Shown here: positions 1-64,000 of the stretch, piece by piece | Layout: every line of letters starts with the position of its first letter | Numbering within the stretch: the first letter of the stretch is position 1 | Assembly: GCA_013289095.1 (NCBI GenBank) | Contig: JABDAO010000002.1 | Coordinates: 2,673 to 66,672 of the forward strand | DNA from: Bacteroidota bacterium | GTDB taxonomy: Bacteria > Bacteroidota > Bacteroidia > Palsa-965 | DNA length: 64,000 bases | Direction of reading: 5' to 3' | Translations under genes and position numbers: made by a program | Notes under the pieces: model-generated | Databases searched by the model: none | Seen by the model: only the letters and a program-made list of their open reading frames with translations | What the model was told of the DNA's origin: nothing

Positions 1-423
1 CTAAACCGAACGCCTATGAAACTGCAGCTGAGCAACGTGTACCTGATCGAAAAAAAACTTCTCCGGTCGGGCGGCACCGACAAGGTCAAGATTGCTTTTG
101 AGCCCCCACACAAGATTCAAAACAATTTGTTTGGCTGGAATGTATATATCCGTTCGCACACACACAATCTGGACAATACCAAGAGTCTGATGACAGAAAC
201 CATCTCTCAATTCCAATTTAGTTCGGAGACCGACTATGCCAGGGAGTTCAGGCATAAAAAGCACCTCGACCACTTTTCAAACCTGGTATATACGGCCCAC
301 TGCCAGCATGCTGCGTTGAGTATCCATTCGGCTGTTTCCTATCCTTCATTCGAAGCTCAGCTGCCCCCGTTTGTAGGTACGGAGGATGCCAAAAAACTAA
401 CTTCGGTGGTTATGAACCGATGA
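1..423 (+). CDS. Hypothetical protein, probably 5'-truncated by the window edge
   Basis: Frame is open from base 1 (first ATG at 16) to the stop at 423. No recognisable motif. Convergent with the GT4 gene. Confidence 0.4.
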   Translation, partial: LNRTPMKLQLSNVYLIEKKLLRSGGTDKVKIAFEPPHKIQNNLFGWNVYIRSHTHNLDNTKSLMTETISQFQFSSETDYAREFRHKKHLDHFSNLVYTAHCQHAALSIHSAVSYPSFEAQLPPFVGTEDAKKLTSVVMNR

Positions 424-507
424 AAATGGATGACGAGAAACACGGGATGAAATAACCGGAGCGTGTTGCCCCATTCAGAAAATATCTGAACAAAAGCTGC
501 AAGCCGA

Positions 508-1842
508 TTAGCGCCTTATAAGCTCGTCAAGCAACTTCGAGAGCTCTGCTGTCAACGACCTGCGGGAATAGTGTTCCACATTCTGTGAAACAGAACGGAG
601 GGTGCCTGCTTTATAGTGTTGGTAATAATCCAGGATGTTTTTGCGAAGGGTGTCTTCGTCTGTAAAACCCGAAAGCTTACCGCAACGGGTTTCGGCAAAG
701 GCATCGGCTATTTCGCCTATTTCGGGCCCAATACAGAGGATGGGCCGTCGGGCGCTGAGGTATTCATAGAACTTGCCGGTGAGAATGCCACCGGCATTTT
801 TTGTGTTATTTACAAGCAGGAGCAGCGCCTGGCTTTGTTGCTGGGCTTTGATCACGTCTGTATGCGGGAGGTAGTCGATCTTGTTCAGGTAGGGTTTTAA
901 CCCGGCTGAGTCGATGCTCTGCATCACGTTCACATCCACTTTTCCAACAAGTTTTATCTCCAGATCGGCTGCGAAAGCAGGATTCTCTTGCGTCAAGGCC
1001 GCCAGTGTTTTCCACAAGGCTTCGGGGTTGCGGCTTTTTACGAGGGTTCCGATATGGGCCAGACTAAACTTCGCGTCCATCACCAGATTGGCTGAGCCCT
1101 GCAGATCATCGGTATCATACCCGTTGGTGATGACATGGAATTTAGCGTTGTCTTTTCCATGTATCGCTGCAAACTCCTGCGACATGTTACGGCCTATGCT
1201 TACTACGCTATCGGCCTTTTCCAGCACCTCTTTTTCCTGACGGTGATGTTTGCGGTCGGAGCCGGAGGTAAGCATGAGTTCGGGATAGAAGTCGATGTTG
1301 GTCCAGGGATCCCTGAAATCGGCAAGCCAGGGAAGCCCCCATTTTTCTTTCAACCCCAGCGCAATGAGATGCATGCTGTGGGGCGGGCCGGTCGAGACAA
1401 TCACATCCACGGGGTTTTTAACCAGGTATTCGCTCAGAAAACCAATAGAAGGTTTGATCCAGAATTTGCGTGCATCGGGTATAAAGAAGTTGCCCCTGAT
1501 CCAGACGGCAATCTTCTCCATTCGTTTGGGTTTCTTGTTTTCGGTCAGAAATCCGGTATTGATCTTCTCGTCCTTGCCTTGTCCGATAAACCGTTTATAG
1601 CTGTTGTATGGCTCCCAGATAGGCTGTTTAATTACGGTGAGGCCTACAGGCACATCCTTCTGGAGTGAGTGGTCGATCACCGGCATTTCACCATTTTCGG
1701 GAGTATAGACAACCGGCTCCCAGCCAAATTCACGGAGATATTTTACAAACTTAAGCCAGCGTTGTACGCCTGCCCCTCCGCCTGGGGGCCAGTAATAGGT
1801 AATGATCAATACTTTTTTGGGATGCTTACTCACCGGCTGCAT
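508..1842 (-). CDS. Glycosyltransferase family 4 (conserved Bacteroidota type)
   Basis: N-terminal KKVLIITYYWPPGGGAGVQRWLKFVKYL, ADFRDPW, ITNGYD, and C-terminal GKFYEYL GT-B motifs. Confidence 0.9.
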   Translation of the reverse strand: MQPVSKHPKKVLIITYYWPPGGGAGVQRWLKFVKYLREFGWEPVVYTPENGEMPVIDHSLQKDVPVGLTVIKQPIWEPYNSYKRFIGQGKDEKINTGFLTENKKPKRMEKIAVWIRGNFFIPDARKFWIKPSIGFLSEYLVKNPVDVIVSTGPPHSMHLIALGLKEKWGLPWLADFRDPWTNIDFYPELMLTSGSDRKHHRQEKEVLEKADSVVSIGRNMSQEFAAIHGKDNAKFHVITNGYDTDDLQGSANLVMDAKFSLAHIGTLVKSRNPEALWKTLAALTQENPAFAADLEIKLVGKVDVNVMQSIDSAGLKPYLNKIDYLPHTDVIKAQQQSQALLLLVNNTKNAGGILTGKFYEYLSARRPILCIGPEIGEIADAFAETRCGKLSGFTDEDTLRKNILDYYQHYKAGTLRSVSQNVEHYSRRSLTAELSKLLDELIRR

Positions 1843-1969
1843 GAAATGGTTTACAAACGTCTTGGCATGATAGAACGCGGATTATGAGGATTGTCAGGAT
1901 AAGCGAGGATCAAAAGCTTGATGATCTTTATTTTCGGGTTGAACGGAGTGCTAACAGATCAAACCAGGG

Positions 1970-4513
1970 CTATGCCTTAACATCCGTTTCCTTCCTGCAA
2001 TTCCTCCAGGCCAAAAACCCGCTACCGGCACAGACTAACAGGAGCAGGATTGAACCTGCCATGGATATTTTCTCTCCGATAAGATACACCTTGGGTTCGA
2101 ACTTAAACTCGATCTTGTTATCCCCTGCCGGAAGACGCATGGCCCGTAGCACATAATTGGCGCGGATATGAGGCATCAATGTTCCGTTTACATAAGCGTT
2201 CCATCCTTTCTCGTAGTAAATTTCTGAAAAGACAGCAAGCCCTTCGCCTTTGTTATGCGTCTCATACATCAGGTCATTGGGTTCATACTGGGTAAGTTTA
2301 ATTACTGCCTGGGAGTCTTTGGCAGGAGTCAAGCCTTTGAGATTGTCTTCGAATTTGCGGTCGACAATGGCTGTCATGGCCGGATCAAAATGACTCAGGG
2401 CCGTGATCTCCGAATCGGCATTGGCCACCAGTTTGTATTCTTTCACAAACCAGGCATTGCCCAATGCGTTCGGGTTTTGCTGCACCACCGGCTGCTGGTC
2501 CTTATCGGGTATGATGACGTACCTGGTATTGAGCATATTCAACACACTCTGGTTGTTCTTGGCCAGGTGAAATTCGATGAGTTCCTGATAGCGTTTCAGT
2601 TTTGCCCCGTGATAACCCCCAATAGATTTATGGAAGTAGGAGGTGCTGGCATCGTTGTAGGTGTTTACCGCCAGGTTCCAGACACGAAAGTCGGGATCCT
2701 TATCGGCCATGATTTGCAGATCGGCAGCCGAGGGCTGATAGGGGTTTTCTACCTGTTGTTTGGGTACGAAGTTGGCATCGTTTAGATAGCGTTTGTCGAT
2801 CGGGAACATATCGCAAAGCACAAACACCCCCAGGCCGGCGATGACAATCCCGCGTTGAAAACCGCTTTTGAAATAATAGAACAACAACGCGGCAGAAAGG
2901 GTAATGAAGATGAGGCTTCTCCAGCAGTCGGCTTTGAAGATGGCTTTACGTGCTGATTCCAGACCATCAAGAAGCATATTGGTGGTTTCGGGGCCTGCCT
3001 GTTTCACAATCTGTCCGTAGAGGTGCTGACGTTCGTTTGTCATCGATCCGTCGGTATAGGCTGCGTATGATTTGAAATAATCATTCAGCCCTGGCATTAA
3101 GATGAACAACAGGCAAAGACCGCCTGTAAGGGCAAACGAAATGAGGAATGCTTTTTTGTTCTCTACATAAAAATCAATGAATGGCGCCTTCACCCTTTCT
3201 TTAAAGAAATCTTTCGATTTCAGGGCCTGATCCAGGGCCAGAATGGCCAACAGGGGCAATGTAAATTCAGCAATAACCAGGATCATAGAAACAGCCCTGA
3301 ACTTGTTGTAGCCGGGCACGTGATCAAAAAAGAAATTCGTAAAGCTCATGTAATTGCTTCCCCAGGAAAGCAGGATCGATAAAAGGGTGGCAAAGAGGAT
3401 GGCCCATTTCAAAGGCCCTTTTACGATAAAGAGACCGAGCACAAACAAAAACAAAACAATGGCCCCGGCATAAACAGGCCCGGAGGTGAAGGGCTGATCG
3501 CCATAATATCCATCCATCTGCCCGACGTATTGACGCATCTCTGGGGTTACGTCTTTCAAGGCATCGGCATGGTGTGTGCCGATCTGATCAGACGAGCCGC
3601 CCTTGAAATTGGGGATGAGCAAGGTCATCGTCTCGCCTACTCCGTAGCTCCAGCCTGTGGCATAGCTTCGGTCGAGCCCATCGGTCTTATCATACGCGTT
3701 TGATTTGCCAAGCTCGTTCTGGGTGAGGTCTGACTTGCCGCGGGTGGTATACTTTCCATACTCGTAGGTTGCCCAGATATTCGTAATGTTTGGAAGAACA
3801 GCCAGGAATGCGGCTATGCCAATAACAACCGAAGCTTTGAGGAAGGATGGAAATTCCTTCTTTATCACGGCGCTCACCAGCTCAGCTAAACAATAGATGG
3901 CGAGGAAAATGCAGAGATAGTACGTTATCTGCAGGTGGTTTGCAAAGAGTTCGAGCGAAAGGAACAAGGCCGTGAGCGCCCCTCCCAACAGGTATTTGCC
4001 CCTGTAGGTAAGTATAAACCCGGCCACTACCGGGGCCATGAGGCTGATGGCATGTGCCTTGGAGTTGTGCCCTGCCGACAGGATGATGAAGAAATACGAA
4101 GAAAAACCAAAGGCAATGGCCCCTACCACACCCACCCAGGGATCCACTTTCAACGCCAGCAGGAGGATAAAGAAACCCAGCATAAACAAAAACACATACC
4201 CCGATGGATGCGGGAGCCCCAGCATCAGGATCGTGTTTACGTATTTCATTAAATTCCCGTGATAGATAACCGATATCTGATAGGCGGGCATGCCCCCAAA
4301 CATACTGTTGGTCCACAAGGCTTCTTTGCCACCGGTTTTTTCGCGGTAGTCGGCTATTTCCTTTGACATACCCTGGTAGTGCTGCACATCGCCTTGTTGC
4401 AGTTGTTTCTTTCCTCCAAGCAAGGGGTTGAAGTAGAAAAGCGTTATTCCTATAAAAATGAATATCCCGGCAATGTGTGGTAAGTACTTTTTGATGTCAA
4501 AAGATGAGTTCAT
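1970..4513 (-). CDS. yfhO: YfhO-family polytopic membrane protein (putative GT-C glycosyltransferase)
   Basis: Motifs WTNSMFGGMPAYQIS, YYGDQPFTSGPVYAG, SIGGYHGAKL, VFSEIYYEKGWNAY, RANYVLRA. Start moved to ATG 4513 (MNSSFDIKK) because the longer ORF overlaps the upstream gene. Confidence 0.85.
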   Translation of the reverse strand: MNSSFDIKKYLPHIAGIFIFIGITLFYFNPLLGGKKQLQQGDVQHYQGMSKEIADYREKTGGKEALWTNSMFGGMPAYQISVIYHGNLMKYVNTILMLGLPHPSGYVFLFMLGFFILLLALKVDPWVGVVGAIAFGFSSYFFIILSAGHNSKAHAISLMAPVVAGFILTYRGKYLLGGALTALFLSLELFANHLQITYYLCIFLAIYCLAELVSAVIKKEFPSFLKASVVIGIAAFLAVLPNITNIWATYEYGKYTTRGKSDLTQNELGKSNAYDKTDGLDRSYATGWSYGVGETMTLLIPNFKGGSSDQIGTHHADALKDVTPEMRQYVGQMDGYYGDQPFTSGPVYAGAIVLFLFVLGLFIVKGPLKWAILFATLLSILLSWGSNYMSFTNFFFDHVPGYNKFRAVSMILVIAEFTLPLLAILALDQALKSKDFFKERVKAPFIDFYVENKKAFLISFALTGGLCLLFILMPGLNDYFKSYAAYTDGSMTNERQHLYGQIVKQAGPETTNMLLDGLESARKAIFKADCWRSLIFITLSAALLFYYFKSGFQRGIVIAGLGVFVLCDMFPIDKRYLNDANFVPKQQVENPYQPSAADLQIMADKDPDFRVWNLAVNTYNDASTSYFHKSIGGYHGAKLKRYQELIEFHLAKNNQSVLNMLNTRYVIIPDKDQQPVVQQNPNALGNAWFVKEYKLVANADSEITALSHFDPAMTAIVDRKFEDNLKGLTPAKDSQAVIKLTQYEPNDLMYETHNKGEGLAVFSEIYYEKGWNAYVNGTLMPHIRANYVLRAMRLPAGDNKIEFKFEPKVYLIGEKISMAGSILLLLVCAGSGFLAWRNCRKETDVKA

Positions 4514-4661
4514 ACGTTGCAGGCGGTTTGAGAGTTGAGGATTATCAGGATAAGATCGGGTGAAAAGAACGTTTGTTTTGCGGGTTTCGTATCGGCTCCG
4601 GGGCAGGGAGTTCTTAAATGATGTTAAAACCGATGAGCCTCCGGTTGCGGGGTGTTGTGTC

Positions 4662-4880
4662 TTACTTGACTTCTTCGTAATCCACATATTCACCGTCCTG
4701 GTCAGAGCTTTTGGTTTTCTTTTGCTCCACCTTTTTTTCGACGGTTACCTTGCCTTCCTGAGAGCGGTTGTAATGATGGGTATGGTGCTGATTTACCGTG
4801 TAACGCTGAACGATGGTTTGTCCCCCGAATATTTTGTAGAGGACCCACAGGATGATTAAGCCAACGAGTATATCTTTCAT
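4662..4880 (-). CDS. Small DUF4834-like membrane-anchored protein
   Basis: N-terminal TM helix and C-terminal GEYVDYEEVK. Typical neighbour of YfhO in Bacteroidota. Confidence 0.75.
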   Translation of the reverse strand: MKDILVGLIILWVLYKIFGGQTIVQRYTVNQHHTHHYNRSQEGKVTVEKKVEQKKTKSSDQDGEYVDYEEVK

Positions 4881-5014
4881 GAGTTGTAATTTGACACGCG
4901 AATATACGAAATGTGCTTTATTCGGGGCCCCGGCATCTTAAAACATCCGTTGTTTCCTGTTTTCGGGGGGCATGCCCGGTCTGCCTCTCTTGTTTTACCC
5001 TGCAGGGTGTCTGA

Positions 5015-6397
5015 TCAATACAGATTCACCGTAACCGATTTGTCGGTGCTGATCGAAAACTTTTTTTCGATGGTATAGGCCGATTCCTTGCGGCTGCGTG
5101 CCCTGAACTCCACGCGGTAACTGCCGGGTTGTAAAAAATAGTTTTGGATGGTCTGGTTATTATCGAGGTTACAGACCCATTGAAGATCGCCTTTGTTTTC
5201 GAGATAGATGCTGCCGCTGCCCGCTTCTCCGGTCAGGAGTTTCAATTCGCCGGCTCCGGGTATGTCGATGTTTTTTGTCTGGCCTTGCTCTATCTGTATG
5301 CCTTCGAGGTAGATACGGGGCAGGGTCAGGATTTCGAGGGCATAGACGCCTACCAGGTATTTTTCGTCCTGGTTAAAATCCTGCATGTTCAGGATTGCCG
5401 CATCGCCTTGTTTGCGCACCAGTGTTTTGATGCGGTAATTGAAGTTGTAGATGCCAGTGGTGCGGTTGATTTGCAACTTTCCCTGAGGGGCATCGAGGGC
5501 TATGATATTATGACGGCCCATCTCGAGTTTTACGTTTGTTTTTTGCACTTCGGGTATGGTATGCACCACCACGTCGTAGGTAGGGTTGGCATCGAGTGTC
5601 AGGGTATCGGGGTTATGGAGGGGATTGAGGGTATGCAGGTAATTGTATCGGATGTTGCCGCTGAAATGATCGTAAAAGGTCATATCCACATTGGTTTCGG
5701 TGGGGTTTCCGCTTTGGTCGAGCAGGTTGACCTGGGCCGTGGTGCGGTTCATGGTTTGGGTGATCACCACATTCACCACATTGAGCAGGGCATTGGGTTC
5801 TTCGACACTGAAATACTGACCCACGCAATCAAACGTCCGGCTTTGTTCCTGGCTGATGCCGATGCCGAGGATATAGGGTTTGAAGACAATGCCTCGTTCG
5901 CGCAGTTTGCGGGCCGATTCGCAGGGATCGCCCCCGCATTCCTCGATTCCGTCGGTGATGAGCAGGATGATATTGGTAGCAGGCGTTGGGGGGAAATCAT
6001 CGGCTGCCAGGTCGAGCGAATGGGCGATTGGAGTAATGCCCGTAGGTTTGAGCGGGACGACATGGCTCTTGATCTGCGCCGTGTTGTGCAATGCAAACGG
6101 AACGGCCAGATGGCTGTCGTTGCAATCGCCGGGGGGGTACATTTTCTCGGCCCCGTAGATGCGCAAGGCCAGTTCGAGTTTGGGGATGCGCTGCAGGCTG
6201 TCGACAATGCGGTTCATCAGGCTTTTGGCTGCTTCAATACGGGTTACGCCTTCGTATTTGGCCTGCATGCTGTTGGAAGCGTCGAAGATGATCAGGATGC
6301 GCACGGGCAGGCCCTGAACAGGTTTGGCGCCTTGGGCGGATGAACAAACAGAGGCTGCAAAACAGACCCCACACAGAAACAACCGCAGTTGATACAT
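5015..6397 (-). CDS. Secreted VWA-domain protein
   Basis: Signal peptide, MIDAS motif DASNS, GITPIAHSL, LITDGIEECGGDPC. Confidence 0.85.
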   Translation of the reverse strand: MYQLRLFLCGVCFAASVCSSAQGAKPVQGLPVRILIIFDASNSMQAKYEGVTRIEAAKSLMNRIVDSLQRIPKLELALRIYGAEKMYPPGDCNDSHLAVPFALHNTAQIKSHVVPLKPTGITPIAHSLDLAADDFPPTPATNIILLITDGIEECGGDPCESARKLRERGIVFKPYILGIGISQEQSRTFDCVGQYFSVEEPNALLNVVNVVITQTMNRTTAQVNLLDQSGNPTETNVDMTFYDHFSGNIRYNYLHTLNPLHNPDTLTLDANPTYDVVVHTIPEVQKTNVKLEMGRHNIIALDAPQGKLQINRTTGIYNFNYRIKTLVRKQGDAAILNMQDFNQDEKYLVGVYALEILTLPRIYLEGIQIEQGQTKNIDIPGAGELKLLTGEAGSGSIYLENKGDLQWVCNLDNNQTIQNYFLQPGSYRVEFRARSRKESAYTIEKKFSISTDKSVTVNLY

Positions 6398-6401
6398 GCA
6401 T

Positions 6402-6409
6402 CAAAAGTA
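6402..6409 (-). promoter_or_regulatory. Bacteroidota -7 promoter element TACTTTTG for the VWA gene
   Basis: Matches TAnnTTTG immediately upstream of the start. Very close to the annotated ATG, so the real start may be downstream. Confidence 0.4.
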
Positions 6410-6490
6410 GGAAAATCAGGGGGCTGATCTGATCTCCGGCTAACTATGTATCAACATGGGGTGTTGATAGAAAGATGGCGGTGACCTCTT

Positions 6491-7648
6491 CTATTCTTTC
6501 TTCTGCTTTGGCTCATCCTGAAAATTCTCAAAGCAATCGACCAGGCTTTCTACCACCATACAAAGCACAACTTTTGGTTTTTCTTTTCTGACAATATCGA
6601 GGTTGAGGCGGTGCTCCCATTTGTCCCAGATAAACGAGGTCCGTCCGAAATGTGCGCTGAGGAGGTTGCGCATGAGTATATTGGTAAAACTTTCGCGCAT
6701 CACCAGCAAACCGGGCAGCGTGGAGTCTTTGTTCTGAAATACCAGGTGGTACTCATAACAGTATGGAAATCCGCTGGGGCATGGGTACTGGGCCCCGGAT
6801 TTTTCGGAAGAAGCCAGGCGTACAGCCGGTTTGAGATCGGTATGCACATCTTTCCAGAGATCTGCCATGCCTATCATTTCGAGGATATTGCCTCCGCGCT
6901 GCACGGTGTCGCGTATGGAAAAATCTGTCAAGGGCAAGGGCGCCGGGATCGGATAATCGTTCTTCAGCCAGCGTATGATTTCCTGATAGGCATAAAAAAC
7001 GCCCAGCCCGTTCCAATGGTTATCGCCCTTGACATACAACTGACCGTTTTGTTTTGCGGCCAGCATAGCCGGGCGCAGATCGAAGATCTTTACGCTACTG
7101 TGTTGGCGTACATAGGCCAGCAACTGATCGGTGGCATTGGGCCCGGGGTATCTCTTTACATAATCGGGCAGGTATTCGGGATACACACTGAATTTGCTTG
7201 GTATGATCACTACCCGGTATTCTGCCCCTTCGGCGGCACAGGCCTTGCGGCGGTATTCGAGTTCTTCGAGGCTCTTTTTCAGATCGGATGCATCGAAACG
7301 GAATTTTCCGGTATAGATATTCAGCTCGTTGTTGGCCATATACAACCATCCGGCCTTGCCGATCATTACCATCGAGGGTTTGGGCGATTTGTGAAAATAC
7401 CGTGCATACACATAGTTATAACCAAAGATCAACGAGTTGCGGGCCGGAAAATGATCGTTGTACCAGGGCTCATACTGGGGAGGGAACGAATCGAGCAAGG
7501 CCGGTCTGAACTTTGGCCAGCGTGCAGGGGCCTTGTTCTCGAACGAAATGGTCTTTTCTTTCCATCCGCTCAGCCACACGGCCCCAGGCAAGAGCAGCAG
7601 GGCCATAAAGCCAATACAAAAGCCAGTATAGAGGGTACGTTTGTTCAC
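6491..7648 (-). CDS. AlgJ/AlgX-like (DHHW/SGNH) periplasmic O-acyltransferase
   Basis: N-terminal TM helix, WYNDHFPARN, GKAGWLY, GDNHWNGLG (Asp/His) and RESF (Ser). Immediately downstream of an MBOAT. Confidence 0.8.
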   Translation of the reverse strand: MNKRTLYTGFCIGFMALLLLPGAVWLSGWKEKTISFENKAPARWPKFRPALLDSFPPQYEPWYNDHFPARNSLIFGYNYVYARYFHKSPKPSMVMIGKAGWLYMANNELNIYTGKFRFDASDLKKSLEELEYRRKACAAEGAEYRVVIIPSKFSVYPEYLPDYVKRYPGPNATDQLLAYVRQHSSVKIFDLRPAMLAAKQNGQLYVKGDNHWNGLGVFYAYQEIIRWLKNDYPIPAPLPLTDFSIRDTVQRGGNILEMIGMADLWKDVHTDLKPAVRLASSEKSGAQYPCPSGFPYCYEYHLVFQNKDSTLPGLLVMRESFTNILMRNLLSAHFGRTSFIWDKWEHRLNLDIVRKEKPKVVLCMVVESLVDCFENFQDEPKQKKE

Positions 7649-9073
7649 TCAGAATCTGAAATAAATAAAGGGGTTATATGTATTACACAACAAACAGATC
7701 GAACAGATAAACAGGATGACAAGCAGACTGGCATAACGCAACGGCATGAGGCCATTCAAAAGCCATGCTGGAAGCAACCCATCCAGGTTTTTCATCCTGC
7801 GGAACAAACCAAAAGATCCGGCCACAGCAAGTACAGAAACGATTATAAAATCGGGGCTGAGGTAATACGCAATGCCACGGGTGACAATACCTGCCGGCAG
7901 GCGCCCATACATCATGCGCAGATAGTCGAACGCATAATGCAGATTGCCTGCATTGAAAAACACCCAGGCATTGACCACTACAAACAAGGTGTAAAACAGG
8001 TTTACCACCGGCAGCCGCTCCAGCCATTTACCCAGGAACAGCCGTTCGAGGATCAGAAAAGCGCCGTGTATAAAACCCCAGACAATAAAGTTGAAGCTGG
8101 CTCCATGCCACAAACCGGTAAGAAAAAACACGATCAGCAGATTGAGATAGGTACGCCAGGGGCCTTTGCGGTTTCCACCCAGCGGCACATAGAGGTAATC
8201 GCGAAACCAGGTGCTGAGCGAGATATGCCACCGCCTCCAGAAATCCTTGATGGAAGTGGCCAAATACGGGAAGTTGAAGTTTTCGGGAAAATGAAAGCCA
8301 AACATGCGCCCAAGACCCAGGGCCATATCGCTATAGCCCGAAAAGTCGCAGTAAATATGCAGGGTATAACACAAAGCCCCGAACCAGGCAAGCGGGGCAT
8401 CCTGATTGGCCACCGGGGTTGCAAAGATTTCGGTGGCAGGCAGGGCAAAGACATTCGAAAACAGCACTTTTTTTGCCAGCCCGAGGATAAAACGTTCGGC
8501 GCCTGCCACAAAATCATCGAGCGTCATCCTCCGCTCGGTAAGCTGTGAGGCGATGTCGTGATAACGTATGATGGGCCCGGCTATGAGTTGCGGAAAAAAC
8601 GAAATATACAATGCCAGCCGCACGGGGTTTTTCTGAACCGGGCATTCGTTGCGGTAGATATCGATTACATAACTAAGTGCATGAAAGGTAAAGAACGAAA
8701 TCCCGGCCGGGAGCAGGATTTCACGCATCTTCACCGGGTCATGATGAAACCAATGCAACACGCGGTTAAAGTTGCCCACCGCAAAACCCGAATACTTCAT
8801 GATAATCAGGAGCAATAAATTGCCGAAGACACAGAAACCAAGCACGAGCCTTGCCTTGGTCTGTCCTTTGTATTTGCTTACTCCCAGCGCCATGAGGTAA
8901 TTGAATACGATGGAGAGCAACATCAGCAGGGAGTAGCTCACCCCTCCCCAGGCATAAAACACCAGGCTGGCTGCAAGCAGCGCCACATTACGGAAACGGC
9001 GGGGAACTGCTACCGTTAGTATAAGGGTTACGGGTAGAAAGAAGTAGAGAAACAGCAGGGAAGAAAAAAGCAT
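7649..9073 (-). CDS. MBOAT family O-acyltransferase (AlgI/PatA/DltB-like) #1
   Basis: MLFSSLLFLYFFLP start (ATG 9073), LPAGISFFTF, FPQLIAGPI, FWRRWHISLSTWFRDYLYVPLGG, GLWHGA, C-terminal FIYFRF. Confidence 0.92.
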   Translation of the reverse strand: MLFSSLLFLYFFLPVTLILTVAVPRRFRNVALLAASLVFYAWGGVSYSLLMLLSIVFNYLMALGVSKYKGQTKARLVLGFCVFGNLLLLIIMKYSGFAVGNFNRVLHWFHHDPVKMREILLPAGISFFTFHALSYVIDIYRNECPVQKNPVRLALYISFFPQLIAGPIIRYHDIASQLTERRMTLDDFVAGAERFILGLAKKVLFSNVFALPATEIFATPVANQDAPLAWFGALCYTLHIYCDFSGYSDMALGLGRMFGFHFPENFNFPYLATSIKDFWRRWHISLSTWFRDYLYVPLGGNRKGPWRTYLNLLIVFFLTGLWHGASFNFIVWGFIHGAFLILERLFLGKWLERLPVVNLFYTLFVVVNAWVFFNAGNLHYAFDYLRMMYGRLPAGIVTRGIAYYLSPDFIIVSVLAVAGSFGLFRRMKNLDGLLPAWLLNGLMPLRYASLLVILFICSICLLCNTYNPFIYFRF

Positions 9074-9136
9074 GGAAGCAAAAGTAACAGAAATAGAAAC
9101 AGTTTTACAATTCACGCTGCTCCAGGCATGAGCTTT

Positions 9137-9210
9137 ATAGCTCCGCAGGAGCTGAATGTGGGTAGGATCCGTATCATTAATACGTTATTGTATAGCTCCT
9201 ACGGGGCTAC
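9137..9210. repeat. REP-like palindrome doublet (AGCTCC-GCA-GGAGCT and TAGCTCC-TAC-GGGGCTA)
   Basis: Two short hairpins at 9139-9153 and 9193-9209 that are inverted relatives of each other, about 40 nt apart, intergenic. Confidence 0.6.
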
Positions 9211-9251
9211 GGGATGTGTTGAGTCTTAAAACAGAAGCTTTTCGAAACGCT

Positions 9252-10535
9252 TCAAAAAAACTGGAACCAGATCAGCATCACCCCTGCAACGGTCATCAAC
9301 ACCAAGGCTGCGCCTCCCAGCCAGTTCGACCAGGGCCGGTTGACCGCCCTTCCCATCACCCGTTTGTTGTTGCAGATATGCAAGACGATGGCTATGATAA
9401 CCGGGGCCGTAAGACCATAGCCTATAGCGGTGTAATACAGGGCCTGAATCGGACTGATGCCCATAAAATTTATCCCCAGGCTGATCACCAGCGAGAGGAT
9501 CATCACTCCATAAAATCCACGGGCCTCATGAAATTTCTTGTCCATCCCCTCCTCCCATCCAAAAGTTTCGGAAAAGATATACGAGAGCGATCCGGCCAGG
9601 ACAGGGATGGCTATCAACCCGGTACCGATTATCCCCAATGCAAAAAGCAGGTAGGAGGCCCTGCCGGCAAGGGGCTTGAGCGCCATGGCAGCCTGATCGA
9701 CGGTGTCTATGCGGTGCACACCGGCATCAAACAAAATCGTGCCTGTGGTAAGGATGATGAAATACATAACCAGGTTCGAGAACAACATGCCGGTATAAAC
9801 ATCAGTCCGCATTTTTGCGATCGGGTTTTTGTTGACGATGAGCGTTTTTGCCAGCTGCCCCTTTTCTTCCACCTCCATCGAAGCCTGCCAAAAAAAGAGG
9901 TAGGGCGAAATGGTGGTGCCGAGGATGGCCACCAGCATCCCCAAAAATTCTTTGTTGAGATGAATCTGCGGAACAAAGGTGTTCCGAACAAGGGCCTGTA
10001 CATCCATCTTGCCCAAAAAAGGAACGATGATGTATACCAACAAGACCAGGCACAGGTATTTGAGGATGGACGAAAACCTGCGGTAGGGCAGCCATACAAT
10101 TAATACCATTAATAAGATGGTATAACAGATGCTGAATATGCCTGCATGTATTTGAGGAAAAAGCAGATTGCTCACGGCCCCCATACCGGCAATATCGGCC
10201 CCGATATTGAGCACAATGGCCGGAAAACTGAAAACGAGCATGAGGTAGAGTACCGGGCGGGAATAATTTTTCTTGAGCGTATGCGTAAGCCCCGAATTGG
10301 TGACAATGCCTATGCGGGCACACATCTCCTGTACGGCGGCCATAAGCGGAAAGGTGGGCAGGGCTGTCCACAGGGTGGCCATGCCAAACAAAGCCCCGGC
10401 CTGGCTGTAGGTGGCTATGCCCGAGGGGTCGTCATCACTCGAACCGGTAACCAGACCGGGGCCCAGTTCTTTCCAGAAACGGCCCAGTTTGGTTCCTTTT
10501 GTATGTTTTGGTGGAAGATTATTGCTTTCAGCCAT
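9252..10535 (-). CDS. Nramp-family divalent metal transporter (non-canonical DDDPSG motif)
   Basis: LGPGLVTGSSDDDPSGIATYSQAGA, QEMCARIG, GTTISPYLFFWQ; about 11 TM helices. Confidence 0.85.
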   Translation of the reverse strand: MAESNNLPPKHTKGTKLGRFWKELGPGLVTGSSDDDPSGIATYSQAGALFGMATLWTALPTFPLMAAVQEMCARIGIVTNSGLTHTLKKNYSRPVLYLMLVFSFPAIVLNIGADIAGMGAVSNLLFPQIHAGIFSICYTILLMVLIVWLPYRRFSSILKYLCLVLLVYIIVPFLGKMDVQALVRNTFVPQIHLNKEFLGMLVAILGTTISPYLFFWQASMEVEEKGQLAKTLIVNKNPIAKMRTDVYTGMLFSNLVMYFIILTTGTILFDAGVHRIDTVDQAAMALKPLAGRASYLLFALGIIGTGLIAIPVLAGSLSYIFSETFGWEEGMDKKFHEARGFYGVMILSLVISLGINFMGISPIQALYYTAIGYGLTAPVIIAIVLHICNNKRVMGRAVNRPWSNWLGGAALVLMTVAGVMLIWFQFF

Positions 10536-10570
10536 ACGTATTCGTCTGATGTCATCCCTTCAGTACCCTG

Positions 10571-10578
10571 CAAAGATA
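10571..10578 (-). promoter_or_regulatory. -7 promoter element TATCTTTG for the Nramp-like gene
   Basis: TAnnTTTG match about 35 nt upstream of the start. Confidence 0.5.
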
Positions 10579-10694
10579 GCAGATCCCTCGGGGAGCTGGA
10601 AAAACACAGCTATCTGCTTGTAAATCAACTTACGCCATTCAAAATACCCGACAGGGCCATCCTCAATTTGTTTCGGTGTCTAACTAATTTTTCT

Positions 10695-10702
10695 TATGTT
10701 TG
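10695..10702 (+). promoter_or_regulatory. -7 promoter element TATGTTTG for hppA
   Basis: TAnnTTTG match, followed by an A-rich translation-initiation region (AAAAACAAAATAAACA-ATG). Confidence 0.55.
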
Positions 10703-10776
10703 CACCCCTAAATGCAAAATAATTACAGTAAATAACTGAGTATCAAAATCATATCAAAGCAAAAACAAAATAAACA

Positions 10777-13086
10777 ATGAATTATTCGATCATTTATCTG
10801 GTGCCCTGTCTGGGGATTCTAGGATTACTGGTGATGGCCATCAAATCGGCCTGGGTTACAAAACAGGAGGCCGGTGAGGCCAAGATGCAGGAGCTGGCCG
10901 GCTATATTGCCGCCGGCGCCATTGCTTTTCTGCGTGCCGAGTGGAAAATACTGAGCGTGTTTGCTGTTATTGCCTGTTCATTGCTTACCTGGTCGGGTTT
11001 TACGGTAGCCAACTCAAGCCCTGTTATTGCTATTTCGTTCCTGATCGGGGCCATCTTTTCGGCCGTTGCCGGTTATATCGGGATGAAAATTGCCACCAAG
11101 GCAAACGTCCGCACGGCTCATGCTGCCAAGACCAGTCTGGCACAGGCGCTTAAAGTATCGTTTACAGGTGGTACCGTAATGGGCCTGGGTGTTGCAGGTT
11201 TGGCCGTACTTGGTCTGAGCGGTTTGTTCATTGTGTTCATCAGCATGTTTCATGTGGTGAGCGTAAACAGCGAAGAGATGCGCAAAGCCATTGAAGTGTT
11301 GACCGGTTTCTCCCTGGGTGCTGAATCCATTGCCCTGTTTGCACGCGTTGGAGGCGGTATCTATACCAAGGCTGCCGATGTAGGGGCCGATCTGGTCGGA
11401 AAAGTAGAAGCCGGAATCCCCGAAGATGATGTACGTAACCCTGCTACCATTGCCGACAACGTAGGCGATAACGTAGGCGATGTGGCCGGTATGGGAGCCG
11501 ATTTGTTTGGTTCGTATGTAGCCACCATCCTGGCAACCATGGTGCTTGGTCAGGAAATCAAGGTTACCGATAACTTTAACGGGTTTTCGCCTATCCTGTT
11601 GCCGATGGTGCTTGCCGGTCTTGGCATCGTATTCTCGATTTTGGGAACTGTGTTTGTACGTATTAAAGACGAAAAGTCAAGCGTACAGGCTGCGCTCAAT
11701 ATGGGCAACTATTCATCGATTGTATTCACTGCCGTGGCTTCGTTCTTCCTGGTGCGCTGGATGCTTCCTGCAACGCTTTCTATACGCGGCATCACGTTCA
11801 CTTCCATGGATGTGTTTTATGCCATTATCTTAGGTTTGGTAGTAGGCACACTCATGAGCATGATTACCGAATACTACACCGCCATGGGCAAACGCCCGGT
11901 GAACTCAATCATCCGTCAAAGCTCTACAGGCCATGCCACCAATATTATTGGCGGTTTATCGGTAGGGATGGAATCAACCGTTGCTCCAACCATTGTGCTG
12001 GCAGCCGGTATTTTTGGTTCTTACGAACTGGCCGGCATCTATGGTGTGGCCATTGCCGCAGCAGGCATGATGGCTACCACGGCCATGCAGCTTTCTATTG
12101 ATGCCTTTGGCCCGATTGCCGACAACGCAGGCGGCATTGCCGAAATGAGCGGTCTGCCGAAAGAAGTACGCGAACGCACCGATAACCTCGATGCAGTAGG
12201 TAACACCACGGCAGCTACAGGCAAAGGGTTTGCCATTGCTTCTGCCGCGCTTACCTCGCTTGCCCTTTTTGCAGCCTTTGTCGGGATTGCCATGCCCGAT
12301 GCACAACACATTGATATCTACAAAGCCCCGGTGCTTGCCGGTTTGTTTGTGGGCGCCATGATCCCCTTTATCTTTTCATCGTTGTGTATTGCAGCCGTAG
12401 GGCGTGCAGCCATGGCCATGGTCGAAGAAGTGCGCCGTCAGTTCCGCGAAATTCCGGGTATTATGGAATACAAGGCCAAGCCCGAGTATGAAAAATGCGT
12501 GGCTATCTCCACCCAGGCCTCTATCCGCGAGATGATCCTTCCGGGAGCCATTGCGCTTATCGTACCGCTGATCGTAGGCTTTACCTTCGGCCCCGAAGTA
12601 TTGGGCGGTTTGCTGGCCGGTGTAACGGTATCGGGTGTGCTGATGGGTATGTTCCAGTCGAACGCCGGTGGAGCATGGGACAATGCCAAGAAATCGTTCG
12701 AAAAAGGCGTGGAGATCAACGGACAAAAATATTTCAAAGGATCAGACCCACACAAAGCCTCTGTAACCGGCGATACTGTTGGTGATCCGTTCAAAGACAC
12801 ATCAGGGCCTTCGATGAACATCCTGATCAAGTTAATGTCTATCGTTTCCCTCGTTATTGCGCCACATATCATCAAACATGAAACCGTAGCCCTTCCGGTT
12901 GGCTCAAACCAGCCTGCAAAGGAGCTGAAGATGGATGCCCCCGTATCGGGTTTCATCCAAAACACGACAACTGCGGCCCCGGTTGCAACGGTATGGTCAT
13001 TCCGTTTTATGGATGCGGCGAAATTTGTTGCCGAAAAACCTTCGACCGTTGTTGTTGAGGCAGCAACTGCGGAAGCAAAGATCTGA
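10777..13086 (+). CDS. hppA: Membrane-integral ion-translocating pyrophosphatase, K+-dependent type
   Basis: GGGIYTKAADVGADLVGKVEAGIPEDD, DNVGDNVGD, DAVGNTTAATGKG, GGAWDNAKK, DTVGDPFKDTSGPS. Confidence 0.95.
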   Translation: MNYSIIYLVPCLGILGLLVMAIKSAWVTKQEAGEAKMQELAGYIAAGAIAFLRAEWKILSVFAVIACSLLTWSGFTVANSSPVIAISFLIGAIFSAVAGYIGMKIATKANVRTAHAAKTSLAQALKVSFTGGTVMGLGVAGLAVLGLSGLFIVFISMFHVVSVNSEEMRKAIEVLTGFSLGAESIALFARVGGGIYTKAADVGADLVGKVEAGIPEDDVRNPATIADNVGDNVGDVAGMGADLFGSYVATILATMVLGQEIKVTDNFNGFSPILLPMVLAGLGIVFSILGTVFVRIKDEKSSVQAALNMGNYSSIVFTAVASFFLVRWMLPATLSIRGITFTSMDVFYAIILGLVVGTLMSMITEYYTAMGKRPVNSIIRQSSTGHATNIIGGLSVGMESTVAPTIVLAAGIFGSYELAGIYGVAIAAAGMMATTAMQLSIDAFGPIADNAGGIAEMSGLPKEVRERTDNLDAVGNTTAATGKGFAIASAALTSLALFAAFVGIAMPDAQHIDIYKAPVLAGLFVGAMIPFIFSSLCIAAVGRAAMAMVEEVRRQFREIPGIMEYKAKPEYEKCVAISTQASIREMILPGAIALIVPLIVGFTFGPEVLGGLLAGVTVSGVLMGMFQSNAGGAWDNAKKSFEKGVEINGQKYFKGSDPHKASVTGDTVGDPFKDTSGPSMNILIKLMSIVSLVIAPHIIKHETVALPVGSNQPAKELKMDAPVSGFIQNTTTAAPVATVWSFRFMDAAKFVAEKPSTVVVEAATAEAKI

Positions 13087-13121
13087 GTACGACAAACACG
13101 ATTTTAACTGCATACTATTTT

Positions 13122-13165
13122 ACCGCCCCCGGTTTTCTGAAAAGAAAAAAGAGGGCGGTTTTTTT
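13122..13165 (+). terminator. Probable intrinsic terminator after hppA
   Basis: ACCGCCC (13122-13128) pairs with GGGCGGT (13153-13159), followed by a T-run. The loop is long. Confidence 0.5.
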
Positions 13166-13370
13166 ATGGGAGATGGGATCGTATTTTCTACCTGGAAACA
13201 GTGAACACCGGGAAACACCGGGAAAAACAGGTACTGCCTCCGTGCCACTTAGCGGTCGCTGTGCCCCCGTGTTAAATCAAAAATCAATAAATCCACAAAA
13301 AAAACACACATACCATACAATAACCCCAGCCAAAAAACGTTAATAGCTGGAAATAAGTTCGCTCCAGGTA

Positions 13371-13402
13371 TTGACTTATTAAATTTCTTGAGCGTATATT
13401 TG
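13371..13402 (+). promoter_or_regulatory. Bacteroidota promoter (TTG, 21-nt spacer, TATATTTG) facing the 21-bp array and orphan gene
   Basis: TTGAC at 13371 and TATATTTG at 13395-13402. Confidence 0.55.
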
Positions 13403-13710
13403 TTTCGCGATTGACATTTCAGTCAGAAAATACACTGGTACAAAGGGCAAGGGATAGTCTTCGAAGAATCCCGGGCCTGGGCAGCAACAAAAGCCACAGA
13501 CTACCAGCACACGACCAGAACGCCCGAAGAACGCAAACGTGAAGTTGCACTGCGCAGAACGATGACAGGAAGGCCCCTACGGACACCCCACCTGTCTTTT
13601 GTAACAAGGGAACAAGACACGATCATTCTATACCTAACAGGCCTCTGTTCAACCTTGAACCGGGGTGGGCCCGCACTTTAAACAGCTCTGCCGGATATCC
13701 GTACGGACCC

Positions 13711-13930
13711 TCTGAACCTGTAACCGGGCAACTTGACACAGGTAACGGGAAACTTGCGCGGGCGACCGGAAAACTTGCGCGGGCAACCGGAAATCTTGCG
13801 CGGGCAACCGGAAATCTTGCGCGGGCGACCGGAAATCTTGCGCGGGCAACCGGAAATCTTGCGCGGGCGACCGGAAAACTTGCGCGGGTGACCGGAAATC
13901 TTGCGCGGGCGACCGGAAATCTTGCGCGGG
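13711..13930. repeat. 21-bp tandem array #1 (unit CTTGCGCGGGCRACCGGAAAW)
   Basis: CTTGCGCGGG recurs 9 times at exact 21-nt spacing (13753 to 13921), with two degenerate units upstream. Confidence 0.95.
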
Positions 13931-14061
13931 TTCTTCTGCCACCCGTGCAGGCAAACGAACCGGATGAAGGTCTGGACCGTTTAGCGATGCATCAGGCTCC
14001 TGCAATCACCCGAAAAAGGAATTTACTCAACACTTATTCATTCATTTAAAACCTGCAAAAC

Positions 14062-14784
14062 ATGACAACCCTCAAGAAAGATTCGCGTATACCACGCAAT
14101 CACCCCAAATTCGATCTTTATATCAAAACAGCTGTTGCCTTCCTGCAGGGAGGCGGCACACCCAACAATGGTATCAGGCTGGGGCTTACCGCGGCCGACA
14201 TCACCCAGGCCCAGAGCATGCTCGCCATCTGGTATACGGGCAATGCGGCTTCGCCGGGTATCTACGAACAGCATACCAACCCCAATACCCGTACAAAGGT
14301 GACCACCCGGTTGGTAAAAGAGTTCATCATCAATTTCTCGGCTTTCTTCCGCTCGCTGTTAAATAGCATGGCCGGCAACAAAGCCATCACCCCGGCCGAT
14401 CGTGCCATGCTTAACATTGCCGCTCCCAACCCAGCCCGCAGCCAGCAGCGTCTGGCCCTGGTCAATACGGTGTATTTCGAGGGCAAGCCCATCGGGGGTG
14501 GAGAACTCAAGGTCTATTGCCGTACCGTAAAAGGCTCGAAACGGGGCAGCAAGGCCCCCGGCTCCGATTCGGTAGAGCTTTCGTACAAACTGGGCGACCC
14601 AGCGCCTACCGGAGGCGATGACCCAAACAACAAACACGAAATTTTTAGCCGTGCCGAATTCATCATGCCTTTCGGGGCATCCAATGCCGGTCAAAAAGTA
14701 CACCTCTTTGCCCGCTGGATCAACTCCAAACATAAACAACTGGCAGGGCCCTGGAGCCCGGTTACCAGTGTGTTTTTGGCATAG
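14062..14784 (+). CDS. Uncharacterised 240-aa protein: helical N-terminal half, beta-rich (FN3/Ig-like) C-terminal half
   Basis: Clean ORF with an A-rich upstream region. The C-terminus AGQKVHLFARWINSKHKQLAGPWSPV resembles a widespread unannotated family ending R-W-x-N-x(n)-GPWS (recalled, not searched). Confidence 0.8.
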   Translation: MTTLKKDSRIPRNHPKFDLYIKTAVAFLQGGGTPNNGIRLGLTAADITQAQSMLAIWYTGNAASPGIYEQHTNPNTRTKVTTRLVKEFIINFSAFFRSLLNSMAGNKAITPADRAMLNIAAPNPARSQQRLALVNTVYFEGKPIGGGELKVYCRTVKGSKRGSKAPGSDSVELSYKLGDPAPTGGDDPNNKHEIFSRAEFIMPFGASNAGQKVHLFARWINSKHKQLAGPWSPVTSVFLA

Positions 14785-15070
14785 GGGGGAGAGTTGGGGG
14801 GGAGGAAGCATTAGCGCCACAATCGTTGCAGCTGATGCTCCCCCTTACCTCTTCCTTGAGTGTATATGCTAAGCAGGCCGGGCAACCTGCAGGCTTCGTC
14901 ATCGCCCGCCCGGAGCATTTCTCTGAAGGATTCGCAAAGCATAAGCTGCAAGCCAAGGATGGGCCTGACAGCTATCAGCGGGTGCATCCGAAACGCCCGA
15001 CGCTTCAGCTCCTGAAAAGCATAAATTTCAGGGCTTTTATCTAAACCATAAACCCAATGGTTACAAATTA

Positions 15071-15400
15071 GGGTTCACTCAAAAAGTCGGCAATCTAGTG
15101 GAGGACGAATCGCCCTGTGCGCTGGGGAGTCCACGCGGAGAGCGAACTTCAAGATGGCTGGCGAGAAGCGATGGCCTGTGCTGAAAAGCCATCTTGAAGT
15201 TGGTCCGCGTGGGGCCTTTTTTGCGTTACTTTTTGGGCAAGCAAAAAGTAACTAAAAAATTCCTTTGAACACAAAGTTCGTCCACGTACTGCTTGGTGCA
15301 AGGGTTTTGATTGGAAACGGTATTTAGTATTGCATCTCAATGATGAAAGTGAGACATTATGTGTTGATTGGGTGATGGTTGTAGGTGTTTGAGTGAACAC
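15071..15400. mobile_element. MITE-like element with 13-bp imperfect TIRs and TA flanks
   Basis: Left end GGGTTCACTCAAA and right end TTTGAGTGAACAC (12/13 match), with TA on both sides. Nested internal inverted repeats: 15145-15159/15187-15201 (perfect 15 bp), 15131-15139/15204-15212, 15225-15235/15242-15252. No transposase. Confidence 0.6.
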
Positions 15401-15403
15401 TAA

Positions 15404-15613
15404 TTAGAGATGCCCTGGAGTTCACTCAAAAAGTCAGAACACGACAGGCTTCATTGCGTGTATTTATCAACCAATTAAAAGGTAGGTTTCATGAATCAAT
15501 CAGTAACCCCGCGCTGAAGCGCGGGGTTACTAACATTAGGGTTCAGTACCATATAGACTTTGGGCTTTAGCCACAAGGAGAAGTTTAGCTAAGGTTAGAT
15601 TGGGCTAAAGCCC
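15404..15613. repeat. Mosaic of REP/MITE fragments
   Basis: TTAGAGATGCCC end fragment (15404-15415); second GTTCACTCAAAAAGTC copy (15420-15435); perfect 13-bp hairpin AGTAACCCCGCGC/GCGCGGGGTTACT (15502-15531); GGGCTTTAGCC/GGCTAAAGCCC pair (15562-15613). Confidence 0.7.
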
Positions 15614-15698
15614 CAAGGTGTGGAGGAAACTTATTTTATTAATTTAATGCCGGAATTAGAGGTCTAAACTCATACGTAAAAACACCAAAACCCCAATT

Positions 15699-16172
15699 TT
15701 GAAAGTAACATTAATCCAAGTAGGCCGTACCGAAGAGCCCTGGTTAAAGGAAGGCATTGAAGTGTATGCAAAGCGGCTCGGGCATTATCTTCCGTTTTCG
15801 GTTGTGGAGCTGGCTGCTTTAAAAAGCAAGACGCGTCTTAGCCCCGAACAGCAAAAGGAAAAGGAAGGGGAGTTGATTCTGAAAGCGCTCATGCCCGGCG
15901 ATAAGGTCTATCTGCTGGATGAAAACGGAAAAGAATACAGCTCACCGGCCCTGGCCACCTTGCTGCAAATGCAGATGAACGGTTCTGTTAAAAATCTTGT
16001 TTTTATAATCGGGGGCCCTTTTGGGTTTTCAAAAGCCGTTTATGAACGATGCGATGGTAAGGTGGCCTTGTCTAAATTAACATTTACGCATCAGATGGTC
16101 AGACTGTTCTATACCGAACAGCTGTATCGGGCAATGACAATTCTGAGGGGAGAAAAATATCACCATGAATGA
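15699..16172 (+). CDS. rlmH: 23S rRNA (pseudouridine1915-N3)-methyltransferase
   Basis: LDENGK, FIIGGPFGF, LSKLTFTHQMVRLFYTEQLYRA, YHHE. TTG start. Confidence 0.95.
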   Translation: MKVTLIQVGRTEEPWLKEGIEVYAKRLGHYLPFSVVELAALKSKTRLSPEQQKEKEGELILKALMPGDKVYLLDENGKEYSSPALATLLQMQMNGSVKNLVFIIGGPFGFSKAVYERCDGKVALSKLTFTHQMVRLFYTEQLYRAMTILRGEKYHHE

Positions 16173-16205
16173 ATTGGGATTTGGGAATTAGGATTTGGGA
16201 TTTAA
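16171..16205. repeat. Heptanucleotide tandem repeat (GAWTTRR-type, 5 units)
   Basis: gaattgg gatttgg gaattag gatttgg gatttaa, directly after the rlmH stop. Confidence 0.6.
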
Positions 16206-16224
16206 GGAGTGATTCTGGATTTAT

Positions 16225-16319
16225 GGGCATCTCTAAAAACCCCGTTTTCTTGACCACTGCCTGACCCTCTCCGCCGCAGGCGGAGAGGGAATGTTTGGAA
16301 GGGGGTATTAGAGATGCCC
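16225..16319. mobile_element. 95-bp MITE/REP-like element, copy 1
   Basis: 19-bp imperfect TIR (GGGCATCTCTAA...) and internal perfect hairpin CCCTCTCCGCC/GGCGGAGAGGG. Near-identical to 26915-27003. Confidence 0.7.
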
Positions 16320-16387
16320 TTATTGGTAAATTGTTTTGAATTTCGGATTCGACAAGTTTAATTTTTTGTCTGCTAAAATCCCAAATC

Positions 16388-17401
16388 CTACAGGTTTTGT
16401 TCCCACTTCCAGGCGCTGAGCATCATTTCGTCGAGGTTGTATTTTGCCTTCCAGTGCAGGGCTTTTTCTACTTTGCTGCAGTCTGATGATATCGCTTCAA
16501 CATCTCCGGCTCTTCTTGGGCCAAGGGTGTAAGTTGGTTTTACCCCCGAAACTTTTTCGAAGGAAGCAATTGCTTCGAGCACGCTCACACCATTTCCGGT
16601 GCCGAGGTTTAAAACATCATACGTTTTAGCTGTTGTTTCGAGGTGCTCAAGTGCCAGTACATGGGCATTGGCAATATCGCTTACATGAACATAGTCGCGG
16701 ATGCAGCTTCCGTCGCGCGTGTTATAATCTGTTCCAAAGACAGTGAATGATTTTATTTTTCCGAGCGCCGTTCGGGTAATGAGGGGTACCAGATTTGTTG
16801 GTTTGTTGATGGGGCTTTCTCCCAGAAGACCCGATAGATGTGCGCCCACCGGATTGAAGTAACGCAGTGCAATGGCTTTGATGCCTGGTGTGGCGCGAAT
16901 AAAATCTTCGAGTATGCGTTCCCCGGCAACTTTGGTATAGGCATAGGGCGATTCTGCTTTTTCAAAGGGGGTTTGTTCGGTCACGGGTAATTGGTTGATG
17001 TTTCCATAGACCGAACAGGAAGAGGAAAAGATGATGTTTTTGATCTTGTTCTTGACTGCCGCCTTCAGGAGGTTGATCAAAGAACCGATGTTGTTTGAAT
17101 AATAGCCCAGAGGGTCGGCCACAGAGTCGGGTACAGATTTAAAGGCAGCGAAATGAATGATTCCATGGATATTCGGGTGGGCATCAAAAAAGGCATTTGT
17201 GGCTTCCTGGTCGCACAAATTGAAAGCGTACTGCTGAAAGCTTTTGCCGGTTATTTGTTTGACCCGATCATACGCATCGGGGGAGGAGTTGCTGTGGTTG
17301 TCGATTGATATCACCTCATAGGTGGGGTTGTTCAGCAGTTCGATGAGGGTGTGGGAACCGATGTAACCGGCTCCGCCGGTGACGAGGATTGTTTGTTTCA
17401 T
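16388..17401 (-). CDS. galE: UDP-glucose 4-epimerase
   Basis: VTGGAGYIGSHT, IHFAAFKSVPDS, FSSSCSVYG, SPYAYTK, LRYFNPVGAH, DGSCIRDYVHV. Confidence 0.95.
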   Translation of the reverse strand: MKQTILVTGGAGYIGSHTLIELLNNPTYEVISIDNHSNSSPDAYDRVKQITGKSFQQYAFNLCDQEATNAFFDAHPNIHGIIHFAAFKSVPDSVADPLGYYSNNIGSLINLLKAAVKNKIKNIIFSSSCSVYGNINQLPVTEQTPFEKAESPYAYTKVAGERILEDFIRATPGIKAIALRYFNPVGAHLSGLLGESPINKPTNLVPLITRTALGKIKSFTVFGTDYNTRDGSCIRDYVHVSDIANAHVLALEHLETTAKTYDVLNLGTGNGVSVLEAIASFEKVSGVKPTYTLGPRRAGDVEAISSDCSKVEKALHWKAKYNLDEMMLSAWKWEQNL

Positions 17402-17513
17402 AAGCCGTATCTAATCTGACAGAAATAGGGTTCTTCAAAAACGAATGTGAATGTACGCTCGAAATGGAGTAATCCGACCAACAGACCGGTCGGATAGTTC
17501 ACAAAAGTAAGCT

Positions 17514-18476
17514 TTAAGGCCGAATTTCGTCAAGAAGCTGTTTTACCCTATTGGAAAGATCACGACTCTGAATTTCTGCCCCCAGATGATTTAAGTGATT
17601 TGGGTCTTTCCAGTAAGAAGCAGAGGTTGAAAGACCGGGCAGGCTCAGTTCAAGATAGTTGATGTACGGTATTTTATTTTCACCACAAAGCAACTTGATT
17701 TTATCTGTAGAAGGTTTCAGATAGTCAGCCATAGCCCGGCTGAAATAGGGAGATGTGAAAAGAATAAGCCTGATATGTAGTCGTTTGCAAGTAGAAATAA
17801 TTGATTGCAGATCGGTAGTATATTCAGAAAGGAATTTGGCCGGAGGGAACACTTCCCGCTGAATAGAACGCAGGGTATAAATACTGTCGGTAGCTTCGGC
17901 CGGAATGAGATCATAACCGGTTTGAAGCTGTTTTGGATGCAGTACTGTTTTAAAATAATTATTTAACAGTGTAAGTACCCTGCCGTTATAACGATAGGTA
18001 TGAAAGTAAAAAAGATATTTTTTTGTTGACCCTTCGTTGTTAATCAGTGTGGTCACTTCCTCGTTTTTTCCGTAATAATAACGTAAAAATTCGACAGAGT
18101 TTAAGTTTTTTCGGGTGATACCCTCTTGTCCAAGATATTGACCAGGGTCTATCTGAAGCAGAATTGTTTTGGGGAGTTGTTTCTTTTCTTCAAGCACGGC
18201 CAGGAGTCCTCTTTGAAAGCAGTCGTCCGTTGCTGAATGCGCAATGTTGTATGTCGGCATCTTGAAACTATCTGGTACTACCTGATAATAAGCCCGAGAA
18301 TTTCCCATGATCAGGAGATCTGGCGGAGTGGGCAAGGAAAGATAATAATTGATCTTCCCTCCCGATTGTCCAGTCATTGTTTTGACATAAAGACAATCGA
18401 GAAAGGACGCAGCCAGCCGGTCCATTGTGAAAACAAGGATGAACAGTCCAGCCAGGTATATGCCAAACGATCTCAT
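17514..18476 (-). CDS. SGNH-like periplasmic partner of MBOAT #2
   Basis: N-terminal TM helix, MGNSRA (Ser block), WKDPNHLNHLGA (Asp/His block). Start overlaps the MBOAT stop (TAATG). Confidence 0.75.
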   Translation of the reverse strand: MRSFGIYLAGLFILVFTMDRLAASFLDCLYVKTMTGQSGGKINYYLSLPTPPDLLIMGNSRAYYQVVPDSFKMPTYNIAHSATDDCFQRGLLAVLEEKKQLPKTILLQIDPGQYLGQEGITRKNLNSVEFLRYYYGKNEEVTTLINNEGSTKKYLFYFHTYRYNGRVLTLLNNYFKTVLHPKQLQTGYDLIPAEATDSIYTLRSIQREVFPPAKFLSEYTTDLQSIISTCKRLHIRLILFTSPYFSRAMADYLKPSTDKIKLLCGENKIPYINYLELSLPGLSTSASYWKDPNHLNHLGAEIQSRDLSNRVKQLLDEIRP

Positions 18477-19906
18477 TAAAACTGAAAATAGATAAACTGA
18501 CCGCCTTCGGAATTGCCGAATAAGATGATCAGTAGGATTAATAAGCTGCTGAACCCGATTGTTTTGAATGAAACAATAGATCCATTCACGGGGTTAAAAA
18601 AAATTGCTTTGCGTAAAAAGAAGTATTCAATACTGAGGAGGAATGTAACAAGCAGAAGCATGGAGCAAAAGAGTCCTGTATCCTGAATTCTCAAGGTGAA
18701 GAAACCTGACGAGTGAAAGATATTACAAAGGATATACCAGGCTTGAGAAAATGTCTGGCTCCTGAAAAATATCCAGGCCAGACAAACCAGATTGAACGTA
18801 AAGAATGCTTTGGCCGCGCGTGAGAAAAAAGGTTGAGAGCCAGCCGGCGTCATGCTGCCGCCGGCTCCTGTGATTTTTTCGACAACCAAATACATGCCAT
18901 TGAGCGCGCCCCAGATCACAAAATTCCAGGAAGCTCCATGCCAGAGGCCTCCGAGAAGCATCGTGATCATCAGGTTCCGGTAGCTGAGAAATTTCCCTGA
19001 GCGGCTGCCCCCAAGCGGGATGTATAAATAGTCGCGCAGCCAGCTCGAAAGAGAGATGTGCCAGCGTCGCCAGAATTCGGTAATGCTTTTTGAAAAATAG
19101 GGAAATCTGAAATTCGTCATAAGTTCAAACCCCATGACCTGTGCTACGCCTACAGCAATATCGGAGTAGCCAGAGAAATCGCAGTAGATCATCAATGCAA
19201 AGGCCCAGGTTGCGACGCAGAGTGTAAACCCGGTATTCATCTGATAATTATCGTAAATAGAGTTTACGTAGACAGACAACAAATCGCCTACGGCCACTTT
19301 TTTAAATAATCCCCAGAGCATTAGTTGGAGGCCTCCGATGACTTGTTTCGATGAAAAGATATGTTTCTCCCGAAACTGGTGGAGCATATGTTGCGGACGT
19401 TCGATAGGCCCGGCCACAAGCTGCGGATAGAACATCACGTAGAGTGCATAGATCCCGAAATGTCGTTCAGCCTTTGCATTGCCGCGGTAGACTTCAATCG
19501 TATAACTTACCGCCTGAAAGGTATGAAACGATAAGCCAATTGGGAGCAGTATATTCAGATAGGGCAACGGATTGTCATGATGGGTCCACCTGAAAATCGA
19601 AGTAATATTTTCGTTTAGGAAATTGTAATACTTAAAGAAAAACAGGGTTCCGAAATTGGCTATCAAACTTAGAATAAGGAACGTCTTTTTTCGTTTCGTT
19701 CCAGCTGATGTCTCAATGTATATGCCAGCAACATAATCTACACCGATGGTGAAGAAAAGGATTAGAATATAGATAGGGATAAAGTACAAGTAAAAATAAC
19801 AACTGGAGAAAAGCAATAAAACCCACCGGTAGCGATGAGGTAACGCATAGTATCCGAGCGACACTACACCAAAAAAAAGGAAGAAAGTGAGTGAATTAAA
19901 CAGCAT
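18476..19906 (-). CDS. MBOAT family O-acyltransferase #2
   Basis: LPIGLSFHTFQ, FYPQLVAGPIER, FWRRWHISLSSWLRDYLYIPLGG, GLWHGASWNF, FIYFQF. Confidence 0.92.
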   Translation of the reverse strand: MLFNSLTFFLFFGVVSLGYYALPHRYRWVLLLFSSCYFYLYFIPIYILILFFTIGVDYVAGIYIETSAGTKRKKTFLILSLIANFGTLFFFKYYNFLNENITSIFRWTHHDNPLPYLNILLPIGLSFHTFQAVSYTIEVYRGNAKAERHFGIYALYVMFYPQLVAGPIERPQHMLHQFREKHIFSSKQVIGGLQLMLWGLFKKVAVGDLLSVYVNSIYDNYQMNTGFTLCVATWAFALMIYCDFSGYSDIAVGVAQVMGFELMTNFRFPYFSKSITEFWRRWHISLSSWLRDYLYIPLGGSRSGKFLSYRNLMITMLLGGLWHGASWNFVIWGALNGMYLVVEKITGAGGSMTPAGSQPFFSRAAKAFFTFNLVCLAWIFFRSQTFSQAWYILCNIFHSSGFFTLRIQDTGLFCSMLLLVTFLLSIEYFFLRKAIFFNPVNGSIVSFKTIGFSSLLILLIILFGNSEGGQFIYFQF

Positions 19907-20348
19907 TGTTTACAATAAATTCAGACTGTTCACCCGATGAGCCGGTGTGCAGACTCATCAAACTTGTCAACTTCCTGCCGGGTTTAAATTAAATTTGTAT
20001 TATTAGATGGTTTGTAAAAATAGCAAAAAGCATAATAGTATTCCGAAAATGTAGTCACGTACTTTTGATTTTAAAGACAGCACTTGGTATATGTGCATTC
20101 GTTTCCTGGGCCAGACCACCGGGCCCGGATATTAGGGACAACGTCATATTTTTGTAGCTTTGAGTTTCACAACTTGAATTTTGCCGGGTTTCGGAGATGG
20201 ATTAGCGGTATATTTTGCCATTCTACCGCTGAGCTGTTGATCTGCCTTCGATGCATTTGGGTGCGTGATTTAGACCCCTTGTTTTAAAAGTGACTCGTAA
20301 ATGACTGATCCTGGTTAACTTGTCCGGAGCTTGATTCAAATATAGGAT

Positions 20349-21740
20349 ATGGAAGATGAGGTTGTAAACAGAGGGTATTTGGAAAGCCTTGGCTCGGTTG
20401 AGCTCATGGCCTTCCCGTTCTACCTGTTTATTATTTTCTATCTGTCGTATGCCTATCAGATGAAACGCATTGGGAATAACCCGTCCTATACTTATTTTTC
20501 AAAAGGATTGATGGTTAAACTGATGGGTGCGCTCTTTTTTTGTTTGTGCTATATCTACTACTATCAGGGTGGAGATACCATCGCCTATTTTGAGTCTTCG
20601 AGGTCTTTTGTGAATTTGCTGCAACTACGCCCCAATTCATTTTTAACGGTTTATTTCGGATCCAATTCGGTTGAAAATTACTCGCAGTTTGATATGTTCA
20701 CCGGATTACCCTTCAAATATATGTATTTCGAAGGACGGACCATGTTCGTTATTAAAATCATTTTCCCCTTCGTCCTGCTCGGGTTTAAAAGTTATCTGAT
20801 TTCTACAATTCTGCTCTCTGCCACCTCTTTTCTGGGGATATGGAGGATGTATCAGGTATTTGTGAGGTACTACCCAGAGTATTATAAACAGATTGCGATC
20901 GGCTTTCTTTTTCTGCCTACTGCAATTTTCTGGGGATCCGGAATCCTTAAAGACACGATCACACTGACGGCATTTTGTTGGTTTGTAAGTTCCTTCGAAA
21001 AAGGGATTATTTCACGCGAGAAAATAGTGGTGAATGTACTGATAGCACTTCTGGCAGGATATATTATCCTCCTCATCAAACCCTATATTTTGATGGCTTG
21101 TGTTCCGGGGATGTTTGCCTGGATGTTTCATCAGCGTGTTGCGAAGATAAGAAACAAGTTCCTGAAGGTTTCAGCCATGCCGATTATCTATGCGTTAAGT
21201 ATTGTTCTTGGGATTGGTATCATGGCCCTCCTTGGCGATAGGCTAGACAAATTTTCGCTCAACAAAGTTTTATTTTCGGCCAAGGAATCACAGATGGATT
21301 TGAAAAACGATGCATATGAGGGCCATGGTTTCGATATTGGCTCGTATGACGCATCCGTACAAGGCGTGATGGGCAAAGCTCCCATTGCAATCGTTTCCGG
21401 ATTGTTCCGGCCTTTTATCTGGGAAGCAAAGAATTTTGTAATGCTCTTGTCGGCGCTGGAGAATCTGGCTTTTCTCTATTTATTTATCTACCCATTTGTG
21501 AAAATCGGGTTCAAAAAAACCGTGCTCATCCTTTTTGACAATCCCTTACTGTTTTTTCTATTCTCCTATTCGGTTTTCTTTGCCTTTTCAATCGGTATTT
21601 CTACCTCGAATTTTGGGGCGCTGGTCAGGTTTAAGATCGCTTTTGCCCCATTCCTTGCAACCCTGCTCTTAATTTTGTACGGACTTAAAAGCAAGAAGAA
21701 GGTGAAGAAAATAAACCAGTCGGCATACCAGTCAAGATAA
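20349..21740 (+). CDS. Polytopic membrane protein, putative Wzy-type polymerase or GT-C enzyme
   Basis: About 11 TM segments, GGDTIAYF loop, FWGSGILKD, LFRPFIWE, NFGALVRFK. Located in a glycan locus. Confidence 0.6.
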   Translation: MEDEVVNRGYLESLGSVELMAFPFYLFIIFYLSYAYQMKRIGNNPSYTYFSKGLMVKLMGALFFCLCYIYYYQGGDTIAYFESSRSFVNLLQLRPNSFLTVYFGSNSVENYSQFDMFTGLPFKYMYFEGRTMFVIKIIFPFVLLGFKSYLISTILLSATSFLGIWRMYQVFVRYYPEYYKQIAIGFLFLPTAIFWGSGILKDTITLTAFCWFVSSFEKGIISREKIVVNVLIALLAGYIILLIKPYILMACVPGMFAWMFHQRVAKIRNKFLKVSAMPIIYALSIVLGIGIMALLGDRLDKFSLNKVLFSAKESQMDLKNDAYEGHGFDIGSYDASVQGVMGKAPIAIVSGLFRPFIWEAKNFVMLLSALENLAFLYLFIYPFVKIGFKKTVLILFDNPLLFFLFSYSVFFAFSIGISTSNFGALVRFKIAFAPFLATLLLILYGLKSKKKVKKINQSAYQSR

Positions 21741-21885
21741 TCAGGTAAATAGTCAATGGCTGATATTCGGGTGGTTTATACCTGAATTTTCCGGAAAAGC
21801 CTGACTGTTGAGAAGGATAATGGGCAACAGACATTGTGATTTCTTTCACCCCCCCCCGCCTGATTTTTATTTTTCTCTTGGGATT

Positions 21886-22767
21886 TTACAATCTAATCCA
21901 ATCTTTCGGGATCAGATCAGCCATTCGATGCTCCGGCCCGTTTATCCATTTCAGCGGGGCAATAACCAGGTTGTTTTTTTGATTCGAAAGCCAAACCGCC
22001 CACCAGGCGAAGCTACTGTTTGAGATGATAAAATGGTTGCAGGCAGACATCAGTCGGATATAGTCCTGACACTTTGGGCCAGTATACTGATCTGATACAA
22101 AACAGACATTTCCGGTAAACGAGAGATTGTTCCTGCACCATTCAATCTCATCTGAAAAAACAAAGAAGTAGGGGTCAGTTACCTGTGATCTGAGCACGCG
22201 CTCTGCATCGGTATAATAGGAGGGAGCGATTGTTTCGTGAAATGAGTTTAGTACAAAATCGCCCCTTCGAACATGCACACAGACCGAATTCGTTTCTTTT
22301 ATTCTTTTTAACAAAACCTGTGAATTATCCAAAAGCGGTTCTCTGAAAGTGAAGTCTGTTTTTCGGAGCGAATCGGATGTGGCGCTGAAATATTTTTCGC
22401 TCTGCCAGTATCCTTCCAGATAGGTATTGTCAGGAGCATTCAGAAATGCGGGATGAAACCGATAACTAGGCTCCCGGATATAGGATTTTTTTGTCCCCAA
22501 TATTTTATTCAGGACTTTTTCTGCGAAGCGGATCCCGGTGCGTTTGGAAAGCCCGGCTACTTCATTTGGAGTGGCGAACTCTTTTGAAATATTAAAGATG
22601 GAGAGATCGTAGTTTCGAAAAACAAATTTTGTGTTTTGTATTGACCTGTCCAACAGAAACAGGGTATCCAGTTTCAAAATGGTGTGATTCCTGCTAGCCA
22701 GTTCGTTTCCAAATGCGTATTGAAACATTTGGTTGCCCAACCCGCCCATCAGTTTTGCAATGATCAT
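21886..22767 (-). CDS. GT11 alpha-1,2-fucosyltransferase-like protein
   Basis: GGLGNQMFQYA, YLEGYWQSEKYF, VHVRRGDFV, IISNSSFAWWA. Confidence 0.92.
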   Translation of the reverse strand: MIIAKLMGGLGNQMFQYAFGNELASRNHTILKLDTLFLLDRSIQNTKFVFRNYDLSIFNISKEFATPNEVAGLSKRTGIRFAEKVLNKILGTKKSYIREPSYRFHPAFLNAPDNTYLEGYWQSEKYFSATSDSLRKTDFTFREPLLDNSQVLLKRIKETNSVCVHVRRGDFVLNSFHETIAPSYYTDAERVLRSQVTDPYFFVFSDEIEWCRNNLSFTGNVCFVSDQYTGPKCQDYIRLMSACNHFIISNSSFAWWAVWLSNQKNNLVIAPLKWINGPEHRMADLIPKDWIRL

Positions 22768-22859
22768 AAGTAACTGTTTATACAGGTTGTAACATCACTT
22801 GGTCTCGTCAGGCATAGGTTCTAACTACATTCGATTGAGAACTGAAGTGTCAGTTGTAA

Positions 22860-23540
22860 TCAGCCGGTGAAACCTTTGTCCACAAATATTGAATTTACAT
22901 ACGTGTCCGCGTAATGAAAATAGCCATTTTCTGTCAGATAATCAATCACGTTTGATAGTTTAACCCCTTCATTCTTTTCGGAAAAGGTGATCGTTTCAAG
23001 GCAAAGCACTTTTGGGCGATAGCGTTTAAAGTCGATGGAGAGTGCGATTTCCTCATTGAGCCCTTCCACATCTATCGAGACCAAGTCAGGACCAACGCTG
23101 AAATTTTCACTTAGTATGGTATTGATATTTTTTAAGGCTACTTTAATGACCGATTCAATTCTATAGGTACCTTCCTGCTGTAACTTTTGCGCATCTTCTT
23201 TTGAAAAAGTGCTCAACGTGTCTGGCCGCATGATGTAGAAATCAGTTTCGCGCTCTTCGTGCGTACTCACCCCAATATTTAAACACCGATCTCTCTTTCT
23301 GCTGCGTGCCAGCGTTCTGCATAAGGCCGGATTGGGTTCAACGCAGACACCGCTTGCGCCTTCAGCATAAAACTTGAATGTGTTGTTCCTTATTTTAGGA
23401 TGGTTGGCCCCGATATCCAGAAAAGTCTTCACCGTTGATTTTCGGTTTCGGAATATCTGATCAATGATAATGTCTTCTCCCGCCTGGGAATAGGAGATTA
23501 CGGCGCCCAGGAGCTTATATGCAATTGTATCTTTTAACAT
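22860..23540 (-). CDS. FkbM family methyltransferase #1
   Basis: YSQAGED, FLDIGANHP, VEPNP, SIDVEG. Confidence 0.9.
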   Translation of the reverse strand: MLKDTIAYKLLGAVISYSQAGEDIIIDQIFRNRKSTVKTFLDIGANHPKIRNNTFKFYAEGASGVCVEPNPALCRTLARSRKRDRCLNIGVSTHEERETDFYIMRPDTLSTFSKEDAQKLQQEGTYRIESVIKVALKNINTILSENFSVGPDLVSIDVEGLNEEIALSIDFKRYRPKVLCLETITFSEKNEGVKLSNVIDYLTENGYFHYADTYVNSIFVDKGFTG

Positions 23541-23543
23541 AGT

Positions 23544-24488
23544 TTAATCACGATTATAGCTGATACGTTCAAGGAACAGGTTAGCACAAATGGCATCCGT
23601 CATATTCTCAGAGACCCAGGTTTCTGGTTCGTAGTCTTTCAATTCCGATCCGAGCGCTACCTCAAAATCTGCAAGGTTTTTAAATGTCTTTCCTGTCATT
23701 TTTGAAAGATAGGGCGCCGAGCTACAAGCATAGTTTGTGTTTTTATACATCCAGACACCCGGGTCCCAAACAAACGTAGGAGTGTTTGTGGCCCAGATTT
23801 CAAGAAGAGCCAGACCTTGTGATTCCTGCTCCACAAAATAAACCACCGCTTTTGCTCTTGTCATCAACTCTTTGAACCCCGGGTGGCTGTACGATCCATA
23901 AATCAATTCTTCCACCTGGTACCCCATATTGAGTGCATGTGTTTTGCAATGTTCGTAGATGTAATGTTCTGGCCTCTTTTTATAGAAGACAATGACCGGC
24001 TTGGGGGTTTCCTGTTTCGTAGTTTTCCATAGATCTTTGTCAACTCCGGCAGGCCATATCACAATTCGCTCCTCTAAAGCCGGATTGTCAAGTAAATAGA
24101 ACGATTTTGTCCATTCGGAGTTCACCGCATAACAATCAATTTCAGGCGATGCGATCACGCCACCGGCATCGGCAGATGAAATTACAATATTAGGACCAGC
24201 GCTGAGACGCTTTATCTTTCCCTTCCGTTTAAGTCTGATGGCAAGACGAAGCGCTTTTTTGTTAGCAAGAACATGAATATGTGTAGAATGCTCCGATAGC
24301 CTGAACGGATTGTAGGAGTATTCTTGATTGTTTTTTTCTAATCCTTTAATCAAACTCCTTACAACTCCAAAATGCCCTGAGTAGGGGAGGATTTCCCTTT
24401 GAAGAAGATACCTTTTAATGAAATTCTTCGCCTTCTTTTTTACCTGAAACCAAAAACTAAAACTCGGCTCAGTTAGAATCGTTATCAT
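23544..24488 (-). CDS. Putative GT-B glycosyltransferase
   Basis: WPAGVD, ESQGLALLEIWATNTP (ExxGxxxxE-like). Confidence 0.7.
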   Translation of the reverse strand: MITILTEPSFSFWFQVKKKAKNFIKRYLLQREILPYSGHFGVVRSLIKGLEKNNQEYSYNPFRLSEHSTHIHVLANKKALRLAIRLKRKGKIKRLSAGPNIVISSADAGGVIASPEIDCYAVNSEWTKSFYLLDNPALEERIVIWPAGVDKDLWKTTKQETPKPVIVFYKKRPEHYIYEHCKTHALNMGYQVEELIYGSYSHPGFKELMTRAKAVVYFVEQESQGLALLEIWATNTPTFVWDPGVWMYKNTNYACSSAPYLSKMTGKTFKNLADFEVALGSELKDYEPETWVSENMTDAICANLFLERISYNRD

Positions 24489-24535
24489 TGTTTCTTGATT
24501 TGTTGTACCCGTTCTGGTCGAACACTAAAATGCAT

Positions 24536-25423
24536 CTATCGTATTCCAAGCATTAAAGCCGTTTCTTCCGAACAAAACAGGTAATTATAATAATCGCTCT
24601 TTTCGATCTTCTCAACCCTTCTGATCCCTTTTGTTTCATCAATGTTGAAATACAGGTAACCTAAACCTTCAAGCATGGTCTCTATTTTTTGACCAATTTC
24701 GTCTGTAAGTATCTCTATCAACATGGTTGGCCGGTGAATCTTCAGGTGTTTTGCATACCCTTCGAGGACTTCGGGTTCATGTGTTTCTACGTCTATCTTC
24801 AAAAGATCAAAACGCTGAATGTGTTCCTGCTCAATAATGGTATCCAGTGTGATTGTTTGAATGCGTTTTTCGATGACCTGGGTGGTGGGAGGGAAAAAAT
24901 TCTGATTTACCGTTACGGAGTAGATGTGATCGCTTGTGGCATTATCATAGATAACGGCTTCCCCATTTTTATTGGAGATGGCCAACGGACTGCACTGAAT
25001 ATCATACTTGTTCAGTTCGTTGTTTTTCACCAACTTTTCAAAGACCCGGTCAACGGGTTCGTATGCATAGACTTTGGAGCGAGGGTTGACAGACTTAGCG
25101 ATGAGTGCATACACGCCTGTGTTTGCACCGATGTCAACAATTACGGATGCGTTTTTGCATAGCTTGATCCATAAACCCAGTGAAACACATTCCCATCCAT
25201 GTTCTATTCCTTCCCAAAACAGTTCATTCTCTATCCTGAAACCATAATGCATGATATCAAAAGAAGTAGTAACGCCTGTTTTTACCGGAAATACGCCATT
25301 GAAATAAAGATGTCTGTACATACGACCCGGCGGAATCGCTATCGCTTTCAGGAGTGTAAATACTTCTCTTTTAAAAGGAAGCTTCTTCAGGACACTTTTA
25401 AGAGATCGTCTGATGATGGACAT
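24536..25423 (-). CDS. FkbM family methyltransferase #2
   Basis: VDIGANTGVY, AYEP, LKIDVETHE. Confidence 0.9.
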   Translation of the reverse strand: MSIIRRSLKSVLKKLPFKREVFTLLKAIAIPPGRMYRHLYFNGVFPVKTGVTTSFDIMHYGFRIENELFWEGIEHGWECVSLGLWIKLCKNASVIVDIGANTGVYALIAKSVNPRSKVYAYEPVDRVFEKLVKNNELNKYDIQCSPLAISNKNGEAVIYDNATSDHIYSVTVNQNFFPPTTQVIEKRIQTITLDTIIEQEHIQRFDLLKIDVETHEPEVLEGYAKHLKIHRPTMLIEILTDEIGQKIETMLEGLGYLYFNIDETKGIRRVEKIEKSDYYNYLFCSEETALMLGIR

Positions 25424-25572
25424 AGTGAGGTGTAAGGGGAAGCAAAATTAAATATAATTGTACGAAAGCTCTCGCATCTCATTTCTTTTTCCTCCCTTAC
25501 CTTGATAGGCATTGCCTTTTTAAGGTTGAATCGAAGCTGATTGAAGAAATTCTATCTCGTCGGGATGCGATA

Positions 25573-25580
25573 CAAATATA
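25573..25580 (-). promoter_or_regulatory. -7 promoter element TATATTTG upstream of the FkbM#2-GT-FkbM#1 unit
   Basis: TAnnTTTG match in a 400-bp intergenic gap. Confidence 0.4.
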
Positions 25581-25830
25581 GCGAAATTACTATGTGTCTG
25601 GAATGTGAATTGGCCGGTACGTTGGGCAGATGGGGTAGATTATATAACATCGTTCCTGTCCATACATGTCAGCCTAGGAGCAGCATACGTTGAAAATTGA
25701 TTCTGATACAACCCTTCGGCTGCCGGGCAAGTTGACTTTTAGATGGGTTTGTTTGATCACCTCTCGTTTTTCGAGCCGTTATTGAACACTCCAATGTAAT
25801 CTATGCGGCTTATCGCATCGATTCAATGGA

Positions 25831-26616
25831 TCAGACCGTTTCAGAAAAGAACTTTTTATTTCTATAAATAGCATCATATTCTTCCAGCCAAAGTCCCTCA
25901 CGCCGGTAATTGGCAATAATATCAACAAGCTCAAAACCCTGATTTTGTAAAAAACGATCAACTACATCATAAGACGAGGAATTTTCATAGAATTTGTGCT
26001 TTTGCATTTCGGTCAGGATGTATTTGGTCCGTTGCAGGAGCTGCGTGCCCCCTGAAAGCACATCAAGTTCTGCTCCCTGAACATCCAGTTTTATTAACAA
26101 TACATTTTCTGAATTGTCGGCAAATTCATTATCCAGTGTATTTACCTGTACGAGCAGTTCTTTTTCAAGAATCATCGAGGATTCGTAAGGGTGCTTTTTA
26201 TGTTTGAGTAATGAGCTGTCGGCTTTTTTTAGGGAGGAGGTCAATGAGTTGGAGTTCACGAAAAATGGCATTTCACCCGGTTTATTGCTTAATGCAATGT
26301 TTCTAATCTTTATGTTCATTGATTTTTTGCTTTTCAAGTGCAGGATATCCTGAAAAGCGGGATTTGGCTCAAAGGCATAGAATGGATTCGTGGGAAAATC
26401 AGTCTGCAGAAACATCAGAATCTCTCCGTTTGCAGCCCCGATATCGATTATAATATCTTTTGGATTAACACTGTTTGACTTAATAAAGCGGACAGCCTGA
26501 CGGAGATGCTGTAATTTGTCAATCAATATCGTATCTCTGATGTACCTTTTTGCCCTTACAGAGCCGGTAAATGGCAGAAAATAGACGCGGAGTAAAAAAT
26601 TCACCAATGCTCTCAT
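25831..26616 (-). CDS. FkbM family methyltransferase #3
   Basis: IDIGAANG, AFEPNP, IKLDVQGAE. Confidence 0.9.
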   Translation of the reverse strand: MRALVNFLLRVYFLPFTGSVRAKRYIRDTILIDKLQHLRQAVRFIKSNSVNPKDIIIDIGAANGEILMFLQTDFPTNPFYAFEPNPAFQDILHLKSKKSMNIKIRNIALSNKPGEMPFFVNSNSLTSSLKKADSSLLKHKKHPYESSMILEKELLVQVNTLDNEFADNSENVLLIKLDVQGAELDVLSGGTQLLQRTKYILTEMQKHKFYENSSSYDVVDRFLQNQGFELVDIIANYRREGLWLEEYDAIYRNKKFFSETV

Positions 26617-26704
26617 TCTGTATGTTGGATTATCACGTTAGACGATTGGTTTTATCTTCACCCCCCCCGAATCTGACGAATTGAAGAAGGCTAAATTCGC
26701 ACCA

Positions 26705-26712
26705 CAAAAATA
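26705..26712 (-). promoter_or_regulatory. -7 promoter element TATTTTTG upstream of FkbM#3
   Basis: TAnnTTTG match about 90 nt upstream of the start. Confidence 0.4.
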
Positions 26713-26914
26713 AGATTAATAATGAATCAGGGTCTCGATAGTCCCGCTTCAACCGGAACAAGGGTTGAGTTAGATCTTTCTTTAGAAATCCGTTTTGGGA
26801 TCAGGATGCTATACGGTTTCTTTTCATCTCTATTCGAAGCAGAAGATTGTCCTGATCTGAAATCACGCAGCACATTCAGAAAGAAGAAGCTCTGTTTGCC
26901 CTTTTATATATCTG

Positions 26915-27003
26915 GGGCATCTCTAATAACCCCGTTTTCTTGATCTCTCCCTGACCCTCTCCCAAGGAGAGGGAATGTTTGGAAGGGGTTATTAGAGATG
27001 CCC
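26915..27003. mobile_element. 89-bp MITE/REP-like element, copy 2
   Basis: Perfect 19-bp TIR GGGCATCTCTAATAACCCC and internal hairpin CCCTCTCC/GGAGAGGG. Near-identical to 16225-16319. Confidence 0.75.
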
Positions 27004-27038
27004 TCTATTGAATTTTATCGGCTTGTTTGTACCTTGAA

Positions 27039-28229
27039 CTATTTTGTGGTGAAGATCTTCGAGTAAACGCCCCTTGTTCTCTCAAAGCTCCTGTATTGAT
27101 AAGCCAGTCTTGAAATTTCGTTTCTGTGCGATTGATCCTTCAATATGACGCTGATTTTCGCAAAACCAGAAGCTAGGCTTTCTTCCGTTAGTTCAAAGAC
27201 AGCTCCTGCATTTTTTGTTATTATAATGTTACTGTCATCTCCGCAATCGGGGGGGCAGACAACGGGTAAACCATTTGCCCAATATTCCCCAATTTTAATA
27301 TGTGAGGAAAATTTGGCGTAAGGATTTGGCTTTGTCAAGGTAAATGCCATATCGGATGCCGATAAATAGGCCGGAATTTTATCATGTGCCACGAAGCCTG
27401 TCACAATTTTGTCGGTATCCATTCCAAGTGAATGCAGTGAAGCCAGGATAAGAGTCCTGGGATGTGGAGAAAGGATGATAAGTCTGAACCGATCCTTAAA
27501 AAATGCGAAAGCCTGTTTGAACACCCAAAAGGCCTCTTCGTCGTAATAAATTCCTCCAAACTTTCCGGTATAGATGCCCACAATGGAATCATCAGCTATC
27601 GAGAGCTCTTTTCGGATTGCGGAGCGTTGTGTTTCTGAATAGGAGAATACCTCAACCGGCACACAACAGGGAATGGTGAAGATTTTGTTGGGCGATATGC
27701 CCTGTCTGATCAGTTCAAGCTTGTAGTTTTCGCTTACCGGCATCAGGATGCTTGCATACTGCATCTGCTTTTTTTCCCAATATTTCTGAAATCGATAACG
27801 TAAACCCCAGTGTGGCCATTCACCTGTTTCGCGCATATAGTCGGCATGGGGTTCAAATGATTCAACACAAAGTTTGAGCTTGTTTCGTCTGCAAATTGAA
27901 TAAGCCAGCGCTCCAGCCATGACGCCCCTGGTAAAGATATACGAAACACGATATTGGTCGAGGATCGATTGTAGTTTTATCGGGAAATGAAAAAAATCGG
28001 CAGTTTTGTTGAAGATGTTGTGCCGGTAATTCTTTGAATGCAGGGCATAATGAACCACCTTCTGGCAGTTAAAGGGATGCCCCGAGGGTACGGCCTCTGA
28101 TCGTTCGATGGTGACAAAAACAATTTTTTCAATAGATTCCAGTGTATCCAGTATCTCGAGATGCGGATAGACGGTCGAAACGGTTAACGGATCATTGAGT
28201 CCCCAATAACTAAGATAAAGTATGGTCAT
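27039..28229 (-). CDS. Glycosyltransferase family 4-like
   Basis: LSYWGLNDPLTVSTV, IPCCVP, YTGKFGG, SSHIKIGEYWANGLPVV. Confidence 0.85.
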   Translation of the reverse strand: MTILYLSYWGLNDPLTVSTVYPHLEILDTLESIEKIVFVTIERSEAVPSGHPFNCQKVVHYALHSKNYRHNIFNKTADFFHFPIKLQSILDQYRVSYIFTRGVMAGALAYSICRRNKLKLCVESFEPHADYMRETGEWPHWGLRYRFQKYWEKKQMQYASILMPVSENYKLELIRQGISPNKIFTIPCCVPVEVFSYSETQRSAIRKELSIADDSIVGIYTGKFGGIYYDEEAFWVFKQAFAFFKDRFRLIILSPHPRTLILASLHSLGMDTDKIVTGFVAHDKIPAYLSASDMAFTLTKPNPYAKFSSHIKIGEYWANGLPVVCPPDCGDDSNIIITKNAGAVFELTEESLASGFAKISVILKDQSHRNEISRLAYQYRSFERTRGVYSKIFTTK

Positions 28230-28263
28230 AGCAATTACTTTTCTGGGCGGCCGGTTATGAAAT

Positions 28264-29166
28264 TCATTTTAGCAGAGAGGATAAACGGCTCGTAATGGTT
28301 TTTCCGGCAAGGAGCTTTAACATGTGCAACAAGATCTTGCGTTGCAAGCCCAGAAACGACCTGGCTTTCAGGATGTAATGCCAGGAAGTTTTGTAATCAT
28401 TCTCCAGATAACTGTGAATGGCGCAGATATAGCCTGTGTTTCCTCTCAGAATTGATTTTTCGTCATCCGTAAGCGGAATCCGATTTTCGAGATACCTGGT
28501 TGCAAGTTCACGCCGGGTAATTATCAACTTGTTTTGATGCATGGACCGTAAGGGGTGATCAGTAAGGTTTAGTGTAGCGCAGCTACTTATAAATATCTTT
28601 TCCAGAACTAAATTGTCCATGAAAAAGATCCAATCTTCCATGGCTGAATATCCCCGGTCTTCAAAAAAGCCGATGAGCTTTGGGTTATCTCTGCGGATGC
28701 AGACATTGCAGGCTAGTGGGTTGCCGGCCAGAAAAAGCGTGTATGAATACATTCCTTCCTGTAGCTTGCTGGTATTCCATCCTTGTCTGTGATCGGGAGT
28801 TTGGACGGTATAATTCGTCGAGAAAAAATTGATTTCGGGATAGCGAACAATACTCTCTGACAAGACCTGCAGATGGTTATTTTGAAATTGGTCGTCTGAG
28901 TCTAGCAGAACCACGAAAGTTCCTTTCGAAGACCGTATGCCGTTATTTCTTGCAGCGCCTCGTTCTTGATTCGTTTGAAAAATATATCGGATTTTATCTG
29001 GATGGGAGGCTTGGTATTGTTCCACTACTTGCCTGGTATTATCAGTGCTGCCATCGTCAATTATGAGCAATTCAAAATCCTGACAGTTCTGATCCAATAC
29101 AGATTGTATAGCTCCCGGAAGAAAGGCAGACCGATTGAAAGCTGGAATGACTATAGAAAAGCGCAT
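28264..29166 (-). CDS. Glycosyltransferase family 2
   Basis: FSIVIPAFN, IDDGSTD, AARNNG, LLDSDD. Confidence 0.92.
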   Translation of the reverse strand: MRFSIVIPAFNRSAFLPGAIQSVLDQNCQDFELLIIDDGSTDNTRQVVEQYQASHPDKIRYIFQTNQERGAARNNGIRSSKGTFVVLLDSDDQFQNNHLQVLSESIVRYPEINFFSTNYTVQTPDHRQGWNTSKLQEGMYSYTLFLAGNPLACNVCIRRDNPKLIGFFEDRGYSAMEDWIFFMDNLVLEKIFISSCATLNLTDHPLRSMHQNKLIITRRELATRYLENRIPLTDDEKSILRGNTGYICAIHSYLENDYKTSWHYILKARSFLGLQRKILLHMLKLLAGKTITSRLSSLLK

Positions 29167-29196
29167 AGCGGTTTGTTGTGCGTTCGGTACAGAAGC

Positions 29197-30081
29197 TCAG
29201 TGTTCGGCCTGTCGGGCAATGATGTCGAAATGACAATTTTTGAAATCAGAGTTCCGGTGAATCCGTTCTCCGGTGAAAGCATGTATGATAACCGGATAAT
29301 ACTCTTCAAGAAATGTGATGAGCATGGAAGCCGAAGCATGCTGCCTTTGAAGATTTGCGTCACTTAATTCAATGAAAAGGGTCGGACGCCATTTTTGGAT
29401 GATTTCCTTGCCTCCAAGGAGTACCTGGTACTCAAAGCCTTCAACATCTATTTTTATTAAATCAATCTTAGGGATGTTTTGTTCTTCCACAAACAGGTCG
29501 AGTGTGGTAACTTCTATCCAGTTGAATGATCCATCGGTCTGGTCATTGATCCTTCCTCCGCCCCTGTTATCTGCTGTGTCAAAAGTTAGTTTGTGTCTTT
29601 CTTTTGTCTGCCCCATCCCGAAATTGAAAATAGTTATAGGAAGCTCTGGGTTCAGGTTCATGTTTTTTGATAATTGTTCAAAATTATACATGTCGGGCTC
29701 AAAGGCATATACCTGCCCGCCGGTTCCAACTTTTTCTTTCAGTCGCAGACAGGTAAAGCCAATATTGGCCCCGATGTCAAAAACCGTGTTGTTTGTCTCG
29801 GCAAGCCCCAATAATCGCCTGGTCTCCGATTCATGATACCCAAAATAAGCTTCATGACCCATATAATCTGAAACATCGAGGTTCATTTTTACAGAACCTA
29901 CTGCGGTTGATCTGAATGTTTTTTTGGCATACTGATAGTGATTCGGCACCAATTTGGAGATAACCAGGGAGGCTTGATTATCCTTCCGGATAAGTTTGGC
30001 CAGCTGCCGTTCAATGCCAGGTTTCTTGAGGAAACCACGGAAGAAATTCAGGAATGCAACTTTAGGAGTCTGTTGATTCAT
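29197..30081 (-). CDS. FkbM family methyltransferase #4
   Basis: FDIGANIG, AFEPD, IKIDVEGFE. Confidence 0.9.
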   Translation of the reverse strand: MNQQTPKVAFLNFFRGFLKKPGIERQLAKLIRKDNQASLVISKLVPNHYQYAKKTFRSTAVGSVKMNLDVSDYMGHEAYFGYHESETRRLLGLAETNNTVFDIGANIGFTCLRLKEKVGTGGQVYAFEPDMYNFEQLSKNMNLNPELPITIFNFGMGQTKERHKLTFDTADNRGGGRINDQTDGSFNWIEVTTLDLFVEEQNIPKIDLIKIDVEGFEYQVLLGGKEIIQKWRPTLFIELSDANLQRQHASASMLITFLEEYYPVIIHAFTGERIHRNSDFKNCHFDIIARQAEH

Positions 30082-31082
30082 GAGGTTTGATTGTTAGGCC
30101 AACTGTCGGCAATTATCGTTGAAGCCTTAGCACCGGTTGGCTTGGCCTGGATATACCTCACGGAGGCCCCTTCCTGATATCCCTCAAACAAAGATATCGC
30201 AGTTAGAAAGTGAATTAGTTTTCTGTAAAGGGGATCAAACACCCTGAAATTTGGAGTCAGGTATGCGAAGCTGGTAAAGATTGATTTCACAGCTAAGCTT
30301 ATCCGATAAATTGAAATCCTTGCTTTTGTATAGTGTTGGGCAGTTGTCTGATTGCCTTTCTCTGTAGCGACTCTAAGCGTTATACCCCCCCGTTTTTTGC
30401 GTTGTAACCACTGTGTAAGACCGATGCGGTCTTCTTCATTGTGAAAAAGTGTAGCAAATGGAAGGATGAAGAAGGAGAGCTTATGTTTCTTGAGTCGCTC
30501 GGTAAAGTCCGCATCTTCGGCTCCGGCATAAGGAATATCTTCATCATATCCGCCCACCTCCATAAACGTTTTTTTTAAAATGGGCAGGCAGTAACTAGCT
30601 ATCCCCGAATGTTCAAAAGGCAGAGGCTGTTTCCAGTGCTTGCCGGAGCCAAGCCATCCCTCCAATGAGGTATAGCGCTGGCTAAGGAGGTACCTGCCGA
30701 ACTTGGTTCTTTGAAGGGTCGCTTCGAGCTCTGGAGGATAGGTCCAGTTCAACAAATAAATATGAGTGGGTTCTTTCAGTGAATGAGAGAGAATAACATC
30801 AAGATGATCCTTACTCAGGAGCATGTCGTCATCCAGAAATAATAAGAGTATTGCATCGGCATGCAGTGCTCCAAAATTTCTGGCAGATGCTGCTCCGCTT
30901 TTTGGATTGTTCAGATAGGTGAGTTTAGGATGTGGCTTCAGCGCCTGGAGGTGTTGGCTCGAATCATTCACCACAATAATTTCGGCATTAAAATTCTCAA
31001 TAGAAAGCAGGGCGGTTCTCAGCGTTTTTTCGAATACTTCGCCTCGATCTTTTGTTGGAATGATAATGCTGAAATCTTTCAT
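30078..31082 (-). CDS. Glycosyltransferase family 2
   Basis: FSIIIPT, VVNDSS, ARNFGA, FLDDD, GGYDE, GAEDAD. Confidence 0.9.
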   Translation of the reverse strand: MKDFSIIIPTKDRGEVFEKTLRTALLSIENFNAEIIVVNDSSQHLQALKPHPKLTYLNNPKSGAASARNFGALHADAILLLFLDDDMLLSKDHLDVILSHSLKEPTHIYLLNWTYPPELEATLQRTKFGRYLLSQRYTSLEGWLGSGKHWKQPLPFEHSGIASYCLPILKKTFMEVGGYDEDIPYAGAEDADFTERLKKHKLSFFILPFATLFHNEEDRIGLTQWLQRKKRGGITLRVATEKGNQTTAQHYTKARISIYRISLAVKSIFTSFAYLTPNFRVFDPLYRKLIHFLTAISLFEGYQEGASVRYIQAKPTGAKASTIIADSWPNNQTS

Positions 31083-31141
31083 GGCCTATCCTATCTCAAT
31101 CCAAATGAATTCCATCTATTGGGATCTGCCCAGTTCAGTAA

Positions 31142-32149
31142 TTAGTTGAAATGGGGATCAAGATGAGTCCTGATTAAATCCTTCAATTGTTCGATCGTCA
31201 GCATCTCTGGATTGGTTCCTGAACTGTATTTGAAACCCGTGGGTACTTTTTTAGCAGAAAATGTTTTTACGAATTCATCCAGATTCCAGTTTGGTTCATG
31301 GGCAAGAATTGCATAATACTTACCAAGGTCCCAGGTAAGAAGTGAATCTGATTCCGTAATCATTTCCTCATGAATTTTCTCACCTGGACGGATCCCGATG
31401 AGTTCAATTTTACATGCAGGGCCAACTGCGTTAGCCAGATCTACCAAACGGAATGAAGGGATTTTTGGCACAAATATTTCGCCACCCCATGCTTTTTCAA
31501 TGGCATGCAGAACCAGCTCGACACCCTCCTGAAGCAAAATATTGAAACGAGTCATGTCTGGATGTGTTACAGGCAGAATTCCGGTTTTTCGCTTGCTCAG
31601 AAAAAAAGGAATCACTGAACCGCGCGACCCCATCACATTTCCATACCGAACGACCGAAAATCGAATATTTTTATTTCCTCTGATATTATTCGCGGCCACA
31701 AAAAGTTTATCTGAACACAGTTTGGTGGCGCCGTATAGATTTATCGGGGCCGCAGCTTTGTCTGTTGAGAGTGCAACAACACTTTTAACTCCAGCATCAA
31801 GCGCCGCATTCACCACGTTTTCGGCACCCATCACATTGGTGTTGATAAACTCCATGGGGTTATATTCAGCCAGGGGCACATGTTTCAATGCGGCCGCATG
31901 GATTACAATGTCAACATTTTCGAAGGCGCGCTTTAAACGGTCTTTATCCCTTACGTCTCCCAGAAAAAAGCGGATTTGAGGATATTTTGAGCTCGGATAA
32001 AGCAACGACATTTCATACTGTTTCAACTCATCTCTTGAAAAAATAATCAATTTTTTTATCTGATACCGTTTCAGCAAGGTTTCGGTCAGTTGTTTGCCCA
32101 AGGATCCGGTTCCACCTGTAATCAATACGGTCGAATCATTTATCTGCAT
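31142..32149 (-). CDS. pseB: UDP-N-acetylglucosamine 4,6-dehydratase (inverting)
   Basis: ITGGTGSLG, FSRDELKQYEM, HAAALKHVP, ALSTDKAAAPINLYGATKLCSDKLF, VRYGNVMGSRGSV, GIRPGEKIHE. Confidence 0.93.
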   Translation of the reverse strand: MQINDSTVLITGGTGSLGKQLTETLLKRYQIKKLIIFSRDELKQYEMSLLYPSSKYPQIRFFLGDVRDKDRLKRAFENVDIVIHAAALKHVPLAEYNPMEFINTNVMGAENVVNAALDAGVKSVVALSTDKAAAPINLYGATKLCSDKLFVAANNIRGNKNIRFSVVRYGNVMGSRGSVIPFFLSKRKTGILPVTHPDMTRFNILLQEGVELVLHAIEKAWGGEIFVPKIPSFRLVDLANAVGPACKIELIGIRPGEKIHEEMITESDSLLTWDLGKYYAILAHEPNWNLDEFVKTFSAKKVPTGFKYSSGTNPEMLTIEQLKDLIRTHLDPHFN

Positions 32150-32217
32150 GCGCTTGATTATCAGTTAGGTGATTTGAATATTAGGCCTATGACTGCATAG
32201 AAAAACAGCGTAGAAGC

Positions 32218-32225
32218 CAAATGTA
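32218..32225 (-). promoter_or_regulatory. -7 promoter element TACATTTG for pseB
   Basis: TAnnTTTG match about 70 nt upstream of the start. Confidence 0.5.
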
Positions 32226-32751
32226 CAATAAATTCCGGTTTCAGTGCCTCTTCGACGGCCTCACGTGTTTTATGACCATTCCGCTGCATCCTTTTTATTT
32301 GCTTTGATAATCAAATTGTTAGAATGGTTTTTGGGAAAAGCCCTGGAGCAATTTGTTGGGGTTTAGCCGGAGCATGCATCGGCAGTGATATTCACAAATT
32401 TTTTGGGGTGTATAGGCCTCTCTGGAAATAAAAATCACTGTCCATTAATCGAATTTTGGTTTGATTCACTGATCGTTGTTGCTAGCTTCACTGCCCGATT
32501 GTGTTTAATGGGTTCAATTTCAATAAATTGCATGATTAAAAGTTAATCCCCCCACATTCAAGACGTGATTCGTTGAATGCTTTTTGAAAAACTTCGGGAT
32601 CAGCTTCTATTTCTTGGAAGAAGGTTTGAAGAGCTCCGAACGATCATGAGCAGATGAGACCTGCATTGTATAGAGCAGGGTAATCGGTTCTGAAAATTAT
32701 CAGCTTCCAGCGCACTATATCCAATGATCCATGTTTTGGAGTGGAAGCAGC

Positions 32752-32856
32752 GTGTATTTACGAAGGAGAAGAGTGTATTTACGAAGGGAAAATGTGTATT
32801 TACGAAGGAGAAGAGTGTATTGATGAGGAAGAAGAGTGGACTATGTAGAGGAGAGG
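32752..32856. repeat. 21-bp tandem array #2 (unit GTGTATTTACGAAGGAGAAGA), short and degenerate
   Basis: Units start at 32752, 32773, 32794 and 32815, with a degenerate unit at 32836. Confidence 0.8.
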
Positions 32857-32938
32857 CCGGTATCGTAAAAATCGAGTTGTAACTGCCAAGGCTGAATGTT
32901 GCATTCTTCGGGGCTCTAGGCCAGTGAACAACCCTGTG

Positions 32939-32993
32939 GAAACAGGGTCACTTTTAAAATCGAAACAGGGTCACTTTTAAAATCGTTTGTACT
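32939..32993. mobile_element. Solo IS21-like terminal fragment (23-bp direct repeat x2)
   Basis: GAAACAGGGTCACTTTTAAAATC occurs twice in tandem. The reverse-complement end AGTACAAACGATTTTAAAAGTGACCC resembles the IS21-family layout (TG terminus, AAAA-x-TGACCC, repeated internal binding sites), recalled from memory. No transposase nearby. Confidence 0.45.
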
Positions 32994-33043
32994 AAGTTAC
33001 TCAAAATCAGAACGCCGGCTAGCAGTTCTCTACCTCCTCATCC

Positions 33044-33059
33044 TCCGATAGCTATCGGA
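33044..33059. repeat. Perfect 16-bp palindrome TCCGATAGCTATCGGA (REP-like)
   Basis: Self-complementary and nested in the longer imperfect hairpin TACCTCC...GGAGGTA (33031-33079). Confidence 0.65.
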
Positions 33060-33133
33060 ACCATCGGGAGTAGGGAGGTAATAATGCTTCGGTATGGTTT
33101 TAGAGGATTAAGTCTATGCCCAATATTTCTTAA

Positions 33134-33403
33134 ATTGCAACGATATTCTTGACTGAGGAAGCCGAATCAGCTCCGACAACTCTCTGTAAATCCTTTCCGA
33201 TGGACCCGATTTATCTGTTAACATCCTGCATTTTTGTTGTACTCTTATTCGTAAGCGAATATTTGTTTGGGGCAAATGTAGTTGTTGGAATGCAACGTAC
33301 GCTAAAGTCGCGTAAATTACGATGGGTCGTATATTACCTTTTAATCTTGCTTTTGTTTTTCTCGAACAACAAACAACAAACATTTATTTATTTCCAATTT
33401 TAG
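33134..33403 (+). pseudogene. 3' remnant of an MBOAT gene
   Basis: Two TM segments ending QQTFIYFQF, the same C-terminal signature as the intact MBOATs. No N-terminal part. SGNH partner starts 3 nt after the stop. Confidence 0.75.
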
Positions 33404-33406
33404 GAT

Positions 33407-34348
33407 ATGGCCAACTTTCTAAAGACACTGTTCGGGTTTTTAGTGCCCTTGGTACTCGTGTTTTCGGTTACTGAATTTATGGCTTCTCGGTGGTATGGAA
33501 AATACCTGAGCCTGCCGGGATCATATCATGTATTTGAGAGAAAACGAAACAATGTGGAAGTTTTGTTTGTTGGCGATTCGCATATTTTGTGTTGTACGGA
33601 TACAGGCCTTGTCAAGAATTCTTATGTCCTCTGGTGGGGAGCACGCGATTTGTATTATTCAATGAAAATCATCGAGCAAAACATTTCAGAGATGCCCCGC
33701 TTAAAAACCATATTCGTCGATTTGAGTTACTTTAGTTTTTCAAATATGACGGCCTTTTACAATCCCAAACAAATCAACAACTACTTCCACATGGGCATTT
33801 TGCCCAACGTAGGATATGATTACCGGTACTTATCTACCTTGTACTCCAATTCAGACATTCTTTGGTCAACGTTCTCTGGCACACTCCTCAAAAAGGCCGG
33901 ATGGAAGGAACCGGCCCCGGTGCCGGCCACAGGTTTTGGAATTGTAAGACAACTTAATTCAGAAGCAGAATTTATCGGTCATGCCAAATTTAAGCTTCCG
34001 GAGCATTCAACGCCGATCAGGGACCGGTTCAAACATCCTGAATTTGAGTCGATGAACCAGAAGTACCTTGAGGAGATTGTGGCCAGTTGTCAGAAAAACA
34101 GAAAAAACCTCTTTATTATTCTTCCTCCCCAATCTAGTTACTACAACCAGCTTTTTACATATAAAACCGTTTTCTACGCAGATTTGAAAAAATTTGGGGA
34201 CATGAACCCAGGGGTTAAGATTTATGATTATTCAGATATTTATGATGATTCGTTGTCCTATTTTCGAGATTCCGATCATTTAAACGGTAAGGGGGCTTCG
34301 GCCTTTACCCGTGACTATATTCATAAATTACTCACCGCAGCGAAGTAA
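33407..34348 (+). CDS. SGNH-like periplasmic MBOAT partner
   Basis: N-terminal TM helix, FVGDSH, YFRDSDHLNGKGA. Confidence 0.78.
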   Translation: MANFLKTLFGFLVPLVLVFSVTEFMASRWYGKYLSLPGSYHVFERKRNNVEVLFVGDSHILCCTDTGLVKNSYVLWWGARDLYYSMKIIEQNISEMPRLKTIFVDLSYFSFSNMTAFYNPKQINNYFHMGILPNVGYDYRYLSTLYSNSDILWSTFSGTLLKKAGWKEPAPVPATGFGIVRQLNSEAEFIGHAKFKLPEHSTPIRDRFKHPEFESMNQKYLEEIVASCQKNRKNLFIILPPQSSYYNQLFTYKTVFYADLKKFGDMNPGVKIYDYSDIYDDSLSYFRDSDHLNGKGASAFTRDYIHKLLTAAK

Positions 34349-34437
34349 TGTTAGCAGCAGCCTGTTAGGGCAGCAACAGAGCGGATCGCCTGCTTGAACC
34401 AGACAGAATTCAATCAGTTAGTAGCAGGTATTTGAAT

Positions 34438-35604
34438 ATGAAGAAAATTGGATATCTGGAAGGTTTACGCGGTGTAGCTGCAATAATTGTGGTAATCTAT
34501 CACCTTCAGATTATCGTTCATGCTGATCTTACTGTGATTTTAGTTTCATTTTTAGATCGTTTTATACCACACCGTATAGGGAGTATATTCGCAAGCTCTC
34601 TGAATGTTTTGATCGATGGTCCTCAAGCAGTATACATTTTCTGGGTACTTAGCGCTTATGTTATTTGCATTAAATTGTTCGACAACAGTCCGTTGGAGAG
34701 CAACCGTTACTTAATTGCCAGCGTATCAAAAAGATATTTCAGGCTCTTTTTCCCTTCTGCGGTATCAATTCTGCTGGCATATTTAATTATGCGCTTTGGC
34801 CTCATGTTCAACCTACGGCTTGCGGAGCAAAGTGGGAATGCAAATTTATCAACAGCCTATCATTTTGTTCCAAATGTTTTTTTTGCAATTAAATCAGCGG
34901 TGTGGGATATTTTTGTGAATGGAGATTCAGAATACAATCATGTATTGTGGAGCATGAAAATCGAATTCTGGGGTTCCTTGTTCTGTTTTTCGGTCTTTGG
35001 GATTTTCAGAAAAAGCCGAAAACGGCTCATCGTCTATCTGCTGATGCTGTTTTGGATACTTGCCATGCATGAATATGGCATGCTTTGTTTTTTACTGGGC
35101 TTTTTCCTGTGCGACTTTGATTTCTGTTCCAAGCAGTATATGGATCTGAAGTTCATTAAATTAATCAACAAGGCAGATGCGTACTTCCGGACAAACAAGG
35201 TTCTTGCCATTGTTTTATTCCTGCTCATCGCCTTCCCCGGCAGCCTGATCCTCAATAAATGTTCTTTTCCTAGGACACTTATCCCGGCGATCATCAGTTT
35301 TGGGATTGTTTATTGTGTAATCCGAATTCGGTTGTTGAATCGGTTTTTTGAAACGCGTATGATTGCCTGGCTTGGAAAAATATCCTTCAGTCTTTATCTG
35401 GTTCATTGGCCCATATTCTACTCGTTCAGTTGCTGGATGTATCTGGCTGTCGGTGGAAGTTCCCGCCTTAAGACACTAAGCACAGCCCTGGTGAGTATTG
35501 TAGTTTGTCTGGCCGTTGCTGCGCTTTATCACGCGGTCATCGATCGTAAGTGTGTTCTGCTCACAAACCGTATCGGGAATTATTTTAAACCGAAAACCGC
35601 TTGA
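34438..35604 (+). CDS. Acyltransferase family 3 (OafA-like) membrane O-acyltransferase
   Basis: YLEGLRGVAAIIVVIYH, KRYFRL, LWSMKIEF, LGKISFSLYLVH. Confidence 0.9.
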   Translation: MKKIGYLEGLRGVAAIIVVIYHLQIIVHADLTVILVSFLDRFIPHRIGSIFASSLNVLIDGPQAVYIFWVLSAYVICIKLFDNSPLESNRYLIASVSKRYFRLFFPSAVSILLAYLIMRFGLMFNLRLAEQSGNANLSTAYHFVPNVFFAIKSAVWDIFVNGDSEYNHVLWSMKIEFWGSLFCFSVFGIFRKSRKRLIVYLLMLFWILAMHEYGMLCFLLGFFLCDFDFCSKQYMDLKFIKLINKADAYFRTNKVLAIVLFLLIAFPGSLILNKCSFPRTLIPAIISFGIVYCVIRIRLLNRFFETRMIAWLGKISFSLYLVHWPIFYSFSCWMYLAVGGSSRLKTLSTALVSIVVCLAVAALYHAVIDRKCVLLTNRIGNYFKPKTA

Positions 35605-35710
35605 CAGGAAAAGGATAGGAGCATAGACCGCGATCCTGAATAAGCGCATGGCCGCCAGGCTCCGCGCAGCCCCGATACCTCTTGAAATGAAACACCCGGA
35701 TGAGGCATTA

Positions 35711-37195
35711 CTAAAGTGCGTTTTTTACAGACACCACCCAGGCTTTGGAGATTATATTTCGAAAGGATAATTTGTTCTTTAAATACAAAAACATAAATAC
35801 AGAAATAAAAAATAGGGGGAGCGAATACGTAATAAAGAAAACATAATGCATGTTGGGGATCCAGTAATGATATAAGCTTATTGAAAGGAGAATAAGGATT
35901 AGCCCAATACTGATCGGACGGATATAGGTAAGGTTGTACCTGAAATATGAATATTTTCTATACAGATAATACGTAAGCAATAATTGAGCTCCTCGTGCCA
36001 GCAACATACTTGCGGCAGCTCCCCACAATCCCCAAACAGGAAGCAGGATCATATTGGCGATGACGGTGATTGTACCTGCCACTACATTTAGCCATGGCAA
36101 TTGTTTGGTTTTCTTGAAAAAGAAGAGCGGATCGACATACAGACTGTATAAATAACGGAATATATATCCAATCATTAGAACCGGAAGAAGAATAAGCGCC
36201 TGTAGATAGATGGGCTTCAGAAAGAAAATTATGACAATTGGTGCCATCATACAAAGTAAAGCGATGATGGAATACACACTGAGACCGATACCTCTGAAAA
36301 TCCGGCTGACATAGTTTGCATTTTGCTTCGCTGATTCTTTCAGTTTTTCATAGACAAGTGGAGCGGTTGTGTTTTCAAGAGAAGATAGAGCCGTGTCTGA
36401 CAAAACAGCGATTGAAGCCGCAAGGTTATAGATGGCCACAGAAGTCATGTTCAGATATTGTTCGATCATGATTCGATCATAGCTCATATAAATAAAGCCA
36501 AAAAGCACGTATGGAATGATGGGAAGCGAATAGCTCAGAGACGCACGGAGAAATCGCCGGTCAAAACGGAGGCCTGTTTTTCGCAATAATAAGCTCCATG
36601 TTACTATTGAAACAAAACCAAGCACCGAGAGCCTGACGATCAGGACGTCTGCAGCCCTGGCGTGAAAATGTATGACTGCCAGCGCTTCACTGATGATGGA
36701 AAGGATAAAGCTTCCTCCGGAGAAGAAAACAAACAAGAGTGGTTGTTTACTGTTGCGTAAATAGAATGAGATAATTGAGTTGATCGAGTTGACAGCTGCA
36801 ATAGACACGGTTGTGATGCCATAGGGGTAAAAGGTGAATGATGGATCTTTAAATGCTAACTGATAGATCTTCGTTCCCCAGGGCAGAATAAGCAGAAAAA
36901 AGGCAAGGCTCAGAAATAAAATAGTTAAAAAAATGGTTGAAATGTAAGAATGTAACATTTTCTTGTTCTTATGGTAGTTGAAGTAGAAAACGGAAAACGC
37001 ATTGTCAAAGCCCAAGGTGAAAAAGATTGGAAGTGCCACAGAAATAGTTGTTGATAACCCGATTACTCCATATTCCTGAGGGCTGAGATAGAGCAGGAAA
37101 ACTGGCAGTAAAAAAATTCGGGAAAGAATTGGTAAAAAAGTAAGGGTGGAGTAAAGCGCAGTTGATTTAATGAAGGACCGGAAATTGCTGCTCAT
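35711..37195 (-). CDS. wzx: Wzx-type polysaccharide flippase
   Basis: About 13-14 TM segments, LSPQEYG, YDRIMI, AIYNLA, WGLWGAAAS (MOP-family pattern). Confidence 0.85.
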   Translation of the reverse strand: MSSNFRSFIKSTALYSTLTFLPILSRIFLLPVFLLYLSPQEYGVIGLSTTISVALPIFFTLGFDNAFSVFYFNYHKNKKMLHSYISTIFLTILFLSLAFFLLILPWGTKIYQLAFKDPSFTFYPYGITTVSIAAVNSINSIISFYLRNSKQPLLFVFFSGGSFILSIISEALAVIHFHARAADVLIVRLSVLGFVSIVTWSLLLRKTGLRFDRRFLRASLSYSLPIIPYVLFGFIYMSYDRIMIEQYLNMTSVAIYNLAASIAVLSDTALSSLENTTAPLVYEKLKESAKQNANYVSRIFRGIGLSVYSIIALLCMMAPIVIIFFLKPIYLQALILLPVLMIGYIFRYLYSLYVDPLFFFKKTKQLPWLNVVAGTITVIANMILLPVWGLWGAAASMLLARGAQLLLTYYLYRKYSYFRYNLTYIRPISIGLILILLSISLYHYWIPNMHYVFFITYSLPLFFISVFMFLYLKNKLSFRNIISKAWVVSVKNAL

Positions 37196-37255
37196 AAATA
37201 AAGTTGAATGGTCTGCACAAATCGAAATTAAAATTGAGAGTATCCTACTCGTGTG

Positions 37256-38071
37256 CTAATTGAATTTTTTAATAATGGCTGAGAAGACGGCATCAAAATC
37301 GCTCTTCCTGTGTTCCCCAACATAATAATTCGTTAGTGTGTGCCTCGATCCGGCACGAATGGGTGATCGTCGATGGATTCCCATGGTATCTGTCAGAATT
37401 ACAGATCCGGCCTTTGCCGTCAGTGTTTTTAAGGTGAGTTTTCTTTTTCCTTCCAGATATTTTAAAAGCTCTAAGTGAGGGAAATCGGTTTTTTTTTCAA
37501 AAAGCCCAGCCGTGTCGGTGACATTCGATATCCGGTGTGAATTCGCGATGTACGCATAGGGGGCATTGTCGGGTCCAACATCCGAAAGGTACATGATGGC
37601 CTTGATCTGTTTCTCAAATTCTGAATCACGATGCCACTCAGCTCCTTTTTCAGGGTCCACGGCATTAGGAGTGTAGCAATTCGTTTGGGTTGTGTAGTTA
37701 ATCGTGGGGTAATTTAGATAACAGTTTGCAATTGCAAGTAAGAGTGGGTCGGCATAAAAAGGGGTTATGGAGGAGATCTTCTTTTCGCCGGCCCAAATCT
37801 TTACATCATTTACACCAGGACTAAAATCTGTTTGTAAAGGATGATTTACTTGAAATGCATTGATGTCGTTCTTAATATTCTCGCAGCGATCCGCGGAGTA
37901 ATAATTTTCTATGACAGTGAATCCATTTGTTCTGATTTCATGGATGTGTTTCAGAACGGTTGCCTCAAAAACAATATCCTTCGCAAGGCTGTGTAAGGCA
38001 TCCCGCTTTTTCTCGGCCATGCACTTTGAGAAAGTTGAAAGCCGAATTTTAATTTTTCGTGCAATTGGCAT
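37256..38071 (-). CDS. PhyH-like Fe(II)/2-oxoglutarate dioxygenase
   Basis: WHRDSE (HxD), MYLSDVGPDNAP, SHR, AGSVILTDTMGIHR. Confidence 0.82.
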   Translation of the reverse strand: MPIARKIKIRLSTFSKCMAEKKRDALHSLAKDIVFEATVLKHIHEIRTNGFTVIENYYSADRCENIKNDINAFQVNHPLQTDFSPGVNDVKIWAGEKKISSITPFYADPLLLAIANCYLNYPTINYTTQTNCYTPNAVDPEKGAEWHRDSEFEKQIKAIMYLSDVGPDNAPYAYIANSHRISNVTDTAGLFEKKTDFPHLELLKYLEGKRKLTLKTLTAKAGSVILTDTMGIHRRSPIRAGSRHTLTNYYVGEHRKSDFDAVFSAIIKKFN

Positions 38072-38205
38072 AAAAGTAAGGCAGATGAATGCGTGTGAGT
38101 GTGTATAAAAGTAGTGTTATTTTGCATTGGGACTGATCCAGACTTAGAATTTAGTGCAAATTCGTATCCTTCTATGGCAGAGTCTGTTAGAATAGCCTGA
38201 AATGT

Positions 38206-39999
38206 TTAGCACGAAGTACGTTTATTCGCTAGTTGAAGCATTAGCTCAAACAATCGTTCTGATGCATTTCCATCGGTTTTGTATAGATACAATGTTTTCA
38301 ACCTGTTTATTTTGGCATAAATCTCATGACTTGCACCCGTATTGAAAATGTCGCTCGCATACTCGGCAAAAGATGCCATGTCATGGAATTTAAACGCAAG
38401 ACCTTCTTTTACCATAGTCATTTGGTCAGCACGTGTTTCCTCTAGACTGGTAGTGAGGTAACAGAATGGTTTGTTAAAATAAAGGGCTTCCAGAACAATA
38501 CTGGAGATTTGATTTGTGATAAAATCAGAATAAAAGACAGCCTCCGATAGGCCTACCTGATCATGCCTGAAAGCCCTTTGTCTCAGGTAATTATTTTCTG
38601 CTATTACATCATCTACAATGGTGTCGAACTCAAGCGGATGTTTTTTTACGATCAGGTTCCAATCGTTTTCATGGCAAAGTTTACAAAGGTTCCTTAATAT
38701 CTCTTTTTTTTCGATGTCGTACAGGTAATTGAGGGCTGATGAATAAGTGCCTGCAAAAAAAATGGTCTTCTTCAGCGGGTCCAATTGGTGTCTGGCGAAA
38801 AATGAAGCCTTATTAAAAGAGGCGCTTAGTTGTAAATATTCATCCAGGTTCGGGGCGCCGATAATATAGTGTGAGGGGGTGGGGTCCTTTCTTTTCTTCC
38901 AAACATCAACCGCATCTTGGCCTGGTACTGCTCTTGCAGTAAACTCAATATTCGCCTCAAGCAAAGGGTCGTCGAAAGAGATGCCGTATTCCAGATTAAC
39001 ACTTGGTACGTCATAAAAATTTGCCACATCACTCATATAACGCCCATCATTGAAAACCCCAATATGCAGACAAACATCCGGTTTTAGTAATTCAAATGCT
39101 TTGCCAATCCATGCGTATTTAAGTTCAGCATGGTATAGCAAATTGCCCCTTTTAAAAAATTGGAACACAGGGTTGAGCTTGTTTAACGCGTTATAAAAAT
39201 CCGAATGCGAAACAATTGTCTTCGTTGACCGGAACTCCTGTAAATTTAAAACCTGGAAATTGACAGATTCATTCGATTTTAGTGAAGCGGAATGCTTCTG
39301 TTCAATCCCTGAACTGACATGAACTACTGTAATGAAAATATCCTTCTGCTTTTCACAAAGCTTGAAGAAGGTTTTTAGAATATGATGATGATGCTTTATG
39401 TCGGATAATAAGAATAGAAAGTGCGTTTGTGTTGCTCCAGGTTTTTTAAGTCTTTGTCTGGGTTTTGGGATTAGGTATTCAAATGTGTAATACATGTGTT
39501 TTAAGACTCCTAATAGCCTCAGCTTAGAGGGTGCTTTGATTTTACGGAATGTAAAGCTGAACTCAACAGACAAACCGGGTCTTTGGACGAGCGTGCTCAG
39601 GTAAGCATATTCTTCGGGAAGGTTGACATGGATTGCATTTGTTTCAGGGTACTTACTTAGGAGTTGTTTTATCAATTGAAGAAACAGGTGGCTCTGAGTG
39701 ATTGTCATCCGAAAATGCAAATGCAAAAGAAAGAAAACAATATCCTTCTCTGACCGGGTACCCAGGTAACGGTTTACTTTGAATAGTTGCCCTGATAGGA
39801 CGGCCTGCATTTCATACAGATCTGATAACATAGATTCTCTTGCTGTGAATTCAGCCTTGTTGAGAGTGTTGTTGAAAGTAGCTATCCCTTCGTCGCTTAT
39901 CCAAGTTGAATTTACAAGCAGAGGCCCGTTCAAAAGGCATTTGAATTCAGCACCCTCGGCTTTATAAATATCAGAACTGTCTGTCAGAAATAGTTGCAT
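38206..39999 (-). CDS. Hypothetical protein with C-terminal GT-B-like domain (candidate nonulosonate transferase)
   Basis: IVKKHPLE, SSIVLEALYFNKP; lies between the Pse genes and wzx. Confidence 0.6.
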   Translation of the reverse strand: MQLFLTDSSDIYKAEGAEFKCLLNGPLLVNSTWISDEGIATFNNTLNKAEFTARESMLSDLYEMQAVLSGQLFKVNRYLGTRSEKDIVFFLLHLHFRMTITQSHLFLQLIKQLLSKYPETNAIHVNLPEEYAYLSTLVQRPGLSVEFSFTFRKIKAPSKLRLLGVLKHMYYTFEYLIPKPRQRLKKPGATQTHFLFLLSDIKHHHHILKTFFKLCEKQKDIFITVVHVSSGIEQKHSASLKSNESVNFQVLNLQEFRSTKTIVSHSDFYNALNKLNPVFQFFKRGNLLYHAELKYAWIGKAFELLKPDVCLHIGVFNDGRYMSDVANFYDVPSVNLEYGISFDDPLLEANIEFTARAVPGQDAVDVWKKRKDPTPSHYIIGAPNLDEYLQLSASFNKASFFARHQLDPLKKTIFFAGTYSSALNYLYDIEKKEILRNLCKLCHENDWNLIVKKHPLEFDTIVDDVIAENNYLRQRAFRHDQVGLSEAVFYSDFITNQISSIVLEALYFNKPFCYLTTSLEETRADQMTMVKEGLAFKFHDMASFAEYASDIFNTGASHEIYAKINRLKTLYLYKTDGNASERLFELMLQLANKRTSC

Positions 40000-40007
40000 G
40001 GATCTGT

Positions 40008-41018
40008 TTAGGCCGGCAAGGACCGGAGCGCTTGCTTGAGTGAAATTAATAATTGTTCCTGTGTTTTAATTCGAACCGTATTAGCCAGTAAATGTTCGAG
40101 AGGATCAGTGATTTTGATGCCAGGCAAGAGTACGATTAGTTTTTTCTTAAAGATCGCGGCTTCGAGTAGAATGCTCGAAAACATCCCTATGGTTACTTCA
40201 GAATAATACAGAAGTTCAGGAATCGACGCTTCGGTTAGGACTGAAAAAGAGAAGGCTGTTTTCTTTTGGAAATGAACGAGTGTTTTTTGGAGTATGGCTC
40301 TGTCTTGATTGGGATGGCATTTGATTAATAGGTGAAATTCAGCAGCAATCGGCATTGATTTCAGCGTATTCAACAGAAGGTGGAGGGTCGTTTGCTCATC
40401 AAACCCGAATTTGTCGATCCCTCCGGCATTTGTTAACGGGTCAGGTGCAAATAAAATGAGCTGTTTACTGGTTTCGACTCCAAGTGAAGAATATAGCGCT
40501 TGGCGTGACCTTGTCGGGCGCCAGGTTTTAAGGAAATGATGATATGGATTCCCGACACATCGAATTCGTAAGGAGCGGACACCTTCTCTGAGTGCCATTC
40601 TTTTGGCGGTGCTATCAACGACCCAGGTCTCATTCGGAAATAGATACTTCCCCTTCAAGATAAACCGGGAGGCCATATTTGTCCAGTGATCAATAAATGA
40701 ATACGTTCGGACAGCATTTTTGTTGCCCCAATGTAGGGCAAGTAACTCCAGTTCTGATGTGTACGAAGTGCCAGTGAATATATACTCTGGATTGAAGGAA
40801 CTCAAGATGCCAGTCAGCGTTGATTTGGAAGCGTGTTTGACCTGGAGGCCGAAGTCTTCGGTAAAAGAATAAGATCGATCAGATAAGATGATGAATGATG
40901 TTACGTTTTGAGACCCCAGAACCTGGTGGGCTAAAGCCAGTATTGCCTTTGCTCCGCCGGGGTCGCTGAAGACAAATACACCGCGTTTGTGAATGAATTC
41001 CTTGACATAGATTCTCAC
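40008..41018 (-). CDS. Hypothetical GT-B-like polysaccharide biosynthesis protein
   Basis: SDPGGA, IDHWTN...RF, IKCHPNQ, GMFSSILLEA. Confidence 0.6.
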   Translation of the reverse strand: MRIYVKEFIHKRGVFVFSDPGGAKAILALAHQVLGSQNVTSFIILSDRSYSFTEDFGLQVKHASKSTLTGILSSFNPEYIFTGTSYTSELELLALHWGNKNAVRTYSFIDHWTNMASRFILKGKYLFPNETWVVDSTAKRMALREGVRSLRIRCVGNPYHHFLKTWRPTRSRQALYSSLGVETSKQLILFAPDPLTNAGGIDKFGFDEQTTLHLLLNTLKSMPIAAEFHLLIKCHPNQDRAILQKTLVHFQKKTAFSFSVLTEASIPELLYYSEVTIGMFSSILLEAAIFKKKLIVLLPGIKITDPLEHLLANTVRIKTQEQLLISLKQALRSLPA

Positions 41019-42310
41019 TGGATCAATTCCTTTATGTTTTCTGCGACTTTTTGGAAAGCATTAATCACATCCATTAAATCAAGCGTGCTCATACCAGGCC
41101 TCATGAATTCATGAGTAATCAGTTCGTTATAATGTAACTGTTCTGCGTTGGGACAAATTCCGGGAGCATAACTTACTTGACCCGTATATCGTGGACAGTT
41201 GAAGGAACATGCGGAAATCCGCTGTTGGTAGATCGGTTGGAGGTAAAGCGGTTTCACATAGCCTGCCCCAATTAGGGGTGTATCTTCTCTCATGACCGCT
41301 GATGGTAGCTCAGCTTTAAGTGCATCCACATAACGGTTTCTGTGCACACCTGAAAAAAGTGATTGATCGTATTTCAACGGATGTACATAGTAAGCATGTG
41401 TGTTGCCTTGTTCCACAAGTGGGGCTGTTAAGCCTTGGATCTGTTCAAAACCGTTTGTTAAATAATCAATGTTTTTTCTTCGTTCGACAAGTAGGCCGGG
41501 CAATTTTTTCAATTGTTCAATGCCTATAGCGGCCGCAATTTCAGTCATTCTGTAATTAAAACCTTGCGTATTCAGAAGGTCAAGTGTTCCTTTTGCTTCA
41601 ACAACCTGCTCTCCATGATTTCTGATGAGGAAGAGTTTTTCAGCGAGCAAATCATCGTTGGTTACGACAACACCTCCTTCGCCTGTGTGTACGTGTTTGT
41701 GATAATTCAGACTAAAGACACCGATGTGCCCTATGGTACCTACCAATTTGTCTTTATACATTGCCATGGGCGCCTGAGCGCAGTCTTCAATAACCGTTAG
41801 GTTATGTTTGCGGGCAATCTGCATAACTTCGTTCATCTTTGAGGGGTTCCCGAAAATATGCACAACAAGTATAGCTTTGGTTCTTGGAGTGATACAGCGT
41901 TCAATGCTCGCTGGATCCAGACCAAAATTGTCTATGTCTATATCTGCGAAAACAGGCACTGCACCATAGATGAGCGGAGCGATAGCTCCGGCCGACATGG
42001 TATAGGGTGAAACAATAACTTCATCACCGGGTTGAATGCCACAGGCGCCGATTGCAGCAAATAATCCGGAAGTGTTTGAGTTGACGGATATGGTATGCTT
42101 TACCTTAAACAACGTTGACCACTCTTTTTCAAAGGCTTGAACATAGGGGCCGCCGTAAAAATCCTTGTGCCAGGCTCCAAGAAATTGCGATAGGTTTCCA
42201 CTTTCCAATACAGTCAGTACGGCTCTTTTTTCTTCCTCACCTATCGTATTATACGCGGGAAAAAGTTTTGTTCGAACTGGTGTTCCACCACAGATTGCTA
42301 ATTTATTCAT
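41015..42310 (-). CDS. DegT/DnrJ/EryC1/StrS PLP-dependent sugar aminotransferase
   Basis: NSNTSGL, PVFADID, IEDCAQA, FSLNYHKHVHTGEGG, NYRMTEI. Confidence 0.92.
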   Translation of the reverse strand: MNKLAICGGTPVRTKLFPAYNTIGEEEKRAVLTVLESGNLSQFLGAWHKDFYGGPYVQAFEKEWSTLFKVKHTISVNSNTSGLFAAIGACGIQPGDEVIVSPYTMSAGAIAPLIYGAVPVFADIDIDNFGLDPASIERCITPRTKAILVVHIFGNPSKMNEVMQIARKHNLTVIEDCAQAPMAMYKDKLVGTIGHIGVFSLNYHKHVHTGEGGVVVTNDDLLAEKLFLIRNHGEQVVEAKGTLDLLNTQGFNYRMTEIAAAIGIEQLKKLPGLLVERRKNIDYLTNGFEQIQGLTAPLVEQGNTHAYYVHPLKYDQSLFSGVHRNRYVDALKAELPSAVMREDTPLIGAGYVKPLYLQPIYQQRISACSFNCPRYTGQVSYAPGICPNAEQLHYNELITHEFMRPGMSTLDLMDVINAFQKVAENIKELIQ

Positions 42311-42365
42311 TCTTTTAAATTATTTCAGAATAAAATTTCTTGCCAAAATACAATTCCAGGATAAC

Positions 42366-43310
42366 TCAGGAGCTTTTCACTGTGGCTCCATCTATAATAT
42401 CCAACATGTTTCTATTCAAACGAAGACTATTACTAAAGTTGGTGGAAGTGCCAGGATAAAAGCATTCAATTGCTCTCTGAACCACCGGTCGCATATAGTT
42501 TTTAATACAACCATCAGCCTGAAATATCGGAATGGAATTATTTTCCTTATAGCGAACCAGTTTGATCGTGTCTCCTGAATTGGTGATGAGGATGCCGTGA
42601 TCTAGGTAATACAGTTCGATTGTAAAGATGGGATATTCAATGCCGGTCAAACCTATTAAATGAATTCTGAAATTATTCCATTCAGCTGAGAATGAACGCG
42701 TCGGATCGTTGGTGAAACGATCAGGCACTGAGCTCGAGTGTGTGATTTTCGTTAACGCCAAACGCTCGTCCAGTAGAAATTCAAGAAGGTCAAAGGCATG
42801 AGATGCGTTATTAAGAAAGCCGCCGGTATATTTGACAACGACTTCCTGGAGCGTCATAGAATTTAAATATTCTGAAAATGATTTTTTAAAGCTTATGAAC
42901 GCCGGCTGAAAACTGCGGATGTAATTAACGAGAACACGAGCGTGTGAGTTAGAAGCATATTGTTCAATTTCATCCAGGTCGGTGACAGAGTACGAAATTG
43001 GTTTTTCGCAAATGATCACAGGAGTATTAAGACGAAGAAAGAACTCCAACTGTTCTTTGTGTTGGGCCGTAGGAGAACAAATACTTACCAGATCAAAAAT
43101 GCCAGGTGGTATCGATTTTAGTTCGGACAAGCAATTGCCCTTATATCTTGTAGCGATTAAACTTGACAGGTCGGACTTTGTATCGTAAAACGAAAGGTTA
43201 AAATATTCTGATTCGAATAGAGCCTTTGCATGTGTTTGAATGTCATCGTTTTCGAGGTCGTATTGAGCCCCTATTTTTCCACATCCAATAACGAGTGCTT
43301 TTCGTTTCAC
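42366..43310 (-). CDS. Gfo/Idh/MocA family oxidoreductase
   Basis: IGCGKIG, ICSPTAQH, ICEKP, VNYIR, GGFLNNASHAFDL. Confidence 0.85.
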   Translation of the reverse strand: MKRKALVIGCGKIGAQYDLENDDIQTHAKALFESEYFNLSFYDTKSDLSSLIATRYKGNCLSELKSIPPGIFDLVSICSPTAQHKEQLEFFLRLNTPVIICEKPISYSVTDLDEIEQYASNSHARVLVNYIRSFQPAFISFKKSFSEYLNSMTLQEVVVKYTGGFLNNASHAFDLLEFLLDERLALTKITHSSSVPDRFTNDPTRSFSAEWNNFRIHLIGLTGIEYPIFTIELYYLDHGILITNSGDTIKLVRYKENNSIPIFQADGCIKNYMRPVVQRAIECFYPGTSTNFSNSLRLNRNMLDIIDGATVKSS

Positions 43311-44014
43311 GGTCTTTTCTTCAGTAAGAGTGAATACTTGACTTCCGCAATTTTCCAGTCCTCCTCAGTATCGATATCCTGTACTTCTGATTCGGGGACT
43401 TCTAATGCTAATGTGTGTTCAGTGAAGAGGCTTCTGGTTGTTAAAAATCGGTCTGTTCTGAAAAAATAGAACTGTCCGCAATCATGGTAGGCTGGTGGCA
43501 GATCTTGTGAACGGGAATTCAGGTTTTCGGGCCAATTCATTTTTGCCAAACCGTTTTCAATCTTCAGTGATCGAAGAATCGGATAACTAAACCGACATAC
43601 TGGAATAATTCCATCAGCAGTCGAGTTTTTTAATTGAAAGTAGGCCTCCCGAAGTTTGTCTTTGTTTACGAAGGGGGCTGTTGGGTAGATGCAACAGAAA
43701 TATTCAAATAATTGATCTGTTTTATGCAATTCGCAGAGAACCTCCTCAAGCACTTCGGCTGTCGTACTCTGGTCATCGGAAGATTTAGCAGAGCGCAGAA
43801 ATGGGATAAATGCTCCAGACGCTCTGGAGATCATGGCAATTTCTTCGCTATCCGTCGAAACCATAACCAGGTCAAAACAACCTGATTGAAGCGCAGCATC
43901 AATAGAATATTGGATGATTGGCTGGCCGAGGAATGAGCGTATGTTTTTTTTTGGTATTCTTTTACTCCCGCCCCTGGCAGTGATTATGGCAACCGCATTT
44001 TTTCGTAGAATCAT
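43307..44014 (-). CDS. pseF: Pseudaminic acid cytidylyltransferase
   Basis: ITARGGSKRIPKKNI, VSTDSEEIA, CCIYPTAPF, RSQDLPPAYHDCGQFY, QDIDTEEDW. Confidence 0.9.
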   Translation of the reverse strand: MILRKNAVAIITARGGSKRIPKKNIRSFLGQPIIQYSIDAALQSGCFDLVMVSTDSEEIAMISRASGAFIPFLRSAKSSDDQSTTAEVLEEVLCELHKTDQLFEYFCCIYPTAPFVNKDKLREAYFQLKNSTADGIIPVCRFSYPILRSLKIENGLAKMNWPENLNSRSQDLPPAYHDCGQFYFFRTDRFLTTRSLFTEHTLALEVPESEVQDIDTEEDWKIAEVKYSLLLKKRP

Positions 44015-44182
44015 ATCTTGTAAATATGCTGTTGGTTCAATAAAAATTCAACAATTTGATAATTTTTTTAGTGATAATTCAGTCGGGATTACTAATTTCA
44101 TCAAAGTTAGGCGAATCTTCCCTGATTTCCTGAACTCTGGCCTGCATAAATGGGCAGAGAATGAAGCCAACGTTACGGCATC

Positions 44183-45214
44183 TCAGTCTTCATCATCTCT
44201 TACCTCCTTTGGTTTCGGGAATGAGTCAGGCTTTAAAAACGAGACTGTATACGAAATCCTCGATTGAACAAAGGTGGTGAAGCCTTTCTTAAAGAGTGCA
44301 ATACTTCTCGATTTGGCAGACTCGCCGGGATCAAGATTGCCCATATTAAAGTAAAGGAGTCCCAGTTTTTGAGCATGTAAAATCGAGAAATAAAGAGTAT
44401 AATGCGAAAGTGGCAGGTCTTCAGCCATCAATTCCCGATCATATACTCCAATTCCGTAATAGGCCGTCTCTGAGCCATGCAAAATATAGGACGCTGCTAC
44501 CAGCTTGTCCTGGTAATAACCGGTCACTAAATAGGCTTTATTTTGCTGAAGCATTTCAAACTGAGTCATCCAGCTCTCATCAGAGCGGGTTGTACGGCCT
44601 GCAACATGGATATGAAAATCCCTGAATTTGATGAATTCGGTTAGTTCGACATCCCTACCTGATATCACTTGCAATTTCAGATTATGAAAGCCCCAATTTA
44701 TCAGCGATTTATAACTTTTTCTGACATTCGTTTTGATAAGATCAGACTGGATGTGCAGATCAATCATTCCAAAATGTTCTATTCTCGAAGATTTGATTTT
44801 ATCATAAAAAGAGTTGACAAAATGCCCATTGGAATAAAATGTCAATTCAGTAAAATTATGCGACTGGATCAACCCCTTGATAAAGGCAATGGTTTTTGTG
44901 AAAGACATCCAAAGAAGTTCCGGGTTCACCTCCAGATAGAATATCTGGGCCGGGTCATTAAAAAAACGGAAACTTGTTCCGCTGGTAAAAATGTAGCAAC
45001 AAAGCACGGGTTTTTCATCATAAAATGCGACCACTGAGAAATCTTCATAGTTTCCAGGAAAGACTTGTGCATTATAAGCAAGGGAAAGCGAATGATAGGT
45101 ATATTCTCGTTGGATCTGATGAAATAAGTCAGAGGATGTGAATTGTCCTTTTTCTAATACAGTTAAATCTCGTAGAAGCTTTACACTGAACATAGACAGA
45201 GAGGGTAAGACCAA
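44183..45214 (-). CDS. FemAB/GNAT-fold protein
   Basis: VRKSYKSLINWG, FHIHVAGRTTRS, AYYGIGVYDR, LFKKGF. Confidence 0.7.
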   Translation of the reverse strand: MVLPSLSMFSVKLLRDLTVLEKGQFTSSDLFHQIQREYTYHSLSLAYNAQVFPGNYEDFSVVAFYDEKPVLCCYIFTSGTSFRFFNDPAQIFYLEVNPELLWMSFTKTIAFIKGLIQSHNFTELTFYSNGHFVNSFYDKIKSSRIEHFGMIDLHIQSDLIKTNVRKSYKSLINWGFHNLKLQVISGRDVELTEFIKFRDFHIHVAGRTTRSDESWMTQFEMLQQNKAYLVTGYYQDKLVAASYILHGSETAYYGIGVYDRELMAEDLPLSHYTLYFSILHAQKLGLLYFNMGNLDPGESAKSRSIALFKKGFTTFVQSRISYTVSFLKPDSFPKPKEVRDDED

Positions 45215-45563
45215 CGATTTGCGTCTCGTAAAATTAGAAAGAAATTCGATTCAGGGCCTGTAAATCAGTCAAATATCGACGATCTGGCTAAGTCCTAGCA
45301 CAAACGAAACAGCAAGACTACACCCTTTGACTAAGCATCAAGCGATATTTACTAAATCCCGGGAGTGCTAATAATCTTCTGTGGGCTTAGCGCCCCCGAT
45401 TGAAAAGATCGCGCCAATATTTCACAAAAGCTTGAATTAATCTTTCTAAAATATTGGTTATCTTGGAAGCCTGATCAGAGCATTTCTTCCTAGTTTAGAT
45501 GAACGATACCTGTGATTAGGAACATTCCGATGTAAATAAATCCATGATTCAACTTTAGTACAG

Positions 45564-46607
45564 ATGATCCAGTCGATTCATATTGAAAATCAATGCATTG
45601 GTGCACTCGAACGCCCATTTATCATTGCCGAGATGTCAGGTAATCATAACAAATCACTGGATAGGGCTATGGAAATTGTAAGGGCCGCCGCCTTAGCAGG
45701 AGCAAGCGCAATTAAATTGCAAACATATACGGCTGATACAATGACGCTTCCGGAGATATTCAAAATTGAGGATGAAAACTCTCTTTGGCAAGGACGTGAG
45801 CTTTATGAACTCTACCAGGAAGCAGCTACCCCTTGGGAATGGCACAAACCTATTTTTGAATATGCCAGATCGTTGGGTTTGGTTGCCTTTTCGAGCCCTT
45901 TTGATGCTTCCTCCGTCGATTTTCTGGAAGAGTTAGGAGTAGGGGCTTTTAAAATAGCATCTTTCGAAAATACGGATTTGCCGCTACTTACCAAAATAGC
46001 AGCCACCCGAAAACCAGTCATTCTTTCAACCGGAGCATCAACCCTAAGCGAGCTGGACGAAGCCGTGAGTACCTTGCGCACTCATGGGTGTACAGAATTG
46101 ATTTTGTTGAAATGCACTAGCACATACCCTGCGAGCCCTGAACAATCAAATTTGAAGACGATTCCGCATCTTCAACAATTGTATCAATGTCAGGTTGGTC
46201 TATCCGACCATACAATGGGTATTGGTGTGCCGATCGCCGCAATCGCACTGGGGGCAACCGTTATTGAAAAACATTTTACTTTAAATCGTGCCGATGGCGG
46301 AGTGGACAGTGCATTCTCCCTTGAGCCTCATGAACTTAAAAGCCTGGTTCAAGAGTCAGAAAGAGCTTTTCTGGCAATGGGGGAGATCCGGTATGGTGTG
46401 CAGGTAGCAGAGCAGAAATCCGTCGCTTTTAAGCGATCCGTCTATGTCGTGAAAGATATCAAGGCCGGGGATTTTTTCTCAGACGAGAATATTCGTGTTA
46501 TCCGGCCCGCAAATGGTCTTGCTCCCAGGTATTATCAAACACTGTTGGGTAAACGGGCCGCTATTGATATCAAAAGAGGTACACCAATGACCTGGGGGTT
46601 GATCTAG
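45564..46607 (+). CDS. pseI: Pseudaminic acid synthase
   Basis: IIAEMSGNHN, IKLQTYTADT, FSSPFD, KIASFE, GLSDHTMG, IEKHFTL, DSAFSLEP, C-terminal SAF domain. Confidence 0.93.
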   Translation: MIQSIHIENQCIGALERPFIIAEMSGNHNKSLDRAMEIVRAAALAGASAIKLQTYTADTMTLPEIFKIEDENSLWQGRELYELYQEAATPWEWHKPIFEYARSLGLVAFSSPFDASSVDFLEELGVGAFKIASFENTDLPLLTKIAATRKPVILSTGASTLSELDEAVSTLRTHGCTELILLKCTSTYPASPEQSNLKTIPHLQQLYQCQVGLSDHTMGIGVPIAAIALGATVIEKHFTLNRADGGVDSAFSLEPHELKSLVQESERAFLAMGEIRYGVQVAEQKSVAFKRSVYVVKDIKAGDFFSDENIRVIRPANGLAPRYYQTLLGKRAAIDIKRGTPMTWGLI

Positions 46608-46660
46608 GCCTTTCAGGCGAAAGCGATATGCCTATAGCTCTTGAACTGCGGAAAACAGAA

Positions 46661-47662
46661 ATGAAAAAAATAATCTTCAGAGCTGATGGTGGGGTCAAAA
46701 CCGGATTCGGGCATATCTATCGGCTGCTGGCATTAGCAGAAATGTTGCGCGAGGATTTTCTGTGCGTCTTTGTCACCTCTGTTCAGAATGATTTTCTTCA
46801 GTCTGAAATTCAAAAGTGTTGTTCATTGCTTATTTTACCTGATTCTGAAAATCCAGTTGATCCAAATGCCGATCTTCCTTTTGATCTTGAACCGTTTCTT
46901 ACCGGAACAGAAATTGTAGTAATCGACGGATATCATTTCAGATGCGCATATCAAATGGCAGTCAAAAACGCAGGATGCAAATTGGTTTGTGTAGATGATC
47001 TCGTAATTCCGGAAATTTGCGCTGATTTAATTATTAACCATTCACCTGGGATCAGACTTGAGGACTACACCGTTTACAAATCCGTCCAACTCTGTTTGGG
47101 CCTGGAGTATGCCATCCTCAGAAAGCCATTTTTCAGGCCATTCCTTATCAAACGGGATAAATATCAATCGGCATTCGTCAGCTTCGGAGGGGCCGATCCT
47201 TTTGGATTTTGCTATAAACTGGCTAGCATAATACTTAATCTTCAGCTATATAGAAGCGTGCATGTGTTGTGCTCCTCCTCGTTTAGCTCTGATCTGCTTC
47301 AGCGGTTAACCGTTCTCGAAGCCAGCTCGAATGACCAGTTGATTTTGCACCTGAACCTTGGCGCCGCTGAAATTGTTGATCTGATGGATGTGTGTACGGA
47401 TGCTTTTGTTTCGGCAAGCACTGTTTTGCTGGAAGCATATTCGAGGGGGCTTCGCTGTTACACCGGTTATTACGTAGATAATCAAAAAAATAATTATTCA
47501 GGGTTTGTTGAAAATAAGCTGGCAATTGGAATGGGGCGGGTGAATGACCTCTCCGATTCTGATTTTAAAGGGCTCTTTCATAAAGATCAATCTGTTCAGC
47601 TTTGCCCAGCGCCGCTTGGTTCAGTAGGAAATATAAAAAATGCATTTAAAACATTGTGCTGA
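46661..47662 (+). CDS. pseG: UDP-2,4-diacetamido-2,4,6-trideoxy-beta-L-altropyranose hydrolase
   Basis: FRADGGVKTGFGHIYR, VIDGYHF, GLEYAILRKPF, FGGADP. Start set at MKKIIF. Confidence 0.88.
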   Translation: MKKIIFRADGGVKTGFGHIYRLLALAEMLREDFLCVFVTSVQNDFLQSEIQKCCSLLILPDSENPVDPNADLPFDLEPFLTGTEIVVIDGYHFRCAYQMAVKNAGCKLVCVDDLVIPEICADLIINHSPGIRLEDYTVYKSVQLCLGLEYAILRKPFFRPFLIKRDKYQSAFVSFGGADPFGFCYKLASIILNLQLYRSVHVLCSSSFSSDLLQRLTVLEASSNDQLILHLNLGAAEIVDLMDVCTDAFVSASTVLLEAYSRGLRCYTGYYVDNQKNNYSGFVENKLAIGMGRVNDLSDSDFKGLFHKDQSVQLCPAPLGSVGNIKNAFKTLC

Positions 47663-47702
47663 CTAAAATAAGGTTTACTTTGAATCGTACAAGCCCGTGA
47701 AC

Positions 47703-48155
47703 ATGATGAATCAAGTCTTAAGAAAAGCTACTTTGGCAGACGCTGGGCAATTATTGGAATGGCGAAATGACGATGGAACACGAAATAATTCGAATTCTAC
47801 AGGACTGGTTTCTTTGGATGCACATTTGGCGTGGTTAACAAAATCATTGGCTGATACCGGTTGCCGGTTCTACATCATGGAAGTGAATAAGGAAGCGGTG
47901 GGAACGATTCGTGACAACCTTGTACAAACGGAAGGTTGCACTAAGCAATACCTATCCTGGACAATTGCTCCAGTCTGCCGGGGTAAGGGCTATGGAACAG
48001 AGATGCTCCATATGTTTTTGAAAGAAAATAAAGGATGCTTTTATGCAGAAATCAAACCTTTCAACCAAAGTTCAATTAAGATGGTGGAGCAGAATCAGTT
48101 TGTTTTGCTAGGGAAAGCCGGTGAAAATTTAGTTTACACGCGAATTGTCACTTAG
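47703..48155 (+). CDS. pseH: GNAT N-acyltransferase (PseH-like)
   Basis: LLEWRND...H..W, GTIR, RGKGYG, NQSS; follows pseI and pseG. Confidence 0.7.
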   Translation: MMNQVLRKATLADAGQLLEWRNDDGTRNNSNSTGLVSLDAHLAWLTKSLADTGCRFYIMEVNKEAVGTIRDNLVQTEGCTKQYLSWTIAPVCRGKGYGTEMLHMFLKENKGCFYAEIKPFNQSSIKMVEQNQFVLLGKAGENLVYTRIVT

Positions 48156-48259
48156 AATCGGCCCGATCAGATGCGGAGATTCACTTTGCTTTGATTAATT
48201 TCCTTTCTTTATACGACTCGATCAGTCTGAAGCTTGTATCACTTAAAATTGTTTCGAAC

Positions 48260-48841
48260 ATGGACTTGCTCTTCGCAACCTCTAATAAAAATAAAGTCAT
48301 TGAAATGAGAACACTACTTGGCCCGGGTGTGCGACTGCTAAGCTTAGAGGATGTTGGGTGTCAGGAGGAGATCCCTGAAACTTCGGATACGATTGAAGGA
48401 AATGCATTGCAGAAAGTTCGATATATCATTCAAAAATATCACATAGATTGCTTTGCTGATGATACAGGAATGGAGGTTGATGTTTTGGATGGCAGGCCCG
48501 GTGTTTTTTCGGCCAGGTATGCCGGGGATTCGAGGGATGCGAATAAAAACATGGACAAGGTGCTCGGGGAGTTGAGTACTCAAGAAAACCGGGGTGCGCA
48601 ATTTAGGACAATCTTGGCGTTAATTCTTGGTGGCAAAGAATTTTCTTTTGAGGGAATTATGCGCGGTACAATTCTATACGAAAAAAGAGGGAACTCGGGG
48701 TTTGGATATGACCCCATCTTTCAACCCCAAGGGTTTTCCCGAAGTTTTGCTGAAATGAATCTTACAGAAAAAAACGGTACGAGCCACAGGGCGGCGGCGG
48801 CACTCAAAATGGCGGAGTTTCTTAATTCCAGGCTTGGATGA
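48260..48841 (+). CDS. rdgB: Non-canonical purine NTP pyrophosphatase (Ham1/RdgB)
   Basis: FATSNKNK, IPET, FADDTG, PGVFSARYAG, GFGYDPIF, SHRA. Start at ATG 48260. Confidence 0.93.
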   Translation: MDLLFATSNKNKVIEMRTLLGPGVRLLSLEDVGCQEEIPETSDTIEGNALQKVRYIIQKYHIDCFADDTGMEVDVLDGRPGVFSARYAGDSRDANKNMDKVLGELSTQENRGAQFRTILALILGGKEFSFEGIMRGTILYEKRGNSGFGYDPIFQPQGFSRSFAEMNLTEKNGTSHRAAAALKMAEFLNSRLG

Positions 48842-48892
48842 CGGTTTCATGGTAAACCCAAAATGAACAGTAGAAACGTAGTGCACTACTGT

Positions 48893-48947
48893 TCAGTGCG
48901 TTTGGATTTTGTGCAGTCCCGATATTCATCGGGATGGGTTATCTCGC
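48893..48947 (-). repeat. REP-like element with TCCCGAT-ATTC-ATCGGGA palindrome
   Basis: About 50-bp inverted relative of 59250-59302 (GATAACCCATCCCGATGA core). Confidence 0.55.
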
Positions 48948-49033
48948 TGCTCCTGAGAGCTGGCGGCCCTTTCAGAGCGTTAGCCATCTTCAACTGAAAA
49001 ATGCGGGATAAACCAACCTGGTTTCGTCGTACC

Positions 49034-50233
49034 TCAAATCAGATGCCGGATTATATAAATCGCATCTGAAAAGGAATTTGCGCGAAAAAAGACATTGGAT
49101 AGAGAAAAGAAACAAAATGTCAGTAATATACTGAGGCGTGAATACACGAGCTTGGGGATTTTTTTAGAGATGAATTTGCGTTGTTTTTTTGTTAAAAATT
49201 CAAAGCAGATGAAGACACTTTGCAAAAAACCATAAAACACAAAATTCCAACTGGCCCCATGCCACAATCCGATAATACTGAATGTAATTACGGTAGCCAG
49301 AATGATTCCCCACTTACCAGCATGTCTGAAGTAGAGAGAGATTGGATTGAAGAGATAATCGTGAACCCAGGATGAAAGTGAAATGTGCCAGCGGCGCCAC
49401 AATTCGGAGATCGATGTTGCTGCAAGAGGCCTGTCAAAATTTTGCATCAGCGTAAACCCCATCACCCTGGCTGCTCCAATGGCAATATCTGAATACCCCG
49501 AAAAATCGCAATAAACCTGCAAAGTAAACCCTGCCGAAGCCACGAGGAAGGGTAATCCGTGATATGCATGAACATCACCAAAGATCGGGGTGATGAGTAA
49601 TGAAATCCTGTCGGCTATGATGCATTTTTTAATGAATCCCCAAAGCATCTGTAGCAGCCCATCGCGGGCATTCTCATAGTTGAATGTATGAGTTTCATAA
49701 AATTGGTGGATAATATGTTGTGGTCGTTCAATCGGACCCGCTACAAGCTGAGGATAAAACATGACGTACAATGCATATATTCCTAGGTTTTTTTCTGCCC
49801 GCTGGTTTCCACGATACACTTCGATGGTATAACTCATTGCCTGGAAAGTATGAAATGACAGCCCGATAGGCAGGAGGATATTTAAGTAGGGTATCGGGTT
49901 TTTGTGCCCTGTAAGGCTGATGAGCCCCGATAAATTGCCGTTTAAAAAGTTATAGTACTTGAATACTGCCAATACCAATACGTTGGCAACGATACTCATG
50001 ATCAGGAACCTCTTCTTTTGGGATATTGTTCCCGCTTTCTGTATGAGTATTCCCGCCCAGTAATCGATAATAATGGTAAAGAACAAAATCAGGATATAAA
50101 TAACCTTGAAATAGATATAGAAAATGCAGCTGGCGAAAAGGAGCAGGCCCCACCTGTATTTATGGGGAAACAGAAAATATAGGAGAGTGACAAGAGGGAA
50201 AAAAAGGAAAAATTCCAGAGAATTAAATAACAT
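49034..50233 (-). CDS. MBOAT family O-acyltransferase #3, C-terminally truncated
   Basis: Intact core (LWRRWHISLS, GLWHGASWNF). Stops 14 aa after FFRA, whereas the paralogues run about 90 aa further to FIYFxF. Confidence 0.85.
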   Translation of the reverse strand: MLFNSLEFFLFFPLVTLLYFLFPHKYRWGLLLFASCIFYIYFKVIYILILFFTIIIDYWAGILIQKAGTISQKKRFLIMSIVANVLVLAVFKYYNFLNGNLSGLISLTGHKNPIPYLNILLPIGLSFHTFQAMSYTIEVYRGNQRAEKNLGIYALYVMFYPQLVAGPIERPQHIIHQFYETHTFNYENARDGLLQMLWGFIKKCIIADRISLLITPIFGDVHAYHGLPFLVASAGFTLQVYCDFSGYSDIAIGAARVMGFTLMQNFDRPLAATSISELWRRWHISLSSWVHDYLFNPISLYFRHAGKWGIILATVITFSIIGLWHGASWNFVFYGFLQSVFICFEFLTKKQRKFISKKIPKLVYSRLSILLTFCFFSLSNVFFRANSFSDAIYIIRHLI

Positions 50234-50942
50234 CAGAGGCCGCGTTAATGATAAAATTCGAACCGTTTATTTGCTGGCTGCAACGTGTTAGAAAACGGAC
50301 ACTTTCAGCCACCTCGTCAGGTTTCAGAAGCTGCTTCAGCGGATGTTGATCACGCATCGTTTCCACAATGCGCTCATCTGTTTCAGAATTCATATTCGTC
50401 TCCATAAAAGCCGGAGAAACCACGTTCGATGTAATATGAAAGGCCGCATTTTCGATAGCCCATGATTTGTGAAGCGATAATAAATAGTTCTTTTGTGCCA
50501 CATACTCACTCCATCCAATCGGCGGTTTGTTAATGATGGCAGAAGAGAGAATGGTAATAATTTTACCAAATCGTTCTTTCCGAAAAAGCAGAAGCGCTTT
50601 TTGAGTGATCTTAATGACAGGAATAACATTCAGTCTAAAGCTATTCAGTATAGCTTCAGGAGACATTTTGTGAAAGTGTTTTTTTTCAAACCCCGCAAAC
50701 GCATTATTGATCAGAATGGTTGGTTTTATTTCTTCCATTTTTACCAGCAGCGATTCAAGGGACGATTCAGATTCGAAATCACAGTGAATGCCTACAACAT
50801 TCGGGAATTTTACGCTGAGTTCTGCCGCGCCCAAATGCGACTTGTTATAAGTAAAAAAGATCCGGTCCTGCTCCTCTGCTGCCAGGGCACGCGTTATTGA
50901 TTCTCCAAGTCCCGAAGCGCCTCCTGTTATCAGTATATTCAT
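50223..50942 (-). CDS. SDR family oxidoreductase (FabG/KR-like)
   Basis: ITGGASGLG, LINNA, YVAQK (YxxxK), VSPAF. Overlaps the MBOAT start by 11 nt. Confidence 0.9.
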   Translation of the reverse strand: MNILITGGASGLGESITRALAAEEQDRIFFTYNKSHLGAAELSVKFPNVVGIHCDFESESSLESLLVKMEEIKPTILINNAFAGFEKKHFHKMSPEAILNSFRLNVIPVIKITQKALLLFRKERFGKIITILSSAIINKPPIGWSEYVAQKNYLLSLHKSWAIENAAFHITSNVVSPAFMETNMNSETDERIVETMRDQHPLKQLLKPDEVAESVRFLTRCSQQINGSNFIINAASDVI

Positions 50943-51045
50943 GTAGGTTTGAATGTTTACAATTCGCTGAAACGAATGCCTTCATCCTCTCAGCTTGCCC
51001 CGGTTTCCATTTCTGTCGGCCGGCGGTCTGAAAAGATTGCAATTT

Positions 51046-51459
51046 TCAGAGAAGCCCTATGCTTATCCGGCCTTTCGCAATCCTTTGACCGGTTTGGTTT
51101 TCGAATAAGTACTTAAATTCAATCACACGGACCGACTCATGCACGTGGTCAATGATGGCCGTAAATCTCAACTCATCTCCCAGATAAAATGGATTTAGGT
51201 AATTAATTTCCTGCGAATGTATAATCACTTCCTTGTCTGGAAGTTTTTCTCCAACAAAGTAAGAGAGAAATCCGCATAAAATATTGCCATACATTACTTC
51301 TGAGCGGAACCCTTTGTTTCTTGCAAAGTCAGCATTTGTATGGAGCGGATTGCAATCCCGGAAGGTTGATTTAAACCCCAGGTATACTTCTTCGTTGACC
51401 TTAAATAGTAAAATTATTTTTTCGCCTTCTTTCAAGAGGTTAGCCAAGCTTTTGTTCAA
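51046..51459 (-). CDS. MaoC-like hotdog dehydratase
   Basis: FRDCNPLHTNADFARNKGF...YGNIL, YLNPFYLGD. Confidence 0.85.
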   Translation of the reverse strand: MNKSLANLLKEGEKIILLFKVNEEVYLGFKSTFRDCNPLHTNADFARNKGFRSEVMYGNILCGFLSYFVGEKLPDKEVIIHSQEINYLNPFYLGDELRFTAIIDHVHESVRVIEFKYLFENQTGQRIAKGRISIGLL

Positions 51460-51682
51460 TGAGATGAATCATGTCGCCAACCTGATTGAAGTTCCTGATC
51501 TCCTGAGAGGTGAACTTCAATTTGAAATGTTTTTCAATTGCAACTATCAACTGTATATGCGTCAATGAATCCCACTCTTCAATGTCCTTGGCCGATGTGT
51601 CAAGCTTTATCTGGAGTGCCTCATTGTCCATGACATCAATAAAAATTTCACTCGTTTCGCGTAGTACCTGATCTGTAGACAT
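51440..51682 (-). CDS. Acyl carrier protein
   Basis: EEWDSLTHIQLIVAIEKHF (phosphopantetheine Ser in DSL); about 80 aa, acidic. Confidence 0.9.
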   Translation of the reverse strand: MSTDQVLRETSEIFIDVMDNEALQIKLDTSAKDIEEWDSLTHIQLIVAIEKHFKLKFTSQEIRNFNQVGDMIHLIEQKLG

Positions 51683-51970
51683 AAAGTTTTTCGTTTCTTC
51701 AGTTGGTGATTCCAAAGGTAATGATTATCGTGTACTTAGCCATATTGGGTCCTGATACCCATTCGTTTATCCCAGAGAGCGGCTTACCTGCTCCGAATCC
51801 TACCGGAGAATGGTAGATCCCCAATGGTACCTGCACATTTTTTCGCTCTTTCGGTATCTATTGATTACGCAAAAGATATGTGAAATGCTCATTGATAAGA
51901 ATCTCCTACTCCAGCAATTGTCCCATAGCCCCTTGTTTACCTGGTTTTGTATTCTGTTAGTCAATGAAGG

Positions 51971-53713
51971 TTAATTGGGGACATTCGTCTCGGTTATATG
52001 CTCAATAAATGTTGGACGTGCCTGGTACGAATTAGCATCCATCAGCCAGTGCCCTTCGAGTGCATTGAAGCCTAGGTTTTCATAATGATTTTTCACGAGT
52101 GCATTTTTTAAGGTTGGCAAATATTCGCCTTTCAGGCACTTAAACCCATTCTTGCAGGCCAGTTCAACAATTGTATTGAGCATGAAATTTTCCATGCCTC
52201 TTTTTAGAACCCGGCAACTCATCAGCCAGGTTTCAATGAAAAGCGTTTCAGTGTCTTGTTTTTCTAAAATGGCAAGGGCGATCAATCCGTTGTCACCATA
52301 TTTGTCTGCCAGGGAAAATGCAAGGGTGTAATATTCGCCTGACTCAGACAAGGTTTTGATCATATCCTCCGTATAGCGGGTTGTTCGGAGGTTGAATTGA
52401 TTCGATCGTTGTGAAAGTTGTGTAACCCGGGGGCAATTGAAGCGTGTGAAAGGTTGTACGAGGGCATTCATCTTTAAGCTCTGTAGAAAATCGTTTTCAT
52501 CCGAAAACGTTTTTTGTAATTCGGCCCTCCTGGCCTCTGTCTGATATTGTTTGGTGCGGGTGGTGTCTTCCTCTGTAAATGATGCTGTTTCGAACAGGTT
52601 CAGTACCTGGAGGCACTGAAGGTATTCTGCCGGGTCTTCAGGTAATTCGGGAACGGTTATTTCAGGGAGGTGGGTACGAACCATATCACGTTCGAATGGA
52701 TTATCATCAAGAAAGACCATCGAATCAAAACCAATATTTAGGATTGATTGGATGTGCCGGATGTTATCGACTTTCGTTTCCCAGTTCGCGATAAAGACAG
52801 CAATGTCTGTTAAGCGAAGCACCATATCCGGATGATTTTCAAAAGGCGCTTTCGCGATTGCCTCTGTATTTTTACTACAAACGGCCAGAATGATTCCCCT
52901 GTTTTTGAGCTGTTTGAGCCAATGCTGGAATTCGGTGAATGCCTTGCCCCCCCCTAAATCTCCAATCTGAATAGATTCAACGCCATCGTCTCCAATGGTT
53001 CCGCCCCATAAGGTATTGTCGAGGTCAAGAATCACGCATTTGATAAAGGTACCCTGGATACTTTGAATAATTTTTGCTGTATTTCTGGCTATGATTGGAA
53101 GAAAATCAATACTGAAAAGAATATCTGTGTTTATATAAACCTTCTCATCGTGTACAAAGGAATAGCCAAACTGATTGTGAAGAGCCGACAAATCATTGAT
53201 ATAGAGTTGTGGGTTCGTAATTGCAAGGTTCATCAAGCCCAGGTTTATGCTTCTGAGCTGATAGATGAATGAGCCCGCTAATTTGTTCGCAAAATTGCCA
53301 TAGATATTGTCTGTTACTTCAGGAAAATTAAAATAAATAACCCTTGATTTTGAGCTAGCATGGAGGTGATCAGTCAGTTGTACAATGGCACGGAGTTGAT
53401 CTGTTGAAAAGCTGGTTTTCTCCGAGTATGATAGTTCATAAAATTTTTTCCTGAGTTTTTGGGTGGATTGAAAGACGATGGTGTAATCGGGGTGGAAGGC
53501 GTATAAATCGGAATGGGGATCAAGTATCTGAAGCTGGATTTGGTTATAGTCGGATTCAAATATCAGAAAATTGATGCCCAAGTTATAACCTGCCCCGCGA
53601 AATGCTTGTACAAACAACTGGCTTGCAGAGTCAGCCAGAACAGCAATTCTTAAAACTGGTAAACCAGCAAAGTCCTTTTTTAGATTTTTCTTGAGCGCCG
53701 AAAATGAGTCCAC
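51971..53713 (-). CDS. fkbH: FkbH-like HAD-IIIC glyceryl-ACP transferase/phosphatase
   Basis: ILDLDNTLWGG, CSKN, FLDDNPFER, QRSNQFNL, DKYGDNGLI, WLMSCRVL. Confidence 0.92.
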   Translation of the reverse strand: MDSFSALKKNLKKDFAGLPVLRIAVLADSASQLFVQAFRGAGYNLGINFLIFESDYNQIQLQILDPHSDLYAFHPDYTIVFQSTQKLRKKFYELSYSEKTSFSTDQLRAIVQLTDHLHASSKSRVIYFNFPEVTDNIYGNFANKLAGSFIYQLRSINLGLMNLAITNPQLYINDLSALHNQFGYSFVHDEKVYINTDILFSIDFLPIIARNTAKIIQSIQGTFIKCVILDLDNTLWGGTIGDDGVESIQIGDLGGGKAFTEFQHWLKQLKNRGIILAVCSKNTEAIAKAPFENHPDMVLRLTDIAVFIANWETKVDNIRHIQSILNIGFDSMVFLDDNPFERDMVRTHLPEITVPELPEDPAEYLQCLQVLNLFETASFTEEDTTRTKQYQTEARRAELQKTFSDENDFLQSLKMNALVQPFTRFNCPRVTQLSQRSNQFNLRTTRYTEDMIKTLSESGEYYTLAFSLADKYGDNGLIALAILEKQDTETLFIETWLMSCRVLKRGMENFMLNTIVELACKNGFKCLKGEYLPTLKNALVKNHYENLGFNALEGHWLMDANSYQARPTFIEHITETNVPN

Positions 53714-53903
53714 GATAGGTTTAGATTGTCAGTAAATATAACAAATTTGCAAAACAGTTTGAGTCTGAGGCAAAGCGGATCTTTCATCTTTGCAAAGAGT
53801 TTCAGGCTCTTACCAACGGGATGGTAGACAAACGAAAGACCTGTTGATGGATTCAAAGCGGCTTTCGGGGGCAGGCAAACCAAAGAGGAAGGATAGACTA
53901 GAA

Positions 53904-55454
53904 TTACGCATGCTTAGTCCGATAATTCCAAATCAGTGAAAGGCATTTTTGGATTGATATGGAAGCTAAAATGGTCAGGAGAGCATAGGCCGGGTTAAAA
54001 AACCGGATGTCGATGAACAAAAGGATAAAGGGGAAAACGCAAATTAACACGAGGGTTGCTGAAAGGATGAACATATTTTCCGGATTCCTTGCTCTCCAGG
54101 CCAGAAACCCTCCTGCTAGACCAAATAAAAGGACAATCCAGTAGAGGATTGACTGGCTGATCTTGAAAAAGATCCCGAAGTAATCAGCTTTCATAGAATC
54201 CAGCTTTTTAAACGGAAGATAAATAGACCCGCTGTTGACCAGGAATTCTTTTAGTAGCACGATCCTGTTCAGTACAAAATAGTAAAAGGGTTTTTCCTGT
54301 TTATAATTTATCGTGTAGGCATCAAATCGTGCGTTCAGGATGCGGGCTGCATTGTTTTGGGAAAGTGTATGATGATGGGTATTGTGGTCAATAATCTCTG
54401 TCTGTATAAGCAGAAAATCTCTTCGCATCGATCGAACAGAGTCAAGGTTAAAGGTTGATGTGAAAATACGGGATGGGGGAAGCCAGTCCTTGCCTGCGAA
54501 TGGAGTATTACACATCCACGCCGCCAGGGTATTCGGGCGATAAAAGATCATATCTCCTCCCACCGTTTTGATCCAGTTGTACATATGATATTCCAGGTCT
54601 TCGGCCGGTTCTCCGGTGCCTTCCACCCACCGGTTGTATTGAAATGGAATGATCATCTTCAGATCCCGGTAGTTGCGGGGTATCCACCAAAGCTCAAACC
54701 CTATAAGCCAAATCAAAAAGAGTGAGAGGGGGATACGCATTTTTTTGAACCGGTCAAGTATTGACCGGATACGGATTGACATTCTTTTGCCGTTGTCCCA
54801 GAGAAAATACAGGAGAAAAAAAGGCAGAATCGTAATCGCGATCACGCGTAACAGGATCGTCCAGGTAAGAAGAAGTCCCGAAATGGCGATGAAGGAGTTG
54901 CGCCCGGTCTGTTTGTATCTCATTGCGAAATAGATAGAAAAGATCAGGATGCTTACACCGAGGCTCTCTGGACCAACATAGCGGTCAAGCACACAGACGT
55001 AGGTGGAAATGGAATAAAGAATAAAGGTGATGTAAAAAACAGAAACCTTGTTGGTAAGCATCTGCGAGACCAGGGCCAGATAGTAAATGCTTATCCCTCC
55101 CAGGAGCACTTGTGCGAGGACCAACAAGCCTTTTGCGACAAAAGGGGAACAAAACAAACGGAACAGGAAATAGGGGGCAGCGTAGCCGGGCATCCGTGTT
55201 ACCCGGGTCCACTTATCATCAGGGTTTGATTGGTAATCACCTCCGTTGATCATGGATTCAGCAGGGCCCAGGAAAGTACTGGTTTCGATCGTATTCAGAT
55301 ACGGAACGGAGTTTCCATCTGCCCCTGTCCTTGGATAGTTCACATTACCCAGGTGAAGGATATAGGCGTAGAGAATAGTCTTCGAGAGGATCCCTAGTAT
55401 GATCCAGGTGAACGATCTCTCCGGGCTGAACAAGCTAGCGTTCTTGTTTTTCAT
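53904..55454 (-). CDS. Polytopic GT-C/ArnT(PMT)-like membrane glycosyltransferase
   Basis: TRMPGY loop motif, PESL, multiple TM segments, large periplasmic loop, IRF near the C-terminus. Confidence 0.6.
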   Translation of the reverse strand: MKNKNASLFSPERSFTWIILGILSKTILYAYILHLGNVNYPRTGADGNSVPYLNTIETSTFLGPAESMINGGDYQSNPDDKWTRVTRMPGYAAPYFLFRLFCSPFVAKGLLVLAQVLLGGISIYYLALVSQMLTNKVSVFYITFILYSISTYVCVLDRYVGPESLGVSILIFSIYFAMRYKQTGRNSFIAISGLLLTWTILLRVIAITILPFFLLYFLWDNGKRMSIRIRSILDRFKKMRIPLSLFLIWLIGFELWWIPRNYRDLKMIIPFQYNRWVEGTGEPAEDLEYHMYNWIKTVGGDMIFYRPNTLAAWMCNTPFAGKDWLPPSRIFTSTFNLDSVRSMRRDFLLIQTEIIDHNTHHHTLSQNNAARILNARFDAYTINYKQEKPFYYFVLNRIVLLKEFLVNSGSIYLPFKKLDSMKADYFGIFFKISQSILYWIVLLFGLAGGFLAWRARNPENMFILSATLVLICVFPFILLFIDIRFFNPAYALLTILASISIQKCLSLIWNYRTKHA

Positions 55455-56331
55455 TCGAGTAATTCCAGTTCGATAAATCCTTGCCTAATAAACGAGAAAG
55501 TTCTTCATTATAGGGTTTAAAAAACTCCGAGAGGATCATTCTGCTCCCAGTACTCATGGGTTGGTGAAATTCTTTTGATTTGTTCAGGCCTCTTACAGCA
55601 TTACCATATTTATGGGCCTGGTGGATGGTTGTAAATGGCAAAAGTAATTTTCTCAGTATGCTCTTGTTGCTCAGGGCTTTTGCAACCATTTTTGCATAGG
55701 TTACTGAACGTTGTTTTTGTGTGACGTTGTGTTTTATCTTGGTATTAGGCATAAAATCGGATCTCACACCTATTTTCTGAAAGATTGTTTTGCAAATCTG
55801 AGGGGCATTGTCCTTCAAATCTTCGTAGAAAATAACCTGTACCTGTTCCTTCGGGAAGATTGAATAAAGTATCCGCAGGTGTTGGATGTAAATACCATAA
55901 TCAATAAAAAATTGATATTCCCAGCTTGATTTGTGACTGAGCAACCTGGGGATTTCATCGAACCCAAAGCTTCCGGATCCAGCATTCTTTTCCATCAGAT
56001 AAGATGAATAGGCTCTGTCAACCGGGTTTCTCAGAATTATGACGATTTCACATTTGGGATTGTGAGCATACAGCCTTTTGAGGGCTTCCTCATCACTATA
56101 TAAACTGGCGCTTTTAGCGAGTATGATATCTGAGTCTGAAATTGATTCGGTCTGATAGTATTTCTTAACGGCACTCTCATATCCCTTTTTGTACTCATTT
56201 GGGGTGAGGAAATAAGCGAATTCCTTTTGCGCATGCCTGACAATATTGGGATGTTCTCCCAGGTACATCAGTAACGAGGTTGTCCCAGCTTTTTGTGCCC
56301 CCACAATCATTAAATCAATAGGTCTCATCAC
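55435..56331 (-). CDS. PAPS-dependent sulfotransferase
   Basis: 5'-PSB loop GAQKAGTTSL, KEFAYF, 3'-PB motif LRNPVDRAYS, FYEDL. Confidence 0.88.
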   Translation of the reverse strand: MMRPIDLMIVGAQKAGTTSLLMYLGEHPNIVRHAQKEFAYFLTPNEYKKGYESAVKKYYQTESISDSDIILAKSASLYSDEEALKRLYAHNPKCEIVIILRNPVDRAYSSYLMEKNAGSGSFGFDEIPRLLSHKSSWEYQFFIDYGIYIQHLRILYSIFPKEQVQVIFYEDLKDNAPQICKTIFQKIGVRSDFMPNTKIKHNVTQKQRSVTYAKMVAKALSNKSILRKLLLPFTTIHQAHKYGNAVRGLNKSKEFHQPMSTGSRMILSEFFKPYNEELSRLLGKDLSNWNYSNEKQER

Positions 56332-56554
56332 TTGTCAAGCTTAGGGTTCGGAAATTTAGCAGATATTTCGGTGAATTAGGCAAAATTATGCAATTATATG
56401 AATCCTGTAAACCGGAATTCAGTCTCACTGGATTCTGATCCTTTTAGCTATCAGGAATCCTTAATTAATTTTCATTTAATTATAGACATCAAGTACACTT
56501 GATGAAAGATCAGGCAGTTGAAAAGCTCGTTTTGTTTTGAGATTTTCCAGTTCC

Positions 56555-57523
56555 CTAACGCTTTTTAACTCCATCTTGATTAGTGCTTCCGATGTTTAGT
56601 TTTTTTCTCACCTGGTTGCCTATAATAATTGAGTAGTAGGCAGCTCCACTGGTGTTCAAATGTTCGGTGTTTCGAAAGAATTCTCTGTGCTCGCAAAGCC
56701 GGAGGGTGTCTTCGCGAACGAAATCCAATTGACGGGTGGAAGCAATGTGGGTGATCTTTTTGAAAATTTCCTTGGAGTCCAGAACATGACGTTGATAATT
56801 TTTGTTGTACTCAGGTGCCGATGTTAGGAGGAGTTTGATGTTTTTCGAATTACACAGGTCTATGATATGTTCCAATAGTTGTACTCCTTCTTCATCGACA
56901 GGCTGACTCATAAAACGGGTGATGGTATCGGCATTAGACATTTCCAAAAGGGTGTTAGTAGAATACCCCTTATATTGAAACTCATGACCGAGTTTTTGTT
57001 GATTTTCGAGCAGACCTTTTAAAGCATCGGCTAATATTGGATACTCATCGTCCGTAAAATGCAGGAAGGGCAGCAGGCGAAATCTCCAGGGTATGGGTGC
57101 CGCTTTCTCGAGGGTTTTCTCTAGTATGGTGTTGGAAAGATAGGGTCGGTAAGGCATCGATGTCTTTATTTTCTGGCCCAGGTTGAATGAGCCCAGATCG
57201 AGTGTCAGCACGATATACTCGGGCGCAGGATGGACGAGGAGGTAGGCATTGAGGATCATGTTTACCTCAAACAGATTTGCTCCGTCTATTCCGCTGTTGA
57301 TCGAATGCAAACCGGTAACACGGTCAAAAATGGCCGGATTAATAAAATAGTGAATACTCGAGGAGCCCAGGAGCAGACAGTTGTAGGCGGTTGGACGTAC
57401 AAACAGCTCATCCATTTTTTCGTGCTCGCATTTCCCGGCTTCACGCGAGGCAATCAGAAAGGCGAGCTGACAAATAATGCATGCAAGGAGGAGCGAAAGA
57501 ATAATCCGGTAGAACGGTTTCAT
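56555..57523 (-). CDS. SGNH-like periplasmic partner of MBOAT #4
   Basis: N-terminal TM helix (start MKPFY at 57523), LLGSSS, FFRNTEHLNTSGA. Confidence 0.75.
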   Translation of the reverse strand: MKPFYRIILSLLLACIICQLAFLIASREAGKCEHEKMDELFVRPTAYNCLLLGSSSIHYFINPAIFDRVTGLHSINSGIDGANLFEVNMILNAYLLVHPAPEYIVLTLDLGSFNLGQKIKTSMPYRPYLSNTILEKTLEKAAPIPWRFRLLPFLHFTDDEYPILADALKGLLENQQKLGHEFQYKGYSTNTLLEMSNADTITRFMSQPVDEEGVQLLEHIIDLCNSKNIKLLLTSAPEYNKNYQRHVLDSKEIFKKITHIASTRQLDFVREDTLRLCEHREFFRNTEHLNTSGAAYYSIIIGNQVRKKLNIGSTNQDGVKKR

Positions 57524-57567
57524 AGCAAAGAAATCAGGTAGTGCCGCAATAAAAAATAAGCAAAGAA

Positions 57568-59007
57568 TTATAGTTTGGAATAGATGAACATCGAGCTTGC
57601 ACTCGTTCCAAAGATAAGAATCAGTGAAAGAATGATCGAACAAAAGGCTATATCAGCATATGCATTGTCCCATCGTGCTCCAATTTCCCCTTTTATAAGC
57701 ATGTGTATGATGATGAGCAGGGCAATAAAGAGGATGGAAAGGATAAAATTGGTGTACCCAAAGCTGGGTAACAGAAAGGCTGAAAAAGAGAGCGGGGTTT
57801 TCCAAAAGTGTCCGAGCTCACGGATCACGTATATTGAATCGGAGATTGATTGAGCCCTGAAGAATATCCAGCTGAAAGTGATCAGGATAAAGACTGTTAT
57901 CATGGATGGCACAGATACCCATCCGGATTTAAGACCGAGTGAAAGTTTCAATCTGAAATTTCGGGTTAAATATTCATACACCAGAATACTGCCGTGAAGC
58001 AATCCATAGGCCAGAAATGTCCATTGCGCACCATGCCACAGTCCACTGAGAAGAAATGTCGTGAGCAATGCAATCACAACCGACCAATCCCTGAGTGATG
58101 ACATGCTTGCAAAGATTGGCTTGAACAGATAATCATTATACCAGACGGTGAGTGTGATGTGCCAGCGTCGCCAGAATTCGGCCATCGATTTGCTCCGAAA
58201 AGGTTTGTTGAAGTTTGGGGAGAGCCTGAAGCCCAGGATCCGTGCTGACCCGATGGCGATGTCTGTGTAACCCGAAAAATCGCAATAAAGCTGGACGGAG
58301 AAGAAAAGCACGGCAAGCGAGAGGGTGTAGGCATGGAAATCATGCGGGTGCTGATAAACAGTATTCACATAGAGGGCGAGTCGGTCGGCAATGACCACTT
58401 TTTTGAAGAAACCCCAGAGCATCAGCCTTAGCCCGGTGAGGAGGTTTTCGGTGTTAAACAGGTGATTCTCTTTGAATTGAGGTATCAGTGCATAAGGTTT
58501 TTCGATCGGGCCATTGATCAGTTGTGGAAAAAAGAGAGCAGATGATGCATAGACGATGAAATTTCTTTCAGCACTCATTTTTCCACGGTATATCTCAATA
58601 AGATAGCTGATGGAACGCAAGGTATGGAAGGATAAGGCAAGAGGTAAAATTAAATGCAGGTACGGAAGGTGGCTGGTGGTCAGACCGAACGAGGACAAGG
58701 CTTCATTGATTGATTCGGAAAAAAAGTTGAAATACTTAAAAAAGAACAATACACACAAGTGGATGCTGATCGAAGCGAGATAGATTGATTTCTTCTTAGG
58801 CTGGGCTGTGCGTTCGATCAGGATTCCAGCCCCGTAATCAAGGAGAACCAAGGCGAGAAGCAGGAGAATATAAGTGGGTATAAAAGCCATGTAGAAGATA
58901 CAGCTTGCCAACAATAAATGCAGGGCCCGGTATTGATGGGGCATTAAAAAATACAACAGGGCAACGAGTGGAAAAAAAAGTAAAAATTCGAACGAATTGA
59001 AGATCAT
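57568..59007 (-). CDS. MBOAT family O-acyltransferase #4
   Basis: MIFNSFEFLLFFP, FPQLINGPIE, FWRRWHITL, GLWHGA; C-terminus FIYSKL. Confidence 0.9.
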   Translation of the reverse strand: MIFNSFEFLLFFPLVALLYFLMPHQYRALHLLLASCIFYMAFIPTYILLLLALVLLDYGAGILIERTAQPKKKSIYLASISIHLCVLFFFKYFNFFSESINEALSSFGLTTSHLPYLHLILPLALSFHTLRSISYLIEIYRGKMSAERNFIVYASSALFFPQLINGPIEKPYALIPQFKENHLFNTENLLTGLRLMLWGFFKKVVIADRLALYVNTVYQHPHDFHAYTLSLAVLFFSVQLYCDFSGYTDIAIGSARILGFRLSPNFNKPFRSKSMAEFWRRWHITLTVWYNDYLFKPIFASMSSLRDWSVVIALLTTFLLSGLWHGAQWTFLAYGLLHGSILVYEYLTRNFRLKLSLGLKSGWVSVPSMITVFILITFSWIFFRAQSISDSIYVIRELGHFWKTPLSFSAFLLPSFGYTNFILSILFIALLIIIHMLIKGEIGARWDNAYADIAFCSIILSLILIFGTSASSMFIYSKL

Positions 59008-59249
59008 GTGCTGAATAAGGTTGGGGAATATCCCTGTGTCTTCATAGATTCAATCCGACTCAACCCGTTTTCAGACCCCCAAAGTGAAGTTGAAGCCGAT
59101 GAGTCGCTCTTTTTCGCTGATAAATACTGGATTTTAAGCAAATGAACCACTTATTTCTGCATTTGCCAAGATATCTGGTCTATTTTTATACCGAATTATG
59201 CATTAAAAGTAGTCAGTCGCCTTAAAAGGCCAGCAAGCACAACGAACCC

Positions 59250-59302
59250 GCGGGATAACCCATCCCGATGACTATCCGTACCGCGCAAATCCTAACACAC
59301 TG
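59250..59302 (+). repeat. REP-like element, second copy
   Basis: GCGGGATAACCCATCCCGATGACTATC... matches the reverse complement of 48893-48947. Confidence 0.5.
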
Positions 59303-59419
59303 TGCATTAGCGCACAAGCCATCTAATGCATAATCTGGGTTTAGGCGATGTTCCTGTTCACGTTCATAAGTCGGTTAATTAGTTGCCTTCCCACCCCTTC
59401 CCAAACGATCCCTATTCAG

Positions 59420-59427
59420 TAATTTTG
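59420..59427 (+). promoter_or_regulatory. -7 promoter element TAATTTTG for ddl
   Basis: TAnnTTTG match 25 nt upstream of ATG 59452. Confidence 0.5.
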
Positions 59428-59451
59428 AGAAACATTCGTCTATTCATTGCC

Positions 59452-62145
59452 ATGAAACTCAAAATCGGAATCATCTTCGGGGGCCAGTCCAGGGAGCGCG
59501 AAATATCATTTGCCGGGGGACGGACCGTTTATGATAACCTGAATAAAGCGCTCTTCGAAGCGGTCCCGTTGTTTGTCGACAGCTTTGGAAATTTTCTCCT
59601 TCTCAACTGGGAATATATTTACAAAGGCAGCATCCGCGATTTTTATCCTCCTGCTGAAACCCTCCCCCCAGACAATGATGATTTTCAGCTCTATGCCGAA
59701 AGTCTGGGTCCTGCTTCGGCCGAGCAACAACATCGTCTGGCTGCCCGGCTCGGGAAACGAATACCGGTTTCAGAGCTCAGCAAGCACATCGATTTTGCAT
59801 TCCTGTGCCTCCATGGGGCCTTTGGGGAAGACGGTCGTATCCAGGGTCTGTTTGAATATTTTCATATCCCGTATTCGGGTTCAGGGATCCTTCCATCAGC
59901 CATTGGCATGGATAAAGCCGTGCAAAAACGTTTGATGACAGGGGCCGGCTTTAATAGTCCCCCTTTTCTTTCTTTTCACCGCAGGGAGTGGGATGCCGGC
60001 CATGAACAACATTTTTTTGAGAGGGCGTCAGCTCAGATCGGTTTCCCGTTGGTGGTGAAAGCAGCTCATCAGGGATCCTCCATCGGCATCAGCATCCTTC
60101 CTGATTCAGACTTCCAGGCTTTTTGTGGAGCGGTTGACCGAAGCTTTTTTATCCGACGTATTCAACCGGCTGAATGGAATCGACTCAACCACGACCAGAA
60201 AACAGATTTCATCCGGGTGCTTTGCGATATCCGCGAAGGAATAGGCATCCCCGTTAAAGCCGGGGCCCGGGTGTTTTATCTCCCGGCCGATTTGCTGACC
60301 TTTGTGAATGGATATTTCAGTAATCCCGAAACATCCGGACAGATTCTTACACTCGAATCGTTGGATGGTGAAAGCCAGGTGCTACTCGAAGGCTTTATCA
60401 GCGGACGTGAATTTTCATGCATCGTCCTGCAGGATGAGGCGGGCAGGCCCATTGCATTGCCCCCTACCGAGATCAGGAAAGGAAAGGAATTGTTCGATTA
60501 TCGTTCAAAATACCTGCCAGGTCTGAGCCGGAAGATTACCCCGATCGATTTGCCGGATACACAAATACAAGAAATCCGCGAACAATGCGAAACGCTTTTC
60601 GCCGCCCTTGAATTCGACGTTTATGCCCGTATCGACGGGTTTATCACAGCCGAAGGAAAGGTGTTTTTAAACGACCCGAACACCACCTCGGGCATGATGC
60701 CCTCCAGTTTCTTTTTTCACCAGGCTGCCGAAATCGGGTTGAACCCCTCGCAGTTCATCACCTACATTATCCGTACTTCGCTAAACTCCCGGATTCAGGC
60801 TTCGATGAACAGCGGAAGGTATGACGAGCTTCTTAAAAATCTGGAGGATGCCCTTTTAAAAGAAAAGACAGCGGGGGCCAGTAAGACCCGTATTGCTGTC
60901 TTGTTCGGAGGCTATTCATCCGAAAGACATATTTCAGTCGAGAGCGGCAGAAATGTCTATGAAAAACTTTCCTCTTCTGATAAATACGCCCCAATTCCCG
61001 TATTCCTTACCGGTAACGACAAAGAACATATCCTCTATGAGGTTCCTGTAAACTTGCTTCTGAAAGACAACGCCGATGATATTCGGGAAAAGGCCGAACA
61101 TTACCTCGTTCATCCGGTAGTCAAAGAGATCATCCGGCGTTGCTCCTTCATCACCGAAAAATACGCTCCCTCCTCGCGATTGCTGGAACCCCGCAGAATC
61201 ACATACGATGAACTAGGAACCTTGGCTGATGGTGTTTTTATTGCCCTGCATGGACGCCCGGGAGAGGATGGGGCCGTCCAGGAAAAACTGGAACAGATTG
61301 GCCTGGCCTATAATGGCTCTGATAAAGGAAGTTCAGAAATCACAATCGATAAATACCGCACCAACGAGATCCTGCTCAAGCACGGTCTGCTCGTTGCCGA
61401 GCACCTGTTGGTTACCAGGGCCGACTGGGATCAGCATGCTGATAGCGTAAAGAAACATATCCTGGAAAAGATCGGCCTTCCCTTTATTGCCAAACCTGTT
61501 GATGACGGTTGTAGCTCTGCCGTTAAAAAAATCAAGACTTTTGAAGAGCTGGATGCATTTGCCGCGTTGATTTTTCGGCTTTCTCCAAACCTCGATCCGG
61601 TTTCATCCGATGTATTGCATATCAAACCCAAGGAAGAATTTCCCATAAAACCTCTCTTCCTGGTCGAAGAACTGATTTCAAAACGCGATGCATTGCACTT
61701 TTTGGAAATAACCGGTGGAATGCTCACCCGGATGAACGACGAGGGTGAACTGGTTTACGAAGTGTTCGAAGCCAGTGAGGCCCTGAGCGAGGGTGAAGTC
61801 TTATCGCTCGAGGAGAAATTTCTGGCCGGGCAGGGCCAGAACATTACACCTGCCAGGTATTCAACGGATAAGACGATTCAGCAAAAGATCTCTGCCCATG
61901 TCAAATCCGAGTTGGGCAAGGCCGCCAGGTTCCTGGGGGTGACGGGTTATTGCCGCATTGATGCGTTTGTAAGAATTTACGAAAAAGGCAGGGCCGAAGT
62001 GATCTTCATTGAAGTCAATTCCCTGCCGGGGATGACACCCGCCACCTGCATCTTCCATCAAGCAGCCATTGATCAGCTCAAACCCTACGAGTTTATTGAT
62101 AAAATCCTTGATTTTGGGTTTAGAAAGAATTCACTTCACGCTTAA
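59452..62145 (+). CDS. ddl: D-alanine--D-alanine ligase with two tandem ligase modules
   Basis: Module 1: IFGGQSREREIS, LHGAFGEDG, DYRSKY, RIDGF. Module 2: LFGGYSSERHIS, LHGRPGEDG, RIDAF, EVNSLPGMT. Confidence 0.9.
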   Translation: MKLKIGIIFGGQSREREISFAGGRTVYDNLNKALFEAVPLFVDSFGNFLLLNWEYIYKGSIRDFYPPAETLPPDNDDFQLYAESLGPASAEQQHRLAARLGKRIPVSELSKHIDFAFLCLHGAFGEDGRIQGLFEYFHIPYSGSGILPSAIGMDKAVQKRLMTGAGFNSPPFLSFHRREWDAGHEQHFFERASAQIGFPLVVKAAHQGSSIGISILPDSDFQAFCGAVDRSFFIRRIQPAEWNRLNHDQKTDFIRVLCDIREGIGIPVKAGARVFYLPADLLTFVNGYFSNPETSGQILTLESLDGESQVLLEGFISGREFSCIVLQDEAGRPIALPPTEIRKGKELFDYRSKYLPGLSRKITPIDLPDTQIQEIREQCETLFAALEFDVYARIDGFITAEGKVFLNDPNTTSGMMPSSFFFHQAAEIGLNPSQFITYIIRTSLNSRIQASMNSGRYDELLKNLEDALLKEKTAGASKTRIAVLFGGYSSERHISVESGRNVYEKLSSSDKYAPIPVFLTGNDKEHILYEVPVNLLLKDNADDIREKAEHYLVHPVVKEIIRRCSFITEKYAPSSRLLEPRRITYDELGTLADGVFIALHGRPGEDGAVQEKLEQIGLAYNGSDKGSSEITIDKYRTNEILLKHGLLVAEHLLVTRADWDQHADSVKKHILEKIGLPFIAKPVDDGCSSAVKKIKTFEELDAFAALIFRLSPNLDPVSSDVLHIKPKEEFPIKPLFLVEELISKRDALHFLEITGGMLTRMNDEGELVYEVFEASEALSEGEVLSLEEKFLAGQGQNITPARYSTDKTIQQKISAHVKSELGKAARFLGVTGYCRIDAFVRIYEKGRAEVIFIEVNSLPGMTPATCIFHQAAIDQLKPYEFIDKILDFGFRKNSLHA

Positions 62146-62297
62146 TATTCGAAATCTTTCGTTCAGCTGAAAGGAATGGCCTTCTTCTTCGTCCCAAAGT
62201 TGTCAGTATAGCCGTTGGCATTCCTGTTGGGTTAGAGGGCGTTGATGAATCGGCTGTTTCTGCTCATTCTTCTACTGTCAAAACGTTCCCTCCCAAA

Positions 62298-62962
62298 GAT
62301 CTCTGTTTAAGCTTACCCACTGCTTGCCCGGGATTCCGGATGCCGTTGCTTAAGATCCCTGCCTGTTCCCCAGGGTTTTCGACATGTTCCCCAGAGTTCC
62401 CGACATGTTCCCCAAGCTTCCCGGCATGTTCCCCAAGCTTCCCTACATGTTTACTAAGCTTCCCGACATGTTTGCTAAGGTTCCCGACATGTTTACTAAG
62501 CTTCCCGACATGTTCCCCAAGCTTCCCGACATGTTTGCTAAGCTTCCCGACACGTTTACTAAGCTTCCCGACACGTTTACTAAACTTCCCGACATGTTCC
62601 CCAAGCTTCCCGACATGTTTACTAAGCTTCCCGACACATTTACTAAGCTTCCCGACATGTTTGCTAAGCTTCCCGACATGTTTACTAAGCTTCCCGACAC
62701 GTTTACTAAGCTTCCCGACATGTTCCCCAAGCTTCCCGACATGTTTGCTAAGCTTCCCGACATGTTTCCCAAGCTTCCCGACACGTTTACTAAGCTTCCC
62801 GACATGTTCCCCGAGGTTCCCGATATGTTCCCCAAGGTTCCCGACATGTTCCCTGAGGTTATCGACACGTTCCCCAAGGTTCCCGACATGTTCCCCAAGC
62901 TTCCCGACATGTTCCCCAAGGTTCCCGACATGTTTACTAAGCTTCCCGACATGTTCCCCAAG
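62298..62962. repeat. 21-bp tandem array #3 (unit AAGCTTCCCGACATGTTCCCC and variants)
   Basis: 27.5 well-conserved units (62384-62962) plus about 4 degenerate units on the left. No spacers. Confidence 0.97.
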
Positions 62963-63046
62963 CCTTGGCTACCCGAAGCCTTTGATTGGATTATTCAAAC
63001 AGACCCGATAGATCCTGACTGAAGTTTAGTAAATTTGAATCCGTAT

Positions 63047-63871
63047 ATGAAAAACGTGTTCGCCTTCCTGAAGAGTCGTATGTTTTTGAGACACCTGGGT
63101 GTTGCATTACTTGCATTGATTGCGGTGTTCTGGCTTGTTTTCGAAGGTCTTGACATCTATACCCGGCATGGCAAAACAGTAACCGTTCCAAGCTTTAATA
63201 ACCTTAAAGTCAGAGATTTGACCAGCTTTATCCATGGCAAACAACTAAAATATCTGGTAATCGATTCAATTTTTGATACTAAAAGAGACAAAGGCATCGT
63301 TATCAAACAGGAACCCGAGGCCGGATCGAAGGTAAAACCCGAACGGACCATCTATTTATACGTAACTTCGGTGATGCCTCCGCGTATAGCCATGCCGAGG
63401 CTGGAAGACAGATCGCTTCGTCAGGCCGTTGCTCTGCTCGAAACATACGGTTTGAAACTTGCCAAACCGGTGAAACGAAAACCCGATGTCTGTAACGGAT
63501 GCGTGCTGAGCCAGGAATACAAAGGCAAACGCATTGCCGAAGGGGCTATGATCGAGCGTGGTTCTGAAATTGTCCTCACCATCGGCGAAGGGCGCGAAGG
63601 AGGAGGCAGTGTCGGGATCCCGAATCTGATCGGTCTTACACGCCGGCAAGCGGTTCAAAGGCTGAATGAAAACAATTTATCTGAAGGAGCCATGATTTTT
63701 GATAAAAAGACCAAGGAAAAACAGGATACCGCTGCTGCTGTTGTTTACAGACAGAACCCCGCAGCAGGCGAGGATCATCTGATCAGCCCGGGCAGCAGTA
63801 TTGATTGTTACCTCACAACTGATAAAACCAGGTTGCACACAACATCTGATACAACCAATCAACATCCGTGA
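63047..63871 (+). CDS. PASTA-domain protein (membrane anchor plus three PASTA repeats)
   Basis: N-terminal TM helix, YTRHGKTVTVP, KQEPEAGSKVK, MPRLEDRSLRQA, IPNLIGLTRRQA, QNP. Confidence 0.9.
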   Translation: MKNVFAFLKSRMFLRHLGVALLALIAVFWLVFEGLDIYTRHGKTVTVPSFNNLKVRDLTSFIHGKQLKYLVIDSIFDTKRDKGIVIKQEPEAGSKVKPERTIYLYVTSVMPPRIAMPRLEDRSLRQAVALLETYGLKLAKPVKRKPDVCNGCVLSQEYKGKRIAEGAMIERGSEIVLTIGEGREGGGSVGIPNLIGLTRRQAVQRLNENNLSEGAMIFDKKTKEKQDTAAAVVYRQNPAAGEDHLISPGSSIDCYLTTDKTRLHTTSDTTNQHP

Positions 63872-64000
63872 TGAAAAGCTTACTTTTTCTTTCCATCGGT
63901 ATGTGTTTTTTCTTTTCCGGGGCCTGGGCTCAGGAAAAACTTGTTCCACTCCGGGCAAATGGGGCCCTCACCGCGAAAGATATTGAATTCAAAACACGGC
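63871..64000 (+). CDS. Secreted protein, 3'-truncated by the window edge
   Basis: ATG overlaps the PASTA stop (TGATG). MKSLLFLSIGMCFFFSGAWAQEKLVPL reads as a signal peptide with an AWA-Q cleavage site. Confidence 0.65.
   Translation, partial: MKSLLFLSIGMCFFFSGAWAQEKLVPLRANGALTAKDIEFKTR

Follow-up and report, generated by a model that had tools for sequence, protein, structure and literature searches.

Private 21-bp tandem arrays accompany an unannotated gene family in some Bacteroidota

Centromere and iteron arrays are made of tandem units whose cognate protein is encoded adjacent to them, and the array lies at or near the promoter of that protein, which is thus autoregulated; examples are the F plasmid site sopC, paired with SopB (12 units of 43 bp, with a dyad in each), the 20-bp repeats of pSK41 parC, paired with ParR, and the iterons of R6K and RK2, of about 22 bp. 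The operators of LytTR regulators (AgrA, ComE and SilA) are direct repeats of 9-10 bp with spacers of 11-12 bp (PMC2766830). In Porphyromonas gingivalis, BrickBuilt is a minisatellite-bearing MITE with a 23-nt unit, present at 19 loci and with no associated gene (Klein et al. 2015, PMC4596501).

In a 64,000-nt stretch of a Bacteroidota assembly (the window), a 21-bp tandem array stands behind a Bacteroidetes-type promoter box and before the gene of a 240-aa protein. A preliminary description of this DNA, made from the letters alone, had listed the promoter, some degenerate repeats, the array and the gene, and all of them are recognised; it knew of no named system with such a layout, and searches of Pfam, NCBIfam, PHROGs, PDB, Rfam and the literature likewise gave none. 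The features of the locus are the following:

13371..13403, + strand: promoter-like site, TTGACT-N18-TATATT, match score 10/12 (13371-13400)
13396-13403, + strand: TATATTTG, predicted Bacteroidetes -7 box, fitting the consensus TAnnTTTG
13404..13747, + strand: pre-array leader, the last part of which is 2-3 degenerate 21-bp units (13685-13747)
13748..13930, + strand: array with 8.8 copies of the 21-bp unit GGAAATCTTGCGCGGGCGACC, non-coding according to the family-level frame test
13931..14061, + strand: post-array leader, with an A-rich, G-poor stretch directly before the ATG
14062..14784, + strand: gene of a basic 240-aa protein (pI about 10) of an unannotated family

The array is intergenic, being flanked by hppA and the 240-aa gene, and is contained in the gap of ~660 nt between the promoter box and the ATG. 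TRF gives for it a period of 21 with 93% matches and zero indels, the variable columns of the unit being A/T, C/T and G/A; in fact, all three of the strongest tandem repeats that TRF detects in the window have period 21. The stretch at ~13560-13610 (GACAGGAAGGCCCC...CCTGTCTTTTG) is common to the window leader and to that of the paralogue C24, and an A-rich, CCTTAAAAACAAAA-like stretch ahead of the ATG is recurrent in the family loci. An Rfam scan of 13000-15800 found no leader match, and none at E<=1 in 13000-14785. The rlmH-galE synteny is intact in genomes of the same genus; no clean empty site is available there, because hppA is not adjacent.

The association of such arrays with homologues of the gene, proposed as a check in the preliminary description, was evaluated at 73 loci of the family (F1) in 27 genomes and 11 genera. 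An array of period 21 (or 42/63) lies just upstream of the gene at 64 of the 73 loci, and a lag-21/42 signal is present in most of the others; the cassette of array and gene is therefore real and conserved. The distance from the array end to the ATG is about 34-230 nt. In the genome of the window (G000), all four F1 paralogues have a 21-bp array in the equivalent position, with a -7 box located 350-860 nt upstream of the array (350-400 nt for C24 and C79, farther for C43), and the same layout is also found in an unrelated MAG. The unit sequences are unrelated among loci and the paralogues within one genome share only 10-13 of 21 positions, which is near random; nonetheless the period is 21 or a multiple of it, well-kept arrays have no indels, and no 7-bp sub-period exists within the unit. 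The pairing of array and gene is a conserved and undescribed arrangement of some Bacteroidota, in which each gene has a private, non-coding array.

Orthologous loci allow the constraint on the array to be compared with that on the gene. In the set L030/L059/L061 the protein is 86% identical and the four-fold sites 62-66%, with 20-21 of 21 unit positions and 100% of the array-to-ATG leader retained, and in the set L056/L060 the protein is 81%, the four-fold sites 57% and the unit 21/21; in the orthologue sets as a whole the array-to-ATG segment is 85-100% identical versus 57-66% at four-fold sites. Copy numbers in the first set are 11.4, 13.8 and 17.8. At the level of sequence these identities demonstrate purifying selection on the unit and the downstream leader, with copy number left free. 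No copy-number polymorphism was seen between L091 and L092, two samples with an identical protein, whose arrays are also identical.

In comparison with column-permuted controls, the units are enriched in dyad symmetry (mean z -1.41, p=1.6e-7 over 51 arrays), with z below -1.64 in 22 arrays and above +1.64 in none, and with the unit of the window itself not significant (z=-0.6). This symmetry looks DNA-like, because the sense strand folds no better than the antisense (z -3.3 vs -3.5, the antisense being more stable in 39 of 56 arrays). The sense strand of the arrays is skewed to A over T (+0.14; 40/56, p=2.5e-5), as is the downstream leader (52/56), and the words AAGTT/AACTT and TTCCG are enriched among the units. 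Perfect inverted repeats bracket entire arrays in the paralogue C24 (18 bp) and in the L030 group (10 bp); none was found around the array of the window (L013, P=0.96). The complementarity of the units to the remaining transcript is no better than that of shuffled units. Likenesses noticed by eye to the DnaA box, to sigma-54 sites, to the ECF -35 element (GGAACTT) and to Arc-like 'RxPR' were discarded as inconsistent across arrays.

The gene had been called an orphan, but F1 counts 777 cluster representatives at E<=1e-3, unannotated and distributed in multicopy and patchily across Bacteroidia; the family is widespread and probably highly expressed. The 240-aa protein is composed of a helical domain at the N-terminus (residues 14-116) and, at the C-terminus (138-238), an FN3-like beta-sandwich, a seven-stranded FN3-type fold in the AF2 model (pLDDT 95) whose best Foldseek matches are FN3 domains (TM(target) 0.6-0.77). 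The N-terminal helical domain is, as modelled, novel; Foldseek searches with the whole model and with this domain alone returned FN3 matches only, the best E-value for the domain being 1, with no PDB match. Sequence searches of Pfam, NCBIfam, PHROGs and PDB with the 240-aa protein and 109 relatives found no family, and Pfam fn3 is not reached by F1 at sequence level. It is reached by a second helical+fn3 family of ~210 aa (F2) that has the same array-gene layout; the two are not called one family because the hhalign probability is only 0.2, and their union was dropped. The fold searches revealed in the 240-aa protein nothing recognisable as a DNA- or RNA-binding fold, in particular no RHH, HTH or winged helix. 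The median pI of F1 is 9.4 and its only near-invariant polar residues are two arginines, R9 in the disordered N-terminal arm and R218; no conserved catalytic constellation is present. No tblastn match was obtained in plasmid and phage collections, a viral origin being likewise unsupported, and a metagenome scan for family loci gave no match. Downstream of the family loci there are no conserved partner genes, and upstream only small regulators, at ~1/4 of the loci.

The genome of the window contains about 120 21-bp arrays, equal to 1.1% of the assembly and belonging to 33 unit classes, and 29 of these arrays are at contig ends. Array densities per Mb are 22-55 in the carriers G000, G164 and G241, 10 in a same-genus genome with F2 only and 0 in a non-carrier, as determined on 400-kb samples except for G000, for which the whole genome was used. 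F1 and F2 genes number only about 10 in this 62%-complete assembly versus 33 classes, and most classes are therefore without a visible cognate gene. For each of the four F1 genes, and for several of F2, the unit class comprises one gene-linked array plus 1-3 arrays that lack a gene, the homology between them being limited to the array itself; the class of the window unit is present at 2 loci only, the second of which (G000:C17:33725-33901) is gene-less. Copies of the largest class share a conserved leader and tail of MITE-like character. With respect to flanking genes, 52 of 91 intergenic arrays lie between tandem, 23 between divergent and 16 between convergent genes; the convergent cases, together with the MITE-like largest class, indicate that arrays can exist and spread without a regulatory role.

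The reading tentatively preferred, as possible rather than probable, is that the array is a series of phased recognition sites whose reader is specific to the locus and is probably the product of the gene itself. The array would be a non-coding cis-element, with a period fixed at two turns of B-DNA (21 bp), forming a fixed module with the downstream gene; it is probably part of a ~660-nt leader, because it is located downstream of a Bacteroidetes-type promoter. Each 21-bp unit would be a candidate site for a partner that recognises its sequence and is private to the locus; the likeliest such partner is the product of the gene that follows the array, a small and basic helical+FN3 protein. Several copies of this protein would sit side by side on one DNA face, each occupying either a single unit or a 42-bp pair, and would control their own expression by occlusion or as a roadblock, in a cooperative manner tunable by copy number; gene-less arrays with a matching unit elsewhere may be recognised by the same protein. 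Binding itself, the encoded protein as the reader, DNA rather than RNA as the target and autoregulation are all presumed steps. The points counted for binding are the association, the private units, the selection, the period lock, the dyads, the gene-less copies, the basic protein and the co-occurrence at genome level; counted against it are the lack of a recognisable binding fold, the non-significant dyad of the window unit, the many classes lacking a visible cognate gene, the arrays that lie between convergent genes or are MITE-like, the strict -7 boxes ahead of the arrays with the A>T bias, and the LytTR, GerE or XRE gene just upstream in ~1/4 of the loci, which represents an alternative reader.

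The preliminary description had also suggested that the array encodes a heptad-repeat peptide, LARATG(K/N), made by non-canonical initiation or frameshifting. The + frame of the window is indeed stop-free from 13543 to the TAA at 14047-14049, repeats this heptad and terminates 12 nt before the ATG at 14062, and three orthologous loci have array and gene in one common frame, which is open for 387-431 aa. Against this, the open frames over 56 arrays are 65 in sense and 65 in antisense, none of the three sense frames is open in 17 of the 56 arrays, the frame relative to the gene has no preference (19, 22, 24), the homologous frame of the paralogue C43 is interrupted by TAA stops and third positions are conserved in the units as well; the window frame is start-less, as noticed earlier, with ATG, GTG and TTG absent until a GVG-type GTG at 13888. 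The claim that unit variation falls at third codon positions holds for AAA/AAT (non-synonymous) and GCG/GCA (synonymous), not for GCG/GTG, which is a second-position change, and three columns have no statistical weight. The peptide is thus refuted, on the sequences compared, as a property of the family, and hardly any credence is left to a coding array; the peptide and the antisense 118-aa ORF were put aside as by-products of a stop-free unit. What survives of the earlier interpretation is the cassette, with a leader element or a phased protein-binding array still the leading readings. A rival reading is an RNA-level element: the array, transcribed within a long 5' leader, would form a series of short hairpins, or a lattice to which the encoded protein or an RNA-binding protein of the host attaches, and would control the stability, translation or packaging of the gene's mRNA. 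Of 56 loci, 25 have a strict -7 box ahead of the array and only 3 have one in the segment from array to ATG, and some arrays end 17-34 nt before the ATG, leaving no space for a promoter; given the upstream boxes and the A>T bias of the arrays, a transcribed, strand-specific RNA element is no worse a fit than a DNA operator. The extreme conservation of the array-to-ATG leader among orthologues, the bracketing inverted repeats of C24 and the L030 group, which resemble a closing stem, and the folding of the window leader (z=-2.5) point in the same direction. On the other hand, the equal folding of the two strands gives no G:U signature, an exact 21-nt step over unrelated sequences has no obvious reason in RNA, there is neither an Rfam match nor complementarity of the units to the remaining transcript, and gene-less arrays occur between convergent genes; control at the RNA level is considered unlikely, though far from negligible.

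That the arrays are selfish or neutral minisatellites, the interior of a mobile or expandable repeat similar to BrickBuilt and without a regulatory role, the gene being a cargo, an 'autonomous' gene or a landing site, is improbable. Their abundance and number of classes, their frequency at contig ends, the near-random orientation of the flanking genes and the leader and tail of the largest class, which recall BrickBuilt (PMC4596501), would agree with such an origin; however, neutral DNA would not hold a unit at 20-21/21 and a leader at 100% when four-fold sites are 57-66% identical, nor would it track one gene family over 11 genera at a fixed distance and side, and the window array has neither flank homology to its second copy nor terminal inverted repeats. 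Distinctly improbable is also a bank of sites for another factor, either a neighbouring LytTR, GerE/LuxR or XRE regulator or a host protein that reads phased DNA shape. The nearest upstream ORF at 72 loci is LytTR in 9, GerE in 6, XRE HTH in 3 and sigma70_r4 in 2 cases, LytTR sites are 9-bp direct repeats whose 12-bp separation gives a 21-bp step (PMC2766830), and the enriched words of the units could belong to such a factor; but no such regulator is found beside the window locus or most other loci, three unrelated regulator families cannot yield one universal period and a single host factor cannot account for private, conserved unit sequences.

A wider extension of the phased-site reading, speculative and on balance unlikely, is that small proteins with a helical domain and a beta-sandwich may be an unrecognised class of array-specific nucleic-acid-binding proteins, each paired with a private, period-locked 21-bp array, proteins and arrays together making up a new kind of genetic system in some Bacteroidia. 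Its members would be the 240-aa family, the ~210-aa fn3 family and perhaps a 404-aa CarboxypepD_reg family, and its parts the gene-linked 'master' arrays and the gene-less, partly MITE-like copies as targets in trans. The outcome could be either orthogonal regulons or chromatin marks, or an autonomous/non-autonomous mobile pair whose protein specifies, maintains or spreads its own satellite. Regardless of this extension, 21-bp arrays are now linked to genes, namely those for small basic helical+FN3 proteins, which make up two or more unannotated families, and a testable question is raised, that is, whether each protein binds its own unit, the period remaining fixed at 21 bp despite the turnover of sequence. 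If binding is true, a new nucleic-acid-binding fold and ready-made orthogonal protein/site pairs would be available, and about 1% of the DNA in such genomes would be accounted for; otherwise, the module remains a conserved leader element ahead of a widespread gene family.

Among the known systems, centromere and iteron arrays are alike in their helically phased tandem units (~20-22 or 43 bp), often with dyads, and in gene adjacency, the binding being only predicted here. They are unlike the present arrays, which are chromosomal and multicopy, have no match in plasmid and phage collections and have no partner ATPase/NTPase or Rep gene among their neighbours, and whose 240-aa protein lacks an RHH, HTH or winged-helix fold. 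LytTR operators have in common with the arrays the 21-bp direct-repeat step and AAGTT-like words, and a stand-alone LytTR gene is directly upstream at 9/72 loci; in contrast, the known LytTR sites are pairs and not arrays of 5-35 copies, the window locus has no LytTR gene, and the units are conserved over all 21 positions rather than in a 9-bp core. BrickBuilt also belongs to Bacteroidota and has spacer-less tandem units of ~20 nt, strictly intergenic, in variable copy number and at many loci, some copies having a leader and a tail as in the largest class of this genome. It differs in that the period here is 21 bp in dozens of unrelated units and that the window array, whose unit occurs at 2 loci only, lacks a leader, a tail and terminal inverted repeats; above all, the arrays described here are tied to one protein family across genera and their unit is under purifying selection.

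The window locus comprises four elements:
about 350 nt 5' of the array, + strand: promoter-like site TTGACT-N18-TATATT(TG), 10/12 as a sigma-70-type site
13543 to the TAA at 14047-14049, + strand: stop-free frame with repeated LARATG(K/N)
13748-13930, + strand: 21-bp array (TRF: period 21, 8.8 copies, 93% matches, 0 indels, unit GGAAATCTTGCGCGGGCGACC)
14062-14784, + strand: 240-aa ORF of family F1, its ATG 12 nt 3' of the stop of the LARATG frame

TRF, promoter scoring and a frame check bear out this layout as the preliminary description gave it, while its argument from third-position bias carries no weight, since only three variable columns lie behind it. TATATTTG inside the promoter-like site matches the Bacteroidetes -7 box TAnnTTTG, the array is directly preceded by two or three decayed units, and the first start codon of the LARATG frame is a GTG at 13888. 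A block at 13556-13612, GACAGGAAG(G/A)GCCCC.AC.GACAC.CC.CCTG.CTTTTG, is common to two paralogues, being found also in the leader of the F1 gene on contig C24; there it is part of a 52-codon ORF with an ATG, in whose frame most of the changes from one copy to the other are synonymous, and in the window this frame has no start codon. Repeats of 8-10 bp (AACACCGGGA; ACCACGGAG / CTCCGTGTC) at 13204-13290 and, in the extracted locus L010, at 4841-4935 and 6779-6853 make hairpin-like elements with the common ending ...CCGTGTTAAATC, which flank the cassettes of contigs C2 (window) and C43 and represent a small repeat family of its own in this genome (G000).

The gene had been taken for an orphan, which is wrong: a complete HMMER search against 1.84 billion cluster representatives yielded 777 relatives at E<=1e-3, of which 405 reach E<=1e-10 (a word-indexed search found only three). 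Almost all are 225-260 aa long, and 109 of the relatives gave 0 matches to Pfam, NCBIfam, PHROGs and PDB sequences. The AlphaFold2 model obtained with the family alignment is confident (pLDDT 95) and consists of an N-terminal domain of six helices (residues 14-116) and a C-terminal sandwich of seven strands; FN3 domains were its only Foldseek matches, and the N-terminal domain modelled alone had no PDB match (best E-value 1). F1 proteins are basic (median pI 9.4), and their only near-invariant polar residues are R9, in the disordered N-terminal arm, and R218. F1 is chromosomal, gave 0 matches on plasmids or phages, and is multicopy and patchy: G000 has four copies and 34 other genomes of its order have 0; one draw from the class gave 27/401 genomes and 11/199 genera, copy numbers in single genomes reaching 7 or more, and a second draw, from the phylum, 0/400 genomes.

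In all four G000 paralogues a 21-bp array ends ~100-160 nt 5' of the ATG, each with a different unit, and each unit recurs in one or two gene-less arrays of its own class elsewhere in the genome.

F1 paralogues of G000, named by contig: unit; copies; contigs with gene-less arrays of the same class
C2 (window): GGAAATCTTGCGCGGGCGACC; 8.8; C17
C43: GGAAGAAGTTGCGCGCACACG; 12; C114 and C15
C24: TTCCGACGGCGCCCGCGAAAG; 7+; C3
C79: AAGACACCGGAGGAACTTGTG; 9.8; C29

An unrelated AT-rich Bacteroidetes MAG carries ~8 copies of TCTATTAAAAAGATAGAACGT at the same position 5' of an F1 gene. When 73 F1 loci were oriented by the HMM-defined start codon and searched with TRF within 900 nt upstream, an array of period 21, 42 or 63 was found in 64, so that the enrichment of 21-bp arrays near homologues, proposed as a test in the preliminary description, is confirmed; in most of the other nine loci lag 21 or 42 is the top autocorrelation. 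The arrays have 3-35 copies, typically end 34-230 nt before the ATG and were never found 3' of the F1 gene. No conserved downstream partner gene occurs at F1 loci, and only the gene behind the array is regularly co-inherited with it.

The same layout characterizes F2, an unannotated family of about 210-250 aa whose N-part is helical and whose C-part is recognized as fn3 at Pfam level, and for which homology to F1 was not shown by hhalign. Of its six copies in G000 (C55:14088-15222, C4:16576-17760, C21:13608-14723, C13:17682-18693, C107:2940-4495, C19:3174-5112), five are preceded by an array at 2-550 nt, and a class-1 array is found 800 nt away from the sixth; F2 genes with upstream 21-bp arrays also occur in the genomes G164 and G032. 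With ~120 arrays in 2.95 Mb, an array within 800 nt upstream is expected by chance for ~3% of genes, and was observed for 10/10 F1/F2 genes. In a 400-kb sample of the carrier G164 about 9 arrays are non-coding, of which eight lie 37-180 nt 5' of an ATG; the genes behind encode F1, two F2, two members of a 404-aa family, a 336-aa helical protein, a T9SS collagen-like protein and a 123-aa protein, among them:
L099:5818-7029 and L108:17698-18909 (G164): 404-aa paralogous pair, helical N-part and CarboxypepD_reg sandwich, arrays 104-140 nt upstream
L106:10903-11910 (G164): 336-aa helical protein, C-terminus resembling that of the 404-aa pair, array 104-140 nt upstream

Samples of the same size gave 22 arrays in the carrier G241, where all five sampled F1 genes have an array 81-300 nt upstream, 4 arrays (one upstream of an F2 gene) in a same-genus genome without F1, and 0 in a non-carrier genome. 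Gene-less copies, F2 and the samples from other genomes tie 21-bp arrays to genes, and the array is very probably a functional non-coding cis-element, its period locked at 21 bp, in a conserved module with a small basic helical+FN3 family. No description of this pairing was found in the searched libraries and literature, in agreement with the earlier remark that no named system has this layout.

The chance that the array encodes a heptad peptide, as had been suggested from the LARATG frame, is close to nil. Among 56 F1-linked arrays of at least 100 bp, 65 frames are open in sense and 65 in antisense (three frames each), 17 arrays are closed by stops in every sense frame, the phase of the open frames relative to the gene (19, 22, 24) shows no preference, and in paralogue C43 the homologue of the LARATGN frame is interrupted by TAA codons. 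F1-linked arrays are not translated. The window LARATG frame and an antisense 118-aa 'ORF' were rejected as genes, both being the product of a repeated stop-free 21-mer. In the orthologous loci L030/L059/L061 the array (unit TTATCACCACAGAGCGTGATG) and the F1 gene share one reading frame, which stays free of stops over 387-431 aa; the conserved Met of the family is still at its usual position.

TRF on the whole G000 assembly (2.95 Mb, 62% complete; period >=10, >=3.5 copies) returned 109 rows of period 21, 47 of 42, 11 of 63 and <=6 of any other, which merge into about 120 arrays with a combined length of 33 kb, grouped in 33 unit classes (18, 16, 6, 4, 4, 4, 3 and so on). Of these arrays 52 are tandem, 23 divergent and 16 convergent to their neighbours and 29 lie at contig ends, intergenic settings close to random; the largest class (18 loci) has conserved leader and tail sequences and is MITE-like. 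Gene-linked and gene-less arrays of one class are homologous only within the array, and the C17 copy, which is flanked by the 3' ends of two converging genes, for a T9SS-tail protein and an S9 peptidase, and is preceded by a hairpin of the inverted unit (CCCGTGCAACTTCC...GGAAGTTGCACGGG), has nothing else in common with the window locus.
62380-62963 (window): largest class, unit CGACATGTTTCCTAAGCTTCC, 27.8 copies, between a D-Ala-D-Ala-ligase-like gene and a 278-aa PASTA-like gene
32752-32838 (window): second largest class (16 loci), unit GTGTATTTACGAAGGAGAAGA, 4.1 copies
G000:C17:33725-33901 (L009 about 5726-5902), minus strand: gene-less array of the window unit (GGAAAACTTGCGCGGGCGACC), about 8 copies

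A selfish satellite, locked to its period and linked to the gene without a regulatory role, is improbable. The array does not behave like a neutral satellite, whose consensus would be expected to drift at the neutral rate; the units of orthologues do not:
L030/L059/L061: protein 86%, four-fold sites 62-66%, unit 20-21/21, array-to-ATG leader 100% over 59-73 nt
L056/L060: protein 81%, four-fold sites 57%, unit 21/21, array-to-ATG leader 88%

The arrays of the first set have 11.4, 13.8 and 17.8 copies, and the units of F1 paralogues have 10-13/21 positions in common, near random. These alignments indicate that the unit sequence is under selection and copy number is not; since all 21 positions are conserved, differently in each paralogue, they point to a sequence-specific reader private to each locus.

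Such a reader could be sought among neighbouring regulators, the nearest ORF upstream of the array in 72 loci being LytTR in 9, GerE/LuxR in 6, XRE HTH in 3 and sigma70_r4 in 2:
L021, L023, L024, L038, L046, L049, L077, L078, L019: stand-alone LytTR genes (about 110-125 aa), strand of the F1 gene, directly 5' of the array, some ending only 4-18 nt before its first unit
L030, L058, L059, L061, L067: GerE/LuxR genes directly 5' of the array
L016, L018, L066: XRE HTH genes directly 5' of the array

LytTR domains bind 9-bp direct repeats 12 bp apart, a 21-bp step (PMC2766830), which is a real lead; however, the window locus and most others have no LytTR, GerE or XRE gene, and one universal period is not explicable by three unrelated regulator families. 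Sites for these regulators or for a host factor are quite improbable. Recognition as DNA is favoured by a period of exactly 21 bp, two helical turns, whatever the unit sequence, by compensated shifts within units (GGAA-ATC-TTGCGCG in C2 vs GGAA-GAAG-TTGCGCG in C43, both 21 bp) and by enriched dyad symmetry: over 51 arrays, against permuted unit columns with the tandem structure kept, mean z is -1.41 (Wilcoxon p=1.6e-7), with 22/51 below -1.64 and 0/51 above +1.64, although the window array itself is not significant (z=-0.6). Also in favour of DNA, the symmetry has no sense-strand (G:U) advantage (z -3.3 sense, -3.5 antisense), and the over-represented words TTCCG, AAGTT/AACTT and GTTCC suggest a putative ancestral core resembling GGAA-N-TTCC. 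An RNA-level leader element is a somewhat unlikely alternative, to which several signs of a transcribed, oriented element lend weight: a strict TAnnTTTG box lies 5' of the array in 25/56 loci and between array and ATG in only 3/56, in some loci 17-34 nt separate the array from the ATG, the sense strand has an A>T skew (+0.14, 40/56, p=2.5e-5) like that of the leader 3' of the array, and perfect inverted repeats enclose whole arrays:
G000:C24 about 17622-17810 (L014): 18-bp repeat CGGAAGTTTCTACTACGT ... ACGTAGTAGAAACTTCCG bracketing the array of paralogue C24
L030/L059/L061: 10-bp bracket TTCTTTGAAT / ATTCAAAGAA kept around the array in the orthologues

The leader of the window locus folds moderately (z=-2.5). 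Against the RNA reading, units show no complementarity to the rest of the transcript and Rfam offers nothing, with zero matches for the window leader.

The reading tentatively preferred is that of a phased bank of recognition sites for a locus-private partner, most likely the encoded helical+FN3 protein, which would be the putative reader of its own array; it would bind cooperatively along one DNA face and so control its own expression, and that partner would also target the gene-less arrays that carry its unit. The closest known systems are minisatellite MITEs of the BrickBuilt type and, on plasmids, centromere or iteron arrays together with the proteins cognate to them. BrickBuilt, a minisatellite MITE with a 23-nt unit in P. 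gingivalis (PMC4596501), is resembled by the largest class of G000 in its leader and tail, whereas leader, tail and terminal inverted repeats, defining features of BrickBuilt, are all absent from the window locus; the module likewise has neither the NTPase or Rep gene nor the plasmid context that define plasmid centromeres and iterons.

Follow-up and report, generated by a model that had tools for sequence, protein, structure and literature searches.

In contingency loci, short tandem repeats stand 5′ of a gene, as do the 7-bp repeats of hmw1A and hmw2A in Haemophilus influenzae and the TAAA repeats of nadA in Neisseria. Slippage changes the copy number of such repeats, and expression can be tuned in this way. 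Another group comprises plasmid iterons and partition centromeres, such as the 22-bp iterons of R6K and parC of R1 and pSK41; here each Rep–iteron and ParR–parC pair has its own repeat sequence. The BOX elements of Streptococcus pneumoniae contain a boxB unit of 45 bp in few copies. Binding sites of LytTR regulators (AgrA, ComE, SilA) consist of 9–10-bp direct repeats with 11–12-bp spacers, which amounts to a 21-bp register (PMC2766830). Lastly, BrickBuilt, a MITE/minisatellite of Porphyromonas gingivalis, is a single family which has a unit of 23 nt and is found in one species (Klein et al. 2015, PMC4596501). BrickBuilt elements carry promoters and their repeats are transcribed, one locus having been called a putative sRNA (PMC4596501).

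We relate these systems to three tandem arrays in a window of 64,000 nucleotides, which is the whole stretch of DNA analysed here. An earlier note had described three intergenic arrays of period 21, and TRF finds exactly these three, each with a period of 21 and 0% indels. Array 1 (13748..13930, plus strand) holds 8.8 copies of GGAAATCTTGCGCGGGCGACC with a 93% match and stops 131 bp short of the start codon of gene X (14062..14784, plus strand), as we call the gene of a 240-aa protein. By family clustering it belongs to family 12, which has one further copy, on contig C17. Its fold as RNA or single-stranded DNA has a z-score of −3.6. About 350 bp 5′ of the array, reading of the sequence reveals a promoter-like motif of the Bacteroidota type (13371..13402, plus strand), composed of TTGAC (13371–13375), 19 nt and TATATTTG (13395–13402). 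Between this motif and the array lies a 68-bp segment (13535..13601, plus strand) with 78% blastn identity to a paralogous locus, C24, and this is the sole flank sequence shared with such a locus. Apart from this block, the array flanks in the window are unique genome-wide. Further downstream, between gene X and rlmH and outside the array module, a repeat search detected a small MITE-like element (15066..15405, no strand assigned) with 18-bp terminal inverted repeats AATTAGGGTTCACTCAAA; the same terminal motif also borders family-1 arrays on C16 and C6.

Array 2 (32752..32838, plus strand; 4.1 copies of GTGTATTTACGAAGGAGAAGA) occupies a divergent gap within a polysaccharide locus and is a short member of family 1, which is dispersed over the genome in 16 arrays (5.2 kb). 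Array 3 (62380..62963, minus strand) is the longest, with 27.8 copies of GGGAAGCTTAGGGAACATGTC in minus-strand reading and GGGAA every 10–11 bp. It belongs to family 0 (19 arrays, 8.8 kb in the genome) and lacks the leader and tail present on most copies of that family. A degenerate edge of the insertion (62146..62379, minus strand) runs from the ddl stop codon to the regular array, and on the other side the array ends 67 bp 5′ of the conserved −7 box TAAATTTG (63030–63037) of a PASTA-domain gene. The three arrays had been placed at accessory junctions. This description holds in part. Array 1 is located next to an orphan gene, with hppA and rlmH on either side, array 2 in the divergent gap mentioned above, and array 3 separates two core genes, a double ddl and the PASTA-domain gene, as a lineage-specific insertion. 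The insertion measures ~815 bp: the ddl-to-PASTA gap is ~900 bp here and ~85 bp in same-genus genomes lacking the array. No empty site is definable for array 1 in same-genus genomes; synteny 3′ of hppA is lost there, so that its insertion limits cannot be set.

All three arrays consist of non-coding DNA, and their repeats belong to three sequence families unrelated to one another. Arrays 1 and 3 had been proposed to align in one register. At their best rotation and strand, 10–11 of the 21 positions mismatch and shuffled units do equally well in 19–63% of trials; the match is not significant, and a common origin based on it is rejected. Their likeness at the peptide level stems from the same weak DNA match and is not independent of it. 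Alignment over all rotations and strands against shuffles does not bear out homology among the three window arrays either. The statement that only array 1 keeps a downstream gene stands, as no remnant of the 240-aa family is found beside arrays 2 or 3. The window contains no Rfam families and no tRNAs, and a CRISPR array is excluded because the units are contiguous and have no spacers.

A genome-wide TRF run on the source assembly, that of an uncultured and repeat-rich member of Bacteroidota, places the window arrays in a much larger population. Period 21 accounts for 178 of 448 rows, and the periods 42, 63, 84 and 126 for 72, 24, 16 and 8 rows, respectively (120 together). Every other period has at most 11 rows; only 6 rows show period 20 and 4 show period 22, and periods 18, 24 and 27 are not enriched. 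Period 21 is thus far above chance, and the parity with other periods which by the earlier note would have spoken against a shared system is not seen. That proposal is sound as regards the period-21 phenomenon, but a common sequence does not explain it. After family clustering, the genome holds 152 arrays in ~39 unit families, which add up to 30.5 kb or ~1% of the assembly. The window arrays belong to a ‘period-locked’ class with units of 21 bp or multiples thereof, usually holding a short inverted repeat, which is present in some other Bacteroidota too. In a TRF sample of four genomes (G440, G000, G005 and G078) array density was ~62, 52, 10 and 0 per Mb, respectively. If confirmed, densities of ~50–60 per Mb would explain the hard assembly of some genomes of the phylum. 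Within the source genome, 11 of 63 array-bearing gaps are convergent, as expected from the 17% among all gaps. Most arrays in this genome thus have no tie to a 5′ region, and no genome-wide bias toward 5′ regions is seen across these 63 gaps.

The units share geometry rather than sequence. Their GC content varies between 17% and 69%. None of the k-mers common to unit families exceeds the shuffle maximum, the best candidates being GGAAC and AAGTT, and no universal core motif emerges. Dyad symmetry is enriched: the mean best stem is 4.24 compared with 3.49 in shuffles (z = 5.2), and the source-genome families alone give z = 4.3. Furthermore, 31 of 33 gene-linked arrays fold better than their column-permuted versions (p = 1e-9). 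A purine/pyrimidine harmonic at 10.5 bp is detected (z = 3.9) and AA/TT clusters once per unit. The arrays have no 10.5-bp harmonic of A/T or AA/TT and thus give no indication of classical A-tract curvature. Variation within arrays is clustered in 3 of 74 cases at P < 0.05, the chance level; hence no part of the unit appears more constrained than the rest, unlike what is expected for a sequence-specific site. The higher-order periods 42, 63, 84 and 126 occur both in the source genome and at other loci. In one case, arrays beside an identical protein in three samples measure 181, 179 and 158 bp, that is, they differ by about one unit.

The protein encoded by gene X comprises an N-terminal helical domain (residues 14–116) and a C-terminal FN3 sandwich (residues 138–238) in an AlphaFold2 model with a pLDDT of 94.9. 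Foldseek matches cover the FN3 part only, no match was obtained in Pfam, PHROG, NCBIfam, PADLOC or PDB sequences, and neither fold nor profile comparison indicates a function beyond the FN3 domain. Reading of the sequence gives no hydrophobic signal-like stretch at the N-terminus. Family X has 777 clusters in a 50% representative library and a patchy distribution: it is found in none of 400 sampled genomes of the phylum and reaches 4–7 copies in carrier genomes. The scanned metagenome and viral contigs gave no matches to it. Cultured carriers exist, namely Mangrovibacterium lignilyticum BM_7, M. marinum DSM 28823 and ‘Alistipes’ sp. ZOR0009.

The source genome encodes four X paralogues, ~50% identical as proteins, each with a different 21-bp array upstream. 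The distance from array end to gene start is 99–132 bp with the ORF start, or 110–160 bp with the HMM-aligned start. In three other genomes, 10–11 of 15 X paralogues have an upstream array, as do metagenome lineages of X at 34–40% identity. We then consider a sample of 40 X loci from Bacteroidota (~35 GTDB species, including Bacteroidales, Mangrovibacterium and Chitinophagales). Here, 26 of the 40 carry an array of period 21n which ends 48–300 bp before the ATG, and at the loci with such an array 71 of ~90 strong TRF rows have a period of 21n. About one third of X loci have no nearby array; a Paludibacter locus shows a divergent LuxR-type regulator in its place, and a plain promoter is present at the locus of ‘Alistipes’ sp. 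ZOR0009. The helical+FN3 architecture recurs in a second family, Y. Among 30 Y loci examined in six genomes, ~20 carry an array of period 21 or 42 located 120–550 bp upstream. X and Y show no sequence homology, with an hhalign probability of 0.15%, and have the architecture alone in common.

The cassette of array and orphan gene suggested earlier for array 1 thus recurs in the source genome and in many others. Array 1 belongs to an undescribed and widely conserved pairing of a 21-bp array with the gene of a small uncharacterised protein; in the literature searched, we found no account of Bacteroidota arrays with 21-bp units that are tied to genes. At X and Y loci, the unit sequence is fully replaced while period and position are kept. 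Selection on repeat period rather than on sequence would be unusual in bacteria, and it would suggest that the geometry of the DNA or the number of repeats is what is being sensed. If confirmed, the pairing also offers a way into the study of two widespread, uncharacterised proteins.

Promoter geometry at X loci was compared by means of the −7 box (TAnnTTTG), whose background is 0.41 per kb per strand. The box occurs in none of 32 spacers between array and ATG and is absent within the arrays too. All five array-less X loci have one at −73 to −91. Upstream of the arrays, a sense box lies at 77–142 bp in 7 of 28 loci, an interval chosen post hoc, and three of the four paralogues in the source genome have one at about −350 to −400. 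Two of these, C24 and C79, show it at −347 and −398, a relative position like that of the motif at array 1. Given the background, this motif is suggestive only, and the promoter-box statistics for the arrays are weak.

How might such an array work? We tentatively favour, at somewhat less than even confidence, a helically phased and copy-number-variable cis-regulatory array of dyad-symmetric units in the promoter or leader region, a proposal drawn from sequence patterns. Array 1 is the upstream half of a conserved two-part module with the gene of the small helical+FN3 protein, and it would be positioned between promoter and gene or just 5′ of the gene. A dimeric or oligomeric factor would meet the same dyad-symmetric site once per unit, always on one face of the helix; alternatively, the units may act as hairpins or as a roadblock. 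Growth and shrinkage by whole units, through slippage or unequal recombination, would lead to heritable variation in gene expression. Concerted evolution would swap the unit sequence while selection would hold the period, because only multiples of 21 keep register with 10.5 bp per turn. The analysis shows how the arrays are built, their enrichment, dyad symmetry and non-coding nature, the conserved linkage to the gene and the insertion of array 3; that the arrays regulate, that a factor binds them and why the period is kept are what we infer. The dispersed families of arrays 2 and 3 spread in the manner of the minisatellite-bearing BrickBuilt MITE, and array 3 landed just 5′ of the promoter of the PASTA-domain gene. 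If confirmed, the module may represent a new tunable promoter or leader architecture in Bacteroidota.

The period could also be kept by descent alone, and this is the core of the rival which survives best, although we consider it unlikely. It states that the arrays are selfish or neutral minisatellites without function, derived from BrickBuilt-like non-autonomous mobile elements, that their 21-bp period comes from one ancestral array and was kept by unit-wise slippage alone, and that the helical+FN3 genes travel within such elements or tolerate their landing. Family-0 and family-1 copies elsewhere in the genome do share modular leader and tail flanks and, as in BrickBuilt, coexist with flank-less copies; arrays 2 and 3 belong to these two families, the commonest dispersed ones, as copies that lack both gene and flanks. 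None of 40 related genomes, five of them from the same genus, contains the family-0 unit, and array 3 is a lineage-specific insertion. Arrays occur in every kind of intergenic gap, variation within units is unclustered, the occurrence of multiples of 21 only is what descent predicts, and gene X is patchy. However, a neutral array is expected to decay, to be deleted or to drift to 20 or 22 bp. Instead, position and period are held at X and Y loci across several orders, the array persists among paralogues only 25–50% identical despite full turnover of the unit, and the units are enriched in dyad symmetry. In addition, the presence of a different unit at each paralogue in one genome makes a single array-recognising transposase unlikely.

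According to a second rival, which we regard as rather improbable, the arrays act as RNA. A long 5′ leader or a separate small RNA would display the 21-nt units as a string of hairpins, which would control stability or translation or titrate an RNA-binding factor, maybe the helical+FN3 protein itself. The self-complementarity of the arrays agrees with this, as does the location of the visible canonical −7 boxes, all of which lie 5′ of the array and none in the spacer that leads to the gene, and BrickBuilt offers a precedent in its transcribed repeats with one putative sRNA (PMC4596501). The promoter evidence is statistically weak, though, and there are no Rfam matches. Sense and antisense strands fold equally, the sense strand being more stable in 13 of 33 arrays, which speaks against strand-specific RNA structure. 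Base composition adds a weak purine bias alone (p = 0.04).

Binding-site arrays for sequence-specific regulators form a third rival, distinctly unlikely in our judgement. Either LytTR proteins would bind, or the arrays would be iteron- or centromere-like with each paralogue binding its own array. The LytTR version has the documented register of 9+12 or 10+11 bp in its favour (PMC2766830), and the source genome contains 10 LytTR genes. Furthermore, a stand-alone LytTR gene lies directly 5′ of the array at one locus (L032), a membrane LytTR protein is encoded upstream of X at another (L169), and in five genomes four X or Y genes are located ≤2 kb from a LytTR gene. Against it, the arrays lack the conserved 10-bp core with variable spacer, as columns cluster in the 3 of 74 arrays mentioned above, and they are not consistently placed between LytTR genes and X or Y genes. 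None of the window arrays has a LytTR gene beside it, and elsewhere the neighbouring regulators are of many families (LuxR-like, XRE, Crp, LytTR).

Regarding the other version, a unit of its own for each paralogue is reminiscent of Rep–iteron and ParR–parC pairs, and the window arrays follow the iteron-type pattern of tandem repeats of ~17–22 bp in helical register. An iteron- or centromere-like nature had been put forward in the earlier note, but the loci are chromosomal and lie beside housekeeping genes, and the adjacent helical+FN3 protein has no Rep or Par match and no recognisable DNA-binding fold. The neighbours in the window are a H+-pyrophosphatase gene (hppA), rlmH and polysaccharide genes, with no gene of Rep, ParA, ParB or ParR type. 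As a way of working, phased binding is conceivable, given that the units are dyad-enriched and the period equals two helical turns; the lack of a conserved core or core-plus-spacer anatomy speaks against it.

It is a long shot, but the arrays and the X/Y proteins may be co-evolving recognition pairs in which each paralogue would bind the array beside it, either in the DNA or in a leader RNA. If true, they would constitute a new class of chromosomal, self-specifying nucleoprotein module whose period would be set by the geometry with which a protein oligomer spans two helical turns. The gene-less arrays, of which this genome has hundreds, would then be orphaned or mobilised binding platforms.

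The weakest reading, in which arrays would encode heptad-repeat peptides (21 bp being seven codons), is close to refuted by the sequence patterns. In its favour, the period is divisible by three, array 3 is open in 3 of 6 frames and array 1 in 5 of 6, and a gene caller placed a 98-aa ORF on one array. However, several arrays contain stops in every one of the six frames, and 4 of 33 gene-linked arrays lack an open frame in the sense direction. Open frames are as common in sense as in antisense (1.45 versus 1.42 of 3 frames), stop-to-stop frames reach just tens to ~300 bp past the arrays, the other codon-multiple periods 18, 24 and 27 show no excess, and implied sequences such as LARATGN lack a coiled-coil pattern.

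Returning to the favoured reading of a helically phased cis-regulatory array, its components can be compared with the known systems. Plasmid iterons and partition centromeres share with the arrays described here the ~20–22-bp tandem direct repeats in helical register, and in both cases the array adjoins a gene whose product could bind; iteron sequence is specific to the replicon as array sequence is to the paralogue. In contrast to them, our arrays are chromosomal and numerous, have no Rep, ParA, ParB or ParR gene and no conserved unit core, and the adjacent protein is of helical+FN3 fold and lacks any known DNA-binding domain. LytTR operators resemble the arrays in that they are direct repeats which follow a 21-bp register and lie 5′ of promoters. 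They comprise two repeats with a conserved 9–10-bp core, whereas here up to 32 contiguous units occur with no core-plus-spacer organisation, and LytTR genes adjoin the arrays just occasionally.

BOX elements, like the arrays, are modular, dispersed and non-coding, with variable internal units between end modules. They show neither period-locking over unrelated units nor linkage to a gene family, and both are seen here. Contingency loci are similar in that a tandem array is placed just upstream of a gene. The units described here are much longer and dyad-symmetric, and their length corresponds to two helical turns, so that a change in copy number leaves helical phase unaltered. Moreover, the arrays are conserved with their gene family across orders, while contingency repeats are conserved within one species.

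Finally, BrickBuilt and families 0 and 1 are alike in many respects. Both are found in Bacteroidota, consist of spacer-less tandem units of ~21–23 nt, are always intergenic, and occur as tens of dispersed, species-specific copies with modular leader and tail, some of them flank-less. Since families 0 and 1 behave like BrickBuilt, arrays 3 and 2 of the window, respectively, do too. The window arrays are spacer-less intergenic repeats outside long ORFs, with many dispersed and lineage-restricted copies in the case of arrays 2 and 3, as in BrickBuilt; their unique flanks do not contain the leader and tail of that element, and neither terminal inverted repeats nor target duplications were established for them. 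BrickBuilt is a single family, while here ~39 unrelated unit families share a period of exactly 21 bp which recurs in other orders. In addition, no gene family has been described as linked to BrickBuilt, while array 1 forms part of a conserved module of array and gene.

Non-coding arrays that are rich in dyads and locked to one period form a class found across the source genome, and three of them lie in the window. Tandem Repeats Finder (TRF) recovered these where the earlier note had placed them: array 1 on the forward strand (13748-13930; 8.8 copies of GGAAATCTTGCGCGGGCGACC, 93% matches), array 2, also forward (32752-32838; 4.1 copies of GTGTATTTACGAAGGAGAAGA), and array 3 on the reverse strand (62380-62963; 27.8 copies of CGACATGTTTCCTAAGCTTCC). 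No long ORF contains any of them. The assembly is an incomplete MAG (2.95 Mb, 167 contigs, 62% complete, 47% GC) in which contig breaks often fall within arrays. The proposed enrichment of period 21 was confirmed throughout this genome: it accounts for 178 of 448 TRF rows, and periods 42, 63, 84 and 126 contribute 72, 24, 16 and 8 further rows. Since any other period reaches at most 11 rows (six for period 20, four for period 22), the enrichment is real and very large. Merging the rows leaves 152 arrays that cover 30.5 kb in total, and many of these lie where contigs end. Genome-wide, arrays are found in tandem, divergent and convergent gaps roughly as often as the abundance of each gap type predicts. 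The unit consensuses cluster into ~39 families; array 3 is one of 19 in family 0 (8.8 kb), array 2 one of 16 in family 1 (5.2 kb) and array 1 one of two in family 12. A common register of arrays 1 and 3, as formerly claimed, was not found: the best rotation and strand leave 10-11 mismatches in 21 positions, which shuffled units equal in 19-63% of trials.

Array 1 precedes a 240-aa ORF (14062-14784), a member of family X, which has no matches in Pfam, PHROG, NCBIfam, PADLOC or PDB sequences. Its AlphaFold2 model (pLDDT 94.9, 60-sequence alignment) confidently predicts an N-terminal helical domain followed by a C-terminal FN3 sandwich, and Foldseek matches are confined to the FN3 part. A six-frame search revealed four X paralogues of ~50% identity in the source genome; X was found in neither the five same-genus genomes nor the 400 genomes sampled from the phylum. 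Upstream of every source-genome paralogue lies a 21-bp array, from a different family each time, whose end is ~110-160 bp before the HMM-aligned start. A profile run against 1.84 billion representative proteins recovered 777 clusters of X, whose members all stand alone and are 225-260 aa long.

The array-plus-X arrangement recurs among the lineages and genomes whose DNA was retrieved. In three metagenome lineages (X identity 34-40%), arrays of 11.3, 8.6 and 3.7 copies end 67-72 bp before the gene; two further lineages carry 7.2 and 9.8 copies at 136 and 103 bp upstream, and in three further genomes with 4, 7 and 4 paralogues a 21/42 array lies directly upstream at 10-11 of 15 loci. Scanning GTDB with a single genome for each species yielded 44 X loci in ~35 species, among them Bacteroidales MAGs, Paludibacter, Mangrovibacterium and Chitinophagales. 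The upstream DNA is complete at 40 of these loci, and at 26 of the 40 an array of period 21, 42, 63 or 84 bp ends 48-300 bp before the ATG; the period is a multiple of 21 in 71 of ~90 strong TRF rows from these loci. Array 1 is part of a conserved array-plus-gene module; an empty site for it was sought and none was definable.

Several features were noted around X genes. The gap between X and rlmH in the window contains a MITE-like element of ~340 bp (15066-15405) with 18-bp terminal inverted repeats, AATTAGGGTTCACTCAAA, whose terminal motif also flanks family-1 arrays on two other contigs, as well as two perfect or near-perfect hairpins (15502-15531 and 15558-15617). Upstream of array 1, the H+-pyrophosphatase ORF extends ~70 codons (12870-13086) past the end of same-genus DNA similarity at 12869, which points to a stop codon that has shifted or to a C-terminal tail specific to this lineage. 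In other organisms, X is often flanked by several type IX secretion cargo genes (Por_Secre_tail; four loci); X itself lacks a C-terminal domain of this type, and no signal peptide was seen on reading its sequence. At seven loci of Paludibacter MAGs, X is paired with a divergent 245-aa regulator in which a C-terminal LuxR-type HTH motif was read by eye. At these loci the nearest 21-bp array is ~1 kb off, beyond the regulator gene and not directly upstream of X.

Period-locked arrays are linked across orders with two gene families of modelled helical and FN3 architecture, X and a second family, Y. When array-neighboring ORFs of the source genome were clustered, Y (~215 aa) was the sole other recurrent family. 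No sequence homology between Y and X was detected; the Y model predicts the same arrangement of domains. Y is multi-copy in all six genomes searched (3-16 copies per genome), and a 21/42 array lies 120-550 bp upstream of about 20 of 30 Y loci. The same-genus genomes thus have period-21 arrays of their own, made of other units. In 400-kb samples, ~25 arrays were found in one X/Y-rich genome and ~4 in a same-genus genome; a control from the same class had no array that reached three copies. In one same-genus genome, six paralogous Y genes have a ~37-bp element of 86-97% identity 100-190 bp upstream, which could be a shared promoter or operator.

Array units are unrelated between loci, with a GC content of 17%-69%, and no k-mer is common to them above the shuffle maximum. 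Besides the period, all they have in common is dyad symmetry over short stretches: the mean for the best perfect stem of a unit is 4.24, versus 3.49 in shuffled units (z = 5.2), and the symmetry is also found among source-genome unit families (z = 4.3). The units show a harmonic at 10.5 bp for purine/pyrimidine (z = 3.9) and none for A/T, and one cluster of AA/TT steps each (z = 3.4). Arrays often have higher-order periods (42, 63, 84 and 126), and in three samples the array upstream of one identical protein is 181, 179 and 158 bp long, so that lengths differ by about one unit; both observations point to change by unit-wise slippage or unequal exchange.

The reason for which the period is kept has to be inferred. 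With a 10.5-bp helix, only multiples of 21 put successive units on the same face; we therefore favor a function which reads geometry or repeat number. In our preferred model, which is tentative, the array would be a phased cis-regulatory scaffold within the promoter or leader region, and its copy number could change. It is rather unlikely that the arrays are nothing more than selfish or neutral minisatellites. Descent with unit-wise turnover accounts for the restriction to multiples of 21, but not for a period that has not shifted to 20 or 22 even where the sequence has been wholly replaced.

With ORFs and motif matches as the basis for gene starts and promoters, none of 32 array-to-ATG spacers at X loci, and none of the arrays, contains the Bacteroidota -7 box TAnnTTTG. 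It occurs at -73 to -91 in five of five array-less X loci, on the sense strand 77-142 bp upstream of the array at 7 of 28 loci, and ~350-400 bp upstream in three of the four X paralogues of the source genome; the window has a promoter-like motif at 13371-13402 (TTGAC, 19 nt, TATATTTG). The background is 0.41 boxes per kb per strand, and among these results only that for the array-less loci is statistically strong. The other positions suggest that the array may lie in a transcribed leader. Folding is better than in column-permuted arrays for 31 of 33 arrays (p = 1e-9); since the sense and antisense strands of the 33 fold equally well, the symmetry is a property of the duplex and not of one transcript. 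An RNA-level leader is improbable.

Slightly less probable again are sequence-specific operator or iteron-like arrays, including a 9+12 register as documented for LytTR (PMC2766830). A regulator gene often lies directly upstream of X, and its family varies: LuxR-like in Paludibacter, Mangrovibacterium and one MAG, LytTR at two loci, XRE at one and Crp at one. Variable columns are clustered within arrays in only 3 of 74 cases at P < 0.05, so there is no conserved core with a looser spacer. The heptad-peptide modules proposed in the earlier note are very hard to credit and were rejected, since stop-to-stop frames, examined in 84 arrays of at least 120 bp, extend only tens to ~300 bp beyond the array, some arrays have none of the six frames open, X-linked arrays have on average 1.45 of 3 sense and 1.42 of 3 antisense frames open (no open sense frame in 4 of 33), and periods 18, 24 and 27 are not enriched genome-wide.

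Array 2 lies in one divergent promoter gap of a large surface-polysaccharide locus (16388-58000), a block of lower GC (40-44% versus 49-52%) rich in sugar-nucleotide, glycosyltransferase and acyltransferase genes; in the same intergenic region, 100 bp from the array, a 23-bp unit, GAAACAGGGTCACTTTTAAAATC, is perfectly duplicated in direct orientation (32939-32985). Array 3 separates ddl from a PASTA-domain gene, and its end lies 67 bp before the latter's conserved -7 box. As this gap measures ~900 bp here versus ~85 bp in same-genus genomes, array 3 is an insertion of ~815 bp. The product of the adjacent D-Ala-D-Ala ligase gene (59383-62145), 920 aa long, fuses two Ddl modules, both of them complete, with two Dala_Dala_lig_N and C matches; its C-terminal module is kept beside the PASTA-domain gene in same-genus genomes.

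The flanks of arrays 2 and 3 are unique in the source genome. Most other family-0 arrays lie between a common leader and a common tail, in two variants, and none of 40 related genomes contains the family-0 unit. In the leader, degenerate units of 21 bp accompany a short array whose unit, CAAGGCATCACGTAGCCTTG, is palindromic and which was observed before family-0 arrays on six contigs; farther out lies a ubiquitous ~100-bp hairpin element (…GGGATAACCC…CGGGACACACACAAGGCTTAACGCACGTTGCATTAGC…), so that each such element combines several repeat modules. The flanks of family-1 arrays are mosaics of several types. BrickBuilt, a MITE/minisatellite of Porphyromonas gingivalis with a 23-nt unit, has 19 copies, 11 with both flanks and three with neither (PMC4596501). 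Family-0 and family-1 arrays show this reported anatomy, with leader and tail flanks and some copies devoid of them.

Follow-up and report, generated by a model that had tools for sequence, protein, structure and literature searches.

How does an FkbH-type enzyme, with an acyl carrier protein (ACP) of its own, come to lie in a glycan gene island? The genes in question are found in the window, a 64,000-nucleotide stretch of the genome of an uncultured Bacteroidia bacterium (phylum Bacteroidota; GCA_013289095.1), which also carries MaoC-type, short-chain dehydrogenase/reductase (SDR) and MBOAT genes. On balance, we lean towards the view that they encode a system resembling Dlt, loaded by FkbH, for lactyl/glyceryl O-acylation of a glycan that bears pseudaminic acid. 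The gene set probably draws on a glycolysis intermediate to assemble, on a carrier protein of its own, a C3 acyl group that is most likely lactyl; a membrane acyltransferase would then probably pass this group to a surface sugar polymer. A literature search retrieved no published description of an FkbH-ACP-MBOAT glycan acylation system and, to our knowledge, the D-alanylation of teichoic acids is the only described route of such a carrier-protein type.

The coordinates of the relevant features are collected in Table 1. A check of the open reading frames bore out the earlier note's account of five co-oriented genes in the order FkbH-ACP-MaoC-SDR-MBOAT. The 11-nt overlap that it described between the SDR and MBOAT genes is also firm, as the MBOAT begins with MLFNSLEF, the N-terminus conserved in its family, and the same 11 nt overlap in the contig of a relative. 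The 20-nt overlap claimed for the ACP and MaoC genes stands only in part: packing is tight whichever start is used, but the overlap hinges on taking the most upstream TTG as the start. MaoC homologues are 129–139 aa long, and starting at an alternative TTG (51435) would shorten the protein to 129 aa and put 4 nt between the two genes. For the ACP, the ATG at 51682 is the probable start; it yields 80 aa, as in homologues, and leaves a 288-nt gap after FkbH. This gap, at most 70 nt in homologues, is present in one copy in the genome, and a search of it for protein and Rfam matches returned none.

Table 1. Features of the acylation cassette and its surroundings (window coordinates).
Feature	Coordinates	Strand	Characteristics
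Inverted block	33134..49033		about 15.9 kb, reversed relative to the canonical cassette order
Candidate detached MBOAT tail, DltX-like shuttle microprotein	33149..33403	+	two hydrophobic helices, ends FIYFQF
DltD-like SGNH transferase h313	33407..34348	+	N-terminal membrane helix
Dispersed repeat	48853..49013		about 160 bp, 20 nt past the MBOAT1 stop codon, right-hand junction of the inverted block
MBOAT1 core	49034..50233	-	399 aa; PF03062, E 5e-17
FabG-like SDR ketoreductase	50223..50942	-	adh_short, E 7e-27
MaoC-type hot-dog dehydratase	51046..51459	-	PF01575, 29.7 bits (cut-off 27)
Dedicated acyl carrier protein	51440..51715	-	PP-binding PF00550, 24.5 bits (cut-off 20.8); DSL motif
FkbH-ACP spacer	51683..51970	-	288 nt, unusually long
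FkbH-type loader	51971..53713	-	580 aa; FkbH_N, HAD-IIIC phosphatase and C-terminal transferase domains
PMT_2/GT-C-like polytopic membrane glycosyltransferase	53904..55454	-	516 aa; PF13231, 28.8 bits (cut-off 26.1)
Sulfotransferase	55435..56331	-	298 aa; PF00685, E 2e-15
SGNH/DltD-like partner of MBOAT2	56555..57643	-	longest ORF 362 aa
MBOAT2	57568..59007	-	479 aa, full length, first gene of the operon; PF03062, E 2.4e-19

The loader matches FkbH_N (E 2.4e-61) and the TIGR01686 FkbH domain (301 bits, cut-off 146.65), and its residues 3–381 match PDB 3SLR (B. fragilis BF1531; E 2e-135). Its D230/D232/T234, C279-SKN, D336-D337 and S499-C500-R501 residues are at least 97% conserved among 80 homologues, and D49-S50-L51 of the ACP is conserved among 73. 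The nearest solved structures of the MaoC protein are 3-hydroxyacyl-thioester dehydratase 2 and PhaJ, with D35/N37/H40 conserved; those of the SDR are the 3-oxoacyl-ACP reductases CylG and FabG, with TGGxxGxG, NNA and Y147/K151 conserved. The two proteins are of the thioester-dehydratase and ketoacyl-ACP-reductase types, with catalytic residues kept, which supports the earlier note's reading of them. The architecture of FkbH_N, HAD-IIIC and FkbH domain (above the curated cut-off) and the dedicated ACP adjoining the loader are shared with polyketide loaders (FkbH, OzmB, tetronate), and a dehydratase and reductase pair positioned for a tethered C3 unit is shared with the FR901464 and lankacidin pathways. 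In contrast to these pathways, the window encodes no ketosynthase or NRPS, as the earlier note had stated: a scan of about 60 ORFs across the window revealed no AMP-binding, condensation or ketosynthase domains. The MaoC and FabG-like proteins are free-standing rather than PKS DH/KR domains, and the acyl group is predicted to be consumed by a glycan-locus membrane acyltransferase.

To see how these genes travel, we used 45 related FkbH loci whose flanks are complete. An ACP accompanies FkbH in 42 of them, an MBOAT in 36, both in 34 and MaoC together with SDR in 20; in the normal order, the MBOAT gene is followed by a gene for a DltD-like SGNH protein. Because dozens of loci across several phyla carry the gene set (the hosts belong to Bacteroidota, Ignavibacteriota, Spirochaetota, Bdellovibrionota, Planctomycetota and Methylobacter), the set is no chance grouping, and the survey supports the cassette as a conserved unit in glycan loci. 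Loci lacking an MBOAT have a different acyltransferase in its slot after the ACP (FabH-like plus PglD-like, or LpxD-like), which also speaks for the O-acylation reading. In two loci of Ferruginibacter, which is of the same phylum, Dlt-like modules of AMP-ligase, ACP, MBOAT and SGNH adjoin the FkbH modules.

MBOATs adjoining FkbH/ACP group in clades of their own. On the MBOAT tree, for which the cassette MBOATs were gathered via FkbH so that the sample is biased, the cassette label changes 11 times compared with 42 in shuffles, and none of 500 shuffles was as low. MBOAT1 belongs to a clade of 31 rows (SH-aLRT 100) made up of 30 cassette MBOATs and MBOAT2, and comparably identical MBOATs without FkbH/ACP, found with a cassette MBOAT query, lie outside it. 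That the clades track FkbH/ACP argues that the MBOAT consumes acyl-ACP. The identity of MBOAT1 to non-cassette MBOATs is 53–57%, equal to that with many cassette MBOATs, so donor specificity may switch easily.

At 399 aa, MBOAT1 is shorter than its relatives (468–505 aa). It spans positions 24–376 of the 380 in the DltB model, a DltB-like extent, and contains His325, invariant in 126 of 126 sequences, but it is devoid of the two C-terminal helices bearing the Tyr shuttle motif. An acyl-shuttle motif of the FxYxxF type ends all of the approximately 120 full-length MBOATs examined (FIYFQF in 92), and the shuttle role of the Tyr has been demonstrated for DltX and PatA (PMC12148441). The missing part appears to be encoded elsewhere in the window, by a frame open from 33134 to 33403. 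Its product, 84 aa if translation begins at a TTG and 68 aa if at ATG 33197, can be aligned over its whole length with MBOAT C-termini. The full-length MBOAT of locus L103 tiles exactly onto the two pieces: its residues 1–395 match MBOAT1 and residues 398–482 match 33146..33400 (E 8e-18). Beside the microprotein gene lies that of h313, the presumed cognate partner of MBOAT1, which has profile matches to GDSL and DltD, is 54% identical to the L103 partner and gives an AlphaFold2 model (pLDDT 86) whose best PDB fold matches are DltD structures (7dxm, 3bma, 6pfx, 6o93). The microprotein and the SGNH partner, which bring the cassette to seven parts, were overlooked in the earlier reading.

Judged from sequence, this lineage naturally has its downstream MBOAT in two parts, a 399-aa core and a separate Tyr-shuttle microprotein, as with DltB and DltX. 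The earlier note had instead suggested that truncation may have inactivated export, and a broader version of this idea holds that the whole downstream half is decaying. MBOAT1 would then be a truncated pseudogene and the 33.1-kb tail a non-functional leftover, with the parts uncoupled by an inversion. The short length of MBOAT1, the position of tail and partner 16 kb off on the opposite strand, the mobile repeat at the junction, the frameshifted MBOATs in other metagenome-assembled loci (L027, L105 and L136) and the fact that most small FIYFQF proteins in databases are fragments from contig ends or frameshifts would all fit decay. We nevertheless consider it very unlikely. A relative has a 399-aa MBOAT core (P0002), 80% identical to MBOAT1, with the same terminal residues; of the 78 differences between the two cores, 4 fall in conserved columns where 23 are expected (P = 5.5e-9), and the 62 most conserved columns show no difference at all. 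This avoidance points to purifying selection on the core. Both frames are intact with their motifs, the tail persisting as an open frame beside a DltD-like gene, and the breakpoints hit no ORF. The relative's contig carries, in line, the 399-aa MBOAT, an 81-aa ORF and a 317-aa SGNH gene; the 81-aa ORF has too few words in common with the window's microprotein for word-based detection, and h313 as query did not retrieve the relative's SGNH partner.

Since one full-length MBOAT tiles exactly onto the two pieces and the relative's order is colinear, we infer an inversion that carried the microprotein and SGNH partner genes 16 kb away without cutting a reading frame. The inverted block, overlooked previously, also includes AT3, Wzx and the majority of the genes for pseudaminic acid. 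The inversion implies that the displaced microprotein and SGNH genes need a promoter of their own; a search for one identified none. Could the inversion itself be an assembly error, the true genome being colinear like the relative's contig? The genome is a 62%-complete metagenome bin of 167 contigs, and the 160-bp repeat at one junction has 43 matches in the assembly (42 besides itself, at up to 98% identity). However, no repeat is common to both junctions and no inverted repeat of at least 9 nt was found there, leaving the assembler without an obvious reason to flip the block, and gene orientation is coherent at both junctions. An assembly artefact therefore seems to us highly improbable.

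The surrounding island contains genes for pseudaminic acid (Pse) biosynthesis, BFO_1060-family NulO transferases, FkbM methyltransferases, Wzx and glycosyltransferases. FemAB-family enzymes usually use aminoacyl-tRNA as donor. PseH-like (47697-48155) and FemAB-like (44183-45214) genes do adjoin the cassette, as had been noted before, and FkbH, ACP, MaoC and SDR might accordingly feed cytoplasmic N-acylation of Pse or another amino sugar through such a soluble transferase, with the MBOAT-SGNH pairs being independent acetyl-CoA O-acetyltransferases that merely share the glycan locus. The complete Pse gene set and NulO transferases nearby are consistent with this, and there are precedents in the Pse5Am7Gra of Tannerella forsythia, whose glyceroyl gene is yet to be assigned (PMC6120980), and the di-O-methylglyceroyl-Pse of C. 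jejuni (PMC3068675). In locus L079, FkbH-ACP is nested between PseC-like and PseI-like genes; in loci without MBOAT, the ACP is followed by other, N-acyltransferase-type enzymes, FabH-like plus PglD-like or LpxD-like; and in three loci that also carry MBOAT, the ACP is fused to a hexapeptide transferase, so that a soluble enzyme could be the acyl consumer there. Against N-acylation stand the MBOAT clades that follow FkbH/ACP presence, the SDR/MBOAT overlap here and in the relative, the minimal four-gene modules of FkbH, ACP, MBOAT and SGNH with no further acyltransferase inside, the aminoacyl-tRNA habit of the FemAB family and the finding that none of the approximately 60 ORFs scanned in the window is a FabH-like, LpxD-like or hexapeptide transferase. 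We regard this alternative as rather unlikely.

For the favoured O-acylation route, the Dlt-like logic proposed earlier is borne out by the presence of loader, carrier protein, MBOAT and DltD-like SGNH partner. FkbH would use 1,3-bisphosphoglycerate to attach a glyceryl group to the phosphopantetheine arm of the neighbouring ACP. The MaoC dehydratase would strip the C3 hydroxyl to give enol-pyruvoyl- and then pyruvoyl-ACP, and the SDR would reduce the 2-keto group to yield lactyl-ACP, in parallel with the DH-KR pair found in the starter modules for FR901464 and lankacidin; conversion of glyceryl-ACP to lactyl-ACP by DH-KR proteins is known (PMC4765723). As MaoC and SDR are not homologous to PKS DH/KR domains, the case for lactyl is an argument from chemistry only. 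The acyl-ACP would then dock on the cassette-type MBOAT, where His325 would shift the acyl group to the Tyr of the periplasmic FxYxxF tail, and the SGNH protein would take it from the Tyr and esterify a glycan hydroxyl. Acylation would thus take place outside the cytoplasmic membrane on a surface glycan, the likely candidate acceptor being the pseudaminic-acid-containing glycan from the island. Loading and tailoring are modelled on characterised homologues or analogous domains; the later steps draw on gene linkage, the MBOAT tree and conserved motifs. Lactyl over glyceryl, and O- over N-acylation, are choices we infer from sequence data.

Among known systems, the Dlt pathway of Firmicutes (DltA, DltC, DltB, DltX and DltD) has in common with the cassette a small carrier protein bearing a phosphopantetheine site, an MBOAT that spans about 400 aa and has no fused tail, a separate membrane microprotein ending in FxYxxF, the membrane-anchored DltD-fold SGNH transferase and the operon organisation. 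It differs in its loader, an ATP-dependent D-alanine ligase rather than an FkbH-type HAD/transferase acting on a glycolytic intermediate, and in its D-alanyl group, whereas here an uncharged lactyl or glyceryl group, tailored on the carrier by dehydratase and reductase, is predicted. The host is a Gram-negative member of Bacteroidia and has no teichoic acids, its two-helix microprotein shows homology to the C-termini of MBOATs and not to DltX, and MBOAT1 scores 149 bits against the DltB cut-off of 375. The PatA/PatB, AlgI/AlgJ/AlgX and WssH-type systems share the AlgI-like MBOAT group (homologues of MBOAT1 are named AlgI in the sources), an SGNH partner, a periplasmic polymer acceptor and, in relatives, the fused two-helix FxYxxF tail. 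These O-acetylation systems use acetyl-CoA as donor, with neither carrier protein nor DltX-like microprotein (PMC12148441), whereas the MBOAT here is linked to a loader, tailoring enzymes and a dedicated ACP, and this lineage encodes the tail separately. The island's gene families recur in the Tannerella forsythia O-glycosylation/Pse locus; the known C3 hydroxyacyl decoration of that glycan is an N-linked glyceroyl on Pse, for which a role of FkbH or MBOAT is not reported.

The cassette operon is headed by a second MBOAT-SGNH pair that the earlier reading had overlooked. MBOAT2 ends in FIYSKL, which keeps the shuttle Tyr but departs from FxYxxF, a point against the favoured route. Its SGNH partner, whose start is likely Met41 for a length of about 322 aa, has weak but consistent BLAST matches to proteins following cassette MBOATs and is a member of the partner alignment A1, with the conserved GxS...DxxH signature. 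This module probably draws on the same ACP as the cassette. In the syntenic contig of the relative, where the sulfotransferase and PMT_2/GT-C-like glycosyltransferase genes have no counterparts, a 479-aa MBOAT and a 318-aa partner lie directly upstream of FkbH.

The candidate glycan-acylation cassette is located within a 44-kb island with a G+C content of about 42%, against 49% in the flanks, in a host genome that is a 62% complete metagenome bin. The island encodes PseB, PseC, PseF, PseG, PseI, a PseH-like GNAT, a FemAB-like protein and Wzx, as well as several glycosyltransferases and four FkbM methyltransferases. Two further island proteins match, below its cut-off, the BFO_1060 transferase family, which is named for the Tannerella forsythia nonulosonic-acid transferase. 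In the cassette operon, a full-length MBOAT (MBOAT2) and its SGNH-type partner are followed by a sulfotransferase, a PMT_2/GT-C-like protein, the loader FkbH, and the rest of the cassette, which includes a second, shorter MBOAT (MBOAT1). The nearest relative lacks the sulfotransferase and PMT_2/GT-C-like genes on its syntenic contig, and they therefore look like a lineage-specific operon insertion.

Features of the cassette and its surroundings, in window positions
Feature	Position	Strand	Assignment
FkbH	53713..51971	-	TIGR01686 301 bits (cut-off 146.65); TIGR01681 67 bits (cut-off 35.75)
ACP	51715..51440	-	PF00550 24.5 bits (cut-off 20.8)
MaoC	51459..51046	-	MaoC/PhaJ-like by Pfam and nearest solved structures
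SDR	50942..50223	-	FabG-like; PF08659 KR 20.8 bits, below cut-off (22.6)
MBOAT1	50233..49034	-	399-aa core; TIGR04091 (DltB) 149 bits, below cut-off (375)
MBOAT2	59007..57568	-	Full length, 479 aa
SGNH-type partner of MBOAT2	57643..56555
Sulfotransferase and PMT_2/GT-C-like membrane protein	53904-56331		Between the MBOAT2-SGNH pair and FkbH
Microprotein (detached MBOAT tail)	33149..33403	+	Ends FIYFQF
h313	33407..34348	+	DltD-like SGNH protein adjoining the microprotein
BFO_1060-family protein	38206-39999		Below family cut-off; inside Pse block
BFO_1060-family protein	40008-41018		Below family cut-off; inside Pse block
FemAB-like protein	44183-45214		343 aa; FemAB family model E 2e-29, below cut-off; inside Pse block
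MBOAT-SGNH pair	6491-9073
MBOAT-SGNH pair	17514-19906
AT3 acyltransferase	34432-35604
920-aa protein	59383-62145		Two tandem D-Ala-D-Ala ligase modules; divergent from operon
Dispersed repeat	48853-49013		~160 bp
Tandem array	32746-32838		21-bp unit, GTATTTACGAAGGAGAAGAGT-like

The five co-oriented genes that the earlier note had described, from FkbH to MBOAT1, are exact in coordinates and strand, and each annotation was upheld by Pfam and NCBIfam. Its observation that the window encodes no ketosynthase or NRPS also stands, as ketosynthase, condensation and adenylation domains were not found in the ~60 ORFs across the window. The 11-nt overlap reported between SDR and MBOAT1 is firm; the 20-nt overlap between ACP and MaoC exists only with the most upstream TTG start, and homologue lengths favour a start 4 nt past the ACP stop codon. 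The ACP itself probably starts at the ATG at 51682, giving 80 aa, which leaves a 288-nt spacer (51683-51970) after FkbH, compared with at most 70 nt in homologues. This spacer is single copy in the genome, yielded no Rfam family and no protein match or remnant, and has a strong predicted fold (-63.7 kcal/mol, a value without shuffle comparison).

Characteristic residues are conserved throughout the cassette: D230/D232/T234 (DxDxT), C279-SKN, D336-D337 and S499-C500-R501 in FkbH; the phosphopantetheine site D49-S50-L51 of the ACP, kept in 73 homologues; D35/N37/H40 in MaoC; TGGxxGxG, NNA and Y147/K151 in SDR; and His325 of the MBOAT, invariant in 126 of 126 sequences. For FkbH, MaoC and SDR, the assignments agree with the nearest solved structures. 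The first 380 residues of FkbH match 3SLR, a B. fragilis protein of no assigned function, and the closest structures are 3-hydroxyacyl-thioester dehydratase 2 and PhaJ for MaoC and CylG and FabG for SDR.

A scan for FkbH in one genome per species returned 80 loci at 54–61% identity, mostly from Bacteroidota, with the rest from Ignavibacteriota, Spirochaetota, Bdellovibrionota, Planctomycetota and a Methylobacter. ORFs were called in these loci and matched against the window proteins, and linkage was counted in 45 loci whose flanks reach 4 kb or more on both sides. ACP was present in 42 of these, MBOAT in 36, both in 34, and MaoC together with SDR in 20. All five genes, whose co-occurrence the earlier note had named as a check, were found in 15 of the 45. 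Cultured bacteria with the full set include Nemorincola caseinilytica, Chitinophaga and a Flavobacterium. As a rule, FkbH is followed by ACP, then by tailoring genes, MBOAT and a 300-330-aa protein. The tailoring slot may be empty or hold MaoC and SDR, a SAM methyltransferase with a VOC/glyoxalase-fold protein, or a VOC protein alone; in loci without an MBOAT, the MBOAT slot is filled by a FabH-like and PglD-like pair or an LpxD-like acyltransferase. The distribution of FkbH is patchy, with the gene in 6 of 41 close relatives and the FkbH_N domain in 4 of 300 genomes sampled evenly across the phylum.

Several variants illustrate this range. Loci L102 (6716-11449) and L097 (9160-12563) encode FkbH, a 303-aa SAM methyltransferase, ACP, a 130-aa VOC/glyoxalase-fold protein and MBOAT; the product would be an O-methylated or epimerised glyceryl unit, and the L102 MBOAT is 72% identical to MBOAT1. 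FkbH-ACP loci without an MBOAT include L059 (8001-12326), L062, L063 and L020 (8001-12594); what follows the ACP in such loci is a FabH-like (356 aa) and PglD-like (221 aa) pair or an LpxD-like acyltransferase adjoining a dTDP-sugar epimerase. Three loci, L013 (10824-11711), L015 and L046, encode the ACP and a hexapeptide transferase as one fusion protein. The MBOAT-less and fusion loci are probably cytoplasmic N-acylation variants. In two Ferruginibacter MAGs (L006:12634-17413, L012:6742-11611), an FkbH-ACP-MBOAT-SGNH module is directly followed by a second one composed of an AMP-binding enzyme/ligase, a 221-aa protein, ACP, MBOAT and SGNH; Bacteroidota thus also have a Dlt-like set, one whose loader is of the adenylating type.

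According to the earlier note, truncation of MBOAT1 may have inactivated export. This reading is not supported: the core is under selection, the frame of the tail is open elsewhere in the window, and the 399-aa form is common to the nearest relative. The plus-strand frame 33134-33403 is open and aligns end to end with MBOAT C-termini, and the product of the adjoining gene, h313, is homologous to proteins found after cassette MBOATs. A C-terminal motif of the FxYxxF type is present in all full-length MBOATs examined, 92 of which end in exactly FIYFQF. The tail is fused in MBOAT2 (ending FIYSKL) and in nearly all relatives and is detached in MBOAT1. The full-length 482-aa MBOAT of L103, a locus from another assembly, tiles both window pieces with neither gap nor overlap, its residues 1-395 matching 50233..49037 (53% identity) and 398-482 matching 33146..33400 (48%, E 8e-18); the L103 partner protein is 54% identical to h313. 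MBOAT tails average 24% identity where the cores are 50-63% identical, and with such rapid divergence C-terminal identity is no guide to whether MBOAT1 is the source of the tail.

P0002, the closest database relative of MBOAT1, is 80% identical, likewise 399 aa long, and has the same end, IYIIRHLI. The order on its contig is a 91-aa protein, a 479-aa MBOAT, a 318-aa protein, FkbH, ACP, MaoC, SDR, the 399-aa MBOAT, an 81-aa ORF 40 nt further on, and a 317-aa protein with a faint match to DUF1574, the family most frequently matched by partner proteins. The split of the MBOAT thus predates the rearrangement seen in the window. Of the 78 differences between MBOAT1 and P0002, four lie among the 117 columns with conservation of 70% or more, where 23 were expected (P = 5.5e-9), and none lies among the 62 columns with 90% or more. 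Since the differences avoid family-conserved columns, the core has been kept under selection since the split. MBOATs at 68-72% identity to MBOAT1 are full length. In L105 (6001-7456), ordered MBOAT-FkbH-ACP-MaoC-SDR-SGNH, the MBOAT stops at 415 aa and the FIYFQF tail is in another frame, which is either a frameshift at the domain boundary matching the split in the window or a sequencing or MAG error. A word-index search for homologues of the microprotein found nothing, and an exhaustive search returned ten small FIYFQF proteins; all three that were looked up are contig-end or frameshift fragments, so stand-alone microproteins are not claimed to be common.

The block from about 33134 to 49033 is inverted relative to the canonical cassette order in the assembly. 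Its breakpoints are within the short spacer between the core stop codon and the microprotein, and therefore no reading frame is cut; undoing the inversion would place PseI, PseG, PseH and Ham1 on the strand of PseB. No inverted repeats of at least 9 nt were found at the two junctions, and CCGAT..ATCGG palindromes 60-115 nt from the coding ends are not copies of one another. The ~160-bp repeat between the Ham1 and MBOAT1 stop codons, 20 nt past the latter, is matched 43 times in the 2.9-Mb assembly (42 without the self-match) at up to 98% identity and looks MITE-like. The 21-bp array, 300 nt left of the 33.1-kb junction, lies in 1 kb of non-coding sequence that separates PseB from the detached tail, and is a member of a minisatellite family that has dozens of other arrays across the genome. 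Scans for sigma-70-type promoters and terminators, a scan type unsuited to Bacteroidota, gave no excess over shuffles.

An alignment of 53 partner proteins preserves a GxS block, an Asn and, without exception, the His of a DxxH motif, and its profile matches GDSL hydrolases (E 4e-7), DltD (E 1e-5, 6o93) and AlgX. The AlphaFold2 model of h313 (pLDDT 86, pTM 0.84) has an N-terminal membrane helix, and the PDB entries closest to it are four DltD structures (top E 5e-5, probability 1.0), followed by GDSL esterases and PatB; h313 is accordingly modeled as a DltD-fold SGNH transferase. A homologue search with h313 retrieved one protein only, the L103 partner, and the 317-aa protein of the nearest relative was not among the matches.

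We propose that FkbH loads glycerate from 1,3-bisphosphoglycerate onto ACP, which is established chemistry of the FkbH family. MaoC would eliminate the C3 hydroxyl to give pyruvoyl-ACP, and SDR would reduce it to lactyl-ACP, by analogy with the DH-KR pair that turns glyceryl-ACP into lactyl-ACP in FR901464 and lankacidin biosynthesis (PMC4765723). This is the weakest step, because MaoC and SDR are of other families than the PKS DH and KR domains; we give a lactyl acyl group roughly even chances. Cassette-type MBOATs would use the acyl-ACP, His325 handing the acyl group to the Tyr of an FxYxxF tail that is fused in MBOAT2 and would be supplied to MBOAT1 as a separate microprotein. In DltX and PatA, the acyl group reaches the SGNH enzyme on the Tyr of such a motif (PMC12148441). 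Finally, the DltD-like partners would esterify a periplasmic glycan. As a derivative of an MBOAT tail, the microprotein would be analogous to DltX in role and not necessarily an orthologue.

Among known systems, the architecture of the cassette is closest to that of Dlt, and in the lineage of the window all five roles would be assigned to separate proteins. The two share an operon-encoded carrier protein with a phosphopantetheine-attachment Ser, a microprotein ending in FxYxxF, and a DltD-fold SGNH protein. In contrast to Dlt, there is no DltA-type ligase, an AMP-binding domain being found in no window ORF, and FkbH is in the loader position. MBOAT1 is not a DltB orthologue but AlgI-like by source names, with only the extent (model positions 24-376 of 380) and the catalytic His matching. 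The acyl group and the acceptor almost certainly depart from Dlt as well, the loader type and the Gram-negative host speaking against D-alanine and teichoic acid. Window FkbH has the FkbH_N, HAD-IIIC and FkbH domains, DxDxT motif and conserved Cys of glyceryl-ACP loaders, whereas the PKS-type DH and KR domains of the FR901464/lankacidin converters are missing, leaving a likeness in predicted chemistry only. From PatA/PatB and AlgI/AlgJ, the cassette differs by its linked carrier protein, and its gene content would set it apart from MBOAT-SGNH O-acetyltransferases defined by an acyl-CoA donor without a carrier protein. A 2025 mechanistic paper on PatA/PatB describes non-Dlt MBOAT-SGNH pathways as having no carrier protein or DltX-like microprotein (PMC12148441); the cassette encodes a carrier protein in dozens of lineages and, in that of the window, a DltX-like microprotein too. 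In the searchable literature, which leaves most subscription journals outside, FkbH is nowhere described together with an MBOAT in glycan synthesis, and that on FkbH with O-antigen or capsule, on BF1531, and on MBOAT with SGNH and ACP does not describe the cassette.

The main rival explanation is that the acyl-ACP serves cytoplasmic N-acylation of pseudaminic acid and that the MBOATs are unrelated O-acetyltransferases. Pse genes adjoin the cassette, MBOAT-less variants exist, and the N-glyceroyl group of T. forsythia Pse is still unexplained (PMC6120980). However, a soluble acyltransferase suited to this role was not found in the window, the SDR and MBOAT genes overlap, minimal four-gene modules occur, and the MBOAT phylogeny tracks FkbH/ACP linkage. 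In a tree of 126 MBOAT cores, labeled as cassette when FkbH or ACP was at most 2.6 kb away, the label changes 11 times, compared with 42 on average after shuffling; not one of 500 shuffles was as low. Its clades thus follow linkage to ACP and the loader, which 34 of the 45 loci combine with an MBOAT. The clade of MBOAT1 (support 100) comprises 30 cassette MBOATs and one labeled 'other', which is MBOAT2, located 4 kb upstream in the same operon; on the contig of the nearest relative, the 479-aa MBOAT and 318-aa partner occupy the position of MBOAT2 directly upstream of FkbH. The other window MBOATs (18476-19906, 7652-9073) are outside the cassette clades. Most of the non-cassette MBOATs were drawn from a metagenome scan that had a cassette MBOAT as its seed. 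Sampling is biased, and the tree is therefore support for MBOAT use of the acyl-ACP and not proof. Both uses of one acyl-ACP could coexist. Of lesser weight are decay of the downstream half of the system in the window genome, to be set beside the conservation of the MBOAT1 core, and an assembly error behind the inversion, which is possible but has no obvious cause.

We consider it possible, at rather less than even odds, that the cassette represents jointly a second carrier-protein-fed route for cross-membrane acylation of envelope polymers, with lactyl or glyceryl esters on nonulosonic-acid glycans of Gram-negatives, and an AlgI/PatA-type MBOAT that has split naturally into a core resembling DltB and a Tyr-shuttle microprotein resembling DltX. 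If so, the split MBOAT would be an intermediate alive today, accounting for how a fused MBOAT could give rise to the five-part Dlt machine. Should the cassette work as proposed, bacteria would decorate surface glycans with hydroxyacyl esters straight from glycolysis, beyond acetate and D-alanine, lactyl being an uncharged isostere of D-alanyl. Loader and tailoring genes would be interchangeable (none, MaoC and SDR, or methyltransferase and VOC), and one acyl-ACP module would feed membrane or soluble acyltransferases. Glycan chemists would gain a genetic marker for unusual base-labile C3 esters, a candidate logic for unexplained glyceroyl groups on pseudaminic acids, and a natural split-MBOAT system in which the acyl-Tyr shuttle model could be tested. 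To this the window adds evidence of selection maintaining the split form, a displaced pair of microprotein and DltD-like protein, and an FkbH-ACP module apparently common to two cassette-clade MBOATs.

Glycan acylation genes are unusually dense within this single window, which also encodes the AT3 acyltransferase and the further MBOAT-SGNH pairs, one of whose partners is of the AlgX/DHHW type.
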